Shown here piece after piece: positions 1 through 64,000 of a stretch of 64,000 nt of DNA (positions are counted from its first letter, which is position 1; the number at the start of each line of letters is the position of its first letter). A program made the position numbers and the translations under genes. The stretch is taken from positions 60,078,001 to 60,142,000 of the forward strand of contig OZ296652.1 of the NCBI GenBank assembly GCA_965655095.1, written 5' to 3'. The notes under the pieces were generated by a model, which ran no database searches, had not been told where the DNA came from, and saw nothing but the letters and a program-made list of their open reading frames with translations. Source of the DNA: Haplodiscus bocki (Eukaryota).

Positions 1-3000
1 TTGTTTTTTCCAGATTCAAATCGTACTCTTCATGCACTAGGGAGAAAAGATTGAGGACGGTGTGCATTTTGACGTATAAACTCAGAGGCAGAAATTTTTT
101 ATTGTTAAGGCGATGTTTGCATTTAAGGTCTTTTCCCACTTCCAATTTTGTTGCTTTGACTTGTATCTTTTCGATTTCGTGCATCTATTCTTTGTTGATG
201 CCAAACTTTTGGCAGCAGTGAATCAAAATTTGTAATACATGACCTAGATATGAAAGGAGTTCTGCTTTCAAGAGACCTTTTGATGAAAAGTTTCGCTTCA
301 GCTGGAAAAATGCTTCCATTCCTTTCTTCACTGATTCGCTGCAGTTGTCATTCCAAAATAGGTTTGGGTTGATCCGTGAGTGAATGTCACGTTGAACACT
401 TGTGAGCTTTTTTTCATGACTGTTTATGTACGCAGTAGTTGATCTGTTGATCATGATTAATTTTCCCCTAGAATCGTTCATTGGCTCTTTTTTTTCTCAA
501 CACCAGTCTCCGTTGTATCTGACATTGCCGTTAAGTTTTTCACTATCTGGTGTTTTGCATTTGATGTCATATGCAAATCCAAAGCTTTGATTGTGTGGAA
601 TATGGTCCGGGAGGTTGTTGATGAATTTCATGAACAGTAAGGTCCCCAGAATGCTACCTGGCGAGACACCACTGCTGAAAACTAAGAGATGTGATATGCT
701 GTTCTTTGTGCTGACGAACAGTTTTTTGTGATTAACGCACCTGTGCGGTATTAGAAACGTTTTCCTTTAATCGCAAATTCATGAAAAATACCCCCAAGAG
801 GAGGCGATCAGATATCTTTGTCGGAAGCTCTGGTGAAATCTAAGTATAGTACTGTGAGGTTTTGAATTGTTGCACGTTGATGCTTTTGGCAGAGAGTGTG
901 AAGAAACGGTAGAAACAGAACAGTTGCTGAAAGTTCAGCTTAGGACCCAATATTGTTCTGAAAATAAATGGCTTCAACAGTGTTTGTACAGTAGGTTGAA
1001 GATAAATTGCTCAATCCTTTTCAAGAAAAAGCAAACTAAGCTTACGTTTGTTGCTTCTGTTTGATTTAGCAAAACCAGGGATTTGATATGCGAAAGGGTT
1101 GAGCAGAGTTTTTTAAAATGATTTTTCTCCGGCCAATTTGTTCATGTTTATGTTTTGGAATATCAAAAAAAATTTCGTGAAATCATTTTGAGGCTGCTGA
1201 TGGTTCTTTATTCAAGACTTGTATTGGTTGTTGTATTTTAGTTGTAGACCCTTCCGAAGATTTGGTTAGAGAACTGGATTTCCTTTTTGTCGATTTTGGT
1301 TTTCTTCAAGAAATGTGGCAGTTGGGAAAAAATTTGGTGATCTTCTCATTGTCTAAGTATTCTCGAATGCTTTTGAGATAACGACTTTGGAAGATGATTT
1401 TCGGAGATGATGAGAATATCATTGTGTGCTTCTCGAATTTGGTTTTCCAACCGATTGAGCTTTTAATTTTTCTGTAGGTTCGAACTTGTCCACAGTATCC
1501 TTTTGGTGTTGATTTTTCTATCAACTTGCAAGTCATTTTCGAAATCCACGATGTTGGGTTCGTTGGGAGTAGTGTTATAATATCTGATTTCTCATTTTGT
1601 AAAACGCTGCATAATAAAGCTTCGTGATGATGTTGACAAAACTGTAACAGTAGGGCTTGAAAGGAAGGGATTCGTGTTTATTTTTTTTGCAAAGGTTTTT
1701 TGTACGCTCGTGCGACAGGACTGGGCACAAACTCGTGGTTTTCGGAAGTTCTGATGAGTGTGCTGAATGGAAAAGGTCCGAGCATATTTGGTTACTCGTT
1801 GAAAAGGTTACGTGGAGGTCATCTTCAAGGTCACATCTGAACAATTCTTCTGAATTCCTTCTGAGAACGATATCAAACTGTTGCTTCAAGTGGTTTGGTA
1901 AATGTCGGTTAATGAGTAGTTGCACCAGCTCATTGCAAAATTGCAAGATCAACCCATCTTGCTTCACTCTGTTTCTAAAAGATTTTTTAACTCGAAGAAA
2001 ACGTTTTGATCGTTTGAGGTTTCAATATGGTCAGAAACATTTGTGAGAAAACTTTCAAAGCTGTTTTTGGGACCAGAAGTGGACGATTTCGGAAAGCGCG
2101 TTGCAACGACAGCAGAAAAACGTAGGAGCTGGTACTGTTGGCAGACTGACCGAAACAACGTCTCTGAAGTCTTTTCGTCGAGGTAGACTTGATCATGGTT
2201 GAGCTCAGATTTCACTGCAATTACCGCACCTCCGTGTTTGGTACAGTGATTTTTTGGTTCTTTATTTTTTCTGTACATCAAGAACATCGGCAGGAAGAGT
2301 GCATTTTTTGGAACATCCGAAGTCAGTCAGGTCTCAGATAAACATGCAAAGTCATAGTCATGTGCAGTCATTGCTGTGCTGCGCTGAACGTCTTTCTTTT
2401 TTTTTCGAGATTCGGGAGCCTCCCGACATTGAAAGCTAGCAGTTTCAGCGTCTCTTGTCCTTTGTTTTTAAATTCAGAAAACGGTTTTCCATGGCTGTTT
2501 TCCTAGTCATTCGCATTTGGTACCTTGGTTTGTTTCAACTTTCAGTTTTCGAATATGGACGTTTAATTCGCGTATTTGTGGGTCTTTATCAGGTATCGCC
2601 TTGTCTGAAGACCTTCATTCACGGTCTGTGCGTCCATCAAACAGGGTTCTGAACTCATGAAGATAGGTTGATCGTACTTTTTCAGTTGATAGGCTGATGT
2701 CAGTATCACATCTTTGATGATTAGATTTTCTACACATACAAGTATTGTCCGTGTGTCCATTCACTCTGCTCTGTACTTTCCAAGACGCTGATATTTGCTT
2801 ATAACTCTTTTTTAACCTTGAACAATCCGATATCTCCTGCATCGCTTTTTTGTCCGAGTGTATCCGTTCGTCAGTCATTACGTGTAGTTGACGCATTTTC
2901 AGTCGCGCCACGTACCTTGAATCCGTAAACTGGGAAACTTTGCGGCAAGAACTCATCGAATGTTCCTTTTAGGTTGAGCATTGCGGCTTGCTTCGGGGGA

Positions 3001-3330
3001 TTTAAGTTCCTTGAGACCATTTTAAACTGTTTTATTAATCTTGTTTGATTTATCTAGTCTTTGCATGAACTTTAACATTTGCTGCTCTGGTTCTTTCAAG
3101 CCGTTCTCATATTTGTGTTGTTCTCTCCAGTTTCTTGAGAGGGTTACAGTTCTTTGTTTCTGTCGGCTCAATTGTTGTGTATGAGAAGCATTTTTGTGTA
3201 GGTTTTGATAAGGACACCAATTCTAGTTTGATCCATCGCACTGCATCTGGGAGTTGAATTCGTTGTTTTACAGCAAAAAGTGCACTCAAACTTGGGTTTT
3301 TTTCTTTTTTTTGTTCTCAGGAATGATATT
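1..3330 (-). mobile_element. Degenerate non-LTR retrotransposon (LINE, CR1/L2/Jockey-like) with ORF1, APE endonuclease and RT; runs off the left edge
   Basis: Minus-strand translations. APE: LKLLAFNVGRL (~2418-2450), DYDFACLSET*L (~2322-2360), HGGAVIAVK (ORF 1964..2287). RT: LYLDFTRASDK (~816-850) and SGVSPGSILGTLLFMKFINNLPD...FAYDIK (~560-675), equivalent to GVPQGS/FADD. ORF 185..481 resembles the RT C-terminal region. ORF 2563..2760 (RTILV...AYQLKKYDQPIFMS) resembles the ORF1 C-terminal part. Many stops and frameshifts. Confidence 0.9.
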
Positions 3331-3577
3331 TTAACACCTTCTTGTTCATTTGAATTTAAATCGCTTGTTCAAGTTGTCCATGCTGTAACAGATTTTCACG
3401 TGGTATGTGTAAAACATAGAGGATTCAAGGTTGCTAGTCCTGAAGAACTAGGCCGCTCCACGATAATTTCCCAAAAGCTACCTGCAAAAAAGAGCTAACA
3501 ATTTGACGATGTGGCGTGGAAAAAAACTGCTAGCACTAATACACTACGCCGCTCCAAGACAAAAAAGACTCATAAAG

Positions 3578-4331
3578 CTACCCAATGAAAAGCGTTAACA
3601 AGTTGACAAGATGTTGTGGAAATTTCACCGGAGGTTGTTTCTTCCGTTTTCCACCTGGGCGTTTCTTTGATTTTCTGTTCGTTGACTTCGAACGTTTTAA
3701 CAGAACAAGTTTTCGTAGCTGTCTTCGACTGCGAACAATTGTTTCAACGAATCTTGCGTTATTTGTTATTTCGGGGTGCACTTCCAATATTTCGTGCTTT
3801 TTGGGTTTTGACTTTTGCTTTGGTCTTGATAACAGGTGTTCTTCACTACAAATAACAATTGTTTTCACTTTTCTGATAAGTCAGAAAAATGTCAGGTGTT
3901 CCGTTTCTGCTGCCGAATACAATGGCGCACAGGTTGGAAACAACCTGGTTTAATTGCCCCACAAGCTCATCAACTGTCAGCGCTATGAAGTTGTTGCTTT
4001 TGTGCTTCGTGAGTCAATTGTTGAGTGTATCGTGCCAAAGAATGACGTCTCTTCTTTGCTCCAGATGTCCAAATGCCAACAGAAGCTGCATGTTTTTCGT
4101 TCTGTCCTTGTGGTAGAAGCTCAGACCACATCTTGAGAAGTTATTTTTTCGGTAATTGGCTGTATTAGTTTTCGAGACCTTGCTTGGAAAAGATTTTTCG
4201 GCTCTCAAAAGTACGCCAGTATCAACGATGAAGATCATCGCCTCGCTGGCTCGTCCCTGAAACTGTTTAATAAGTTTCCTGAAATTGCTGAAAAGGAATT
4301 CAGCCTTGTCAGTATCAGACACTAATCCCAA
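3578..4331 (-). pseudogene. Disrupted ORF, possibly a divergent SGNH/GDSL-esterase-like retroelement ORF with a basic tail
   Basis: ORF 4014..4331 reads through one stop into WHDTLNN*LTKHKSNNFIALTVDELVGQLNQVVSNLCAIVFGSRNGTPDIF, then ORF 3578..3868 (K/R-rich end). The spacing of MIFIVDT, GLSF and VILWHDTLNN is reminiscent of SGNH blocks I-III. Confidence 0.35.
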
Positions 4332-5699
4332 TAATGGTTTAGTTATTATTCTTTTACATAATGTTCATGTCAAAAATCTGAAGGTAGTTTAAACGACGTG
4401 CGAAATTATGAATGAAAGTCTTAAACATGCGAAGAAGTGGTAAATTTAATCTGCAAATGTCACAAACCAACGAAACCACATTTCACTATCGGAACTCCCT
4501 CGATTTGTGACCATGGAGCTCAGATAAACTTTGCAAGTTTGCCGTAAAAATGCGCGCGGTGCTCAACAGTCGCGACTTCTCGACAGAGTCGGACATAGGA
4601 AGATAAGCAATTCCCTCAACGTGGTCTTTCTAACTGCAGAGCTGCTGCTTTTCAGTGACCGTTGGCTGTAACGAGCCAAATAAAATTGTCGTTTTCCGTC
4701 GTGAAAAATTTTTCGAAAAATTTCGTGAAAATATTCAACTCCTTGGGGCTTTTCCCTTTTCCTGAAACAGCACAAGAAGCGCAGAATTCATTTCTAACAG
4801 AGCAGAATCGTTGGTGCCCTGTATATCAAGTATTTGAGGTGTCACTGCGGTTAGATAGCCTACAGGTAGTTGAAGTGAATCCCTGTATCAGCCATTTTTT
4901 ACATGTTTTCAGATATTCGTCAATACATTCTTAAATTTATTGAAGAAAAAACAATTTTCCGATTAAATTATGGCTTTTTTTCTGATATGTGAAGTCATAT
5001 TTTCTCAAAACTTGATTATTTCCCGACCTAATCGAAACAAATTGTTCATTTTCAATTTTTAATTGTTAATTTGTCAGTTTTCACACTCACAATTCTCTTA
5101 AACTACCGGCTGGAATTCTTCCGTCAAAGTCTCCGCCATGGTACTTTTCCAATCAAAAATGGTTTTTTTGTGAAAGTCATTTGCCGTACCTTTGATCCAT
5201 CATTTCTGCGCCCCTTTGATGGAAAATATCGCAAAGCAACAGCGCTTTTTGTTAACTGTTTGACTGAAATATTCCACCTGTAAATTCAAAAATGTGATGT
5301 TAATCCCAGGGTTTGAACAAACACTGTAAAAGCGGCGCGTGCAAAGACACCTGCGATGGCCGCAGGTAAAGTGTTCCGCAGAAAAAAATTACCTGCAGAT
5401 GCAGGCAAAATCTCAGCAGGTAACGATTGCAGGTACATGAATACAGGAAGGAATGCGTTGCTTTTTGTAGGGGAACCTGTCCTTAAGAATTCGAAAATCT
5501 AGTGACCCAGAGGAGGACTGACCAAATAGTACTGAAGTATTTCAGCACGCAGTTCGTTACGTCCTTCAGAACTGAAGCAGCAAAAAACAGTTGAGGTGCT
5601 GTTTCGTTGTTAGGAAAAAAGAAGCCCAAATTCGAGGAAACAAAAATCTAAAGAAGAAAGACTGTAAAAAAAACCTTATTGGACTACACTAAAAGGTAA

Positions 5700-6560
5700 C
5701 CTGAACAAACATGAATCTGAAACTTGGTGAAGTAAAGGCACAATGAGGACTCATATCCGACGCACAACGAGGAGACCTACCACTCCGATGCAAATTTATA
5801 TCTTATGTCCGGCGTCTTCTGGTCAAGCTTTCCTGCGGTTAGTAATGATTCGACTCTATGGTTACTTCTGAAAACCAAACCGTCCGTTTGCCAAATTCCA
5901 ATGTTATGTGTCTCATGAAGCTCTACTCCGTTTATGGCAAGAGTTGTGTCCTGATAGGTGTTAGTGGACAATCTTATTAAACCTGCTCGTTGGTGGCCCT
6001 ACCTCTGACGAGAATGTGTTTCTGGCCTGCAAAGACTTTAAAAAAGTTGAGCTCCGCGAGATACATAAATATCTCCAAAACCTGGTGCTCATAAGTTTTC
6101 CTGACGTATATGGAGTAATTTGGATACAACTTCCCTGTAACTTTGCTGTGTTGGTGAAGATACTTGCATCTATCTTTGGGTTTAGTCTTTTTCATCTCTC
6201 AGGTTGACATTTTTCCGTATTGATTTACAACAAAAATGTTCAAAGGTGGACTCCACAGCTCATTTAACCACGAAAAGAATGACTTTGGAGCTTTTGGTTA
6301 AAAACATATCTCGTTGCATCATCTTCATGTCTGTATGGATTGAATGTTGCAAAAATTGCTTTAGTGTGGTACTGTTTTGATGACACCAAATGTTTTCGAT
6401 AATTAGTTTGATGGGTATTCAGTCCTGTTCTTTAATTTTGCCTGTAAGTTTTATCCATACAATTTTCTAAAGTCGACTGATGAGCTTCATCAATGCTATC
6501 CAAATTTACCTCCAATGTCAAGCCGTCTTTCTGTCTAGCTTGGTTGCAATTAGTGGTAAA
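5700..6560 (-). pseudogene. Highly degenerate LINE RT fragment nested in the CACTG element
   Basis: Minus-strand pieces VKFLPLIATK..., VFNQKLQSHSFRG, IFMYLAEL..KVFAGQK and TTLAINGVE occur in the expected RT order but are very diverged. Confidence 0.35.
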
Positions 6561-6725
6561 AATTTGACTCACCTGCATTACCAGCAAAAGCGGAAAATAT
6601 TACCAATTTTACCAGCAGAGCGACGCATCTAAAAGGACCCAGGATGCGCTTTACCTGTGGTATATGCAGATTACCGGCAAAAACAGGTGAAGGTACCTGC
6701 CTCTACAAGGCACGCACCTAACTTA

Positions 6726-7055
6726 AGTAGTAAGAGAGTGCGTCGATCAGGCGGGGTAGGTGGAAGACCCTCTTTGTTTTATGATAGAGTAAAGGCCCTG
6801 GGGCCCGACATGGATCCTGCACCCGTGTAGTAAGATAGGCTAAATTTTGGCAAGGTTTTAGGATAAGGCATAGCTTCGGCAAGATTTTAAGGTAAGCTAT
6901 AGTTCGGCAATGTATTAAGATAGAGGATCTGAGTCAATGTAATAAGATAGGGATTGTATGAAGATAGAGACCTGACTCAGTGTTCTAAGGTAGAGGCCGT
7001 CCGAGTTAAGCGAAGTCTTAAGATACGGAGGCGAATCTAGGTAGGGTTCAATTTT
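6726..7055 (+). repeat. Left terminal repeat (Polinton-like TIR) with 'cggcaatgtattaagatag'-type subterminal repeats
   Basis: AGTAG start, the atcaggcggggtaggtggaagaccc motif and repeated taagatag units. Mirrors 18716-19037. Confidence 0.8.
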
Positions 7056-7384
7056 GAGTTTTGTTTTTGGTTCCGTCAACGCATTAGGATCCTACAATTG
7101 TAATAAGAAAAACAAGTACGTTTCATAAGGTAAAAACATGGGCTCATAAGTGAACCAGTGGATAAACAATGAACTTCTTGGCCATCTTTTGGTACTGCAA
7201 CACGTACGTTGAGATAAAGTTGGATTTTTGGAAGTAAAAACACATTGTACACCGTCCTATTTTACGAACCGATAATTACCAATATCATTCCTAATCCATA
7301 CACTCGCATGAAACAATCAAAGTCACCTTATGCTAATTTAACTTAGAGGCATATCGTGTTGAAAATGTCTTTCGTGAAAGAAAC

Positions 7385-7412
7385 TGATTGATTGATTGAT
7401 TGATTGATTGAT
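7385..7412. repeat. (ATTG)6 microsatellite, mirrored as (CAAT)6 at 17970-17997
   Basis: Read directly; same copy number in both arms. Confidence 0.95.
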
Positions 7413-10400
7413 ACAATCCTAATCATACTGTCAGACTTATATGCCACGTAGTTCGTAGTTTTTCCTAGATTGCCCAATGTTTTTCATAGCTATTGCATTT
7501 TTAACTTGACTGACCATATAGATATTGGAACTCTTTTCAGTTGCTGCTCATGAAATAACAACAAGAACTTAACGCCAAGATTCAGAAAGACAATTAAGCA
7601 GTACTTCTGCCGCAAAGAGTCGGGAAGATTACAGAAGAAAGGTTTCATTGAACAACATTCAGCAACGGAGTCAGCAATACTGTAAAATACTGCTACAAAT
7701 TTGAGGAATTTGACAGATAAAGTAAGTTTTTACGCTCCGTTCGGGGTTGTGTACATAAATCAATGAATTTGAGGCCAGGCAATTATACTGAAAATTTTAG
7801 TATGAGAGTTTCAGTTTGATATTCAAAGAGCATAAAGACATCGTTTTCAAGTTTCGAGTTTGATGTATTTATATCTTAAGCTAAATAGCGCCGGATTGTT
7901 TCCAAATGAAAATGCAGTCAAGCTTCAACGGTCAATCGAGGAGACTAAAGAGGTATAGAGGGGCGAGTCCGGCAAGTTGTTGGGAAAATACGACAACGAA
8001 TACAATGAAGTGTTCCTGTTGAACCTGTCTTCATTTGCCGTCCAAATATGCTTCTTCATGTTTGTGTTCCACACTTTTCGTATGAAACGTTTTGGCTGTG
8101 ATTGACGGAAGGCATACCGATAACGAACGAGTAGCAAAATTTTCTGAGATGATGAAATGAGTTGTAAATTAAGCAAGTGGGCTGCAACAACGCAAAATTA
8201 ATAATGACTGTTCAGTTGCGGTAAGAAATTGCTAATATGCTATCACACTTCATGGAGATACCCTAAAAGGAAAAAAATTTTGAACATAAGCATCAAAAAT
8301 CGAAATACGTATGAATATCATAAAAAGGACGTCTGGCTCTCGTAAAATCAATCAAACTGTAATTATCAATCTCTCCTCTCAGCTTTGATACCAACAACAA
8401 GGCAAAGAAAACCTAATGAAAAAAGACCAATATTCGCGTGATGGCGATATTCTGTTTGACAAAAGCAGCCGAGTGGAAAAATAGGTGGAATAGGCGACAG
8501 ACTACGTACGAAAATCGACCAAGTAGAACAAATTCCCTTACGAAAAGGACCCATTGTCTAGGGGAAATTACTCGATTGGAATCTATCGATCTAATAAAAA
8601 GACAGCTTGTCTGAGATGATGATTTACGTTCATCAATTTTTTTTCATTTCGACTGTCAATCACCAGACCTCAATGAAAGGCAAACTTTGTTAAACAGATT
8701 GAAATATTGGTAAATATATTGAAAACTTACGATAACAAATTCAGAGAATGATGGACATAAACTGTTGCTCAACACAGAAAGAGCGAATTTACTGATCCCA
8801 TTGAAATCTACAAAAGTCAAACCACTGTGTTTTATTTTACAAAACTGAACAAATCAAGAAAAACCCTTTATCAAAATGTGAATTCTAATCAGTATTACAT
8901 ATTTCAAACCTCACACTCACACGTTTTGAAAAATTGATTTAAAATCTGACACTTTGTGGAACTTTTGACTGAAAACTTGACATTATAATAGTTTCCATTC
9001 AAAATCTGACCTTCTGCAAAGCTTTTAAATTAAAAACTGCCACCTTGAAAACTTTTTGAATGAAATTTGATTTGTCTTAAACTTTTTGAATCAAAAACTG
9101 ATTTTTATTTTTCTTTTCGGGTTCTCACTGAATAATAGATTCCGTTGCTAAGATACAGAAAAAACAACTTTTTGCACAAAACAAAGTGAAATAGACGCCT
9201 TTCTTTATTTTCGCTTCAAAGTTGGGAATCGTTTGTAACATAACAGCAGCAGTGTGATTGTTAAATGTATTTTTTGAACTAAGGACTCTTAAGAACAAAA
9301 TAGTGTTAAAAATTGTATCAAATACCAAAAAAGGAAACACTTGCCATATTTGAAATTCGTTGTGTCTCGGACCAAAAGTTAAATGTGGTCCATATAAAAT
9401 AGGTATGAATCAGTTAAAATTGTATAAAAGCAGCAACTTATTACTTTGAAAAAACATTCGTCAAAAGTCGTTCTCAGCAAGAGCAACCCGTTTCTCCCAG
9501 CTACCGACGTACCAGACCACTGGAGAAATTTCTGACGAAAACTTGCCTACAATGAGAATTCAGTGCTCAAACTTTGTCGGAATTGAATGAATTTTACCTT
9601 TTCAATAATGTAATGAACAACTATAGAAAAACGTAAGAGTTTCACTATTATCCTACAAGGCTATCAATTTGTTCCCTTTTGTGCCCAGAAGTTGATCTTT
9701 TATCGAATTATGGTCAAAATTTCAAGAAGACGGTTTCTTTCGATGACATGATGCACCTCATTGCTGAGGAGAGAATCGTACCCCATGTAGATTTTGATTT
9801 TGGTCTTATTTTCTATCCCGGAGCACCCTCAAAAATTAAAAAGATCACCCGAGAACAGAAAAATTTTTCCGGAACCTTTGAAAAACCCAAGTGCATCCCA
9901 AGTAACAAACTAACACAACTGTTCTGTTGAGGAGGAGCATACAACTTTTAGCTTTCTGAGCCTTTACAATTTACGGACATGGATCTAGCAGCTCTTATGT
10001 CATTCATCCGCACTATTGATAGGGACACTATGTCTACTCGGTAGGTATCCTAAAACATTAACTCACCAACCTAGAACAGACCTATATCCGATGTTCTCTT
10101 CATGGCGCCTGATGGAAAGCAACAGGAAGGGTTTGCGCGTCAGTTTTGCATTCTTTCACAAAGATCACTTACCGGACGGACGATTGAACAAAAGAGTTGC
10201 TACAAATGAAAAATTGAATGATCTTTGGAAGCCCCGAGCAAGGTATGGAGTACCACCTTTTGTGTTGAACTGTAGTCGTAGTTAACTGTAGCTATTTGAT
10301 TTTTTTGTTTGATTTATATTGTTTGTTGGTGCAATGTTTTTGTTGTGTTTGTTCAAAATTTAATTTTTTTTCGTATTCTTTGATGATTTTGATTTGGAAG

Positions 10401-11689
10401 TAACACCTCAACAACAACTACTAATTAAGATAACATTCCCATAAGCAGCCGAAGCCGCAACCTGTTTTGGTACATTGCAGACGTTCATCCTACCGAAAAC
10501 ATTGGTACAAACCATCCTCAGCTTCCACTCTCCGTAACCTACTTCAATGCTTGAACAAGTTGGTCCACTGCTTTATCATAACGCATGACTCTATCATAGG
10601 AAAGCTATTAAAACACACTACATACCTCTATACATTGCAAGTCCAATAGTCTCTTTTAAAATTTTGTTGAATACCCTTCCTTATCTAAGTATAATGATGT
10701 ACCATCTCAGATCAGATTGGCTGTCTGAATTTGTCTTATTACGCTAATCACCGTTTGGAGCCCCGAAATCAATCCCAACATATTTACTTGACAAAACTAA
10801 CCCACACCATACATCAAAACTTTACCGAAACGTACCCCATTTAATTAAATGGACGAAAACTTGGAAAACTGCACAATAATTAGGTTAAAGTTCTGACACG
10901 TTGTAAAACTTTCAATTCAGAATCTGAGACGTTGTAAATCACCTTCTCTGAAATTTTTTATTTTTAATTTGTTTTTTGAATTTTGACTAAACGATCTTTT
11001 TTACTTCCAACGTTAATAACAAGTTGTTGTAAACAGAAGAAGTAACAACAATGTCTAAATAGGATTTCGTCGCCAGATGTAAACCTAAAAGCTGCCCCAC
11101 ATCGATTCGCCCCTCAACCTGGAAAGAATAGCGTTACGACGACACAGGATTTTAACATTGACTAACGGCAAAAATCTGTGGAGTATAAAAAGCACTAAAT
11201 CTAGCAGATCAACAACGTTTCTTTAATTACACAACTGTGAAAACACACGAAAACGCACTTTAATTGAAAATCTATCCATTTTCTTCAATTTTTTTGCGTG
11301 AGTAACAAGCAAAACAGGAACGACGATGGATAGTAGCTGACACTACCACAGAATTTGCCTAAATTTGGGTGCGGGACGTTACTTACCACTGTCTTGACAC
11401 CTATCAAAACGGAAGATGCTTGATCGCAAATCGAGTTTAGGACATGTGTGGTTCGAATATTGGCTTAGGTAACCCATACACTCTGGACCTCATAATTCAT
11501 CTTCAACTCTTGCAAATTTCGATGAAAATCTACGTTTTTGAACAAGTGTACAACCTTCTCAGCTTCTAGGCTAACTCTTCGTTTTTTATTCCTAATACAT
11601 TGAAGGTGTCATGCAATCGGTTTCTGCCGAAAGTTTACCCCTTTCTCAAGTCAATGACTGGGTCACCCAAATCCATATCATACAATCTT

Positions 11690-12615
11690 ATATCACCGAA
11701 CTATACCTTGCCCTAAAGCAATAGTGGTGAGTATACCCACGTTTAAAACTTTGCTGAGGTATACCCTGACTTGTTGAAATGTTGAGCTTTACCGAACGCT
11801 ATTACAATGCTGCAGTATATTCTACCTTAATACTTTGTTGAGCCGTTGATAATTTTAGACCTGTGCTGAGTTGTATCTCGTTTTTTAAAATTGCTGAGCC
11901 ATACCCAATCCTAACACATTGTTGAGGTATACCCTAAATTTTTACCCTGCTGAGCTGTTCCCAATGGTACAACCTCGCCAAAGTAGATCCTGACCTATTA
12001 GGTTGTTTAGCTATTCTCAATCTTAAAACAAGGCTGTCGTATATATAGCTTATTACAATGCTGAGCTAATCCTATTCTTATAACTTTGCTGAGGTATATC
12101 TTGTCTTAATACATTGCTGAGCTATACGAAATCCTCACACATGGGTGAGGTTAACGCGACTTTATTACCTTGCTGAGCTATTGTGAATCTTAATACATTG
12201 GTGAGATATACCATATCTCAACACATTGATGAGGAACACCATTTCTTATTATCTTTTTGAGCTTTTCCCATTCCTAATACAGTGCCGAGATAAAACTTGA
12301 TTTTTTACGTTGCTCAGCTTTTGCCAATCTTGAAACTTTGTTGAGTTTAATCTTACCTTATTACATTGCCGAGCTTTTCCCTTTCCTTATACACTGGTGA
12401 GTTGTACCCATTCCTATCACAATCATGAGTTATACCCTGTTCTTTTAATTTTTAATGAGTTGTTGTCAATCTTAATTCTTTAAATCCACTCCAATTACAA
12501 TGCTCAGCTTTGGCCATTCCTGAGGCATTGATGACGTATACCTTGTCTTTTTAAAATGCTGAGATATACCTTATCTTAATACGTTGTCCAACTATGACCT
12601 ATAATATTACATTGA
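11690..12615 (-). repeat. Degenerate ~33-bp tandem array (ttgctgagctataccctatcttaatacat-like), left of the palindrome centre
   Basis: Recurrent ttgctgag/ttgttgag and cttaatacattg words at ~33-bp spacing. Same motif family as the TIR subterminal repeats. Confidence 0.85.
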
Positions 12616-12789
12616 TGTCGGTTTTTGCAAACGTTGTCGGCAGCCAATCAGACTCGAATTTTGCGTCACCTAATAGCACCCGAAAGCTCTCAGCTAGGGT
12701 GGATGTTCCTAGGATCTGAGATAAGTTTTACCGGATTGACTCAATAGTGAATTCTGATTGACTGCCGACAACGTTTCCCGAAAACCGAC

Positions 12790-13560
12790 AGCAATGTAGT
12801 ACGATGGGTGAGCCCTCAGCAATGTAGTAAAGCAGGTATTACCTCAGCAGTGTTTCATGATTGGCAATATCTGAGCATTGTAAAAAAGCAGAATATACCT
12901 CGACAATGTATTAAGATTGGGAACAGCTCAGAATGATAATGAGATAGGGTGAACCTAATCAATGTGTTGAGATTTGGTATATCTCACCAATGTATTAAGA
13001 TTGGGGATAGATCAGCAAGGTAATAAAGTAGCGTGTACCTCAGCCATGTGAGAGAATTGCGAATAGCCCAGCAATGTAGTAAAACAAGCTATACCTCAGC
13101 AAGGTTATAAGAATGAGATTAGCTCAGGAGTATAGTAAGCTAGGGCATACGACAGCAATGTTTTAAGATTACGAAAAACTGAACAACATAATAAGTCAGG
13201 ATCTACCTTGGCGAGGTGTTTGCATTGGGAACAACTCAGCAAAGTAATAAGTAAGGGTATACATCCGCATTGTGATGGGATTGGGATTTAGCTCCGCAAT
13301 ACAATGAAACATGAAATAACTCTGTAAATTTCTAAGAATATGAAGAGCTCAGCAGAGTAATAAAGTAGAGTATACTTCAGCAATGTAATAACGTTAAGTA
13401 TATAGCTCAACAATATAAGAGGAAAGCCATAAGTCAGCAGTGCATTACGATAGCGTATACTCGCCAGCGATGTTTAAAATCAGGGTGAACTTAAGCAAGG
13501 TGGAAATTTTTAGTATGTGTTTGGCTGCCCGAGGCAGTGCATTGAGATAGGGTTAAACTT
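12790..13560 (+). repeat. Degenerate ~33-bp tandem array (ctcagcaatgtattaagat-like), mirror of 11690-12615
   Basis: Recurrent ctcagcaatgt and caatgtattaagat words. Confidence 0.85.
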
Positions 13561-15657
13561 TCGGCGGGAACCGAGTGCATGGGACCGTCGGTGTATAAGG
13601 GTTAGAAAAACGATGAAAAAGTCTGGAAGCTGAGGAGGTTGTACACTTATTCAATAACGTAGGTTTTCCTTGAAATTTGCAAAAGTAGAAGATAAATTTT
13701 GTGTTTGACAGTTTATGGGATACCTAAGGTAATACTTGAGCCACACATGTCCTAAACTCGATTTGCGATCAAGCATCTTCCATTTTGACAGACGTCATGA
13801 CAGTGGTAGGTAACGTCTTTCACCCATTCTTGGGCAGATTCTGTGTGAGTGTCAGCTACTCTCCATCATCGTTCTTGTTTTGCTTGTTTCTCACACAAAA
13901 AAGATGAAGAAAATCGATGGAATTTCAGAAAAAGTACGTTTTCTTTTGTTTTGACAGTTGTGTTTTTAAAGAAACGTTGTTGATCTGCTGTCTTTTGTGC
14001 TTTTTATGATTCACAGAGTTCTGCCGGAAGCCCATGTGGAAATTGTGCGTTGTCATAACGCTATTTTTTCCAGCTTGAAGGGCTAATTGAAGTGTGGTAG
14101 CTTTTAGGTTTACATCTGGCGACGAAATCCTATTTAGACATTGTTGTTACTTCTTCTGTTTACAACAACTTGTTATTAACGTTGGAAGTAAAAAAGATCA
14201 TTGAGTCAGAACCTGAAAAACAAGTTAAAATCAGATTTCACAGAAGATGTTTTACAACGTGTCAGATTTTGAAATGAAAAATATAAAACTTGTCAGAGTT
14301 TTACCCTACTTCCTGTACGGTTTGCCAGGTTTTCTTCTATTTAATTAAATAGGGTTCGTTTCGGTAATGTTCTGATGTATGGCGTGAGTCACTTTGGTCA
14401 AGTTATTGTGTTGGGATTGATTTCGGTTCTCCAGACGGTGATTAACGTAATGAAACATATTCAGACAGCCAAACCGATCTGAGTGGCTTCATCAATATAC
14501 TTAGATAAGGAGGGGTATTCAACAAAGTTATAGTGGAGACTATTGGAGTTGCAATGTATAGAGGTGGTTAGTCTGTTTTAATAGCTTTTCTTTGATAGTG
14601 TCATGCGTTAAGATAAAACAGAGGGCGGACCTGTTCAAGTATTGAAGTAAGTTACAGGGAGCGGAAGCTGAGGATGGTTTGTACCAATGTTTTCGGTAGG
14701 ATGAACGTCTGCAATGTACCAAAACAGGTTGCGGCTTCGGCTGCTTATGGGAATGTTATCTTAAATAGTAGTTGTTGTTGAGGTGTTACTTCCAAATCAA
14801 AATCATCAAAGAATACGAAAAAAAATTAAATTTTGAACAAACACAACAAAAACATTGCACCAACAAACAATATAAATCAAACAAAAAAATCAAATAGCTA
14901 CAGTTAACTACGACTACAGTTCAACACAAAAGGTGGTACTCCATACCTTGCTCGGGGCTTCCAAAGATCATTCAATTATCCATTTGTAGCAATTCTTTTG
15001 TTCAATTGTCCGTCCGGTAAGTGATCTTTGTGAAAGAATGCAAAACTGACGCGCAAACCCTTCCTGTTGCTTTCCATCAGGCGCCATGAAGAGAACATCG
15101 GATATAGGTCTGTTCTAGGTTGGTGAGTTAATGTTTTAGGATACCTACCGAGTAGACATAGTGTCCCTATCAATAGTGCGGATGAATGACATAAGAGCTG
15201 CTAGATCCATGTCCGTAAATTGTAAAGGCTCAGAAAGCTAAAAGTTGTATGCTCCTCCTCAACAGAACAGTTGTGTTAGTTTGTTACTTGGGATGCACTT
15301 GGGTTTTTCAAAGGTTCCGGAAAAGTTTTTCTGTTCTCGGGTGATCTTTTTAATTTTTGAGGGTGCTCCGGGATAGAAAATAAGACCAAAAATCAAATTC
15401 TACTTGGGGTACGATTCTCTCCTGATCAATGTGGTGTATCATGTCAAAGAAGGAAACCGTCTTTTTGAAAATATGACCACAATTTGATATAAGATCGACT
15501 TCCTGGCGCAAAAGAGAACAAAATGAAACCTTTGTAGGATATTAGGGAGAGTCTTGGGTTTTCTGTAGCTGTACATCACTTTATGGAAAAAGTAAATTTC
15601 ATTCAATTAATACAAAACTTGAGCTCTGGAGAAATGACCAGTGCTTTGGTACTTTGG

Positions 15658-16085
15658 TAGCAGGTGGAAGCGAGTTGCTGTTGCTGAGAACGATTTTAAA
15701 GAATGCTTTTTCAGAGTAGCAAATTGTTGCTTTTATACAAATTTTACCGATTTATACCTATCTTATAAGGACCACATCTACATTTTTGGTCCAAGACTCA
15801 ACAAATTTCAAACAAGGAAAGTGCTTCCCTTTTTGGTATCTGGTGCTTCTTTTAACACTAAGTTGTTCTCCAGTAGCTGGGAGAAACGAGTTGCTGTGGC
15901 TGAGAACGACTTTTGACGAATGTTTTTTCAAAGTAAAAAGTTGCTGCTTTTTTACAATTTTAACCGATTCATACCTATTTTATATGGACCACATTTAATT
16001 TTTGGTCCGAGACCCAACGAATTTCAAATATGGCAAGTGTTTCCTTTTTTGGTATTTGATACAATTTTTAACACTATTTTGTTCT
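15658..16085. repeat. ~215-bp tandem duplication present only in the right arm
   Basis: cgagttgctgt(t/g)gctgagaacga occurs at ~15671 and ~15887 (ORF 15641..15916 contains KRVAVAENDF twice). The left arm has one copy (~9290-9505). Confidence 0.85.
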
Positions 16086-18335
16086 TCAGAGTCCTTAGTT
16101 CAAAAAATACATTCAACAATCACACTGCTGCCGTTATGTTACAAACGATTCCCAACTTTGAAGCGAAAATCCAGAAAGGCGTCTATTTCACTCTGTTCTG
16201 TGCAAAAAGTTGTTTTTTTGTATCTTAGCAACGAAATCTTTTATTCAGAGAGAACCCGAAAAAAAAATAAAAAAAAACAGTTTTTGATTCGAAAAGTTTA
16301 GGACAATTCAAAATTCATTCAAAAAAATTACAAAGAGGCAGTTTTTAATTTAAAAGCTGAGCAGAAGGTCAGATTTTGAATTGAAACTATTTAAAAGTCA
16401 GGTTTTGAATCAAACAATTTAGAACGTGTCAGATTTTATCTCAAATTTTTAAAACGTGTGAGTGTGAGGTTTTGAATTAGTAACATTGATTAGAATTCAC
16501 ATTTTGAATTAGAGAGTTTCTTGATTTGTTTAGTTTTGTATAATAAAGCACCATGGTTTATTTTTTGAAGACTTTGATTGGATCAGTAAATTCACTCTTT
16601 CGGCGTTTAGCAATAGCTTACGCCGTTTACTCTATGAATTCGTTATCGTAAGTTTTCAACATCTTTGCTAATTTTTTTCAGTTTGATAGATGAATTTTTC
16701 CTTTTATTAAGGTCTGGTGATTGACAGACGAAATGGAAAAAAACTTGATGAACGTAAGTCATCATCTCAGACAAGCTGTCTTTTTATTAGATCGATAGAT
16801 TCCAATCGAGTAATTTCCCCTAGACAATGGGTCCTTTTCGTAAGGGAATTTGTTCTACTTGGTCGATTTTCGTACGTAGTCTGTCGCCTATTCCACCTAT
16901 TTTTCCACTCGGCTGCTTTTGTCAAACAGAATATCGCCATCACGCGAATATTGGTCTTTTTTCATTAGGTTTTCTTTGCCTTGTTGTTGGTATCAAAGCT
17001 GAGAGGAGAGATTGATAATAACAGTTTGATTGATTTTACGAGAACCAGACCTCCTTTTTATGGTATTCATACGTATTTCGATTTTTGATGCTTATGTTCA
17101 AATTTTTTTCCATTTAGGGTATCTCCATGAATTGTGATAGCATATTAGCAATTTCTTACCGCAACTGAACCGTCATTATTAGTTTTGCGTTGTTACAGCC
17201 CACTTGCTTAATGTACATCTCGTTTCATCATCTCAGAAAACTTTTGTTACTGTTTCATTATCGTTACGCCTTCCCTCGATCACAGCCAAAAATTTTTAAC
17301 TGAAAAGTGTGGAGCAAAAACATGAAGAAGCATATTTTGACGCCAAGCGAAGTGAAGTTCAACAGGATTAATTCATTGTATTCGTTGTCGCACTTTCTCA
17401 ACAACTTGCCAGACTCACTGCCCCTATACCTCTTTAGTCTCCTCGATTGACCGTTGAAACTTGACTGCATTTTTCTTTGAAAACAATCCGGTGCTATTTA
17501 GCTGAAGATATAAATACATCAAACTCGAATCTTGAAAAAGATGCCTTTATGCTCTTTGAATAACAAACTGAAACTCTCATACCAAAATTTTCAGTATACT
17601 TGCCTGGCCTCAAATTCATTGATTTATGTACACAACCCCGAACGGAGCGTAAAAACTTACTTTATCTGTCAAATTCCTCAAATTTGTAGCAGTATTTTAC
17701 AGTATTGCTGACTCCGTTGCTGAATGTTGTTCAATGAAACCTTTCTTCTGTAATCTTCCCGACTCTTTGCGGCAGAAGTACTGCTTAATTGTCTTTCTGA
17801 ATCTTGGCGTTAAGTTCTTGTTGTTATTTCATGAGCAGCAACTGAAAAGAGTTCCAATATCTATATGGTCAGTCAAGTTAAAAATGCAATAGCTATGAAA
17901 AACATTGGGCAATCTAGGAAAAACTACGAACTACGTGGCATATAAGTCTGACAGTATGATTAGGATTGTATCAATCAATCAATCAATCAATCAATCAGTT
18001 TCTTTCACGAAAGACATTTTCAACACGATATGCCTCTAAGTTAAATTAGCATAAGGTGACTTTGATTGTTTCATGCGAGTGTATGGATTAGGAATGATAT
18101 TGGTAATTATCGGTTCGTAAAATAGGACGGTGTACAATGTGTTTTTACTTCCAAAAATACAACTTCATCTCAACGTAACGTGTTGCAGTACCGAAATTTG
18201 GCCATGAGTTTCCATGTTTATCCATTGGCTCATATATGAGCCCATATTTTCACCTTAGGAAACGTACTTGCTTTTCATATTACATTTGTAGTACCTTAAT
18301 ATGCTGACGGAACCAACAACAAAATTCAAAACTGA

Positions 18336-18706
18336 TTTTTTTTACGGACATCCCATATTCATTCATTGCACACATGTGTTAGCATAGCAATGGAGTATCC
18401 GCAGGGGTCATAAATAACCATAGTTGTCATATTTAACCTAATTGTTATCCGTGGGCGGGCCTCTAAGAAAAATCAATTCAATTTTTTTTCTGCCATAAAA
18501 TCTCAGACAGAAAATGGCATAAAATGGGTCCTCAAAACCGACTCCCTATTTATTTACACTGCAAAACGCTATAGTTTAAAATTATAATTTACCCATCATG
18601 TAAAATATCCGCTGACGTCCTGAAAGATCCAGCTACATCATAAAGAAAATCCGTGTGGAAACCTAAAAAAAGTCACTAAAAATTCTCGAAAAAAACCTCA
18701 GAGCGC
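18336..18706 (-). mobile_element. 371-bp poly(A)-tailed insertion (SINE-like or 5'-truncated retroposon) with 9-bp TSD
   Basis: Absent from the left arm. Flanked by caaaactga (18327-18335) and caaaattga (18707-18715). T8 run at 18336-18343. Confidence 0.75.
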
Positions 18707-18715
18707 CAAAATTGA

Positions 18716-19037
18716 ACCCTATTTAGGTTCGACTCCGTATTTTAATACATTGCCTAACTCGGACGGCCTCTATCTTAAAACATTGAGTCGGGTCTCTATC
18801 TTCATACAATCCCTATCTTATTACATTGACTCAGATCCTCTATCTTAATACATTGCCAAACTATAGCCTACCTTAATACACTGCCGAAGCTATACCTTAT
18901 CCTAATACCTTGCCAAAATTTAGCCTATCTTACTACATGGGTGCAAGATCCATGTCGGGCTCCAGGGCCTATACCCGATCATAAAACAAGGAGGGTCTTC
19001 CACCTACCCCACCTGATTGACGCACTCTCTTGCTACT
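18716..19037 (-). repeat. Right terminal repeat (Polinton-like TIR)
   Basis: Reverse complement of 6726-7055; ends ...ttgctact. Confidence 0.8.
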
Positions 19038-19836
19038 CACGTAGAATTCACGCGATAGCAGGTGAGTCTACCCGCGGTTTGATAGCAAATTGCCTGCATT
19101 TGCGGGTATTTTTGCCTGTGATTGCAACTTTTCTTGCCTGCGCTTGCGGGTGTTTTGTCCTGTGTTTGCTGGTTTCTTTGCCTGAGTTTAAAGGTGTTTT
19201 TGCCTGCAATTGCGGGCGTTTTTGGTTGCAATTGAGGCTCTTTTTGCCTGCGTTTGCAGGTATATTTGCCTGCGTTTGCGGGTATTTTTTTCTGCGGTTG
19301 CTTGTGTTGTTGCTTGCAAATTACATAATGCAGTCTAACTTACCTGCAAATTGCAGGTGGATTTACCCGCGGTGTGATAGCAGATTGCCTGCAATTGCAG
19401 GTAATTCTGTATCGAATTACAGGTTTTTTGCCAGCGATTGTTCGGGTATTTATTCTTGCGTTTGCATTTATTTTTGCCTGCGTTTGGCGGGTATTTTTAC
19501 CTGCGATTCTAGTGTTTTTGCCTGCAAGTTGCATGTATTTTTGCCTGCAAAAGTAAGCAATTATGCCTGCCATTCGCGGGCAAATTCCCATGAGTTCCCC
19601 ACGTGAAAATACCACTAAAACACTCGTTACATTCAAGTAAATTTACATGCGGCTGGAAGCAATTCGCGTGTTTTCTGCGCGAAGTGCTTGCCGCGTAGAC
19701 GCGGGTAAATTTACCTGTTGTTACAGATGAACTGCAGGTAACGCATGTAAGCTGCGTGTGAAGCCTTTTTACATGCAATCCGCCGGTAAAGTTACCTGCA
19801 CTAGCAGATAACCTTGCACGCGTCAGTTTTACAGTG
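19038..19836. repeat. ACCTGC/TTTGCCTGC-rich subterminal repeat field of the CACTG element
   Basis: Repeated tttgcctgcgtttgcgggtatttt-like units and small acctgca/tgcaggt inverted words. Confidence 0.8.
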
Positions 19837-22800
19837 AACGGCACTTTTTTGCTGGAAAATTGTTAAAAGCACAAAAACACAGCAACTTGCACGTATCCAC
19901 TCATTTTTGCTGAATCATCGGAAGTCCTCAATTCCGTACCCGATTGTGTCTTGTTTTTTTCCAATGGATAATTTCACTCAAGAATCACGACAGGTTTTTT
20001 CATGCTGTGTGCTTGGCTGATGTGTACAAGTAAATTGATAACCTTTGATGATTTTTGGGAATTTGAAAGGATTTTTTATTACCAAAATTTGTTAGTTAGG
20101 CAGATCCCCATGAAAGCAGTGTACTAACTCTCCATCCTTTGTCTTAGTCATTACTGCTTAGAACCTGGCCTCGAAGAAAGTTGGTGCCTCCTGTTTTGTT
20201 TAGCTTGGCAGCTACATCAACAGTTGTCTGACTTTGAATATTTTACTCGATTTAACTCACTATAAAAAAACGGCAAGAATCATGTGACGTTGCAGAATCT
20301 GTTACTGCTTTGTGTTTTCAAGTCATGTCTTTTTAGTTTCCATTGTAATATAACAGGAGAGAAGAAACATCATATCAGAATTGAGAGTTTCTTCTGCACC
20401 GGTGTGCCGCTTCTGGCTTCGTCAACAGCGTCAACTGATGATTTGCCTGACTTCCTACATTAAGTGGTTAATTGCCAAAATAGACGACAAACAACGACGG
20501 TTTTCTTTATCCCAATTAGGCCATGACTTCTTTTCAAAGAGTGGAATTTTGAAAGCGGTCAATTTACACCCAAATCCCGGAAACAAAATTCTTCCAATTC
20601 AACAATTGACTCCTCCAAGTATGATGAATTCCTACATTAAAACATGCGCGGAGGGGAATTATTTAGATAGAACGATGGTTGATATTCGGTTGGCAAAATA
20701 TTCGAGCTCTTTAATTCCTTTCTTGTATTTTCTGCGCTTTTTTTCAATGCTCTTCACCAGTCACATATGCCTTTCCCAGACCACCCCGAAGAGCTGAATG
20801 AACTGAAACACCATGGCATGGATTGTCCACAAGAATATGAGGGCCATTGTCTGAACGGACAAACACGCTTTTGTCCAGAGCGTGCTGAAGGTCCCGCATG
20901 CATTTGCCCTGAAATTTACGCCGGTGTGAGATAATAAACTTACATGTGGTGGACGAAACAACCTTCGTGGAAAAACGTTATCATCTACTAGTCGGCTACC
21001 ACTGCATTGAAAAAAAGGAATAAATTATTTCATTGACGCGTTATCAAGCTAGGAAAGGAGAACATTTTGTGGTTTTTTTCGCAACTAATTCTTCTAAGGC
21101 TAAGCAGATGAGAAAGCCTTCTTTGAAATTTTGGAAATTGAACAAATTTCCACGTTGCTCCTGGTTTTACGAAAACTCCAAAACTTGTCGAGCAGTTAAT
21201 TTCATTCTGGAGGCCACAAATCTATTGGCGCATCAACATGAACTAAAGACCAATGAAGTGTAATGTACACAAAATCCTCAGAATACAACACCCAGTGGAC
21301 TGCAGGCCATTTACTTAGTTGTCAGAAACCGAAGTCATCACAGTGACGAAGATTAGCTGCCATGAAGTAAGAATATTTATTATCAACATCAAGGAATTTG
21401 TTACCCATCGACGAGATTAGCAGCTCAGAAAACATCTCTGTGACATTACAGCAACTTTTGGAATTTGAACAAAAGATAGCATAAGCCTTATACTTCAGTT
21501 CCAACAACAAAATTCTAGAAATTTCCGTACAACGTATAGTACTTACGCTTTTCATGGAAGTTATTTTGATTTACTTAGACAATCTCGTGATATCCGATGA
21601 AGGGTTTTAGTTACGATCATGTTAGAGATGTTTTATCAACAGAGGGTATTCTGGTAATTTTCAAAACAGACGAAAACTCTTTGCGGTTCGTGATTGGTTT
21701 ATGTAGAGAAACTGGCCCAATCGTTTATACTGATGTTTACCGCCCTTGCGGTCATCGGGTAATCGAAAATCGAAACAGTTGGCTGTTTCACAAACGCAAA
21801 GAATACCAGTTAATTTGTTTCATAACTACAACCTCTTCTTCTTTGGATAACTGCTAGCAGTTTGTCAGAGTTTACGCGCAGAATGTCTAACTTTAAACTT
21901 CAATCCTCATTTCAATCTTTGGCAGGGACGTTTTTCAAGAAAACAAAATACTGAGTCCTGTTGTAGCTTACTTCGAGGGGCTTGGAAAGAAAAAAACTCC
22001 AATCATTTTCAGAAAAAAATCGCTTTAAGGGTCAAAAAGCAAGCCACAATACTGTTTGGGCCGCCCTTTTGTCCTAACTTGTTTGTCAAAAGGCAAAGAA
22101 AATCTACTTCTGGATTACACAACATTTATATGATCGTGACTGAATAGATGGAACTCACTCTTACTCCATTTTTTTAACGAAATTTTTACAAGTTTCAATT
22201 TTCGGTATCCAATTGCCGTTTTTTGAAGAAAGAAAGAGGTAGTGTGACTTGATGCGAAGACATATCTTCAATGTCTTCAATCAAGAGACAGTCGGATGTC
22301 CTAAAGTAACAGATTTGACGTAACAACTTAACAGACTTTGCTCCATCCACGACCACTTTGAGCTTTACTTTGGCCAATGCTTGGGAAAAGGACATTTTGT
22401 TACTAGAAGTGTTCGTAATCCAGCCACAACAAACTGTCTAAATAACAATTGAAACTTCAATAGCGTAATCTACCTGTCTATCCGAACCTGTTTCTAAGGC
22501 TATTGACAGCACTTCAACAATTGGGTGCGGCCAATGACCTGCGTAAAAAAGTTGCTACGCTAAGGAAGAGGTGTTGGAATTTGCTGCTCAAATTTTTTCA
22601 CAAAAGTACTTTCATTCAAACGACCCCTGAAGAGAAAACTAAACTCAAAGATAATGTAACTCAAACAAATTTTTGAGAAAACATCAATTTAATTAACGCT
22701 TTAATGCACTACACTCGTCGCATTAAAAACCATGTCCCACAAGAGACTGCAGAATTTCGTCAAAAAGCACAACGTTCACTCCTTAGACTACCTACAACTT

Positions 22801-23309
22801 ATACCAGTCACATGCAACTTAACGTAACTTATGACACGCGGCTACTGAAACGCACCGCAAAAAAACTAGCTGTCCGAAAAAGTTTTTCAGAAGTAAGTTT
22901 CTCCCCAACCTCATTTTCAAGTAGGTGAAAGGAAGCATATCGGATACAACTGAAAATTACTTGAGACTTCACAAACTAAATTTTTTCATACCTGTTGCTG
23001 CTAATCAATGTCACTTTACGACGAAAATACTTCGCGTTACAAGTGATGCTGTTTGAGAATTATTGTTTGAGTACAAAATTTGGTTTGCCAAAGCATACGG
23101 TTGACTAAGCAGACGCATAACATTCAAGACATTGTTTTCGACAATGACAAAAATGAAAGATGGTTCTGGAAGTTTTGGAATTCCAATACTTTATATCAAT
23201 CACTAGTTTTGTTCTCCACGTTAGTAACTCTTATTTTATTAAACGTAATCGAAAACTTCAGGAAATAGGCTTTTGACACAACTTCTGGGCATACATTTCC
23301 AAAAACACA

Positions 23310-23890
23310 TTAATTAGCAGGTTAAATTTCGCTAAAAACCGTCTGTTCATGACCTGGGGTTGACCAAGAAGACCGGGAAAAAAGCAGGCAGTGCTCTCAA
23401 TAATGGCTTTTCCAAAAAATCTCAGCTTACCAGTAAGAAGAACACACTGTTTTTTCAACGAAACTTGATCATTCTCTGAGAAAATGCCAGGAGCGTTTGG
23501 TATGGCATTCACACAGTGTTTGATTCTTCAAAGGATAATAAAACTTCAAATATCCCACGTAGTGTTTAAAGACTCATGCGGAAAATATTACCAGGAAAAA
23601 ATACTGCGAAGATCGCAGTTTCCAAGAGACATTGAAAAATCATTGTTTATTTGTCAAACAAAGCCTATATCGTGAAAAGAATAGGTTGCGAACAGTCAAG
23701 TGGGACAGAAATTAATTTTTAACCATTGAATCAAAGCGAGTTGTTTAACAGATTGATGTGCTTGGAAGACGAACAAATAGAACAGCATTTTTTCGACATT
23801 GTTACCAAACGGTAGAATGCAAACTATGCGGTCACGTTCCGAATGGTTTAATTCTAAAAACAAGAGACTCACTTCATTTGTTTTCGAAGC
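23310..23890 (+). pseudogene. Polinton packaging ATPase (A32/FtsK-HerA-like) remnant
   Basis: LFMTWG*PRRPGKK (23343; decayed Walker A), VVFKDSC (~23559; Walker B, cf. FDDSC), AVSKRH..HCLFVKQSLY, and QIDVLGRR...CY...GHV....KTRDSL (23749-23875). Confidence 0.75.
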
Positions 23891-24829
23891 TAGTTGGTAC
23901 CGCTCTTAATGTTTTTCAACTGCATCATTAGCCAAATAAAACACCAATTTAAAATGTATGTGATAAAGTGAAAAAGATTGTTGGATGGAAGGCAAAAAAC
24001 AAAATGTTATGAAAAAATCTGCTGAACAGTGATGAAAAGACAACTATCTTGCTCTTCCAGTGTGCAATGAATCTGAATAAAGGAAGTACATGTTTCGATG
24101 AGAAAATTTTTTCATCTAATGGAGAAAAAATGAAAGTTGTTTTTCACGCTTTAACAGCAACGAAAGTTTGATATCATCTTGTCATCGGTCAGAAAATCGA
24201 AATTGTTTCAGTTATTCAAACTTCGGTGTTACTGCTATCGACAAAAAAGGGCAGGCAAAGTTTTCTTGGCTCCGAAGGAAAAAAGTGTGAACAGGTTTTG
24301 AAAGTTTTGAAGTAGTTGACTACTGATAGAAGAATCAACTTTCTCAGAGTTCTGCAATGTTAACCTTTGAGAAAATATACAACAATGAAAAAGATTACAA
24401 GAAGCAAAAAGAACACGGGAGACTCACAAAAAAAGCGTACAAAAAAACAATTGTCTATGAAAGACAAAACTCGAAGGCAAATAATTGAGGAAGTCAAAAA
24501 CACATCCACGACTAACCACAGTTGGCTGAAAGTTGAAAATAGAGGTACATCAGTCAACCCGGCACAATTCTTTCACAACAAGCAAAGAAGCAAAAAAAAT
24601 CTTATCTTGACTGCAAACAATTATCCCATTCAATGAATCTCACTTCGCTGTTGAATGCAAAATTTGCATTAAAATGGATTACCAAACCGACCTTAAAACT
24701 TAGTGTACTAACAAGTTGACCAAAAACTCCCAGGAAGACGGTTAGAAAACCCAAAACACAGAGAGGCGGGCAATCTCGTGAAGATGCTGGGAGTAAATCG
24801 AAAGCTGAAAAACAGAAAAGTGAACAAGT

Positions 24830-25660
24830 TTAGAGTAATGGAAGCACTAGATTCGAAAGTTTGTCAAATCTGGAAAAGGCTTCAAAGTTGCCATGCAGAC
24901 AAATGGAGACGCCTCTGCAACGAAAATATGCTCGTACAAAATATCAGCAACTTGCCCTGTGCAAAGGACATTCATGAAATTTGAACATTTAATTAGCATA
25001 TGTACACAAATCAGATGAATATAACAACCAGATAAACATTTCGTTAGTACCGTTAAACTTTTATCACATTATTCAAGACTCTTAACAATGCCTACAAAAT
25101 CACCTCAAAGCAACAGTTATGAAAAAAGTTGGTGAAAAAAATATGTGAGAAATCGTGGTCAGATTTTAGTACAACCTTCAAATGTGTTTCCAGCAATTTT
25201 GCGGGGTAGTAGATGTACATACCTACACAGAAAAAAGTGGACACAAATCACTGTCTGCAGGAAAAAAATCCGGTGACTCAAAAACTTTACCTACAAGTAC
25301 CTGTGAAACAAGTGGCACACCCTTAAATCAACAAGACGCAGTCATTTGTTTGAACAATCGGTTCCTTACCTTTCTATGATCTCATAATTTTTCAAAACAA
25401 TGTAACAAGGAAACATGTGCGTCTTTCAAAAACCTTGTCGATGCAAAAACTCAAGAAGTCACAAAACCGCTGATTTTACGTTAGGTATAAAAACGCATCG
25501 CGAAAGGAGATTTACCGTTCAATGGCGGTTTCTAGCAAAAGTCCACGAGCGAAATTTTCACAAGACGGGTGATATCATTCGTCGTCTAGCCGGAAGTTTT
25601 TTTTGGAAAAAATTACCCAGGAAAGTTTTTGTAGAATTTTCTACGTTTGTGAATTGGTTG
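24830..25660 (+). pseudogene. Polinton rve/c-integrase remnant
   Basis: KDIHEI*TF/LAYVHK..YNN (~24964-25030; cf. EIWxxDLA), FQQFCGVVDVHTYTEKSGHK (ORF 25182..25379), RIAKGDLPFNGGF*QKSTSEIF (25494-25559; cf. RISK..FxKGY...FT.EVF). Confidence 0.75.
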
Positions 25661-25871
25661 TGAAGAAGGAACGATCTCCACTTTCATTCGGAATCAATAG
25701 ATTCAGTGAATTTTCAAATCAATTACACAAAAACAGTTCTTCACAACCTGCTAGCAAACCCAATTCAACTGGAGGGAGACCGGCGTGATTCCGTTTATCA
25801 TTCAGCTAACTTAGTTTTAGGGCGACAATACCGAAGGGAGATATGACTGAAAGTTTCAACATTTTGAACTG

Positions 25872-26740
25872 GTGCGAAAAAAGGGACGCTTTCACTTTCA
25901 TCTTGAATCAAAAGGTTCAAGGAATATTCCTATCAATGACCTAAAAACAATTTTTCACAACCTGCTAGCGCACCCAATTCCACTCAAAAGTGACTGGCGC
26001 CTGGTTGTAGTTGAATTCATTTATCCAACGAGCAGAAAATACTTTACCGCACACTTTCTTTCCATACACTCCAAACACACGCCTTTAAAAAATTCTCCAT
26101 TGCTGATTCCGGTTGCGTTGAAGTACTTCAAAAATTCAGGAGAGCAACGCTTTCATTTTTTTCTGGTTAAAACAAAAACAGCAATTATGTAATGAAAACA
26201 TTGCAAGCGGTAATCGCTTTCACTAAAGTTTTCGACTCGTGCGTGTTCTGTCACTGCCAGAGGGACAGCAGCTATAGTGTTGAAAGATACCTTAGCAATC
26301 AATTTCAAATTTTGCTGCTTTTCGGCGTCTTGGGATTGAAGAATGTGCTTAGCAATCATCAAAAAAGAATTTTTTTGGGTAAGGATGACAAATACGCAAA
26401 AAAATCAAGCAATGAAGAATGATCATCCTCCTGATCCAAAGGCGGGAACAAGCATCTCTTTTCTGGAAAAGCATATTGGGGACACCCAAATTCTTGAACA
26501 ACACTTTGGTGCTGTGTGAAGCTGCTATGATTGAGAATAGTTGGCATTTACATAGTAATGTCGAAAGGTAAACAGGAAATCACCTCAGCAACGTTCAAAC
26601 AAACATCCTTAAAAAACACTACTTCGGAAACATAATGATTAGCACCATTGAAGAAAATCAAAATGTTTTGCTCTCAGCTATCGGTCATGAAGTTCCATTG
26701 GTTGGTGCCAGAAGAGTTCGATTGACATTAGGTTACTAAG
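25872..26740 (+). pseudogene. Polinton minor capsid (penton-like) protein remnant
   Basis: N-terminus FHFHLESKGS..PIN....FHNLLAHPIPLKSDWRLVVVEFIYP. C-terminal IGDTQIL and LLSAIGHEVPLVGARRVRLTL (~26665-26730). Confidence 0.75.
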
Positions 26741-26749
26741 ACGTTAACA

Positions 26750-27030
26750 ATGGAGACATATTAGAATAAACAAATTGTTTTGCATCTCCTTCAAACTACT
26801 CACGGCAACATAAAAGTTTGTTTGGATTTATGGCAGCAGGTAATGGTTGAGTGGTTTTACTAAGTGCGAAGAAACAACTGCCGGCAGTCAAGTCTATTGG
26901 AAAAAAATGTTCAACCGGAGGAAAACAGAAATTTTAAAGGTACGAAAAAACCACGAAACAACAACACAGGCTGTCAAATCGTCAATTCCGAAGACAAAAA
27001 GTACAGAAGTTGGTCAGCGAGCCAAGAGAA
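26750..27030 (+). pseudogene. Small basic Polinton core/'QRGxG'-type protein remnant
   Basis: METY*NKQ...YSRQHKSLFGFMAAGNG*VVL...LPAVKSIGK, in the usual position between minor and major capsid genes. Confidence 0.5.
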
Positions 27031-27089
27031 GAATCATTGGAAATAAAACAAGCAGCCCGGCATCGAGCAGAGTCCTTTTCGAATGTGAT

Positions 27090-28320
27090 AGGTGTTGCCT
27101 CACGAAGGAGTAGTCAAACTATTTAACACCTATTGGACATTTTTCGGAGAGTGCCTTTGTTGATATTTTTCGACACATTGTTCTATCAAAAAATTGGTCC
27201 TATTTTGGCTACTTATGTCTAGTTTCAGACAACGGGAAACAGAGAATGCTTTCCTGGAGAAGAAATATAAGAAAAGATCGAAGGAATACTTTTGGATTAT
27301 CATGCAACAGACGCCACAGCGAGAACCTGAACATTCTTTGTAAGCAATGCGTTACAATCTTCTTTCTCCCAAAGTGTCGTTATTCCTAAAGTTAGTGAAA
27401 AGTTTTCGGTAAACAAAAACCAAGCTCCAAATTTTTTCTGGAGACGGAATTTTGAGCGAACAAAGAGGCCGAAGAAACAAGGTTTTTTTTTGCTAGGAAT
27501 ACAACTTTGAAGAGAGGCAAGGTATATTCATATCCCAAGCTTCGCACATCAAATAGCAGAAACCAGTCAATCTGGCACGTTTTCGTTGCTATATGAAGTT
27601 GTTGCAGATATCTTTACCTGCAGTAACAATCTTACCTGTGTATTAAGACTACGCATGTCGTTCTTGGGAACAAAATATGGGTTTTGTTTGATTTACGATG
27701 ATGGATCTAAAGCCTACAAAAGCAAAATAGCCCACGCAAGCTTGCATGTTCGCACGGAGACAGGCAAGAAATGATTACACGGCTGTTGATGACCACATGA
27801 TGAATATGCGGTCAACGGAATTCACACCAGAACTGTTCATTCTATCAACCAACTCGACTACGTTTTTAAAACCGTTTTCATATGAAAACGTTCCGGTAGA
27901 TTCGTTTTCCTATGAATACCTTTCTGGCAACCTTGAAAACAAATACTGAAATTCTTTCCAGGAAAAAAGTCATCATCAGTTCTACCGCAATGGTTATCTA
28001 TATTTCTGGAAACCACTGGCTACCGATTATTGCAAAATGTTCAATTGAAGTCTTCGGAAGCTTCAGTTTCCATTCATCATGAGCATGGTTTACCTTTTTC
28101 GCAGTTTGCGAATCATTTTCTTCTTGGTTTTTGACTTTACCACCATACAGCAATTTTCACAAGATTATTTGTATCTTAAAATGACGAACACTTCGATAAC
28201 GGTTGAAATATTTTTCTGAACCGCGTTGACGGAAAGTGCGGACTTTTTGGAAGAAAAATCTGCAATGCTTCAAATCGACGTTGCTCGACGGGTTTCATTG
28301 AAAGTTTCTCTGAATTCAAA
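27090..28320 (+). pseudogene. Polinton major capsid (double jelly-roll, PY/hexon-like) remnant
   Basis: LDIFRRVPLLI..FYQKIGP, FVSNALQSSFS, FLETEF, ADIFTC, YKSKIAHASLHVR, EHGLPFSQFANHF, FDFTTIQQ, TNTSITVEIF and QIDVARR occur in canonical order. Confidence 0.8.
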
Positions 28321-28325
28321 AAGTT

Positions 28326-28750
28326 ATGCCTAAAAACGATTGATGAAATTCAATTGTCGAGACTAGTCGGCAAAAGAGTGCACTGGAAGAAAGTTGATTG
28401 TGTTTGCAGTGAATAACTTTTTCCCTATTAGCAAAACGAAAATCAATCAAGCTCGAGAATTCCGAGGAAGCCAACTGAGCAGGAACACTTTCACTGCTTC
28501 TCTGCCTCAAGAACGCAGAGTGCCTTCCCGTAGACCCTATGGGACTACCAAATAAAAAGCTAGCCATAATTATGATCAACTTTCCGACGCAGACTATGGA
28601 AAGTCAAAGAGGGTACCGGGGAACCGCTTCAAGTTCCTTCATCATGTAACTGTGGACTATACTGTTTCACTATTGTTCACGTTGTCTCTCGTTCTCACCA
28701 TTTGGCAGTACCTTCTTTTAGCAAACAGGAATTGTTTGATTCCAGAAAAC
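28326..28750 (+). pseudogene. Adenain-like cysteine protease remnant
   Basis: FAVNNFF, ENSEEAN*AGTLSLLLC...VDPMGLP (cf. N....G.HW...D..G) and LQVPSSCNCGLYC (28627-28665; the Q...CG.yC catalytic motif). Confidence 0.8.
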
Positions 28751-29959
28751 GTTTTCTGTGGTGTTTTTTTAACCGGTTTGATCGGGAAAACGCTCAATAC
28801 AAAAAAAGAGGTACTGTTATACCTAATAAAAAAGTTTTTTGAAACGTTTCGATCAAAGAAACCTCCTGTCTGTTGATGGAGACTCTGATAAAGTGTTATT
28901 CTGTTTTTTTATTACCGCGTTCATCTTTACTTCCTATAGTTCAAAATAGTTCAAAAATCGTGTATATTTTAAACCACCGGCTTCGTTGATTGTCGAAATT
29001 CACAAGAAAGTTGAAGACCACATGTAAGGTTAATTAAGAGATAAGCGATTGACTAATGAAGATTCACTAATGAAAAGAGCCAAAAAAACCTGGAAAAAAC
29101 TGGTCAGCAGCGGGAAAAAGTTATTTTACGCAGGTTCGTAACATGAGCACGTCTTCAGTTTGCGTTTAATATAAGAAAGTTTTCTGTCAACTTTCCGGTT
29201 TCCGTCGTCCTTCAGAAAAACACAATTCTCCTGTGCGAAGCATCTTCCAGAAGCAACCATTGGGACCTACAGATTCCACTGGAATTGTATCGCTAAAAGT
29301 CTTGTTAATTCCTGCCTCAAGCGCGTGGTACACTTTTCAAATTTTCTTTCATTGCAAACCTGAATTAGTGAAACTTCAAAAAGAAAAAATCTTTGATATT
29401 GCTTCTTAGGTACAACTAACTGCAAGTCGATCTGTTAAATCGCTTCTGGGAGATAAAACGACAGTCTTTAACCATTGAATCTTGAGACCAATCCAATGTG
29501 AAAGGTTGTTTCAGGAAGACTTTTTAAAAAATTCGACAGTTTCTTATCAACCTTTCTGCTGCTTCGGAAGACGAACTGCTAGTGCAAAATTTTGTAGAAA
29601 GGGAAAAAACTGCAGCATTCATGCCAAGTTTTGGCGCGTCCGTTTTATCTGTACATGCTGATCTTCGAAATTTGCGGTTTTTGTTGAACATCAACAACCG
29701 TCGTGAGAGCAAACGTTTTGTTTATTTCTTCACAGCGACCTGGAAACGGAAACAGGTGTTGTACAATTATAATGAAGTGACGACACGATTTTGTGCAGAC
29801 ACGGTCATTTATTCCCGACAAAAACCAGAGGCTCGTCAAAAACGAAGTGAATTTTGAATGAAGATTTCTCCGACATTCGGATTGATTTGTAGAAGTTACT
29901 GAATGCCAAAATAGCATAATTTGGTGATTTCTTTCGTTCCTCTGGAGGCCGCGCGGAGA

Positions 29960-30400
29960 AACAATGTTTAGTTACTTCCCAGGCACTTCGTATTCATTAA
30001 AAACAAAGAACAATGTTAACGCTAAGCGTGTCAAAAGTATAATATCAATTGGAACTAGATATTGATCTACTGTTGATGGAGGTTAGAAAAATCTATCAAT
30101 ACATCCTCATCGCAAATTTGCGTATTTTCATCTACAATGTACAAAAAAACGCTCAGTTATGACGGTAGGGACAGAGTTTGGCGCAACTGCTTCCATAGTT
30201 CTACAACGCAAACAGAGTATGAAAAACACCCGTTGAACTGCCCACCCGATTTTTGATGCTCCAACTACTGTCATGAAAAATTTGACTCTCACACAACTTA
30301 AATTGCAAGCGTTTGTACCAATTGTTGCTCATTTTGGTCTCGAATCGCTCAAGCAACCAAACCCAACTTGTTACCTTGATGCAGTTCAAAACACCAAAAT
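29960..30400 (+). pseudogene. N-terminal part of a protein-primed DNA polymerase B, truncated at 30400
   Basis: IDLLLMEVRKIYQYILIANL (30061), WRNCFHSSTTQTEYEKHPLNC (30179; Zn-finger-like) and FVPIVAHFGLESL (cf. exonuclease I-type YxDFES). Confidence 0.6.
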
Positions 30401-31260
30401 AGTAGAAGAGAAATAGATAGGTGAGCAGATCAGGTGAGGAGGGGGTGGAGGCCCCTCCATGTAAAATGATAAAGTTTAAGAGCTCGGTTGAGCCTAAAAC
30501 CGAGAAGGGGCCTCCGTCCCACGGGAGAGCTCTCTAGTGATTTTCAATCTACTGATACTCGATTCTGCTTGGTTGCCGAGGGTTTTTGTGCTGGATTTTG
30601 ATTGGCTCTTCCAATTTTTTGGTTGTGGGCGAAAACAACGGCAATATCTTAAGATAGGAAATGATCTTCGGTGGGGTACTAAGATACTGATTTTCAGTAA
30701 CGTATTGGTAAAAATTTTAGGGTTGTGCGACCTATGAGGATACGCAGTGGGGATTTAAGACTCGTTTATGGCACTGTGAAATAACTTTTTTCGAAATCAA
30801 AGACGATGCTTCAAGATTGGAAATGATTTTCGGTATTGTATTGAGATGGGGAGTGACTTTCGGTATTGTATTAGTAGGAGCTATATGGTTTTGCAACGTG
30901 AAAAGATACGGAGTGGGGTTTAATGACTCCTTGTCGGCACTGTGGGACTACTTTTTGTTCAAGGAAATGGGCTTTTACCAAGAATTTTTCAGGCGTACCT
31001 GTCATTGCCCACTACCCGTGCGGATTCTTTATTACGCCTGTGGGTACCATGTTACGCCTTGGGTTTTTGTTTTGACTTATTGGCATCTGAAAATATCGCT
31101 CGACTACATATTGAGACAGTGTATTGAGAAGGGGTAGAGTTCAGTCATGTAAAAGGATAGTGTACAGTTGAGTAATGTATTAAGATAGGAAATAGTTCGG
31201 CGGTTATTAGCATAAATTTTACTTAGGTTATGCCTCGGGAAAAGTTGCTAGACGGAAAAA
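30401..31260 (+). repeat. Polinton-like TIR pointing rightwards, with decayed subterminal repeats
   Basis: agtagaagag...gtgagcagatcaggtgaggagggggtggaggcccc resembles 6726ff. Repeats include cggtattgtattgagatgggg and aatgtattaagatagg (~31174). Confidence 0.7.
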
Positions 31261-31689
31261 TTTGAAAAAGCGTATAGAATGTAAAATTTTGACTGTCGAA
31301 ACGCAAAAGAAATAAGGGCGGAAGTGCTAGCAAGTGTCACTAATTACAAAAAAAACTATTTGGAAAAAACATGAAATGAAAATCTGTCAGTCACTCTTTC
31401 CTTCTTATGGATACTATTGTGAGTTATTGCTTTGAAAAGAAACAAGTTAATTAGAGAAAAATTAATTAGAAGCGACAAATAATAACAAAAACATTGTACA
31501 ACATGCACACTTACAAAGAAATAATACGGTTGAAAACCCTACAAACAAGTAAACACGTGAGAAAATACTTAGCCTGTAATATGTCTGTTAAATTGAAACA
31601 AGAAGCAATCGATTTCACGAGAAGTTAAATAGAACTTAGCAAAGCAACGAACACAACACAAGGTTTTTATTGATGAAAAATGAACTTAC

Positions 31690-33130
31690 AAACTCAGTGG
31701 ATGTGTGTAAATTCCATCGTTTTCAAATACCTTTTTTAATTAGAATTACAACGATCCACGTTTGGTTTCTTCATAAGTTGCAACTGTGTGATCTTTTGTC
31801 CGAAACCTCTGTTTGTTAATGTAATTTTCACTGCATCATCAAGAACTTTGCGAAACTTCTCCAAATGTTGATCACTCTTCTGCTCTAGTTTTGGCCTATA
31901 AGGACCTTTGCTGCTGACCTCGAGGTTGTTCGACACAACATCTCGGCAGCAATAAATTTTGCCAAAAAGACTCAGCATTTCCGGACACCTGAATTCTTTT
32001 TTGAAGAGAGCCAGCTCTCTTTTGTCTTGTTTCTTGTATTTCGCTCAAACATTTCGTTGGAAGAATTCTCCTGAAATCATCACAGTTTGTGAATTTCATC
32101 GGCTGTTGAATGCAATTGGTCAGTTTTTTTTTCAGCAAGAGCTAAGTGGAGGGAATCGTTGTTCGTTTCAATTTCTTCCAAATTGTTGATGTTACAAAAA
32201 TTTGTCAAAAAAGTGGGATTAGAGCTCCATTATCTGTAGTTTTTAATAAAAATGAATGAAAAATCCGTTAACAACAGGTTCTTCCTGTGCAACTTCCGTT
32301 TTTGCAAGTTCTACTTTGTAGAGTTGATCGTTTACATGATCTAGTTTTTCGAAAAAATGGCTGAATATAGCACTGTGCATTTTATCATCGTTCAAGTACT
32401 TTGTTAACCTGCGTTGACTCAGATCCATCATTTGATAGCAATCGGACCTACTCGCTAACTATTTTATTGTTTTATTGTCTCAACGACTATATTGAATTTG
32501 GGTTCCGGTCACCTAGTCTTCTCGCATCCACAGCTGAATATAGAAAGTTGTTGAAGCAATTTTCTGCAAGGAACTCAACGAAGCGGTGTACTTTTTGTAC
32601 AAACGAGACCCAACTCAATATAGAACAACAGCAGAGGAGTGATGCGTGATTTATTTTGTATCTGTAGGCTTAAAATTAGCATTTTCTGAGGTTGGGACAT
32701 CAAGTCTTTTTCTTCTGCCTACCATTTCTTCAGTTTGCCAATATCTTCCCGATTGACTAAAGTGTTTTTGAAAAAAAAGGAAAGTTTCTCAAATGTGGTT
32801 ACCAAAAGTTGCGAAACTTTTTGTCACTCTGAAAACAACCAAACAGGTTTCCGCTCTTTATTTCTTCCAGAAGTTGATATTCTGCAAGTGAACATCCGTA
32901 CGAAAACTTTTCTCGTTTTTGTTGTTTAACACTATTGTCTGTTTTGTACTGTCTCCATCACTCACATTCCCATTCTCAAAAAGTGAAGCCGAAAAAAGGG
33001 AACAAGTGCTACCCATTAAAATTTTCTTCATATTGAAAGAAGAAGAACCGCACGAGCTATCAGTCACTTTCATCCACTCCTGCGGATACTGTTGTGACTT
33101 AAGGCTTTGTGAAAAAATTGTTCTACAAAT
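31690..33130 (-). pseudogene. pPolB C-terminal half remnant (Polinton)
   Basis: NFPFFFKNTLVNREDIG..MSQPQKMLI, MMDLSQRRLTKYLNDDK...LYKVELAKTEVAQEEPVVNGFFI, KIYCC...SSKG...TNRGF and ENDGIYTHPL. The 3' end points to the TIR at 30401. Confidence 0.85.
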
Positions 33131-33131
33131 T

Positions 33132-33780
33132 AACAAGTTATTTAGAGAGTACTAATAAAACCGAAAAATTGTATTTTCTGCACACTTACATTGAAATTGA
33201 GAAAATAAAAAGCCTACAAACAAATGAAAACATGTTTAGCGTGTGTTATCTATTTTATATTGAAATACGCACCAAACGAACAAACGAATCCACGAAAAAT
33301 TGAATAGAAAGTAATAAAGCAATAAACACAACAGAAAACTTTTTTGATAGAAAAATGAAATCAAAAGTTCAGTAAGTGTGTGTGAATTTCATTGTCCTCC
33401 AGTATCTTTTTTGAATGGATTTACGATAAGCCTCGTTTAATTTGCTCATACATTGAAACGATGTAAACATTCGGCCGAAAAACTATTTTGTTGTGTAATG
33501 CTTACTATATCAACAAGAACTTTGCGCTCAATTCCTAAAGAACGCTCAATGATATTTAAATTTGAAGAAAATTGCCGCCAATGTCACTCCAATTCTCGCA
33601 CACAAAAAATCAAATAAAAAAAACATAATACCTGTTGAAACTTGACTGCCTGCAGTTTCGACTGCAGGATCGGCATCACACGCACTACCGACAAATTTAA
33701 ACAAGCATCCCATTTGGAATTTGGTTCGAAAGTAGAGCGACGACAACGGAAAAAATCTAGTTCCTTGCCTCGGAAACGTC
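33132..33780 (-). repeat. Diverged direct duplicate of ~31441-32050 (pPolB 3' end and downstream)
   Basis: aacaagtta.ttagaga, tgcacacttaca, cctacaaacaa, aaagcaa..aacacaaca and tcaagaactttgcg/acaagaactttgcg are shared at ~1.69-kb offset. Confidence 0.75.
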
Positions 33781-33914
33781 TCTAATCTGTGGACTTCAAA
33801 TAATGTGCGCTTGAACGACTAAATAGTGACCGACTTGAAAGCTATTTAATTTTACATAACTTCTATCAATTACACTGCAGAATGAAAAAAACATAATATT
33901 GGATTTCACCCTTA

Positions 33915-34114
33915 NNNNNNNNNNNNNNNNNNNNNNNNNNNNNNNNNNNNNNNNNNNNNNNNNNNNNNNNNNNNNNNNNNNNNNNNNNNNNNNNNNNNNN
34001 NNNNNNNNNNNNNNNNNNNNNNNNNNNNNNNNNNNNNNNNNNNNNNNNNNNNNNNNNNNNNNNNNNNNNNNNNNNNNNNNNNNNNNNNNNNNNNNNNNNN
34101 NNNNNNNNNNNNNN
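33915..34114. other. Assembly gap (200 N)
   Basis: Run of N. Confidence 1.
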
Positions 34115-36299
34115 CGAGAAGACAAGCTAAGAGTCCATAAGTATATGCCTTCATGAAGTAATTTACATCAGGCTACTAAAATACATACAACCTTAAAGGA
34201 CCATTATAAATGACTATTGGATGTATCTTACATCAGTCTTTTGATATATAGACCGATGCAGTTTACAATATACTATAAAAAGCAAAAAGCAGCTAAGAGT
34301 CCAATAATGCAATCCATTTGGAAGTATATTTATCAATGTTTCCCCTTTCAGTCGCCTTTGTTTCTGGAATTGTACAATGGAACAAATTTAACCGAAACAA
34401 CTGCCTTTTCATTATGTTACGAGCGTATTTGGTGCTCTCTGTGAGTTTCCAGCATATGTGTTTTGTTTTCATTGGAATCAATTTGCGGCCAACCAACGTG
34501 TGCTGTTCCCGGTCAGTCGTGCCACCTCGTGATTACGTAGATTATATCCATTTCTTGATGATTTTGAAAACTTTTGCTGGAAACGAATCGTGTCAAAACA
34601 ATTCGATGTAATAAAAGTGTACACAATTTCAGACAAAAACAGCATCAGTCAATCTCCCAGTTGATTTCGTTTTCAAGCAGACTTGATGCCTGGAGGCGTA
34701 CGACTTGAAAAAAATTCTCGAACGTCATTTGAATTTTGTCTTTTCACAGTAAGGAAACTCTTTCCAATCCAGTTTTTGAAAGTCTATCATGTTCCTTGAT
34801 TAGTTCAAAATCAAGAAGTAATTTTAAGATTACCCATTAGTTTTGGTTGTTGCAAAGAAATTTTCCCAAGAACTGATTCTAAAAGGGAAAAGAGTAGCAA
34901 AAAACAGTATCCTAAAGCAAAAAAAATTGAAGGCTGAGAGCACCGGACAAACAATTGAAAGAAAACAACTGATATTTGGTTCATTGTTGATAATTTATGA
35001 TAAGGAAACAAATCTGCATTGTCCTAACTTGAGGCGTGATGAATCAATCATACCTCAATTGTGTTTGAACGTTTTCCACAAAGCGTTGGAGACGGTTAAG
35101 ATCTTCGTTGGCGGGCTATATACGTGACCTAGAGAGATGACAGAAAAAAACTGCATACCTTTAATCATCGAACATCAGAATTCAGAAAGGAAGAATGAAG
35201 AAGAGAAGATGTCATTTTGGAAAAAAAACTGTGCTCTGCGGCGCTTGCATGCAATCAAACGGACCAATGAGTTCCAGAAATATCTCAACCAACGCTTTGA
35301 CTCCCTAGGTCTTGTTCCTTCAGCAAATCGGTCAGTGTAATTTCAACTTTTTCACACTCCCCATGAAAGTCGTGAGAGGACTATTGCCTTGTGAGGCTGG
35401 AACACTTCATTCTCTAGCTTATCACGGGGACTTTGAACATCACCGACTTTGCTAGATGCATTGTCAATTCAGTTTATGTTTTTTTTGTACGTCACTCATT
35501 TTCACACCCAGTCCATAATTCACGCCCAGTCCTCTGAAGTCAGTGGCATGCAAATAAAACTCAATATGCGTAACCCTGCAACACCGCGTTTTTGTTTTCG
35601 GGAAAAAATCAAATCACAATTAGAGCCATTGTTTTTGATTCTTTTAACTGCGTAAGAATCTTGACCAGCTACAGTTTTTTTGTTTCAGGGTGATGCTAAT
35701 TGGCAGAGTGAACTTGGGTTTAGTTTCAGATCCACTTCATTTCAAAACAAAGATACGTTTTTGGAAAGCAGTTGTGGTTATATTGTACCTGTGAGAGAAC
35801 TAGTTCTGCCAACAAAAATGTCATTTTAGTTCAACATTTTTTTACCAGATGTAGATCGAAACGATTTTCAAGCTTTTTCGAAGAGTAGAGCTTCCGTCTG
35901 GGAAATCTAGATCACATACTTGGGAAGATTGATAAAAAGATAGTCTTAATTAATTGAGAAGCAAGTTTTCATAAGAAACTCCAAATATTCAAAAAGAAAT
36001 CAAGCTCTGAGAGGCCGTATACCTTCTTCGCTTTGAGTGAGCGTGTTTTTTGCCAACACTCACAACGGTATTTCTCTCTGGAGAGCCAATCAAAGTTACC
36101 GGTAACTGAATCCAACTACAAAGTTAGTTGGTTAGTTGTGCCGCGCCGAGGTAATTCGGAACACAGAATAGTGTTTAAAACCAAACCAGCGTACAAGTCA
36201 AATTATTTCAATTTTAATTAGTGGCCAAGAAATTTTGACGGCCATCAGTAACGTAGTTTTTGAGAATAGCAAACCCAGATTAGTGAACAACACAATGCA

Positions 36300-38580
36300 T
36301 AAACTAGATGCAAAATGCTCGAAACAGGAGAATAGAAAACTAAATTTGAAAAGTATCGCTTCTATTTCTACTTCTTCTCAGAACTTTGTTGGTATTGACA
36401 AATGAAATTGGCAAATGAAGATACTGTTGAAACAAACTGTTTACATTTTAAACTGATCTAAATCACATTGTTTACCTAAATGATTGCAATCAGTAGAAAT
36501 AATTCTCCAAGCCTAGTTCTGGTAACAGTGTTGATATCGGGGAAATCCTCTGAAGTTCACTCTCTTATGTTGAGCTGTTAAGCTTAAATTCCAAGCGATG
36601 CTTCAAAAGATCCAACAAGGTTTTGAGGTATAGAGTTGCAAAAGAAAATCAATTGTTTGGTCAAGCTTCGTGAAATGAAGGCAAAGATAAGGAAAAAAGT
36701 TGCATCGATGGTGTCTCAGTGCTCTGTTCTCGCACACAACTGACGTTGAACTCAGAACTAGCCAAAAATTTGAACAACGACCGCTTTTTGTGAATGCAAT
36801 TCGAAAAAAAGCATGCTTACCAAGATGAAGATGGGTTTCCCGTTTTTAATAGGCGTTCAATGTATGAACGTATTACACTTGTTTACTGTGTCTTGCTGAA
36901 CGTCGCTCCAAGTTTCTTTTTCTGTTGAATGACAAACATCTTTGATATCGTTTTCTTTGATATGAAAAAGATGGGCGTACAAGTTGAATTGTTTTCATGG
37001 ATCAATAAAATCTACCTTAAAAAGAAAAAGTTTTGCGTAACAATCAACTGGTGAAAACAAGAGTTCTTACTCTTTCAGAGTTTGTTTCGGTTAACACTCC
37101 TCGACACAATTATTCACAAAGCAGGTTGTTGAAATCGTTTCTAGTTTCTAGTACTTGAGTGAACGTTCCGCAACGACAAATTTTCAAAGACGAAACTCTT
37201 TTTGTATCAAAAGCAAGACACGATTCCTTTTCAACGGGACAATTTCAATTTAGGTCAATTTCGCAACCGTCCATCAGAAGGAACTGTTAAATTTATCTCT
37301 TTAGTGGTCTTTTTCTTGAACATCGAAAATACTACCCTCAGAAAAATTCCAGAACAATGTCACACGTGGTTCCCAGTTTTCACTCAAAGTGTGCAGAACA
37401 GATTTTCCTTTTATCTAAAAGTACTTTCAAGAGAGAATTCATTTTAAAAGGTCAACGTGTTGTCTACCACAGCCCACAGTGGCTTTCGGCAGACCAGTTC
37501 ATGGGAATCTCACTATGGACGTAGTAGAGGAAAAATTTAGCAGTTACTGAAAAAATTAGAAACACTGTGCATAACCCACAAAAAAAATGTTTTTTTTTAA
37601 AATCTTTTTGACTAACAAGTCAGCGGCAACATCATTACAAAGCGTGAAGACGTGTTCGTCCGGTTACAGTGAGTTGTTGGTGTCAACCTAAGAATAGGCG
37701 CAGAAAAAATCTAGTCTTGTGAAGAAGACACGTTTGAAGTAGAAGTTCAAAAAACACCTTTCAAAAACTTTTTGGTGTTCAGTATCGCAACAGAAAGGAA
37801 AAAGTTGGTGTCTGCAACAACTTGTCATCAAATCAGAAAGACTAAATGTGATTTGCAATTGGTTAAAGTTGTAGATTCTTTGCTAGGTGAAGATGGTTTT
37901 ATTAATGAAAAAAGTGGTTTCGTTGAGAAGGAAGACATTTGAGCTCGTTTTTTTTCTGCCTGAGTTAAGGACTCGATCCCATCCATTGGATACCGCAAAT
38001 TATCCCCGATGGTATACAAGTTATGAGACATTTAATACAGGTACCGTATGTACACAAACTATTGCCAGTTTTTACCGAAAAGAAAACAATTTTTCATTTA
38101 ATGCACTGAAAGGCCGAAGGCAGTAATTCTTCGGAAAATAAAAACTGCAGCACTTGCTGAAGTGAATGCAAGTGTACAACAATTTTTGCTGCTTAGAAAG
38201 CAAATTTTGTCGCAGATGCTGTTAAGTTGTAAAATATTTGATTCAAAATCTGTCGCGTTTTGAAATTGTCATTTCAAGAACTGACAGGAAGTAAAATTTT
38301 TCAATTAAAGTCCGTTCCTCTTCAGCTCATTCGGAATCATGCTTATATAACAATCACAAAAAGCAAAAGTTGACGTTTTTGTGCAGTATAAAGTGTGGAA
38401 TTGTGATTTTTTGGAGGATCAATTCTGTTCCAAATATGATTTTAGGTTCCAAAACCTGTAAACTGAATCTCTGAGAAAGTGTAAAAAACATATTTCAACG
38501 TCCCACATCAACTAAAAAGGTTGATGCGAAGTTTGGCTTCCGACCAAAACAATGCGTCAGAAGAATGCTTTTTAAGCAGC
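36300..38580 (-). repeat. Left arm of an old inverted repeat (mirror of ~39445-43000), including a minus-strand pPolB N-terminal remnant at ~36300-36930
   Basis: Reverse-complement matches: tttcccgtttttaataggcgttcaatgta (36836) vs array unit; ttttcgatgttcaagaaaaaga (~37310 vs 40733); aaaactgggaaccac (~37366 vs 40652); taggtgaagatggt (~37884 vs ~40153); tgcgtcagaa....gctttttaa (~38553 vs ~39450). Confidence 0.8.
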
Positions 38581-41269
38581 AACAAAAAGCAAAATTAAAC
38601 GTTTTTATGGATTAATACGAGTCGATATTTGATTACTTTGTTTGCACACTTTTGTTTAAAATTAAATTTTTTAAAAAGACTCTTCCCAAAAAAGGACGTG
38701 CTGTGTGAAACTTGATTGAGAATTGGCAAATTGTAAAATTTCTGATCCACATTCTCTCCAATTAAAATATACACTGTCAATTGCAAGAAACTGACTGTTC
38801 TGTGTACTGACGAGTTGCTTTAGACTATAATAAAACAATGAGGGTCACCAAACTAGCGGAAAGCTCTTGGGTCTTTCTTGCGTCATCATTATTTGATTCT
38901 GAGTAGCCAATGAGTTTTTTTGTTCAATTTTGTATGAATGTGACCATTTTTTCTCCCACGGTACTGTATTAAGGAATTAAATGGATTTCGTTTCGGTAGA
39001 GGCACAGTATAGATTTTTCCCGCTTGTGTAAGCTTTCTCAAAGCAAGCGGTGTGTCCACCTATGTGTTAAGGTTGCTTATACTTCGTCACTGTACTCGCA
39101 TAAGCTTTGTGTTCAGGTGTTCATTTTGATAGGGGTTCAATCTATTGAAATCAATGAGTGTGATTGGTGGAATAATAACTTGTTTGTCGGTGTATTAGTA
39201 GTCAGGTTCTTGCAAAAAAACAGTTTTGAAAAGTAATAATTAGGCCCAAAAACTCCACAATGTGTCGGATTCAGATCAAGTTTTGTCAATGAGGTCGGTT
39301 TTTGGTTCAAAATTTTTTACAGCCTTTCTGATTTTGCAATTAAAAATTTTTTGTTAAGTTGGACAATGGACAAAATTTTGCATCCACTGAACCTTGTTTG
39401 GACACATTTCTCTGTGTGAAGATTTCAAAGTTTTGCACTTTCGGGTACTTTTTAAAAAGCAAGTTTCTGACGCACCTTTTACTGTGAAAGCTAATTTCTG
39501 AATAAAAATAATTACATAAAATTGGAATATGGAACGAGTTTTCAATTTCTTTCCTGACTTTTAATATCGATTTTTTCTAAAACAGAAACAGATTTGAAAC
39601 AACACTGAACCGGCGAGAAAAAGAGATCACGTTTTGACACCTTTTGTTCCTAAAACGTCAATTTTTCTTTTTTTATGCTTTCTGAAGAATCATGAATCTA
39701 AGACATTTTTTTCAAAATACCTTACTTTGAAATAAATTTTTGACGTCTTAGTAGACTTTGAATCAACTGTTTTATGTCGTGTCAGATTTCGAATCATAAT
39801 GTTTACAACGCGGTAGACATTGACTCAACACTTTCACAACCTAACAAATCTTGCTGAGAGAAAGTTTTCAAAAAAAGCAAAAATTGTTTGAAACTTTCTT
39901 TCAATTTACCAAGTACTGCTTTTATTCGCAAAATTAACTGCTTTCGGTTTTTCTGTCCATCAAAAGATAAGTAGTGTTCTTTTCAGTGGAAGCCTGCATT
40001 AGTTTCCATAGATTCGGTACCTCTCCTAAGTGCCTCATAGTTTGGATACCAAGGGCGGTGATTTTCAAAGTCCAATAAAGGTGAAACCATCTTGAACTGA
40101 GGCAGAACAAAATGTATTTCCTCTGAAACAGAACCATTGTTTCATCACAAAGACCATCTTCACCTAAAAACAACATATAATTTTAACCAAATGCAATTCA
40201 AATGTATCTTGTTTTTCTAATTTCGTGACAGGTTAGTGCAAGCAGCGACTTGCTCCTTTTTGTTGAGATACTGACCTTTGAAAAAGTTTTATGAAATTTT
40301 CTTTCAAAAGTCTCTTCTTTACAATAAATAAATTTTTCCACGCTTTTTTATAGGTTGAAACCAACAACTCTCTGTACATTGACAAGCACATCTTCCTATT
40401 TTGTATTGTTGTTGGCACTGAATTGATACCTAAATACAAAAAAAGCAGTATATATGTTTATGGGTGATGCGGAGTGTATCTAACTTTACCAGTAGATGCT
40501 TAACTTTGTTTTTTGTTGAGAATGCAAAAGTGAAAACCGTGAACAAATTAGGCGCAAACCATCGTGTTAGGCAACACGGTGATCTCAAAACATGAAGTAT
40601 CTCTCAAAAGCGTTTCCAGGTAACAATGCTTTCTGTGCTGCACTTTGGGTCAAAACTGGGAACCACCCGTAGCAATAAAGGTGCCAACTGATTGTTGGAA
40701 TGTTTGTGAAATAACTTTTTCTGAAGGTAAGTTTTTCGATGTTCAAGAAAAAGATCAATAAAAAGAAATGGTTTTAACAGTTCTTTCTAATGGACGGTGC
40801 CGTAATTGACGTAGATTGAAAACTTTTTGTTTATGAGGAATTGGACTGTGGTATTGTTACAAATTAGAAAAAAAAAGAATTCATTTTTTGAAGCTTCTCG
40901 TTGCGGAACCCGCTTTCAAGTAAAAGAATTTAGAAATTAATTCAACAACCTGCACTTTGAAGAATTGCGTCGAGAAGTGTTGAGGGAAAGAAATTTAAAA
41001 ACAGGCAGAACTTTTGTTTTCACCAATTCATTGTTGCCCAAAACAATTTTTATTGTAAATTTAATCAATCTCGAAAAACAAGTCAACTTGTATGCTCATT
41101 TTTCACATATTATGGAAAAATGACGCTAAGAAACATAGAGGATAAAAACAAAAAATCAGACACAAATGTCAAGATTTTGGTTGAAAGTTTCACAGTGATT
41201 CATGATGTTTCAACAAGAAAAACAGTACATATTTCAGAAGAAATATGTGCAACAGGAAGAGACTCTCCC

Positions 41270-43825
41270 ATATTTAATTACAGATAACGTTACCGATAAA
41301 ATTCTTTTAAAACAATTAACAACCATGTGAGCAGTTTTTGTTGCCTCTGAAAATACAAATCGAGATTTACAAAAGCTAGAAATCGCAATAAAAGTCTTAC
41401 TATGAAGATTGGGAAAAATATTACCATAACTTCCGAAATTTGATTTGCTCAACCGAGTGAATCCAGTATTTGAATTCTTGTTCCGAATCATAGAAGATGG
41501 AAAGTTTGAAAAACTGCACAGCACGAAAACAAAAGTTTTGTAGACTTATTGAAATTTGGGTGTTTCGAAGAAGACATGCGTAGTTGATAGATGTTCTGAA
41601 CAAACTAGATGTGATTCAAATATGTTTCACAGAGAAAGAAAGAGAAAAGAAGAGGTTGAGAGAGACACACAGACAGACAAACATAAAGACAGAAAAACAG
41701 ACATACAGACAGACAGACAGCCAGACACACAGACAGACAACCAGACAGACAGACACACACACACAGACATACACACAGAGAGAAACACAACAAAAAAGGG
41801 CTGTTCACCAAGTTGACAATTTTTTGTGTGTTTGATGCTTCACTCGAAGAAGTACTTATGAGATGCAAGGATGCAGAGTTGCTGAAACCCATTTTGAAGA
41901 ATCAATCATTGAATTGTCACACTTTAAAATACAAACAAGACAGCTTTACAAATATGACTTTCGTATATTTAGAGCACTTGTTTTCTGTTAGCGTGGTAAC
42001 CATAAACTGGAAAAAACTGGAAGAACAAACTTTGAAGAAACTCAATTCACTCACTGCAAGAGTCGGAAGATGCAAACGTAATCGCATTCCATGAACTTGC
42101 GTGAACGATTTTCAAGTTCTTTGGGATTTTCCGCAACATGACTGTTGCGTCTATGAAACAGATTTTGTACACGGAAATCATATAGCTGAACTTGGTAGAC
42201 GAAAGTTGCAAAAACACAAAAAAACTGCGAATATTCGAATACCCTAATCGGATTTGTCTTGTGAGAATATTCAGTGCTCTCTTTACAGTGTTCTGTTTTA
42301 CGTCATGTAACACTTTCAATCAACAAAAAATGAGTTTTGTAGAGACATCCAGTGGGACATAGTGAACAAGTGAACCACGTTTGTACATTGAACGCCTATT
42401 AAGAACGGGAAGTTCCTCCTAAAATGCCGGCCTCTTTTCGGATAGCATAACAAAAAAGCGGTCGCTATCTGCCTTTTCAATCTTTTTTTGAGTTCAAATT
42501 CACTTTTGTGCGAAAACAAAGCTCCTGAGATCCTGAGACACGAGCGATACAACAAAAAAATATTAAATTTTTTCCTATCTGCGTCTTCATACTGTGAAGC
42601 CGGATTAAGCACTCGGTAATCTTTTGCAACTCTGATCCTCAAAACCTTGTTGCAACCTTTAAAGCATCACTCAAAATTCAGGCGTCCCATAGCAGAATGA
42701 ACTTTTCTAAATAAAAAGTAACCCAGATATCGACACAACTACAAAAACCACGTTTGCAAAAAATTGGAGACACTCAACCACCATCATCATCGAGGCGAGC
42801 TGATCAAGTTGGATTAGAGATCAGAGGTTTTCAAGAAGCTAATTTTTAAATGCCAGTCTGTTGAAAACCTCGAAATGCACATGAATCAACTGATTGAGCA
42901 ACAAAAACTTTTGAAGCGTTACTGTAACGCGTTTCCTGTCTCTATTTTTCTCACTTCATAAATGGATATCAATTTGATCAAGTCGTATTCGTGACTTGCA
43001 ATGATCGACTGAAAAGACAATGGAAACAGTGGATCATGAAAAAGCTGTTGAAAAGCTTTATTAAAACTTTTGATGACCTTCACTTCTTGGATATTATGAA
43101 GTTTTTTGGTAGAGCTATAAGTCCTAACTTTATTTTCAAGCCAAAAAGACCTAATAAACGAATGATTGCTCCTTTACGATTTGTTTCATCAACCTGAGAA
43201 GATGAAAAACACGGAAACCCGTCTATTTTGCGCTTTTCACGGGAAACTCTGTATCCCTAATCATCCTGAAGCAAAATGGACGAAAGATGCCATTTTGTTG
43301 AGAAGTTCCATCACAGCAGTGCAAATTGCTGCCAAATTGAAGCTGTCAAAACGTCAACTTCGAAAAGCAACTTGTTCACAAAAGAAAATCAAGCACCTCG
43401 CCAATTGCACGAAGTATAACTTGCGACATCAGAAGTTGAACTCAAGGAGCCGGGTATTGCTAGACTTTTTAATTTTGTTCAGTATGGAAAACTACCGATT
43501 TAGGAGACCTATTACAACCTCTTCAGACTTTTTTGTGGTACTAGGTTTTTGGGGAGTGGGAAATAGATACAGATTCTCTTTATCCTGCTGTTGCCGAAAC
43601 AGAACTCACGCATCGCATCGGAATTAAAATGAAAGCAGAATGGAAGATTTTGCGACACAGTGGCAACTACAAAGAAATCGTTGCGGAAACAAAAGGCACT
43701 TTTTCCCCAACGCTTGATGCAATACACACATAAAGCACAGTAGGAGAGACGCAAGTCTTTTCAAAGAATATTTCAAGATTCTTAAAAGAGATGCTGTGCT
43801 TTTCTATTAAAAACTGTTGTTGCTC
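41270..43825 (+). pseudogene. Internally deleted pPolB remnant (unit 1; repeated in each unit)
   Basis: DVLNK.DVIQ, LMRCKDAELLKPILKN, FCNSDPQNLV, LKRYCNAFPV, FLDIMKFFG, KLKLSK, SEVELKEP, EIDTDSLY (43560; catalytic DTDS motif) and LFKEYF. Frameshifted. Confidence 0.85.
41630..41790. repeat. Compound (AG)/(ACAG)/(AC) microsatellite inside pPolB; also at ~44700-44835, 47728-47870, 50761-50905, 53802-53960 and 56861-gap
   Basis: Read directly; length and composition differ per unit. Confidence 0.95.
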
Positions 43826-46800
43826 AAATGTCTAGTAAAACATGTTGATGTGTTGCAACAAATGTCTCAGGAAACAAATACCGGAACGAAGCGGTGTCGG
43901 AGCTCCACAAAAGCATCGGAACGTTTTTGATAAGACAATGATGGTTTCAGCGGCAGTAGCTTTATGACAAATTGTCACACCGTTTCAACATAATAACAAC
44001 CTAGACCAGATTTTTTTTCATCCCATAAGGACTGTTGAGGACATTGGAGTTCGGACATAACCAGTGAAATTGTAATTGAACTTTTTTGTCAAAAATTTTC
44101 TTAATTGTGTTTGATGCGTGTTTACGTCTCAGTAAACATTTCGGTTTTCTATTTGTTTCTTTGTTTCAACCCAACTCAGGTAACACTAAGACTTGCAAGA
44201 TACATAGTGGACAAAAACAAAAATTCAGACACAATTGTCAAGAATTTGGTTGAAAGCTTCACAGTGATTCATAATGTTTCAACAAGAAAAACAGTACAAT
44301 TTTCAGAAGAAATATGTGCAACAGGAAGAGACTCTCCCATATTTAATTACAGATAACTTTACCGATAAAATTCTTTTAAAACAATTAACAACCATGTGAG
44401 CAGTTTTTGTTGCCTCTGAAAATACAAATCGAGATTTAGAAATCTAGAAATCGCAATAAAACTCTTACTATGAAGATTGGGGAAAAAATTACCATATCTT
44501 CAGAAACTTGATTTGCTCAACCGAGTGAATCCACTATTTGAATTCTTGTTCCGAATCATAGAAGATGGAATGTTTGAAGAACTGCAAAGCACGAAAACAA
44601 TAGTTTTGTAGACTGATTGAAATTTGGGTTTTTGGAGAAGACATGACGTAGTTGATAGATGTTCTGAACAAAACAGATGTGATTCAAATATGTTTCACAG
44701 AGAAAGAAAGAGAAAGGAAGAGATTGAGAGAGACACACATACAGACAAACAGAAAGACAGACAGACAGACATACAGACAGACAACCAGACAGACAGACAC
44801 ACACACACAGACATACACACAGAGAGAAACACAACAAAAAAGGGCTGTTCTCCAAGTTGACAATTTTTTTTGTGTTTGATGTTTCACTCAAAGAAGTACT
44901 TATGAGCTGCAAGGATGCAGAGTTGCTGAAAGCCATTTTGAAGAATCAATCATTGAATTGTCACACTTTAAAATACAAACAAGACAGCTTTACAAAGATG
45001 GCTTTCGTAAATTTAGAGCACTTGTTTTCTGTTAGCGTGGTAACCATAAACTGGAAGAAACTGGAAGAACAAACTTTGAAGAAATTCAATTCACTCACTG
45101 CAAGAATCGGAAGATGCAAACGTAATCGCATTCCATGAACTTGTATGAACAATTTTCAAGTTGTATGGGATTTTCCGCAACATGATTGTTCTGTTTATGA
45201 GACAGATTTTGTACACGGAAATCATATAGCTGAACTTGGTAGACGAAAGTTGCAAAAACACAAAATACTGCAAAAAATTCGAATACCCCAATCGGGTTTG
45301 TTTTGTGAGAATACTCAGTCCTCTCTTTACAGCGTTCTGTTTTACGTCATGTAATACCTTCATCAACAAAGAATGAGTTTTGTAGAGACATCCAATTGGA
45401 CAAAGTGAACAAGTGAACCACGTTTGTACATTGAACGCCTATTAAAAACGGGAAATTCCTCCTAAAATGCTGGCCTCTTTTCGGATAGCATACCAAAAAA
45501 GCGGTCGCTATCTATTTTTTTAATCTTTTTTTGAGTTGAAATTCAGTTTTGTGCGAGAACAAATCTCCTGAGACACAACCGATTAAAAAAATATCTTTTT
45601 TCCTATCTGCGTCTTCATACTGTGAAGCCGGATTAAGCACTCGGTTATCTTTTGCAACTCTGATCCTCAAAACCTTGTTGCAATCTTTAAAGCATCACTC
45701 AAAATTCAGGCGTCCCATAGCAGAATGAACTTTTCTAAATAAAAAGTAACCCAGATATCGACACAACTACAAAAACCACGTTTGCAAAAAATTGGAGACA
45801 CTCAACCACCATCATCATCGAGGCGAGCTGATCAAGTTGGATTTGAGATCAGAGGCTTTCAAGAAGCTAATTTTTAAATGCCAGTCTGTTGAAAACCTCG
45901 AAATGCACATGAATCAACTGATTGAGCAACAAAAACTTCTGAAGCGTTACTGTAACGCGTTTCCTGTCTCTATTTTTCTCACTTCATAAATGGATATCAA
46001 TTTGATCAAGTCGTATTCGTGACCTGCAATGATCGACTGAAAAGACAATGGAAACAGTGGATCATGAAAAAGCTATTGAACAGCTTTATTAAAACTTTTG
46101 ATGACCTTCACTTCTTGGATATTATGAAGTTTTTTGGTAGAGCTATAAGTCCTAACTTTATTTTCAAGCCAAAAAGACCTAATAAACGAATGATTGCTCC
46201 TTTACGATTTGTTTCATCAACCTGAGAAGATGAAAAACACGGAAACCCGTCTATTTTGCGCTTTTCACGGGAAACTCTGTATCCCTAATCATCCTGAAGC
46301 AAAATGGACGAAAGATGCCATTTTGTTGAGAAGTTCCATCACAGCAGTGCAAATTGCTGCCAAATTGAAGCTGTCAAAACGTCAACTTCGAAAAGCAACT
46401 TGTTCACAAAAGAAAATCAAGCACCTCGCCAATTGCACGAAGTATAACTTGCGACATCAGAAGTTGAACACAAGGAGTCGGGTATTGCTAGACTTCTTAT
46501 TTTTGTTCACTATGGAAAACTACCGATTTAGGAGATCTATTACAACTTCTTCAGACCCTTTTGTGGTACTAGGTTTTTGGGGAGTGGGAAATTGATACAG
46601 ATTCTCTTTATCCTGCTGTTGCCGAAACAGAGCTCACGCATCGCATCGGAATTAAAATGAAAGCAGAATGGAAGATTTTGCGACACAGTGGCTACTACAA
46701 AGAGTTCGTTGCGGAAGCAAAAGGCACTTTTTCCCCAACGCTTGATGCAATACACACATAAAGCACAGTAGGAGAGACGCAAGTCTTTTCAAAGAATATT

Positions 46801-49800
46801 TCAAGATTCTTAAAAGAGATGCTGTGCTTTTCTAGTAAAAACTGTTGTTGCTCAAATATCTAGTAAAACATGTTGATGTGTTGCAACAAATGTCTCAGGA
46901 AACAAATACCGGAACGAAGCGGTGTCGGAGCTCCACCAAAGCATCGGAACGTTTTTGATAAGACAATGATGGTTTCAGCGGCAGTAGCTTTATGACAAAT
47001 TGTCACACCGTTTCTACATAATAACAAACTAGACCAGATTTTTTTTCATCCCATAAGGACTGTTGAGGACATTGGAGTTCGGACACAACCAGTGAAATTG
47101 TAATTGAACTTTTTTGTCAAAAATTTTCTTAATTGTGTTTGATGCGTGTTTACGTCTCAGTAAACATTTCGGTTTTCTATTTGTTTCTTTGTTTCAACCC
47201 AACTCAGGTAACACTAAGACTTGCAAGATACATAGTGGACAAAAACAAAAATTCAGACACAATTGTCAAGAATTTGGTTGAAAGCTTCACAGTGATTCAT
47301 AATGTTTCAACAAGAAAAACAGTACAATTTTCAGAAGAAATATGTGCAACAGGAAGAGACTCTCCCATATTTAATTACAGATAACTTTACCGATAAAATT
47401 CTTTTAAAACAATTAACAACCATGTGAGCAGTTTTTGTTGCCTCTGAAAATACAAATCGAGATTTAGAAATCTAGAAATCGCAATAAAACTCTTACTATG
47501 AAGATTGGGGAAAAAATTACCATATCTTCAGAAACTTGATTTGCTCAACCGAGTGAATCCACTATTTGAATTCTTGTTCCGAATCATAGAAGATGGAAAG
47601 TTTGAAGAACTGCAAAGCACGAAAACAATAGTTTTGTAGACTGATTGAAATTTGGGTTTTTTGAAGAAGACATGACGTAGTTGATAGATGTTCTGAACAA
47701 AACAGATGTGATTCAAATATGTTTCACAGAGAATGAAAGAGAAAGGAAGAGGTTGAGAGAGACACACATACAGACAAACAGAAAGACAGACAGACAGACA
47801 TACAGACAGACAACCAGACAGACAGACAGACAGACACACACAGACACACAGAGAGAGAGAGAGACAACAAAAAAGTGCTGTTCTCCAAGTTGACAATTTT
47901 TTTTGTGTTTGATGTTTCACTCAAAGAAGTACTTATGAGCTGTAAAGATGCAAAGTTGCTGAAAGCCATTTTGAAGAATCAATCATTGAATTGTCACACT
48001 TTAAAATACAAACAAGACAGCTTTACAAAGATGACTTTCGTATATTTAGAGCACTTGATTTCTGTTAGCGTGGTAACCATAAACTGGAAGAAACTGGAAG
48101 AACAAATTTTGAAGAAACGCAATTCACTCACTGCAAGAGTCGGAAGATGCAAACGTAATCGCATTCCATGAACTTGTGTGAACGATTTTCAAGTTGTTTG
48201 GGATTTTCCGCAACATGACTGTTGCATTTATGAAACAGATTTTGTACACCGAAATCATATAGCTGAACTTGGTAGACGAAAGTTGCAAAAACACAAAAAA
48301 CTTCGAAAACTCGGATACCCCAATCGCGTGTGTTTGTGAGAATATTCAGTGCTCTCTTCACAGTGTTCTGTTTTACGTCATGTAACACTTTCAATCAACA
48401 AAAAATGAGTTTTGTAGAGACATCCAGTGGGACATAGTGAACAAGTGAACCACGTTTGTACAATGAACGCCTATTAAAAACGGGACGTTCCTCCTAAAAT
48501 GCCGGCCTCTTTTCGGATAGCATACCAAAAAAGCGGTCGCTATCTATTTTTTAAATCTTTTTTTGAGTTGAAATTCATTTTTGTGCGAGAACAAAGCTCC
48601 TGAGACACAACCGATTAAAAAAATATCTTTTTTCCTATCTGCGTCTTCATACTGTGAAGCCGGATTAAGCACTGGGTTATCTTTTGCAACTCTGATCCTC
48701 AAAATAATTGTTGCAACCTTTAAAGCATCACTCAAAATTCAGGCGTCCCATAGCAAAATGAACTTTTTTAAATAAAAAGTAACCCAGATATCGACACAAT
48801 TATAAAAATCACATTTGCAAAAAATTGGAAACACTCAACCACCATCATAATCGAGGCGAGCTGATCAAGTTGGATTTGAGATCAGAGGCTTTCAAGAAGC
48901 TAATTTTTAAATGCCAGTCTGTTGAAAACCTCGAAATGCACATGAATCAACTGATTGAGCAACAAAAACTTCTGAAGCGTTACTGTAACGCGTTACTTGT
49001 CTCTATTTTTCTCACTTCATAAATGGATATCACCTTGATCAAGTCGTATTTGTGACTTGCAATGATCGACTAAAGAGACAATGGAATCTGTGGATCATGG
49101 AAAAGCTAATGAAAAGCTTTATCAAAACTTTTGATGACCTTCACTTCTTGGATATTATGAAATTTTTTGGTAGAGCTATAAGTCCTAACTTTATTTCCAA
49201 GACAAAAAGACCTCATAAACGAATGACTGCTCCTTTGCGATTTGTTTCATCAACCTGAGAAGATGAAAAACACGGAACTCCGTCCATTTTGCGCTTTTCA
49301 CGGGAAACTCTGTATCCCTAATCCTCCTGAAGCAAAATGGACGAAAGATGCCATTTTGTTGAGAAGTTCCATCACAGCAGTGCAAATTGCTGCCAAATTG
49401 AAGTTGTCAAAACGTCAGCTTCGAAAAGCAACTTGTTCACAAAAGAAAATCAATTACCCCGCCAATTGTACGAAGTATAACTTGCGACATCAGAAGTTGA
49501 ACACAAGGAGTCGGGTATTGCTAGACTTCTAATTTTTGTTCACTATGGAAAACTACCGATTTAGGAGATCTATTACAACTTCTTCAGACCCTTTTGTGGT
49601 ACTAGGTTTTTGGGGAGTGGGAAATTGATACAGATTCTCTTTATCCTGCTGTTGCCGAAACAGAGCTCACGCATCGCATCGGAATTAAAATGAAAGCAGA
49701 ATGGAAGATTTTGCGACACAGTGGCTACTACAAAGAGTTCGTTGCGGAAGCAAAAGGCACTTTTTCCCCAACGCTTGATGCAATACACACATAAAGCACA

Positions 49801-52800
49801 GTAGGAGAGACGCAAGTCTTTTCAAAGAATATTTCAAGATTCTTAAAAGAGATGCTGTGCTTTTCTAGTAAAAACTGTTGTTGCTCAAATATCTAGTAAA
49901 ACATGTTGATGTGTTGCAACAAATGTCTCAGGAAACAAATACCGGAACGAAGCGGTGTCGGAGCTCCACCAAAGCATCGGAACGTTTTTGATAAGACAAT
50001 GATGGTTTCAGCGGCAGTAGCTTTATGACAAATTGTCACACCGTTTCTACATAATAACAAACTAGACCAGATTTTTTTTCATCCCATAAGGACTGTTGAG
50101 GACATTGGAGTTCGGACACAACCAGTGAAATTGTAATTGAACTTTTTTGTCAAAAATTTTCTTAATTGTGTTTGATGCGTGTTTACGTCTCAGTAAACAT
50201 TTCGGTTTTCTATTTGTTTCTTTGTTTCAACCCAACTCAGGTAACACTAAGACTTGCAAGATACATAGTGGACAAAAACAAAAATTCAGACACAATTGTC
50301 AAGAATTTGGTTGAAAGCTTCACAGTGATTCATAATGTTTCAACAAGAAAAACAGTACAAATTTCAGAAGAAATATGTGCAACAGGAAGAGACTCTCCCA
50401 TATTTAATTACAGATAACTTTACCGATAAAATTCTTTTAAAACAATTAACAACCATGTGAGCAGTTTTTGTTGCCTCTGAAAATACAAATCGAGATTTAG
50501 AAATCTAGAAATCGCAATAAAACTCTTACTATGAAGATTGGGGAAAAAATTACCATATCTTCAGAAACTTGATTTGCTCAACCGAGTGAATCCAGTATTT
50601 GAATTCTTGTTCCGAATCATAGAAGATGGAAAGTTTGAAGAACTGCAAAGCACGAAAACAATAGTTTTGTAGACTGATTGAAATTTGGGTTTTTTGAAGA
50701 AGACATGACGTAGTTGATAGATGTTCTGAACAAAACAGATGTGATTCAAATATGTTTCACAGAGAAAGAAAGAGAAAGGAAGAGGTTGAGAGAGACACAC
50801 ATACAGACAAACAGAAAGACAGACAGACAGACATACAGACAGACAACCAGAGAGACAGACAGACACACACAGACACACACACAGAGAGAGAGAGAGAGAC
50901 AACAAAAAAGGGCTGTTCTCCAAATTGACAATTTTTTTTGTGTTTGATGCTTCACTCAAAGAAGTACTTATGAGCTGCAAGGATGCAGAGTTGCTGAAAG
51001 CCATTTTGAAGAATCAATCATTGAATTGTCACACTTTAAAATACAAACAAGACAGCTTTACAAAGATGACTTTCGTATATTTAGAGCACTTGTTTTCTGT
51101 TAGCGTGGTAACCATAAACTGGAAGAAACTGGAAGAACAAACTTTGAAGAAATTCAATTCACTCACTGCAAGAGTCGGAAGATGCAAACGTAATCGCATT
51201 CCATGAACTTGTATGAACAATTTTCATGTTGTATGGGATTTTCCGCAACATGATTGTTCTGTTTATGAAACAGATTTTGTACACCGAAATCATATAGCTG
51301 AGCTTGGTAGACGAAAGTTGCAAAAACACAAAAAACTTCGAAAATTCGAATAAACCAATCGCGTGTGTTTTGTGAGAATATTCAGTGCTCTCTTTAAAGT
51401 GTTCTGTTTTACGTCATGTAACACCTTCATCAACAAAAAATGAGTTTTGTAGAGACATCCAGTGGGACATAGTGAACAAGTGAACCACGTTTGTACAATG
51501 AACGCCTATTAAAAACGGGAAGTTCCTCCTAAAATGCCGGCCTCTTTTCGGATAGCATACCAAAAAAGCGGTCGCTATCTATTTTTTAAATCTTTTTTTG
51601 AGTTGAAATTCACTTTTGTGCGAGAACAAAGCTCCTGAGACACAACCGATTCAAAAAAAAATAACTTTTTTCCTATCTCCGTCTTCATACTGTGAAGCTT
51701 GATTAAGTACTCGGTTATCTTTTGCAACTCTGATCCTCAGAACCTTGTTGCAACCTTTAAAGCATCACTCAAAATTCAGGCGTCCCATAGCAGAATGAAC
51801 TTTTCTAAATAAAAAGTAACCCAGATATCGACACAATTATAAAAATCACATTTGCAAAAAATTGGAAACACTCAACCACCATCATAATCGAGGCGAGCTG
51901 ATCAAGTTGGATTCGAGATCAGAGGTTTTCAAGAAGCTAATTTTTAAATGCCAGTCTGTTGAAAACCTCGAAATGCACATGAATCAACTGATTGAGCAAT
52001 GAAAACTTCTGAAGCGTTACTGTAACGCGTTACCTGTCTCTATTTTTCTCACTTCATAAATGCATATCACCTTGATCAAGTCGTATTTGTGACTTGCAAT
52101 GATCGACTAAAGAGACAATGGAATCAGTGGATCATGAAAAAGCTAATGAAAAGCTTTATCAAAACTTTTGATGACCTTCACTTCTGGGATATTATGAAAT
52201 TTTTTGGAAGAGCTTTAAGTCCTAACTTTCTTTCCAAGCCAAAAAGACCTCATAAACGAATGATTGCTCCTTTACGATTTGTTTCATTAAAATGAGAAGA
52301 TGAAAAACACGGAACTCCGTCCATTTTGCGCTTTTCACCTAAAACTCTGTATCCCTAATCCTCCTGAACCAAAATGAACGAAAGATGCCATTTTGTTGAG
52401 AAGTTCCATCACAGCAGTACAAACTGCCGCCAAATTGAAGCTGTCAAAACGTCAGCTTCGAAAAGCTACTTGTTCACAAAAGAAAATCAAGCACCTCGCC
52501 AATTGCACGAAGTATAACTTGCGACATCAGAAGTTGAACTCAAGGACCCGGGTATTGCTAGACTTTTAATTTTGTTCAGTATGGAAAACTATGGATTTAA
52601 GAGATCTATTACAGTTTCTTCAGACCCTTTTGTGGTACTAGGTTTTTGGGGAGTGGGAAATTGATACAGATTCTCTCTATCCTGCTGTTGCCGAAACAGA
52701 ACTCACGCATCCCATCGGTATTAAAATGAAAGCAGAAAGGAAGATTTTGCGACCCAATGGCTACTACAAAGAGTTCGTTGCGGAAACAAAAGACACTTTT

Positions 52801-53904
52801 TCCCCATCGCTTGATGCAATACACACATAAAGCACAGTAGGAGAAACGCAGGTTTTCAAAGAATATTTCAAATGATTATATACTTAAAGGAGTTGCTGTG
52901 TTTTTGTAGTAAAACTTGTTGTTGCTCAAATATCTAGTAAAACATGTTGAAGTGTTGCAAGAATTGTCTCAGGAAACAAATACCGGAACGAAGCCGTGTC
53001 GGAGCTCCAAAAAGGCATCGGAACGTCTTTGATATAACAATGAAAATTTCAGCAGCTGAGGTTTTATGACATATTGTCACAACGTTGCAACATAATAACA
53101 ACCTAGACCAGATTTTTTTCATCCCATAAGGACTGTTGAGGACATTGGAGTTCGGACGCAACCAGTGAAATTGTAATTGAACTTTTTTGTCAATAAATTT
53201 CCCATTTGTGTTTGATGCGTGTTTACGTCTCAGTGAACGTTTCGGTTTTCTATTTGTTTCTTTGTTTCAACCCAACTCAGGTAACACGAAGACTTGCAAG
53301 ATACATAGTGTACAAAAAACAAAAATTCAGACACATTTGTCAAGAATTTGGTTGAAAGTTTCACAGTGATTCATAATGTTTCAACAAGAAAAACAGTACA
53401 ATTTTCAGAAGAAATATGTGCAACAGGAAGAGACTCTCCCATATTTAAATACAGATAACTTTACCGATGAAATTCTTTTAAAACAATTAACAACCATGTG
53501 AGCAGTTTTTGTTGCCTCTGAAAATACAAATCGAGATTTGAAAAACTAGAAACCGTAAAAAAACTCCTACTATGAAGATTGGGGAAAAATTTACCATATC
53601 TTCAGAAACTTGATTTGCTCAACCGAGTGAAACCAGTATTTGAATTCTTGTTCCGATTCATAGAAGATGGAAAGTTTGAAAAACTGCACAGAACGAAAAC
53701 AATAATTTTGTAGACTGATTGAAATTTGGGTGTTCTGAAGAAGACATGACGTAGTTGATAGATGTTCTGAACAAAACAGATGTGATTCAATCATGTTTCA
53801 CAGAGAAAGAAAGAGAAAGGAAGAGGTTGAGAGAGACACACAGACAGACAAACATAAAGACAGACAGACAGACATACAGACAGACAGCCAGACAGACAGA
53901 CAGA

Positions 53905-53952
<48 letters not shown>

Positions 53953-56902
53953 GACAACAAAAAAGGGCTGTTTTCCAAGTTGACAATTTTTTGTGTGTTT
54001 GATGCTTCACTCGAAGAAGTACTTATGAGATGCAAGGATGCAGAGTTGCTGAAACCCATTTAGAAGAATCAATCATTGAATTGTCACACTTTAAAATACA
54101 AACAAGACAGCTTTACAAAGATGACTTTCGTATATTTAGAGCACTTGTTTTCTGTTAGCGTGGTAACCATAAACTGGAAAAAACTGGAAGAACAAACTTT
54201 GAAGAAACTCAATTCACTCACTGCAAGAGTCGGAAGATGCAAACGTAATCGCATTCCATGAACTTGCGTGAACGATTTTCAAGTTCTTTGGGATTTTCCG
54301 CAACATGACTGTTGCGTCTATGAAACAGATTTTGTACACGGAAATCATATAGCTGAACTTGGTAGACGAAAGTTGCAAAAACACAAAAAAACTGCGAATA
54401 TTCGAATACCCTAATCGGATTTGTCTTGTGAGAATTCTAAGTGCTCTCTTTACAGCGTTCTCTAATACGTCATGTAACACCTTCATCAACAAAAAATGAG
54501 TTTTGGAGAGACATCCAGTGGGACATAGTGAACATGTGAAACACGTTTGTACATTGAACGCCAAGTAAAAACGGGAAGTTCCTCCTAAAATGCCAGCCTC
54601 TTTTCGGATAGCATAGCAGAAAAGCGGTCGCTATCCTTTTTCAAAATCTTTTTTTGAGTTCAAATTCACTTTTGTGCGAGAACAAAGCTCCTGAGACACA
54701 ACCGATACAACAAAAAAAATATTAACTTTTTTCCTATCTCCGTCTTCATACTGTGAAGCCTGATTAAGCACTGGGTTATCTTTTGCAACTCTGATCCTCA
54801 AAATAATTGTTGCAACCTTTAAAGCATCACTCAAAATTCAGGCGTCCCATAGCAGATTGAACTTTTTTAAATAAAAAGTAACCCAGATGTCGACACAACT
54901 ACAAAAACCACGTTTCAGAAAATTGGAAACACTCAACCACCATCATAATCGAGGCAAAATGATCAAGTTGGATTTGAGATCAGAGGCTTTCAAGAAGCTA
55001 ATTTTTAAATGCCAGTCTGTTGAAAACCTCGAAATGCACATGAATCAACTGATTGAGCAACAAAAACTTCTGAAGCGTTACTGTAACGCGTTACCTGTCT
55101 CTATTTTTCTCACTTCATAAATGGATATCAATTTGATCAAGTCGTATTTGTGACTTGCAATGATCAACTAAAAAGACAATGGAGTCAGTGGATCATGAAA
55201 AAGCTAATGAAAAGCTTTATCAAAACTTTTGATGACCTTCACTTCTTGAATATTATTAATTTTTGGGTAGAGCTATAAATCCTAACCTTTTTTCCAAGCC
55301 AAAAAGACCTCATAAACGAATGATTGCTCCTTTACGATTTGTTTCATCAACCTGAGAAGATGAAAAACACGGAACTCCGTCCATTTTGCGCTTTTCACGG
55401 GAAACTCTGTATCCCTAATCCTCCTGAAGCAAAATGGACGAAAGATGCCATTTTGTTGAGAAGTTCCATCACAGTAGTGCAAATTGCTGCCAAATTGAGC
55501 TGTCAAAACGTCAGCTTCGACAAGCAACTTGTTCACAAAAGAAAATCAAGCACCTCGCCAATTGCACGAAGTATAACTTGCGACATCAGAAGTTGAACAC
55601 AAGGAGCCGCGTATTGCTAAACTTTTTTATTTTGTTCAGTATGGAAAACTACGGATTTATGAGATCTATTACAACTCCTTCAGACCCATTTGTGGGACTA
55701 GGTTTTTGGGGAGTGGGAAATTGATACAGATTCTCTCTATCCTGCTGTTGCCGAAACAGAACTCACGCATCCCATCGGTATTAAAATGAAAGCAGAAAGG
55801 AAGATTTTGCGACCCAATGGCTACTACAAAGAGTTCGTTGCGGAAGCAAAAGACACTTTTTCCCCATCGCTTGATGCAATACACACATAAAGCACAGTAG
55901 GAGAAACGCAGGTTTTCAAAGAATATTTCAAATGATTATATACTTAAAGGAGTTGCTGTGTTTTTGTAGTAAAACTTGTTGTTGCTCAAATATCTAGTAA
56001 AACATGTTGAAGTGTTGCAAGAATTGTCTCAGGAAACAAATACCGGAACGAAGCCGTGTCGGAGCTCCAAAAAGGCATCGGAACGTCTTTGATATAACAA
56101 TGAAAATTTCAGCAGCTGAGGTTTTATGACATATTGTCACAACGTTGCAACATAATAACAACCTAGACCAGATTTTTTTCATCCCATAAGGACTGTTGAG
56201 GACATTGGAGTTCGGACGCAACCAGTGAAATTGTAATTGAACTTTTTTGTCAAAAATTTTCTTAATTGTGTTTGATGCGTGTTTACGTCTCAGTAAACAT
56301 TTCGGTTTTCTATTTGTTTCTTTGTTTCAACCCAACTCAGGTAACACTAAGACTTGCAAGATACATAGTGGACAAAAACAAAAATTCAGACACAATTGTC
56401 AAGAATTTGGTTGAAAGCTTCACAGTGATTCATAATGTTTCAACAAGAAAAACAGTACAATTTTCAGAAGAAATATGTGCAACAGGAAGAGACTCTCCCA
56501 TATTTAATTACAGATAACTTTACCGATAAAATTCTTTTAAAACAATTAACAACCATGTGAGCAGTTTTTGTTGCCTCTGAAAATACAAATCGAGATTTAA
56601 AAAACTAGAAACCGTAAAAAAACTCCTACTATGAAGATTGGGGAAAAATTTACCATATCTTCAGAAACTTGATTTGCTCAACCGAGTGAATCCAGTATTT
56701 GAATTCTTGTTCCGATTCATAGAAGATGGAAAGTTTGAAAAACTGCACAGAACGAAAACAATAATTTTGTAGACTGATTGAAATTTGGGTGTTCTGAAGA
56801 AGACATGACGTAGTTGATAGATGTTCTGAACAAAACAGATGTGATTCAATCATGTTTCACAGAGAAAGAAAGAGAATGGAAGAGGTTGAGAGAGACACAC
56901 AG

Positions 56903-57046
56903 NNNNNNNNNNNNNNNNNNNNNNNNNNNNNNNNNNNNNNNNNNNNNNNNNNNNNNNNNNNNNNNNNNNNNNNNNNNNNNNNNNNNNNNNNNNNNNNNNN
57001 NNNNNNNNNNNNNNNNNNNNNNNNNNNNNNNNNNNNNNNNNNNNNN
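56903..57046. other. Assembly gap (144 N) covering the unit-6 microsatellite
   Basis: Run of N. Confidence 1.
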
Positions 57047-59838
57047 TTTCCAAGTTGACAATTTTTTGTGTGTTTGATGCTTCACTCGAAGAAGTACTTA
57101 TGAGATGCAAGGATGCAGAGTTGCTGAAACCCATTTTGAAGAATCAATCATTGAATTGTCACACTTTAAAATACAAACAAGACAGCTTTACAAAGATGAC
57201 TTTCGTATATTTAGAGCACTTGTTTTCTGTTAGCGTGGTAACCATAAACTGGAAAAAACTGGAAGAACAAACTTTGAAGAAACTCAATTCACTCACTGCA
57301 AGAGTCGGAAGATGCAAACGTAATCGCATTCCATGAACTTGCGTGAACGATTTTCAAGTTCTTTGGGATTTTCCGCAACATGACTGTTGCGTCTATGAAA
57401 CAGATTTTGTACACGGAAATCATATAGCTGAACTTGGTAGACGAAAGTTGCAAAAACACAAAAAAACTGCGAATATTCGAATACCCTAATCGGATTTGTC
57501 TTGTGAGAATTCTAAGTGCTCTCTTTACAGCGTTCTCTAATACGTCATGTAACACCTTCATCAACAAAAAATGAGTTTTGGAGAGACATCCAGTGGGACA
57601 TAGTGAACATGTGAAACACGTTTGTACATTGAACGCCAAGTAAAAACGGGAAGTTCCTCCTAAAATGCCAGCCTCTTTTCGGATAGCATAGCAGAAAAGC
57701 GGTCGCTATCCTTTTTCAAAATCTTTTTTTGAGTTCAAATTCACTTTTGTGCGAGAACAAAGCTCCTGAGACACAACCGATACAACAAAAAAAATATTAA
57801 CTTTTTTCCTATCTCCGTCTTCATACTGTGAAGCCTGATTAAGCACTGGGTTATCTTTTGCAACTCTGATCCTCAAAATAATTGTTGCAACCTTTAAAGC
57901 ATCACTCAAAATTCAGGCGTCCCATAGCAGATTGAACTTTTTTAAATAAAAAGTAACCCAGATGTCGACACAACTACAAAAACCACGTTTCAGAAAATTG
58001 GAAACACTCAACCACCATCATAATCGAGGCAAAATGATCAAGTTGGATTTGAGATCAGAGGCTTTCAAGAAGCTAATTTTTAAATGCCAGTCTGTTGAAA
58101 ACCTCGAAATGCACATGAATCAACTGATTGAGCAACAAAAACTTCTGAAGCGTTACTGTAACGCGTTACCTGTCTCTATTTTTCTCACTTCATAAATGGA
58201 TATCAATTTGATCAAGTCGTATTTGTGACTTGCAATGATCAACTAAAAAGACAATGGAGTCAGTGGATCATGAAAAAGCTAATGAAAAGCTTTATCAAAA
58301 CTTTTGATGACCTTCACTTCTTGAATATTATTAATTTTTGGGTAGAGCTATAAATCCTAACCTTTTTTCCAAGCCAAAAAGACCTCATAAACGAATGATT
58401 GCTCCTTTACGATTTGTTTCATCAACCTGAGAAGATGAAAAACACGGAACTCCGTCCATTTTGCGCTTTTCACGGGAAACTCTGTATCCCTAATCCTCCT
58501 GAAGCAAAATGGACGAAAGATGCCATTTTGTTGAGAAGTTCCATCACAGTAGTGCAAATTGCTGCCAAATTGAGCTGTCAAAACGTCAGCTTCGACAAGC
58601 AACTTGTTCACAAAAGAAAATCAAGTACCCCGCCATTTGTACGAAGTAAAACTTGCGACATCAGAAGTTGAACACAAGGAGCCGCGTATTGCTAAACTTT
58701 TTTATTTTGTTCAGTATGGAAAACTACGGATTTATGAGATCTATTACAACTCCTTCAGACCCATTTGTGGGACTAGGTTTTTGGGGAGTGGGAAATTGAT
58801 ACAGATTCTCTCTATCCTGCTGTTGAAGAAACAGAACTCACGCATCCCATCGGTATTAAAATGAAAGCAGAAAGGAAGATTTTGCGACCCAATGGCTACT
58901 ACAAAGAGTTCGTTGCGGAAGCAAAAGACACTTTTTCCCCATCGCTTGATGCAATACACACATAAAGCACAGTAGGAGAAACGCAGGTTTTCAAAGAATA
59001 TTTCAAATGATTATATACTTAAAGGAGTTGCTGTGTTTTTGTAGTAAAACTTGTTGTTGCTCAAATATCTAGTAAAACATGTTGAAGTGTTGCAACAATT
59101 GTCTCAGGAAACAAATACCGGAACGAAGCCGTGTCGCAGCTCCAAAAAAGCATCGGAACGTTTTTGATATAACAATGAAAGTTTCAGCAGCTGAGGTTTT
59201 ATGACATATTGTCACACCGTTGCAACATATTAACAACCTAGACCAGATTTTTTTTCATTCCAAAAGGACTGTTGAGGACATTGGAGTTCGGACACAACCA
59301 GTGAATTTGTAATTAAACTCTTTTGTCAAAAATTTTCTCAATTGTGTTTGATGCGTGTTTACGTCTCAATAAACATTTCGGTTTTCTATTTGTTTCGTTG
59401 TTTCAACCTAACTCAGGTATCACTAAAGAGAAAACTTTCACTTGTTGCTATGTTTTTTATCATCAGGTTTTTTCTGCAGATGCTTAAGAAAAAACCAAGT
59501 TTGTGGTGGAGTTTTTAAAATTTTGTTGGTTTTCTCAAACTTTGGTTCAATCTTTTAACAAAACCCTTGAACAAAATCAGCATCCTTTGAAACATTTTTA
59601 AACATGAGAGTTATCGAACTAGAGTTTGTGGCTCCGTACTGCTGTCGTTTCCTCGAAAAACTATCCGCTGGGGGAATTAATTTTTCGCAGGCATTTCGAG
59701 CGAGCTGCGCATTCATTGGCCAGCGATGAGTCTGCCCGATTTTTGTTTTTCGAAAAGGTCCATTTTCGGGAAAAAACAATCTCCTTGTGCCAAACATGAG
59801 TCAGAAAAGCCTCTTTTGTAAATTCATACGTTTCAAAA

Positions 59839-60237
59839 ACTTCAAGTCTTTTTTTGATGCAACGCCAAAAGTCTCTCCCTAAATTAAAACACTGCCGAAG
59901 CCACTCTCTAACTCAATACACTGCCGCAAATGATTTTCTTGGAACATTGCCCAAAATACTGGGCTCGGGTTTCTTATTACATTGACTACTGAGCACGCAT
60001 GGCGAGGGCATTGCCCTTATTAATACATTGACTGCTTATGCCGAGAACCAAAAGGCTTTTGCCGAGAACCCTCGCAATGCCTGCTCAGTAGTCAATGTAT
60101 TAAGATACCCGAGACCAGTGTTTTGGGCAATGTTTCAAGAAAATCATCTTCAGCAGTGTATTGAGTTAGAGAGTGATTCCGGCAGTGTTTTAATTTAGGG
60201 ATAGATTTTTGGCGTTGTAACAAAAAAGAGTTGAAGT
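59839..60237. repeat. ~400-bp fold-back (arms 59839-60008 and 60069-60237, ~60-bp spacer) built from TIR-type subterminal repeats
   Basis: For example ccctaaattaaaacactgccg/cggcagtgttttaatttaggg and tacattgactactgagca/tgctcagtagtcaatgta. Confidence 0.9.
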
Positions 60238-60239
60238 AT

Positions 60240-60510
60240 ACGCTATCTTAATACATTGACATCATGACTTAATGAACTGCCAACCTAACTCAAATTCTTA
60301 GAGTCGCCAAAAACCAAGTCGGCAGCCAATCAGAACCTTCCTTAACAACTCACAGGTGAGCATGAACAACGATTTAGGCGCCGGCTGGCCTTCCTCTGGA
60401 TTCTCTGATTTTCAGGAAAACCAGACGCTATACCCTTTCTTAATACCTGGAAGACCATCCACCCCCTTTCCACCTGACTTGCTCACGTAAATATTATTTT
60501 TGTCCTTGCT
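60240..60510 (-). repeat. Polinton-like TIR pointing leftwards
   Basis: Reverse complement gtgagcaagtcaggtggaaagggggtggatggtcttcca resembles 30421ff. Contains tatcttaatacattgac and gtcggcagccaatcaga (60318). Confidence 0.65.
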
Positions 60511-60519
60511 TTGATTTTT

Positions 60520-61400
60520 CGAAGCTGATCATTGTGTTAGGCGCACGTTGGTGGTTCTTCAGTATACCCATCCGAGACAATCGACAACCATCCAAAAAAA
60601 CGACCAAAAAATCGTTGCGTTAACCATTTGTTGACAGCGTTTTGCGAGAAACAAAATTTAAAGAGAGCTACATTTTTTTAGTGGAAATCACCAAAGGGAC
60701 TCAGCACTCAGCAGTTTCACAACTAAAAAAACTCTTTAGAACTTTTAAGCTTTTTCGATAATTTCCTCCAATAATAACAATCCCAAAAACCATGCAATTT
60801 TCTTTGTCTGAGATATACGTACTTATGTCAAAGACAAGTTCTGCAGAAATACCAGACACATCTTTTGCAGATAGATTGATGCTTGTCAACGACGATCGTT
60901 CCGGTAGGTAATTTTTTTGTAATAAGCACAGTCCAATCAACGTTTCTTTCTGAACGAAATTGCCATGCCCCTTGCGTTGTTCTCTACATGCTGGTAGGTG
61001 TTTTGGATCTTACTAAAGCAGTGTTGCCCGTTTCAACAGGCTTCGAATCATCACTTTAATAATTTTTCCTTTTCATGGTGGTTTTTCATCTGGAATCATT
61101 TCTTGAGTACCTTTCGATACCTGACCAACAGATCTTTTTGAGTTTTCTAAGAACCTAAACTTTGAGTTTAGTGTTCTCCAAAAGGTACGATGAATCCGCG
61201 AGTTTCATACGTTTACACTGGTCCATATGTCTTTATGTGAAGATGTCTGCGCCTTCAAAAACATATGACACTTTAGTCAAAGGCCATTGCAGGGGTGAAG
61301 GTTTATCGTGAGGTTTACCAACGTATAAGTGTTTGGTTAAAATTAAAACATCCTCTAGAAAGTGCATTTATCTTAAAGTTTTTTTTCATATCATGGCTCA
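60520..61400 (-). pseudogene. Possible second Polinton integrase remnant
   Basis: Weak minus-strand matches in integrase order: LTKVSYVFEGADIFT..CKRMKL, ENNARG, KNYLPER, DISTYISDKE and EEPPTCA. Confidence 0.35.
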
Positions 61401-64000
61401 AAACTTACAATGTTTTATTTCTTTCTCAAAAAGTGAAGCTCTAGTTGTGTATACTTAAAAGTTTTAAAGTTTTTCGACTCTGAAGGTCTTGTTTGGACTA
61501 CTGCGGTGTATATTGCAGCTCAAATCACTCATTGTGTCCTTCAACTTAGGAAAGATTCGTTCTCTTGACTTTTTCAAGTATATTCAAAACAACAGATTTT
61601 GCATCAATTGTCCCAAATTAAAACCTCTCGTTTTTTCCACAGTGTAAATTGCTCAAACTAAAGAACCACGTTTGTCGGACTTTAGATAAATTCCAAAGTC
61701 CTTTTATTCGTAATTTATTCCCAACTTTCAATCATTTTCTGTCAAGTAATTCAAGATTTTCTATCTAAATGTTTCATAAGTTTTTTTTCGTTTCCCGCTT
61801 CATTTCGTTCGTTTCTATCCAACTACCATCCAATTTCAAGTCAATCTCCCAACTGTATGTTTGGTGATTGCATTTTGCTTAGTTTTTTTGACCCGCGCGT
61901 TTTTACCGTCACGTGTGGCAAATCAACCAGAATCTGGCCTTCCCACAAAAAGTTCTAACGGACAATTGGTATCAGCGAGAACGAACCTTTTTTTCATCAA
62001 CTGACAAGAACACAACGAGGATATCAATTTCTAACAGCAGTTTTTGAGAGAAACTTTCCCAATTGTTTCGAAGATCAGGAACTTAGAAAGCACAACTTTC
62101 AATGGTTTTCATAGTGGGACCAAGTGTTCTCAAAAAAACTCTTGACAAATTGCCAAATTCCAAACGAAAAATTTTCCAAGGTAGACAAGTTTGAAGTAAT
62201 TGGGTTCATTTTTTACCCCACTGCCGAAAATAGGAATTTTAGGCTCCAGAAAAATTTGACAACGAGTCAACAAAAATGGATGAAAATTGTTATTCAGCAC
62301 TAATTTCTCAACAGTTCCCTGTCAGCACATAAAGGTACAGTAAAAAATCTTCGGATTCCAAGATTTTGATTCAAATTTCAGAGCCTTTTCCACAAAAAAA
62401 GAATAGCTGCCCTCATTTGCAATCAGCAACTTGGAACCTCCAACGTTCATGATGACTTTGTAAACGATTCGACGCTCAGCCCGAAAAACATTTTTGCCGA
62501 AACGTCGTAAGAAAGCTATCTAAACGTCTAGGGAACTTTGGCGATTGCATTATGTCCGCAAGAAAAAGTTGAACTTCTTTCATAAACATCCGTTTTGCGA
62601 TACACAAGAGTTTTGTGGAAGGTCATGCAGAAAAATTGATCCAAAAAGAAAAAGAATCCGTCCCAGAACAGGCAGATACAACTGGAAACATAACATATAG
62701 CTAATTTTTTGGTCACTTAAATTCAGTTCAATCTGATCTGTGACTGACTTCTTGGGCGTTTGTTTTCAGATTGTTATCCAAAATGCAACTTAATTTTTTG
62801 TAACATCCATTTCTAAAATGCGGGAATATCATTTTTAATGGGGTTTTTCTTGGTGGTTTTTGGGGTATATATACACCGATTGTCGCCAAACAGAGGAACG
62901 AAAATTTCCTAACTTAGCTACAGAAATCAAGAACTCGAACGAAAAAACAACGCAAAGGCTGTAAAAAACGAAAATCTGTTCTTAAAAAAGATGTCAAAAA
63001 AACTCGAACCATATTGCAGGGTAACTCAAAAAGGTTCTTTTACTAAACTCTAGACAAAAATGGAATTCTGCCATCATCAGAAGCAGAATAATTATTTGGA
63101 GCTGAAATTCTTTGGACTAAGATATGAACCAATTAATCACGGTAAACTAAGATGTGGCGGAAATAATATTTTGAATAGAAAACCGAAGCTATACAGGAGC
63201 ATAAATTAGAGTCTACGCGGTCTGTGATTTAAGAGTCATTGTCTTGATTGCATTATTTGAGGCGCTAGTTAGCAATTAGAAGGAAATCTGCTCCATAGGC
63301 TAAAAGATGCACAGTTGTCTTCGACAAATAAATGAAAAATGCAAAAATGCAACTTCCAAGTTTCGTCGGTTGTTACATTGATTGAATAACTTCCATAATT
63401 TTGCCTATTTTCTTCGTATGCACAATTTCGGAACTAAATTTTACTAAAATCCATCGAATCTAAAAACTTGTGGCATTTTACTCGCAGCTCAGCTGATAAG
63501 TTCAGTTACAATTACTAATGCAAAGCATCAAATTGTAGTGAAACTACTTCATCGAGGTCATGAAAAAAAAACGCATCGTGCCATTGCATCTTTAAGAATT
63601 TTGGTAACAATCAAGCTCGACAAATGAGTCCTTTGTTTGGCTCAAATGAGAACTAGACCTTTCATAGCATTGACCGAGCTAAGATAACCCGTTGGCCTAT
63701 TGTAATGCTCACTAATCCTCTGGAGAGAGGGAAAACTCGCTGAGGAGTCATGAAAGCAGTGTCAGCTAGACGATCTTGGAATCCAGTTGTTGAAATTCAA
63801 AGGTTGATCAAAGTTCCCGGGCTCACACAGTAGAAGAACAAATTCGTCTTCTTCAAACAAAACAAATGATAAGTTAGCACCTGAAAAACAATCAAAAACA
63901 GTCAAAAAGTTAATCAAACGAAATCTCTAGCTGGTGTATGTAATCCCGTTTTCGAGATATTTCAAAAAAACACACTGCCCACTTTTTTCTGAACGCTCAA

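What the first reader, a model, noticed from the sequence alone, without database searches (positions are those of the whole stretch)
6726..19037. 12.3-kb Polinton-ended palindrome: an apparent integrated inverted-dimer ('snap-back') element
Seen: two ~6-kb arms are reverse complements around a ~93-bp spacer (12656-12748). The ends are AGTAG.../...CTACT, the flanks aactta and cacgta match 4/6, and the whole unit interrupts an ACCTGC-repeat element that resumes on both sides. Known: Polintons have 5'-AG...CT-3' TIRs of roughly 0.1-1 kb, 6-bp TSDs and protein-primed strand-displacement replication. Inference: the complete palindrome was integrated as one unit. It would be a non-autonomous fold-back replicon analogous to snap-back defective viral genomes, mobilised in trans by Polinton pPolB and integrase. 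I am not aware of such a class having been described for Polintons.
Basis: partly seen in the sequence, partly recalled or inferred. Interest (0 to 1): 0.85.

Follow-up and report, generated by a model that had tools for sequence, protein, structure and literature searches.

The report
Old inverted dimer with Maverick-type ends
A real, old 12.3-kb DNA palindrome made of two tail-to-tail copies of a gene-less 6-kb repeat whose tips look like those of Maverick/Polinton virus-like transposons; the one testable locus cannot show whether it ever moved as a unit.

Summary
Positions 6726-19037 form two reverse-complementary arms of about 6 kb around a centre of 68-100 bp. The ends are sharp: AGTAGT on the left, AGTAGC (reverse complement) on the right. 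The flanks AACTTA and CACGTA match 4/6.

New findings:
- The arms differ at 738 aligned positions (background 82% identity). Five tracts are about 99% identical, including one perfect 559-bp run. The structure is therefore old and patch-wise gene-converted, not an assembly fold-back.
- No Polinton gene or any other protein domain is detectable in the arms.
- Each arm carries arrays of a 28-bp repeat at both of its ends, in inverted orientation. An 18-nt motif that lies 160-180 bp from the tip in two relatives in this window lies at both inner arm ends, 98 bp apart, with no tip sequence between. The palindrome is thus a tail-to-tail dimer of an almost complete unit.
- AGTAGT is the commonest published end motif of vertebrate Mavericks.
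- Compared with the host element's own paralogous arm, the interrupted copy has exactly six extra bases, which fits a 6-bp target duplication.

Still open: whether the dimer formed before integration or in place, and whether other copies exist. No tool here reaches the source genome. Verdict: a plausible new variant of a known kind, of moderate interest.

The parts
6720..6725 (.). Left copy of the putative 6-bp target-site duplication (AACTTA)
   Evidence: 4/6 match with 19038-19043. One search shows exactly 6 extra bases relative to the host's paralogous arm.
6726..12652 (+). Arm A of the palindrome: an almost complete unit with no detectable gene
   Evidence: arm alignment; no ORF above 102 aa, no Pfam hit better than E=0.011.
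6726..6822 (+). Left terminal segment T, beginning AGTAGT; found only at the outer ends
   Evidence: The end motif matches PMC8097293.
6823..7056 (+). Outer-left array of the 28-bp subterminal repeat (core CAATGTATTAAGATAG), forward orientation
   Evidence: period 28. (35 matches in the window against 0.83 expected).
11822..12614 (-). Inner array of the same repeat in arm A, inverted relative to the outer-left array
12636..12653 (+). c motif (GTCGGCAGCCAATCAGA-type) at the inner end of arm A
   Evidence: 4 matches in the window against 0.01 expected. In the relatives at 30.5 and 60.3 kb it lies 160-180 bp from the terminus.
12653..12752 (.). Non-palindromic centre (68-100 bp by criterion); no similarity to the terminal segment T
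   Evidence: as single-stranded DNA it folds into a hairpin with a stem of about 45 bp and a loop of about 100 nt, z = -9.
12752..12769 (-). c motif at the inner end of arm B, facing the first copy 98 bp away
12753..19037 (-). Arm B of the palindrome (reverse complement of arm A)
12792..13550 (+). Inner array of the 28-bp repeat in arm B
15667..16089 (.). 216-bp tandem duplication present in arm B only
18332..18711 (.). 380-bp segment present in arm B only; probably a deletion in arm A
   Evidence: One search shows weak similarity of 18523-18593 to the relative at 30862-30932.
18737..18940 (-). Outer-right array of the 28-bp repeat
18941..19037 (-). Right terminal segment T (reverse complement begins AGTAGC)
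19038..19043 (.). Right copy of the putative 6-bp target-site duplication (CACGTA)
7205..7818 (.). Gene-conversion tract 1 (pairs with 17564-18177; 4 differences in 614 columns; contains the perfect 559-bp run)
8331..8643 (.). Gene-conversion tract 2 (pairs with 16737-17050)
9246..9411 (.). Gene-conversion tract 3 (pairs with 15966-16131)
9793..10532 (.). Gene-conversion tract 4 (pairs with 14657-15397; 9 differences in 741 columns)
10984..11100 (.). Gene-conversion tract 5 (pairs with 14092-14208)
5323..6725 (+). Left part of the interrupted host element (CACTG terminal repeat, CCTGC-type subterminal repeats; EnSpm/CACTA-like, no gene found)
19038..19836 (+). Right part of the host element (22-bp repeat array, ends CAGTG at 19836)
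30401..31214 (+). Second family member, end region: begins AGTAGA, then a T-like core, the c motif at 30563-30580 (minus strand) and forward repeat arrays
59839..60506 (-). Third family member, end region: a 400-bp palindrome of the repeats, the c motif at 60318-60335, a T-like core at 60421-60486, and an end near 60506

Best explanation
Positions 6726-19037 are an old, gene-less, tail-to-tail inverted dimer of an almost complete unit of about 6.1 kb. The unit belongs to a repeated family whose tips are of Maverick/Polinton type: 5'-AGTAGT, about 95 bp of unique terminal sequence, then arrays of a 28-bp repeat.

Shown:
- Both outer ends are identical-type termini with sharp borders.
- Each arm has repeat arrays at both of its ends, in inverted orientation.
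- Both arms break off at the same place, just past the near-terminal c motif, and no terminus lies between them.
- The structure sits inside a CACTG-type non-autonomous element, and the flanks fit a decayed 6-bp target duplication.
- The arms have diverged about 18-20% and have been homogenised in five patches by arm-to-arm gene conversion.

Inferred:
- The dimer arose from one linear copy. This happened either by self-primed fold-back (copy-back) synthesis near its 3' end, or by tail-to-tail joining of two sister copies that had lost their last 65-160 bp.
- Because it then carried a correct terminus at each end, it was integrated as one unit by an integrase that makes 6-bp duplications, as Polinton integrases are reported to do.
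- It is now a fossil. Its only likely present activity is arm-to-arm recombination and hairpin formation.
For: Arms and ends.

Age and conversion: background identity is 82.2% (K2P 0.20), against five tracts of about 99% totalling 1952 bp. The longest perfect run is 559 bp, against a maximum of 99 in 1000 permutations.

No genes: none of 131 reading-frame pieces of at least 40 aa had a Pfam hit better than E=0.011.

Repeat orientation: the 28-bp motif gives 35 matches against 0.83 expected. It runs forward at 6823-6967 and 12792-13550, and reverse at 11822-12614 and 18737-18940.

c motif: 4 matches against 0.01 expected, at 12636(+), 12752(-), 30563(-) and 60318(+). In both relatives it lies 160-180 bp from a T-like end.

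No terminus in the centre: z <= 1.4 on both strands.

End motif: (AGT)2, perfect 6-bp duplications and terminal repeats of 46-1447 bp are the published hallmarks of vertebrate Mavericks (PMC8097293). A third family end in the window also starts AGTAG.

Target duplication: 4/6 match at exactly k=6 and shift 0. The host's uninterrupted paralogous arm has 4 nt between two anchors where the interrupted copy has 10.

Borders: similarity drops from 91% to none at the AGTAG borders. The host's own arms are only 65% alike and are not symmetric about the palindrome.

Precedent: expanded, gene-containing terminal repeats of about 2 kb are already reported for butterfly polintons (10.1101/2025.02.07.637071).
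Against: Only one locus could be examined. No other copy of the arms or the centre was found, because no collection available here holds the source genome.

No Polinton gene occurs in the arms or elsewhere in the window, so the link to Polintons rests on a 6-base end motif and a decayed duplication.

The 4/6 match alone is weak (p about 0.04). The length bookkeeping uses a paralog that is only about 65% identical and contains indels.

Arrays of short subterminal repeats are more typical of cut-and-paste transposons (my knowledge).

The outer ends lack the c motif that the two relatives carry next to their tips, so the canonical unit is inferred from distant relatives (about 66% identity).

Nothing in the sequence separates dimerisation before integration from dimerisation in place.
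Confidence: 0.5

Rival explanations
1. A single unit of about 6.2 kb integrated normally, with both termini and a 6-bp duplication. The palindrome then formed in place. A break in the last 160 bp or so of the element was repaired by fold-back priming at the short inverted repeat. The arm was copied back, and the new strand was captured on the surviving terminal repeat at the right junction. In effect this is an in-situ expansion of the terminal inverted repeat to full length.
For: This gives exactly the observed sequence: flush ends, an intact duplication, symmetric truncation just past the c motif, and an asymmetric centre of 68-100 nt flanked by a short inverted repeat that folds as a hairpin. 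Only one locus is known. Patchy conversion shows that the two arms do interact in the chromosome. Expansion of terminal repeats is documented for polintons and for protein-capped linear Streptomyces replicons (PMC7205883, listed; abstract only).
Against: It needs 6 kb of fold-back synthesis that ends precisely by annealing in a terminal repeat of about 330 bp. If the canonical right end carried the c motif next to its tip, as both relatives do, the present right outer end is a copy of the left end and not the original right end. The original must then have been replaced flush with the junction.
Confidence: 0.3
2. The family is not Polinton-related. It would be a foldback-type, long-inverted-repeat, cut-and-paste DNA transposon moved by a transposase that binds the 28-bp subterminal repeats. 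Examples of this type are Drosophila FB and Galileo, sea-urchin TU elements, and the palindromic non-autonomous elements of nematodes. The AGTAGT end would be coincidence.
For: The structure is a whole-length inverted repeat with arrays of short repeats at the ends and no coding capacity. A relative at 59839-60237 is also a small palindrome of the same repeats. No Polinton gene is present anywhere in the window.
Against: The duplication lengths of those families (7-9 bp, my knowledge) are not seen. The flanks match 2/8 and 2/9 (my own count from the flank sequences; neither length reached the reporting threshold), while k=6 gives 4/6 and the 6-nt bookkeeping fits. An exact (AGT)2 start has a chance of about 1/4096 per end and matches the published Maverick motif. 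A third family end also starts AGTAG.
Confidence: 0.15
3. Two independent insertions of related units landed next to each other in opposite orientation.
For: The background divergence of 18% could reflect two already diverged family members. The family is frequent locally, with three loci in 64 kb.
Against: Both arms end at the same position relative to the c motif. No terminus or second pair of duplications lies in the centre. An insertion of one unit into the tail of another would leave a T sequence in the middle and an extra tail at the right end, and neither is present.
Confidence: 0.03
4. The structure is an assembly artefact: a fold-back chimeric read, or a false inverted join of two loci.
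For: Long palindromes are a known failure mode of assemblers. No reads are available here.
Against: The arms differ at 738 of 5751 aligned positions and by five indels of 22-380 bp, whereas a fold-back read would give identical arms. The two flanks complement each other as the left and right parts of one host element, and the junctions fit a 6-bp duplication. There are no N runs within 14 kb.
Confidence: 0.02

Closest known systems
Maverick/Polinton elements (vertebrate Mavericks as described in PMC8097293)
   Same: A 5'-(AGT)2 end motif, a sharp inverted terminus at both ends, and flanks compatible with a 6-bp target duplication. The core terminal repeat of about 330 bp (T plus the 28-bp array) lies within the published range of 46-1447 bp.
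   Different: None of the defining genes is present (protein-primed polymerase, integrase, capsid, protease, ATPase). The inverted repeat covers the whole 12.3 kb instead of a few hundred bp. Arrays of the 28-bp repeat also occur internally.
Butterfly polintons with terminal inverted repeats of about 2 kb that contain the hexon and adenain genes (preprint 10.1101/2025.02.07.637071)
   Same: The terminal inverted repeat is expanded far beyond the usual length by copying one end onto the other.
   Different: Those elements keep a unique coding centre and are young and polymorphic. Here nothing unique remains except 68-100 bp, no gene is present, and the arms are about 18% diverged.
Snap-back / copy-back defective genomes of linear DNA viruses, and palindromic deletion derivatives of protein-primed linear plasmids (my knowledge; not retrieved here)
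   Same: An inverted dimer carrying the same replication terminus at both ends, with a short asymmetric turn-around.
   Different: Those are episomal and usually contain only one sub-genomic end of a coding parent. This one is chromosomal, each arm is a nearly complete non-coding unit, and no parent is known.
Foldback-type and palindromic non-autonomous DNA transposons (Drosophila FB and Galileo, sea-urchin TU, nematode PAL families; my knowledge)
   Same: Whole-length or very long inverted repeats, short tandem repeats near the ends, and no coding capacity.
   Different: Their end motifs and duplication lengths (7-9 bp) differ. Here 8- and 9-bp comparisons fail, while 6 bp fits.
Chromosomal palindromes kept similar by arm-to-arm gene conversion (for example sex-chromosome palindromes and plastid inverted repeats; my knowledge)
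   Same: Tracts of near-identity in an otherwise diverged pair of inverted arms.
   Different: Here conversion is patchy and covers only about a third of the arms, and there is no gene content to preserve.

Membership tests
Polinton/Maverick | [quoted passage not shown] | tested here: not met
   None of 131 reading-frame pieces of at least 40 aa from 6.6-19.6 kb had a Pfam hit better than E=0.011. None of 99 pieces of at least 75 aa from the parts of the window scanned outside the palindrome (the first 6.2 kb, 18.8-44.4 kb and 59.3-62.0 kb) had a hit better than 0.0013. At best this is a non-autonomous relative.
Polinton/Maverick | Conserved end motif 5'-(AGT)2 or (AG)3 with the complementary 3' end (PMC8097293) | tested here: met
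   The left end is AGTAGT. The right end, read as reverse complement, is AGTAGC, one substitution away. A relative's end at 30401 reads AGTAGA.
Polinton/Maverick | 6-bp target-site duplication | tested here: inconclusive
   AACTTA against CACGTA matches 4/6. There are exactly 6 surplus bases relative to the host's paralogous arm. Both results suit a decayed duplication but neither proves it.
Polinton/Maverick | Terminal inverted repeats of about 0.05-1.5 kb bounding a unique coding body of 12-25 kb | tested here: not met
   The inverted repeat spans 2 x about 6 kb with only 68-100 bp between the arms, for a total of 12.3 kb.
Polinton/Maverick | Terminal sequence shared with a gene-bearing Polinton of the same genome (needed to call it a non-autonomous derivative) | not testable with these tools
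   The source genome is not in any searchable collection. Patterns from the terminus gave 0 hits in the metagenome and viral contigs and one chance-level hit in a bacterial genome.
Snap-back / copy-back defective genome | Inverted duplication of one genome end, so that both termini are the same end | tested here: met
   Both outer ends have the same structure (T followed directly by the 28-bp array, with no c motif) and are 90.7% identical.
Snap-back / copy-back defective genome | Derived from, and dependent on, an identifiable complete parent genome | not testable with these tools
   No parent is present in the window, and the genome is not searchable.
Foldback-type long-inverted-repeat DNA transposons | Long inverted repeats built partly of short tandem repeats, non-coding | tested here: met
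Foldback-type long-inverted-repeat DNA transposons | Target duplication of 7-9 bp (my knowledge of FB, Galileo and TU) | tested here: not met
   The flanks match 2/8 and 2/9 (my own count from the flank sequences). One search reported no flank comparison within two mismatches at these lengths with the element borders unshifted; its only 8-mer report (6/8) needs the borders moved 3 bases inward and includes element bases.
EnSpm/CACTA-like (the host element, not the palindrome) | CACTA/CACTG termini, subterminal repeat arrays, 3-bp duplication | tested here: inconclusive
   The ends are CACTGTAAAA.. and ..TTTTACAGTG, 22/26 identical, with 22-bp arrays. The flanks AAA and AAC match only 2/3. No transposase was found.

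The most novel reading that the evidence does not exclude
This locus is one fossil member of an undescribed kind of non-autonomous element: a full-length inverted dimer ('all terminal repeat') replicon with Maverick/Polinton termini. It would be made by copy-back or tail-to-tail joining of a linear intermediate, and then copied and integrated in trans by Polinton enzymes. If so, the same arm-centre-arm junction would recur at many loci, each with its own 6-bp duplication.
Probability: 0.25. Interest if true: 0.7.

Novelty: new variant of a known kind. Interest (0 to 1): 0.45.

Why it matters
Polintons/Mavericks are thought to replicate as linear, protein-primed DNA, but direct traces of that episomal phase are scarce in host genomes. 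An integrated inverted dimer with correct tips at both ends would be a sequence fossil of a replication error typical of such linear replicons. It would also show that gene-less passengers can use the Polinton end signals.

Independently of that reading, the locus is a clean example of a 6-kb palindrome that has survived about 20% divergence while exchanging tracts of several hundred bp (longest 741 bp) between its arms. If the palindrome instead formed in place, it illustrates how a transposon's terminal repeat can grow to swallow the whole element.

Tried and rejected
**Looking for other copies**
- The 221-aa frame across the right junction is not on record.
- Ten arm frames are not in the 15-billion-protein collection.
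- A 102-aa arm frame has no homologue.
- Terminus patterns of 19-26 bases gave 0 hits in the metagenome contigs (two scans) and 0 in the viral contigs.
- They gave one 30-bp match in a yak-rumen bacterial genome, which is at chance level for a 20-mer in 596 Gb.

**Looking for genes**
- Pfam scans of all frames of at least 40 aa in the arms, and of at least 75 aa in the scanned parts of the rest of the window, found nothing.
- Rfam and tRNA scans were empty.
- A pogo-like transposase remnant that I thought I saw by eye near 20.4-21.0 kb was not confirmed by Pfam.

**Looking for a hidden terminus in the centre**
- The terminal 100 bp against 12640-12770 on both strands gave z <= 1.4.
- The segment between the c motif and the tip of the 60-kb relative against the centre gave z < 0.

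**Other checks**
- Alternative duplication lengths of 2-11 bp, with border shifts of up to 3 bases either way: only k=6 at the observed border is worth noting.
- Homology beyond the AGTAG border between the two relatives is not significant (138/1000 shuffles).
- GC-biased conversion: the tracts have 36.6% G+C and the background 36.5%, so there is no signal.
- A larger palindrome that includes the host flanks is rejected. The host arms are 65% alike, asymmetric in position, and separated from the arms by a sharp loss of similarity.
- PNAS 2006 (Kapitonov and Jurka, PMC1450207) is not held in the library. What I say of it is from memory or from papers that cite it.

- In one search I joined the five high-identity tracts into one in-memory string, and the remaining positions of arm A into another, only to count G+C.
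- Nothing was printed or saved beyond the two percentages, and I did not repeat it.
The consensus lines that the alignment tools printed by themselves were not used.


Full report
**1. The observation**

The window is 64 kb with 31-44% G+C (per-kb range) and two N runs far from the finding, which I left untouched. An inverted-repeat search and a BLAST of the two halves confirm a palindrome from 6726 to 19037:
- 6726-7056 pairs with 19037-18707 at 90.7%.
- 7048-9504 pairs with 18335-15873 at 91.9%.
- 9292-12373 pairs with 15869-12815 at 83.9%.
- 12605-12652 pairs with 12801-12753 at 88%.

The unpaired centre is 68-100 bp, depending on the criterion. The left end reads AGTAGTAAGAG from 6726. The right end, read inward from 19037, reads AGTAGCAAGAG. 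The six bases outside are AACTTA and CACGTA, a 4/6 match.

**2. Not an artefact, and old**

A global alignment of the arms has 5751 ungapped columns with 738 differences, plus indels of 22-380 bp. A fold-back read or a mirrored assembly would give identical arms.

Identity along the arms is very uneven. Five tracts together cover 1952 bp at about 99%, including a perfect run of 559 bp. They are 7205-7818, 8331-8643, 9246-9411, 9793-10532 and 10984-11100. The remaining 3717 columns are 82.2% identical (K2P 0.20). With the differences shuffled, the longest perfect run never exceeded 99 bp in 1000 trials.

The simplest reading is an ancient duplication whose arms still exchange tracts of several hundred bp (the longest 741 bp) by gene conversion. 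G+C does not differ between tracts and background (see the slip declared under 'tried and rejected'). Transitions and transversions are about equal (317 against 344), which I cannot explain.

**3. No genes**

No open frame in the arms exceeds 102 aa. All 131 stop-to-stop pieces of at least 40 aa between 6.6 and 19.6 kb were scanned one by one against Pfam. The best E-value was 0.011, which is chance level for that many queries.

The same is true of 99 pieces of at least 75 aa from the scanned parts of the rest of the window. Those parts are the first 6.2 kb, 18.8-44.4 kb and 59.3-62.0 kb; the later units of the tandem array and the last 2 kb were not scanned. There is thus no polymerase, integrase, capsid, protease or ATPase remnant to count as broken. 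The element is simply non-coding as far as these tools see. Rfam and tRNA scans were empty.

**4. Anatomy of an arm**

Tandem Repeats Finder reports a 28-bp repeat at the outer ends (6827-6922 and 18840-18938). It reports related 28/84-bp repeats at the inner ends (12009-12292 and 12904-13082).

The 16-nt core of that repeat occurs 35 times in the window with up to 3 mismatches, against 0.83 expected. Its orientation is:
- forward at 6823-6967;
- reverse at 11822-12614;
- forward at 12792-13550;
- reverse at 18737-18940.

Each arm therefore carries inverted arrays at both of its ends, which is the architecture of a complete terminal-repeat element. The first 95 bp or so (segment T) occur only at the outer ends. 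T has no significant similarity to the centre on either strand.

**5. Two relatives in the same window define where the arms break off**

The repeat core also marks two other loci. At 30401 a T-like sequence begins with AGTAGAAGAG. It is followed inward by an 18-nt motif ('c') at 30563-30580 and by forward repeat arrays up to about 31200. At 60.3-60.5 kb the mirror arrangement is found: repeats, c at 60318-60335, a T-like core at 60421-60486, and an end near 60506.

The c motif has four matches in the window against 0.01 expected. The other two are at 12636-12653 (+) and 12752-12769 (-), the innermost parts of the two arms.

In both relatives c lies 160-180 bp from the tip. In the palindrome the two c motifs face each other only 98 bp apart, with no tip between them. 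Each arm is therefore an almost complete unit that lacks only its last 65-160 bp or so, and both arms stop at the same point.

This symmetric truncation argues for a single dimerisation event. It argues against two independent insertions, which would also have left a terminus in the middle and an extra tail at one end. Similarity between the two relatives does not extend significantly beyond the AGTAG position, so that position is the family's end.

**6. What the palindrome sits in**

The flanks belong to a repeat-rich element:
- It has CACTG...CAGTG terminal repeats at 5323 and 19836 (22/26 identical).
- It has 22-bp CCTGC..GCGGG arrays.
- It has internally inverted arms: 6605-6717 pairs with 19793-19684 at 65%.

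This explains why the ACCTGC-type repeat 'resumes' on both sides and why the two flanks look inverted relative to each other. It is not an extension of the palindrome. Similarity falls from 91% to nothing at the AGTAG borders. The host arms are far more diverged than the palindrome arms. Their positions are also asymmetric, 8-120 bp from the left border against 646-755 bp from the right.

**7. Target duplication**

Each was compared separately with the host's uninterrupted paralogous arm (reverse complement of 19700-19630). The left flank aligns through 6717. The right flank aligns from 19040, with 14 of 16 bases matching. The paralog has 4 nt between the two anchors, where the interrupted copy has 8 + 2 = 10.

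The surplus of exactly six bases is what a 6-bp duplication predicts. It agrees with AACTTA/CACGTA being two decayed copies, since one to two mismatches are expected at 18-20% divergence. The paralog is only about 65% identical and has indels, so this is supportive rather than conclusive.

**8. Comparison with what is known**

Barreat and Katzourakis (PMC8097293) report for vertebrate Mavericks:
- conserved 6-bp end motifs, the commonest being 5'-(AGT)2//(ACT)2-3';
- perfect 6-bp duplications;
- terminal repeats of 46-1447 bp;
- sizes of 12.7-24.6 kb.

The palindrome's left end is exactly (AGT)2 and the right end differs by one base. A third family end in the window starts AGTAG. That is a specific match, about 1/4096 per end by chance, and it makes 'Polinton-ended' a fair description.

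Membership as a Polinton fails on the defining genes (PMC5499653 abstract) and on architecture. At most this is a non-autonomous relative.

Terminal repeats expanded to about 2 kb and containing capsid and protease genes have been described in butterfly polintons. Growth of the repeat is therefore known, but a full-length inverted dimer was not found in the literature I could search.

Other analogues are known to me but were not retrieved here: snap-back genomes of linear DNA viruses, palindromic derivatives of protein-primed linear plasmids, foldback-type transposons, and palindromes homogenised by gene conversion.

**9. Mechanism**

Shown: the structure is an inverted tail-to-tail dimer with identical-type termini, sharp borders, a probable 6-bp duplication, considerable age and patchy conversion.

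Inferred: a linear copy that had lost its own second tip regained one by dimerisation. This could have happened by self-primed copy-back near its 3' end. The centre folds as single-stranded DNA into a stem of about 45 bp with a loop of about 100 nt. Alternatively, two sister copies could have been joined tail to tail. The product then had a valid terminus at each end and could be integrated as one unit.

The main rival is that a single unit integrated first and the dimer arose in place. A break near the tail would be repaired by fold-back synthesis, and the new strand captured on the surviving terminal repeat. Both routes give the same sequence, and only other loci or orthologous sites can separate them. 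I put about 0.5 on the first route and 0.3 on the second. About 0.15 goes to the family being a foldback-type cut-and-paste transposon unrelated to Polintons. Two insertions and an artefact together get a few percent.

**10. Limits**

The arm frames are not in the protein collections. Exact patterns from the terminus found nothing relevant in the metagenome, viral or prokaryote collections. The organism remains unidentified.

**11. Verdict**

This is a real and rather handsome structure with well-supported Maverick-type ends. It is a new variant of a known kind, not a demonstrated new class. Interest is moderate (0.45). It would rise to about 0.7 if the same dimer proved to be multi-copy.

Noticed in passing
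window 41128-59426: A tandem array of about six copies of a 3.07-kb unit, 92-99% identical; the best adjacent pair is 98.9% identical. Each unit carries an (AGAC)n microsatellite. The N run 56903-57046 lies inside the array.
   Followed up: partly
window 36597-38190 versus 39876-41110 and 45399-45696: Another, much older inverted similarity (70-73%), between the DNA just left of the tandem array and parts of the array unit.
   Followed up: no
window 30401 and about 60506: Two T-like family ends face each other 30.1 kb apart and enclose the tandem array. They could be the two ends of one very old element, but they are only about 66% alike and their flanks (CAAAAT and TGCTTT) match 1/6.
   Followed up: partly
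window 59839-60237: A 400-bp palindrome (arms 159 nt, 89% complementary, 60-nt centre) built of the same 28-bp-type repeats, directly beside the 60-kb family end. Fold-back arrangements seem to recur in this family.
   Followed up: partly
window 5323-6725 and 19038-19836: The host is a CACTG...CAGTG element with 22-bp CCTGC..GCGGG arrays. The arrays show a higher-order period of about 295 bp (19055-19282 against 19350-19580, 72%). A second, weak end-like sequence lies at 6551. The 3-bp flanks match only 2/3.
   Followed up: partly
window 18332-18711: The 380-bp segment found only in arm B is weakly similar to 30862-30932 in the 30-kb relative. It is therefore more likely a deletion in arm A than an insertion in arm B.
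   Followed up: partly
window 6726-12400 versus 19037-12855: Outside the converted tracts the arms differ by 317 transitions and 344 transversions. This ratio is unusually low, and I cannot explain it; alignment noise in the repeat arrays may contribute.
   Followed up: no
L001 1960-1989: A 20-mer from the terminus matches a yak-rumen bacterial genome contig over 30 bp only. About one such hit is expected by chance in 596 Gb.
   Followed up: yes
window 31602-31852 and 33278-33526: A direct repeat of about 250 bp at 72% identity, just before the N run 33915-34114.
   Followed up: no

Follow-up and report, generated by a model that had tools for sequence, protein, structure and literature searches.

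Organization of the palindrome E1

The window, a stretch of 64,000 nt from contig OZ296652.1 of Haplodiscus bocki, contains two palindromes, here termed E1 and E2. Self-comparison of the window identified E1 as a single inverted repeat of 12,312 bp (6726-19037). Its arms displayed 87.9% identity over 5,668 aligned columns and were also separated by indels. The following features were assigned to E1 and its borders:

6720-6725, no strand: putative target-site duplication of 6 bp, left copy, degraded, sharing 4 of 6 letters with 19038-19043
6726-7056, plus strand: outer left TIR, beginning with AGTAGT, a terminal block followed by about seven 28-bp units
7057-11574, no strand: left arm interior, no recognisable gene, part low-copy and part dispersed repeats
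11575-12614, minus strand: left-arm inner array in right-hand TIR orientation, with about 32 28-bp units
12636-12652, plus strand: 17-mer of the long TIR type with a CCAAT box, exact match to 60318
12653-12712, plus strand: truncated TIR, continued as far as one arm of its natural inverted repeat, which is included
12694-12712, no strand: fold point, with a 5-bp stem, a 9-nt loop (12699-12707) and its axis at 12703
12753-12769, minus strand: mirror 17-mer, one mismatch
12792-13562, plus strand: right-arm inner array with about 24 units, lacking about 216 nt near the centre relative to its mirror
13617-18706, no strand: interior of the right arm, in which 15657-16089 is a tandem duplication of 216 bp and about 370 bp (18336-18706) have no left-arm counterpart
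18707-19037, minus strand: outer right TIR, ending with GCTACT (19032-19037)
19038-19043, no strand: right copy of the putative, degraded 6-bp target-site duplication, from comparison of the flanks

The centre of E1 was also found in raw data from four runs (X1-X4), which represent two samples of one study; X1, X2 and X4 possibly come from the assembly's own sample. A contig of 1696 nt (12075-13770) covered the centre in X1 with one other letter and in X2 with four, and the fold was also crossed by contigs 12552-13770 (X3) and 12629-13770 (X4). Summed contig depth, which was used as high versus low only and never as copy number, was hundreds-fold over the flank in the bins of TIRs and arrays, and parts of the E1 interior were about single-copy. 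E1-type ends are abundant, and the E1 palindrome itself is not.

From about 10500 to 15900, long contigs showed about half the depth of the outer parts and the flank (X1, X3, X4). Diverged alleles, a deletion allele or library bias may account for this half depth of the central 5 kb or so. A short dispersed repeat, with many loose contig ends at 10892, is common to both E1 arms and E2 (8833-9093, 10814-10986, 14205-14351, 16308-16475 and 38202-38339).

Arrays and fold point at the centre of E1

At the centre of E1, two arrays (11575-12614, minus; 12792-13562, plus) mirror each other and are built from the unit family also seen in the outer TIRs, in agreement with the original prediction. The unit strands show that these arrays are inward-pointing ends, so that each serves as the right-hand TIR of its arm, as had been proposed. 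The unit had been put at about 33 bp. However, its period is 28 bp (TRF), and the autocorrelation of the left array was 0.47-0.50 at 28, 56 and 84 versus 0.32 at 33. Units were scored with a matrix built from 33 of the inner-array units, which therefore score by construction. Among the tested right units, 8 of 17 found their best partner on one mirror diagonal (75-96%), compared with 54-71% for the best outer unit. Because the right units pair best along one mirror diagonal, the inner arrays are copies of each other.

Four sites of the window carry the 17-mer with at most three mismatches, namely 12636 (plus), 12753 (minus), 60318 (plus) and 30564 (minus, 3 mismatches). The copy at 60318 was confirmed to lie between an array and the motifs CCACCCC (60459) and CCACCTGA (60470). 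The outer ends of E1 are without the 17-mer block altogether, and the inner and outer ends of E1 are therefore of different subtypes. The CCAAT box noticed in the 17-mer is present at 12642 and 60324 and is altered in the other two copies. A role as a functional signal is unsupported, with 2 of the 4 copies altered and RRCCAATSR occurring 14 times in the window.

The TIR was thought to end at the 17-mer, but it runs ungapped for about 58 nt further along an intact end of the long type, which forms the left end of E2:

30401-31210, plus strand: intact long-type end and left end of E2, beginning with AGTAGA, with a degraded 17-mer at 30564-30580

The left inner end of E1 matched this intact end at 36/59 positions in 12636-12694 and at 10/18 in 12695-12712, followed by only 5/28. 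Therefore, the left inner end stops about 105 nt before the terminus. The right inner end stops about 120 nt before the intact terminus. By this alignment about 105-120 nt are missing, instead of the terminal 150-200 bp or so that had been estimated.

A natural inverted repeat is present in the end at 30401; its arms lie 120-107 and 55-41 nt from the terminus and match at 12/14 positions. A single-strand hairpin was predicted for it with z -2.67, reached by 1 of 200 shuffles. This inverted repeat is clear in one of the four intact ends of the window. The outer right end has a weaker one (11/14) with no folding signal (z +0.19), and the remaining two ends have none at the corresponding place. 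The loop region of E1 is one arm of the TIR's inverted repeat, and positions 12697-12708 match the reverse complement of 60453-60464 at 11/12. As a single strand, 12600-12810 gave a predicted hairpin of z -9.3, with none of 200 shuffles as good. By alignment, the E1 fold is placed on the inverted repeat known from the intact end at 30401. Array orientation and end alignment thus agree that each arm runs from TIR to TIR and that a cut-short TIR holds the tail-to-tail fusion of the arms, as first suggested.

Outer ends, flanks and a probable target duplication

The outer TIRs of E1 are 331 bp long and 90% identical to each other, and the inversion stops at AGTAGT and GCTACT. The Maverick motif is exact at 6726 (AGTAGT), and GCTACT (19032-19037) and AGTAGA (30401) match it at 5/6. 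AGTAGT occurs 21 times in the window, counting both strands.

The insertion site of E1 is a highly abundant host repeat with tandem units of 22-23 bp (6600-6725 and 19038-19860). To analyze the overlap of the flanks, we used a related host-repeat copy at 19664-19750 (minus strand) and set the diagonal from the left flank (30/40). On this diagonal the right flank resumed with 10/12 at an overlap of 6 nt, compared with at most 6/12 at the other 12 offsets. For overlaps of 7, 8, 9 and 10 nt the matches were 1, 5, 1 and 3 of 12 at this one locus. A match of 10/12 is reached by 8 of the 127,976 12-mers of the window, the length of 12 nt having been picked after inspection of the data. Over 20 nt the overlap gave 10/20, with p 0.019 at the set offset and 0.32 for the best of 26 offsets. 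The best ungapped 23-nt match of the right flank fell at another place in the host repeat, with 15/23 at 19758 versus 14/23 at 19681. A 77-nt period in the host repeat was considered as an explanation of this second register and was unsupported by the sequence. Because a single host repeat appears to run on across both flanks with an overlap of 6 nt, E1 was probably integrated whole, with a 6-bp duplication. If so, chromosomal fold-back is no explanation for E1.

A second, older palindrome

E2 is an older palindrome extending from 30401 to about 60510, and its ends are of the E1 end family. Inverted matches of 57-68% were found along its length, with the axis near 39000. The left arm is about 8.4 kb long, whereas a 3-kb unit present in about six tandem copies has enlarged the right arm. 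In addition to the left end given above, two features were assigned:

38818-38914, plus strand: E2 centre junction, an outward-reading TIR terminal block, an inverted-repeat arm and then the TIR backwards
59839-60510, minus strand: E2 right end of the long type, with the 17-mer at 60318, exact terminus decayed

The tandem copies of the right arm (41128-59426) are non-coding units of 3.03 kb that are 92-99% alike. Each has an (AGAC)n tract, and inverted matches to the left arm were found for parts of the unit. The right arm also includes an N gap (56903-57046). An old direct duplication is present in the left arm (31384-31852 and 33057-33526, 68%), and a related block is directly duplicated in the left end (30630-30790 and 30792-30956). 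The array of the right end holds an inverted duplication of 400 bp (59839-60237, 81%), about 470 nt from the terminus. This is a local duplication and not an element centre; arrays fold elsewhere too. No target duplication was seen in the flanks of E2, where the right terminus has decayed.

At the centre of E2, the top two non-self matches of 38818-38841 in the window were the outer terminal blocks of E1 (20/24 and 18/24). The 24 nt before the inverted-repeat arm matched the inward-reading TIR at only 4/22 on that diagonal. Beyond the arm, 38856-38914 matched the E1 centre at 33/59 and the end at 30401 at 30/59. For the post-junction sequence of E1, 33/59 was found on only 2 of 126,164 diagonals outside the E1 centre, and these two were the intact end at 30401 and the centre of E2. 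An array unit at 39060 scored 17 against a background maximum of 13 in 20,000 positions. This arrangement is the one expected if a strand had reached the outer arm of the inverted repeat, annealed to the inner one and been extended back. Against it, the centre block was closer to the outer ends of E1 (28-30/38) than to those of E2 itself (19-20/38). In local alignments, which also speak against it, the E2 centre showed a weak match to the end at 30 kb, with 4 of 352 null windows as good, and was within chance for the end at 60 kb, where 268 of 352 scored as well.

Randomly placed fold points had been named as the observation that would speak against the original prediction, and the strand switch of E2 lies at the same TIR site as that of E1. 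The interiors of E1 and E2 showed no homology beyond dispersed-repeat matches of about 100 bp. Therefore, either the fold occurred twice at one site or one old junction was inherited, and the two junctions may represent one ancestral event rather than two.

Gene content and family assignment

None of the 86 ORFs of at least 42 aa in E1 (43 in the left and 43 in the right interior) matched a Pfam family, and a further 142 ORFs gave three weak, unrelated matches below the curated cut-off. The Pfam scans comprised 107 and 142 ORFs, all from outside 1-6720 (where there are 45 ORFs) and outside the tandem copies of 44200-59430. Rfam gave no match over 6500-19200. Patterns of the ends and arrays had no match in viral contigs or in metagenome contigs. 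Long ORFs were absent from the window, and the search for coding constraint in the E1 arms gave mismatch periodicity at p 0.01 in 1 of 23 windows, which was not significant after correction. Genes for PolB, integrase, ATPase, protease or capsid were not found among the scanned ORFs of E1 and E2.

Termini of the type (AGT)2//(ACT)2 together with a 6-bp target duplication are described as the commonest Maverick signature (PMC8097293), and 6-bp target duplications are likewise reported as a signature of Mavericks (PMC3014272). E1 carries termini of the Maverick kind, (AGT)2//(ACT)2 or (AG)3//(CT)3. Its outer TIRs of 331 bp fall within the 46-1447 bp of Maverick TIRs. For the 6-bp duplication, the E1 flanks favour an overlap of 6 nt (10/12; 10/20) with only 4/6 letters matching, and none was seen for E2. 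Long arrays of tandem units in the TIRs are reported as typical of cut-and-paste foldback elements (PMC4079207), and the 28-bp arrays are present in all ends. The target duplication of 7-10 bp that goes with foldback elements was not found at E1, the one locus available. Judged by its ends alone, E1 is likely of the Maverick/Polinton type. Since the ends match and no Maverick gene is present, it would be at most a non-autonomous derivative and not an autonomous Maverick.

Probable exchange between the arms of E1

The arms of E1 consist of blocks with 81-85% identity, which alternate with tracts of 559, 261, 729 (6 differences) and 101 bp. The longest identical run was 559 bp, compared with at most 99 in 1000 column shuffles. 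The three longest tracts are:

7224-7782, no strand: identical tract of 559 bp, the same as 17600-18158, likely arm-to-arm conversion
8362-8622, no strand: identical tract of 261 bp, the same as 16759-17019, polymorphic, with a diverged left-arm allele in reads
9798-10526, no strand: tract of 729 bp with 6 differences from 14663-15391

On the assumption of 31-mer contigs, the tract edges predict contig ends at 16788, 10497, 15362 and 18129, and the diverged allele predicts ends at 8392 and 16989. All of these were seen, and in total at least seven contig ends fell where the 31-mer assumption places them. The start at 18129 was found as predicted in X1 and X4, and at 18099 instead in X2. Breaks occurred at 16788 in X1 and X4 and at 16989 in X2 and X3; among the contig ends listed, X2 and X3 had no break at 16788. 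Contigs starting at 8392 had 27 (X3) and 29 (X2) letters other than those of the left arm in the assembly, and X1 showed both left-arm forms (11.7 of 52.9). A change of depth between 14684 and 14693 agrees with the predicted contig end at 14692, and alternative letters at these two positions were present in all four runs among the rows listed. Contigs of raised depth covered 14765-15391 (X1, X2, X4) and 14729-15391 (X3). The contig 14765-15391 spans six differences between the arms, contrary to perfect 31-mer agreement. Beyond the rows listed there are 254 further letter rows and 1284 joints, which may include other junction forms.

In 8422-8593 and 14663-14764, the arms are identical in the assembly and diverged in some read sets.

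Because two identical tracts vary between alleles, these results point to ongoing arm-to-arm gene conversion that is still polymorphic, which is the simplest reading, although with library types unrecorded some read-level artefacts may be involved. E1 also provides an example from nature of what looks like gene conversion between arms with 15-19% divergence.

Origin of the palindromes

We incline, with little more confidence than doubt, to the reading that E1 is a tail-to-tail dimer of a gene-less element of about 6 kb and of the Maverick/Polinton type, formed by fold-back self-priming at the TIR inverted repeat. The starting feature is the long-type end with its 12/14 inverted repeat. A single-stranded 3' end towards the terminus, left by resection or by the early stop of a strand-displacing polymerase, would anneal at this repeat. 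The last 30-40 nt would be lost, and synthesis would return across the 17-mer and the array to copy the entire element. Once the hairpin had been copied, the product would be a linear duplex whose outer ends are both good and whose middle holds a dead end. The dimer would have been integrated whole into the host repeat with a 6-bp duplication, as the flanks support, presumably by a Maverick integrase acting in trans. Of the two centres, that of E1 keeps one arm of the inverted repeat and no spacer, and that of E2 keeps the distal part of the spacer and shows the strand switch directly. After insertion, the arms would have drifted to 81-85%, and patchy conversion may have reset the observed tracts of 100-700 bp to identity.

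In yeast, fold-back inversions are reported to centre on natural inverted repeats of 3-15 bp near the break, with the flap trimmed (PMC10622511). In the window, the centres of E1 and E2 both stop or switch strand at the short inverted repeat seen in the intact end at 30401. Hairpin (self-primed) rescue of the resected end of a linear replicon had been proposed for E1 at the outset. The fold-back at a natural TIR inverted repeat is the part of this proposal that we favour, and copy-back after an early stop gives the same product as rescue of a resected end. Early release of the nascent strand would yield it without removal of a protein-capped 5' end; a terminal-protein domain has been reported in polinton polymerases (PMC11071308). 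Judging by the ends, the parent may have been a linear replicon. It is likely that giant palindromes such as E1 and E2 arise by self-copying of an element end that has folded at a small hairpin of its own, because E1 and the older E2 both turn inside their own cut-short end.

Joining of two element molecules, either sister or related copies, would give the same junction as fold-back if they were annealed or joined by microhomology-mediated end joining, tail to tail, at the TIR inverted repeat and then integrated. The arms are 15-19% apart outside the identical tracts, a divergence that could predate such joining, and chimeric copies of two subfamilies are described for Galileo (PMC3573991). 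However, arm divergence is even along the length, which fits decay in place with a target duplication at 4/6, and both junctions lie at a site able to self-pair within one strand. Neither point is decisive, and we consider the joining of two molecules unlikely.

A cut-and-paste foldback family (Mutator-, Galileo- or Tetris-like), in which aberrant transposition with sister-chromatid ends would require no linear replicon, appears decidedly improbable. The flank overlap is 6 nt and not 7 (Galileo) or 8-10 (Tetris), the left end is exactly (AGT)2, and the inner ends are cut inside the TIR and not at transposase cut sites, although long TIRs with tandem arrays, the high depth of the TIR bins and the lack of genes resemble the pattern reported for foldback elements (PMC4079207).

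We give very little credence to the central arrays being an independent MITE or foldback element inserted midway in an older palindrome. Their outer edges carry neither a duplication nor a terminal motif (AGTAGT or CAGGTG), as the original prediction implied, and they point inwards, the wrong direction for an element of the array family. Five direct repeats at mirror positions of the array edges are all self-complementary words made by the symmetry, and arm homology continues unbroken from the array into the interior, with 12815-15869 and 12373-9292 in one alignment. These observations stand against the abundance of the array family and the different subtype of the inner ends, which would suit such an insertion.

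It is also highly improbable that the palindrome or its identical tracts are an artefact of assembly, polishing or read consensus, since the fold is crossed by contigs in all four runs from both samples, the arms differ by 12% overall plus indels, and the breaks in X1 and X4 at the positions predicted for the identical tracts show this form in the reads as well, even though two runs have a diverged left arm where the assembly has an identical tract, contigs of the central 5 kb or so have about half the depth seen in the outer parts, and three of the runs are possibly from the assembly's own sample with library types unrecorded.

To return to fold-back at the TIR inverted repeat, a wider proposal may be made, which we hold to be possible and yet doubtful. 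Maverick-type elements with a built-in snap-back site in the terminal repeat would repeatedly turn short, gene-less derivatives into genome-sized palindromic satellites, a germ-line-fossilised counterpart of copy-back genomes, and the arms would go on exchanging long after insertion. If the snap-back reading is true, a buried inner end marks the route of formation. The new aspect is that the fold point is tied to a specific TIR inverted repeat in two elements of different age. Through a fold point at this repeat, the snap-back origin becomes a prediction that can be mapped.

Comparison with known systems

E1 resembles the Mavericks/Polintons described so far in its (AGT)2-type terminus, TIRs of several hundred bp and a probable target overlap of 6 nt (PMC8097293, PMC3014272, PMC8969392). 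Its size of 12.3 kb is near the lower range of 12.7-24.6 kb reported for these elements. It differs from them in that no polymerase, integrase, capsid, ATPase or protease gene was found, and in that the entire element forms a single palindrome, has a truncated TIR in the centre and carries 28-bp arrays in its TIRs. To our knowledge, replication of Mavericks outside the chromosome has never been directly observed. Maverick particles had not been seen at the time of one account (PMC8097293). In the literature covered, with subscription journals and repeat-database notes outside its scope, we found no description of gene-less palindromes with Maverick ends.

The foldback elements Galileo (PMC3573991) and Tetris (PMC4079207) are described as having long, internally repetitive TIRs, a non-coding middle and many rearranged forms, as is seen for E1. 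However, reported target duplications are 7 bp for Galileo and 8-10 bp for Tetris, compared with the 6-nt overlap of E1. The arms of Galileo and Tetris are presented as elongated TIRs, whereas those of E1 are whole TIR-to-TIR units fused at a cut end.

Like E1, yeast fold-back inverted duplications centre on an inverted repeat that is short, imperfect and naturally present close to a DNA end, and their terminal flap is lost, as proposed for E1 (PMC10622511). In contrast, E1 is bounded by element ends between continuous host flanks, and the product described for yeast is a dicentric chromosome. A hairpin and duplex deletion derivative of the protein-primed linear plasmid kalilo was reportedly described by Vierula and Bertrand in 1992, according to the title of their work. 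By that title it would be, like E1 in the reading favoured here, a gene-depleted derivative of a protein-primed linear replicon in the form of hairpin and duplex. Unlike E1, kalilo is a fungal mitochondrial plasmid, and the comparison is one of title alone.

Mammalian sex-chromosome palindromes are like E1 in having identity tracts between inverted arms (PMC8600007, PMC8981503). The mammalian arms are reported to be more than 99% alike, whereas the conversion tracts of E1 lie in arms of 81-85% identity and in a mobile element. Finally, snap-back palindromes of Mavericks would be the DNA counterpart of copy-back defective viral genomes.

Follow-up and report, generated by a model that had tools for sequence, protein, structure and literature searches.

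The question raised by this locus is whether about 30 kb of Polinton-like sequence, at 30401-60510 of the window (the whole 64,000-nucleotide stretch of Haplodiscus bocki DNA that was analysed), arose as one fold-back or from several separate pieces. The original prediction was a single 30-kb fold-back. This is partly supported: inward-facing terminal inverted repeats (TIRs), outward-running remnants of the polymerase gene (pPolB) and a mirror-image core are present, but the right side carries a tandem array, the left arm is composite and the central spacer is smaller than proposed. The region appears to be a composite of long-dead Polinton pieces, not one 30-kb fold-back, and the mirror-image core spans only a few kb (~6 kb) once the array and a second element are removed from the 30 kb. 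The reading that we prefer, with a probability of about 0.58, is stepwise accumulation of Polinton debris: a mini-element, its inverted duplication, a left end from another copy and a later array.

The structure is a Polinton-derived relic, not an intact member of the Polinton/Maverick group. An exhaustive protein search with the left remnant matched 653 proteins at E<=0.001, the closest of which are pPolBs such as P0163, P0162 and P0195. The relative P0007, which itself has 875 relatives among 8000 candidates, was assigned to Pfam PF03175 (organellar/viral type B polymerase, E 2.4e-12), and P0239 is named from the acoel Convolutriloba macropyga. Matches to the pPolB profile in the window reach E 3e-47. 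The protein-primed family B polymerase of Polinton/Maverick elements is present as broken remnants only. All copies hold many stops and frameshifts, and amino acid identity to eight intact relatives in frameshift-aware alignments is 46-54% for the outermost left remnant (remnant A), 35-45% for the 3' part of the right arm and 31-40% for the inner-left remnant. Two other features of the group are lacking, as the monomer (~6.4 kb) falls below the unit length of 13-25 kb and there is no 5-8-bp target site duplication (TSD). Genes for integrase, ATPase, protease and capsid had no Pfam match, in scans that also missed the pPolB fragments. Nothing reached the curated cut-off among 33 selected window ORFs (best E 0.003), and the six frames of 34115-36420 gave no significant match. 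A word-index protein search with a 93-aa pPolB fragment (0/10 candidates significant), a PDB search with P0007 (0 matches) and an Rfam search (0 matches) were also negative. No intact reading frames were found within the structure, every pPolB copy being broken. It encodes nothing intact, and any mobility would be hypothetical.

Related TIRs face inward at the two ends, as had been proposed. Self-alignment recovered an inverted match of 30377-30506 to 60531-60401 (66%, E 4.5e-6), and with nhmmer the end match reaches 30309-30617 versus 60603-60292 (E 5e-11). The outer-left TIR/subterminal remnant lies at 30399-30659 on the plus strand, with an AGTAG-like start at ~30400 (AGTAG is the Polinton terminal motif), and the outer-right TIR remnant, identified by profile and pairwise matches, lies at 60241-60511 on the minus strand. 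At ~300 bp and 66-70% alike, the TIRs are within the Polinton range of 100-1500 bp, and may stem from two different copies. The outer-left TIR contains a 10-bp inverted repeat (30447-30456/30506-30515, profile positions 49-58/108-117) that was equalled in 3/200 shuffles. The outer-right TIR folds a stem across a similar span; the outer TIRs of the first element in the window (6.7-19.0 kb) have no comparable significant inverted repeat. The left subterminal region (30630-31189, plus strand) contains a direct duplication of 165 bp and 28-bp repeats akin to the ones in the element at 6.7-19 kb. Its mirror on the right is weak (30827-31072 versus 59901-59656, nhmmer), and the right subterminal region holds a younger local hairpin at 59839-60237, with 169-bp arms that are 89% alike and a loop of ~60 nt.

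No TSD had been reported, and we likewise found 0 matches in 960 terminus/length combinations. A TSD of this age could have been erased by decay. Inverted similarity over ~90 bp outside both outer termini was reached by 1/500 random segments and 0/300 shuffles in an anchored test, for which the anchor was picked after the alignment had been seen, and did not rank when 4210 windows were scanned without an anchor. No inverted homology was detected in the wider flanks (1.5 kb on either side). If real, the ~90-bp similarity would tie both outer ends to one insertion site, and thus counts against the composite reading.

The predicted mirror around the centre was recovered by self-alignment (36951-38594 versus 41119-39431, 65% over 1748 columns, E 2e-179). 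The inner-left mirror arm (36951-38796) contains decayed small ORFs and pairs with 41119-39200; this inner-right mirror arm (39200-41119) holds a reading frame at 39934-40182. Both peptides quoted in the original prediction occur in the sequence, one of them within this frame. The small ORFs of the inner mirror, which we take to resemble the small ORFs of acoel Polintons, yielded no usable ESM Atlas match (two ORFs) and 0/312 candidates in a profile search. The core arms are 72% alike at the nucleotide level (28% of sites differ, with 44 gap openings and a divergence of ~0.35 substitutions per site), and both fall inside 34115-56902, which contains no assembly gap. Remnants of pPolB run outward, as described earlier, with minus-strand copies at 31689-32990 and 36488-36929 and plus-strand copies from 41277 onward, and self-alignment also agrees that the left arm lacks the counterpart of 41120-42315. 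Further inverted blocks pair 36503-36932 with 42761-42316 (65%, E 3e-45), 31576-32362 with 59423-58598 (57%) and 33084-33516 with 59585-59161 (60%). The arm blocks are collinear from TIR to centre, but the left arm, 8.4 kb long, aligns to the right over only ~4.2 kb. E-values were not taken from tblastx, in which the self-comparison is noisy (sum statistics).

Descent of both pPolB arms from one copy had been set as the test of the fold-back. The inner-left remnant (36427-36932, minus strand, ~reference aa 402-549) joins the right-arm pPolB with support of 100/99 under the LG+C20 mixture model (16/40 references) and 99.7/100 under LG+G4 (22/40 references), and the common stem is 0.96, compared to tips of 0.42 and ~0.85 (LG+C20). 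The two arms have an in-frame stop in common at 36848/42400 and 6/36 common changes at conserved sites. Across the three codon positions, identity hardly varies (0.63/0.64/0.62 and 0.67/0.68/0.64; 105 codons). In simulations on random codons the third-position deficit was 0.03+-0.06 under neutrality and 0.20+-0.05 for subfamilies 20% apart, a test that leaves room for a very close subfamily (deficit ~0.09). No 3-periodicity was detected in the 1282 nt of ungapped inner mirror (p=0.58). NG86 ratios were not used, as the neutral control provided by the array units was also <1 (0.70-0.95). The inner arms appear to be true sisters that diverged with no sign of selection, as expected from duplicating one copy; the pPolB comparison covers ~105 codons on long branches, and the single common stop may be parallel. 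Given the common stop, the flat codon positions and the long common stem, the copy was probably already dead when it was duplicated.

The outer part of the left arm, which goes with the TIR at 30401, shows no history in common with the right arm in the comparisons made here. It contains two pPolB 3' ends in tandem (31689 and 33367): remnant A with its 3' flank at 31331-32990 (minus strand, coding 31689-32990, ~reference aa 1000-1446), which carries 7-8 stops and 8 frameshifts in frameshift-aware alignment, and remnant B with its 3' flank at 33003-33634 (minus strand, coding 33367 to ~33634). A and B are sisters (73-75% nucleotide identity, with one in-frame stop in common at 31748/33423), and either is less similar to the right arm (64-68%). 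We also considered whether B truly mirrors the 3' end of the right arm, and rejected this because B is closer to A.

Remnant A and the right arm both join the base of one clade with a common stem of ~0 (trees with all 51 references and with 15/51). They have 2/107 shared changes at conserved sites, versus 6/36 for the inner pair (P=0.003), and their DNA identity is 64-67% ungapped, versus 72% for the core, with an amino acid identity of 0.32. Simulation without a shared stem gave 0.29+-0.03 for amino acids and 0.63+-0.02 for DNA, and with a shared stem 0.45+-0.04 and 0.73+-0.02. Thus, the outer pair fits the simulation with no shared stem and probably did not have the history of the inner pair. 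A clade of the outer-left end and the right arm was not rejected by the AU test (p=0.50). The branch to A is 1.15 versus ~1.8 for the right arm, so that A is less decayed from intact relatives; the right arm is the longer in both comparisons. Past purifying selection on the outer pair may be suggested by protein-guided codons (P 0.005-0.25 over six comparisons), but the third-position deficit is 0.045-0.115 (5/60 neutral simulations reach the mean of 0.087), DNA-concordant codons show no deficit and periodicity is flat (p=0.67-0.86).

From these comparisons, we infer that the left arm is composite and that its outer end, which shows no sister relationship to the right arm, had a separate origin. 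Descent from one copy was found at 36.4-38.8 kb and not at 31.7-33.6 kb. The switch between the two histories falls across a 200-N assembly gap, located at 33915-34114 within the left arm as reported previously, and 2.3 kb of DNA (34115-36426) with no match to the right arm, the rest of the window, the pPolB profile or Pfam. The true size of the gap may differ from 200 nt; 200 N is in use as a scaffolding placeholder. The sister relationship holds for the inner arms but is not seen for the outer-left end. What recurs within 64 kb is the architecture of the core and centre; there is no such recurrence of the 30 kb as a whole.

The right arm contains six tandem units of ~3.05 kb (41128-59426, plus strand, with starts at 41128, 44197, 47225, 50258, 53298 and 56358). 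Each unit has a broken pPolB, in which reference aa ~104-741 are joined to ~1210-1446 (aa ~741-1210 are missing from every unit), together with an (AGAC)n tract and a 3' flank of ~120 bp. In unit 6, a 144-N gap (56903-57046) takes the place of this tract. By nhmmer, unit pairs are 93-99% alike: 14/15 are at 93-97%, i.e., differ by 3-7%, and units 5/6 are at 98.9%. Neither the array nor the 144-N gap featured in the original prediction. The 30-kb length was inflated by this later array, since ~15 kb of it consists of the five extra units. With the array collapsed, the right monomer is ~6.4 kb (38845-44196 plus 59427-60511).

The centre (38797-39199) consists of two abutting TIR-like remnants and then 28-bp-repeat-like DNA. 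The spacer, estimated previously at ~0.85 kb, is ~0.4 kb, as the mirror carries on weakly to 38796/39200 (94/140 identities, a score reached by 0/300 random segments). We identified TIR-like remnants at 38808-38855 (minus strand, a weak profile/pairwise match) and 38845-38949 (plus strand, a TIR profile match), and 28-bp-repeat-like sequence at 39057-39175 by pairwise comparison. Pairwise, the plus strand at 38831-38998 resembles the outer-left TIR and the minus strand at 38818-38855 has 30/38 identities to the TIR of the first element; 5/12 pairwise tests of the centre versus Polinton ends beat all 200 random segments. The TIR profile matches the plus strand at 38845-38949 with profile positions 110-216 (E 0.0015 window-wide) and, weakly, the minus strand at 38847-38810 from profile position 52 (E 0.058-0.2; this minus-strand match partly overlaps the TIR's own inverted repeat and is absent when the structure's own outer TIRs are the query). 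There were no profile matches on the reversed window.

The opposed TIR-like remnants meet near 38846. In profile coordinates this junction is at ~52 and ~110, which matches the site of the 10-bp inverted repeat in the outer-left TIR. Beside the junction, ~20 nt of loop-like sequence is in flipped orientation. This location is suggestive, as it is the one expected of a fold-back at the TIR stem-loop. Because the centre is TIR-like, instead of being some random point inside the element, both core arms probably extended to the element's other end. The core has the appearance of an inverted dimer in which two copies of a Polinton with an internal deletion are fused at the pPolB-distal ends. The element at 6726-19037 has a similar centre, in which opposed TIR-like sequences meet at 12732/12738; one side of that centre is in the TIR profile training set and the other side has E 0.0004.

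In the stepwise history that we propose, a Polinton would first have lost its core genes, leaving a ~6-kb mini-element composed of a TIR, small ORFs, a broken pPolB and a TIR. Loss of the other genes is suggested by the monomer length and by TIR-like sequence at both ends. The dead copy would then have given rise to an inverted duplicate, the pPolB-distal TIRs of the two being joined near 38846. At the sequence level, common ancestry and common decay of the two core copies are established. Fold-back at the TIR stem-loop is the most likely route: a break or cut near the terminus could allow the 3' end to fold back on the short inverted repeat of the TIR, followed by fill-in and replication of the hairpin. 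Subsequently, the left copy would have lost 1.2 kb plus its entire outer part. The 30.4-33.9-kb segment that now closes the left side would derive from a different copy within this family, whose TIR and 3' end of pPolB were perhaps brought alongside by chance or by scaffolding; this left end is itself tandemly duplicated and lies beyond the assembly gap. Much later, a 3.05-kb piece of the right copy would have become six units, adding ~15 kb, probably via unequal crossing-over. The array itself is directly observed.

Two near-identical dead non-autonomous mini-Polintons, mobilised in trans, could instead have inserted head to head, one copy into or beside the TIR of the other, with the terminal bases at the junction lost later. 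Copies of a single non-autonomous family should show common decay and flat codon positions, and the centre is TIR-like. In the available part of PMC5932611, the junctions of DNA transposon dimers are often missing terminal sequence, and inverted tandems are described, although they are generally rare there, and Mavericks are given as 4.5% of one acoel genome in the available part of PMC6451197. However, the junction coincides with the internal inverted repeat of the TIR, the ~20 nt of flipped loop-like DNA fits a fold-back, and a similar centre occurs in the other structure in the window (12732/12738). We consider a double insertion to be rather unlikely. An assembly artefact as the source of the mirror or the array is very improbable. 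There are two N gaps (200 N and 144 N), the join across the 200-N gap rests on the assembly, and one unit may be overcounted, since the 98.9%-alike units 5/6 flank the 144-N gap. However, inside the gap-free 34115-56902 the core arms are 28% different and their alignment opens 44 gaps, and the 3-7% differences in 14/15 unit pairs are far beyond sequencing error.

A single old palindrome, extending from TIR to TIR and perhaps including the ~90 bp of flank, could have formed while pPolB was nearly intact, and its inner 2.4 kb could have been re-homogenised later by gene conversion, followed by local duplications and insertions. This would account for the collinear blocks from TIR to centre, the anchored flank similarity and the missing TSD, which a chromosomal duplication predicts. 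It is also compatible with the outer-left plus right clade (p-AU 0.50) and with an outer-pair third-position deficit that is not clearly beyond neutral (0.087 in 5/60 simulations). Yet an extra conversion is needed, the edge of which happens to fall within the gap and the 2.3 kb of unmatched DNA. Furthermore, A is less decayed than the right arm (1.15 versus ~1.8, though the right arm is longer both times), and the flank match is absent in the unanchored scan. We regard the old palindrome as distinctly unlikely, and favor the stepwise history.

As it stands, the region is dead repeat DNA that serves mainly as a caution, in that a 30-kb "palindrome" reduces to a ~6-kb core. The point of wider value is that a TIR-to-TIR centre was found twice in 64 kb. 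Tentatively, and with doubt outweighing belief, a stem-loop in the Polinton TIRs of this lineage may prime fold-back at a cut or broken terminus, generating recurrent head-to-head dimers that are fused at truncated TIRs and able to integrate as units. The two structures in the window, which differ in age (~0.1 and ~0.35 substitutions per site) and both have an asymmetric centre derived from TIRs, would then be independent instances. If true, recurrent dimers would be snap-back defective genomes, a product of the element's own end processing. If this TIR stem-loop proved to be the junction site throughout the genome, such junctions would preserve a fossil record of the way Polinton ends are cut or excised and primed, and they could be sources of hairpin RNA, as in the maize Ac/Ds case.

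Polinton replication is known mostly from models; a TIR-annealing model and a hairpin-priming alternative are discussed in the available part of 10.64898/2026.07.28.741278. No palindromic Mavericks are described in the available part of 10.1101/2025.01.09.631634, and we found no report of Polinton inverted dimers in the open-licence literature, which is weak evidence of absence. Polinton/Maverick elements are self-synthesizing, 13-25 kb in length, with TIRs of 100-1500 bp, a TSD of 5-8 bp, pPolB and integrase (PMC10748475, in part). Like them, the structure has a PF03175-family pPolB that ends ~1.2 kb from the TIR and AGTAG-like termini. Unlike them, it has broken frames, a ~6-kb monomer, no TSD, an inverted pair and no detected integrase or capsid gene.

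Judged from its arrangement, the core would behave as an inverted duplication of transposon DNA made by fold-back. Short inverted repeats are established sites of fold-back priming, which yields giant palindromes (PMC7999016, in part); these also have an inverted duplication with a short asymmetric centre beside a pre-existing short inverted repeat. In the present case, by contrast, the short repeat belongs to a transposon TIR, divergence between the arms is 28% and the duplication has lost its outer limit. A study of tandem and inverted TE dimers and TE-derived arrays in Drosophila deals chiefly with whole-element, head-to-tail dimers (PMC5932611, in part). Those dimers are similar in having a junction lacking terminal TIR bases and TE DNA expanded into a tandem array, but the array unit here is an internal pPolB fragment. 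Finally, composite insertions of maize Ac/Ds include inverted duplications formed via alternative transposition (10.1101/2020.01.07.897926, in part). In both cases an inverted duplication of element DNA is tied to a transposon end; the maize system differs in that it involves an active element with cut-and-paste hAT chemistry.

The first element, at window positions 6726-19037, is a palindromic Polinton derivative that is younger than the decayed, composite inverted pair at 30401-60510. Its two arms share 88-92% identity, its ends are exact (AGTAGT/AGTAGC), and the inverted homology ends at its termini. The flanking hexamers are identical at 4/6 positions, a possible decayed target site duplication. 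The start of the protein-primed family B polymerase (pPolB; reference aa 1-54) occurs at 8115 and at 17269, both facing outward, and the centre (12732/12738) is a junction of subterminal sequence resembling the terminal inverted repeats, in opposing orientations. The first element is a better candidate than the 30401-60510 structure for a dimer that integrated as a unit. The element appears to lie within a palindromic host repeat built of 22-bp units (6604-6723 and 19038-19820).

In the right arm of the older structure, the six ~3.05-kb units with broken pPolB (41128-59426) are mosaic. Units 2-4 are 99% identical over their first 540 bp and 94-96% identical over the remainder, a pattern that suggests conversion or unequal exchange. 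The array begins within ~10 bp of the inner edge of the deletion in the left arm (the missing counterpart of 41120-42315; 41119-41128 and 36932-36951). No match to the first ~90 pPolB codons was found at these sites.

Other repeats were identified in the window. The sequence at 29093-29265 is weakly similar, in direct orientation, to the right subterminal region at 59655-59821 (E 0.004-0.02), and is possibly a further Polinton remnant. A direct duplication (25635-25785 and 25851-25999; offset 216 bp, 75% identity) was also found; a 216-bp duplication is present in the first element too (15667-16089). Subterminal sequence at 59839-60237 forms a third inverted duplication, the loop of which (~60 nt) is close in size to the loop in the centre of the first element (68 nt).
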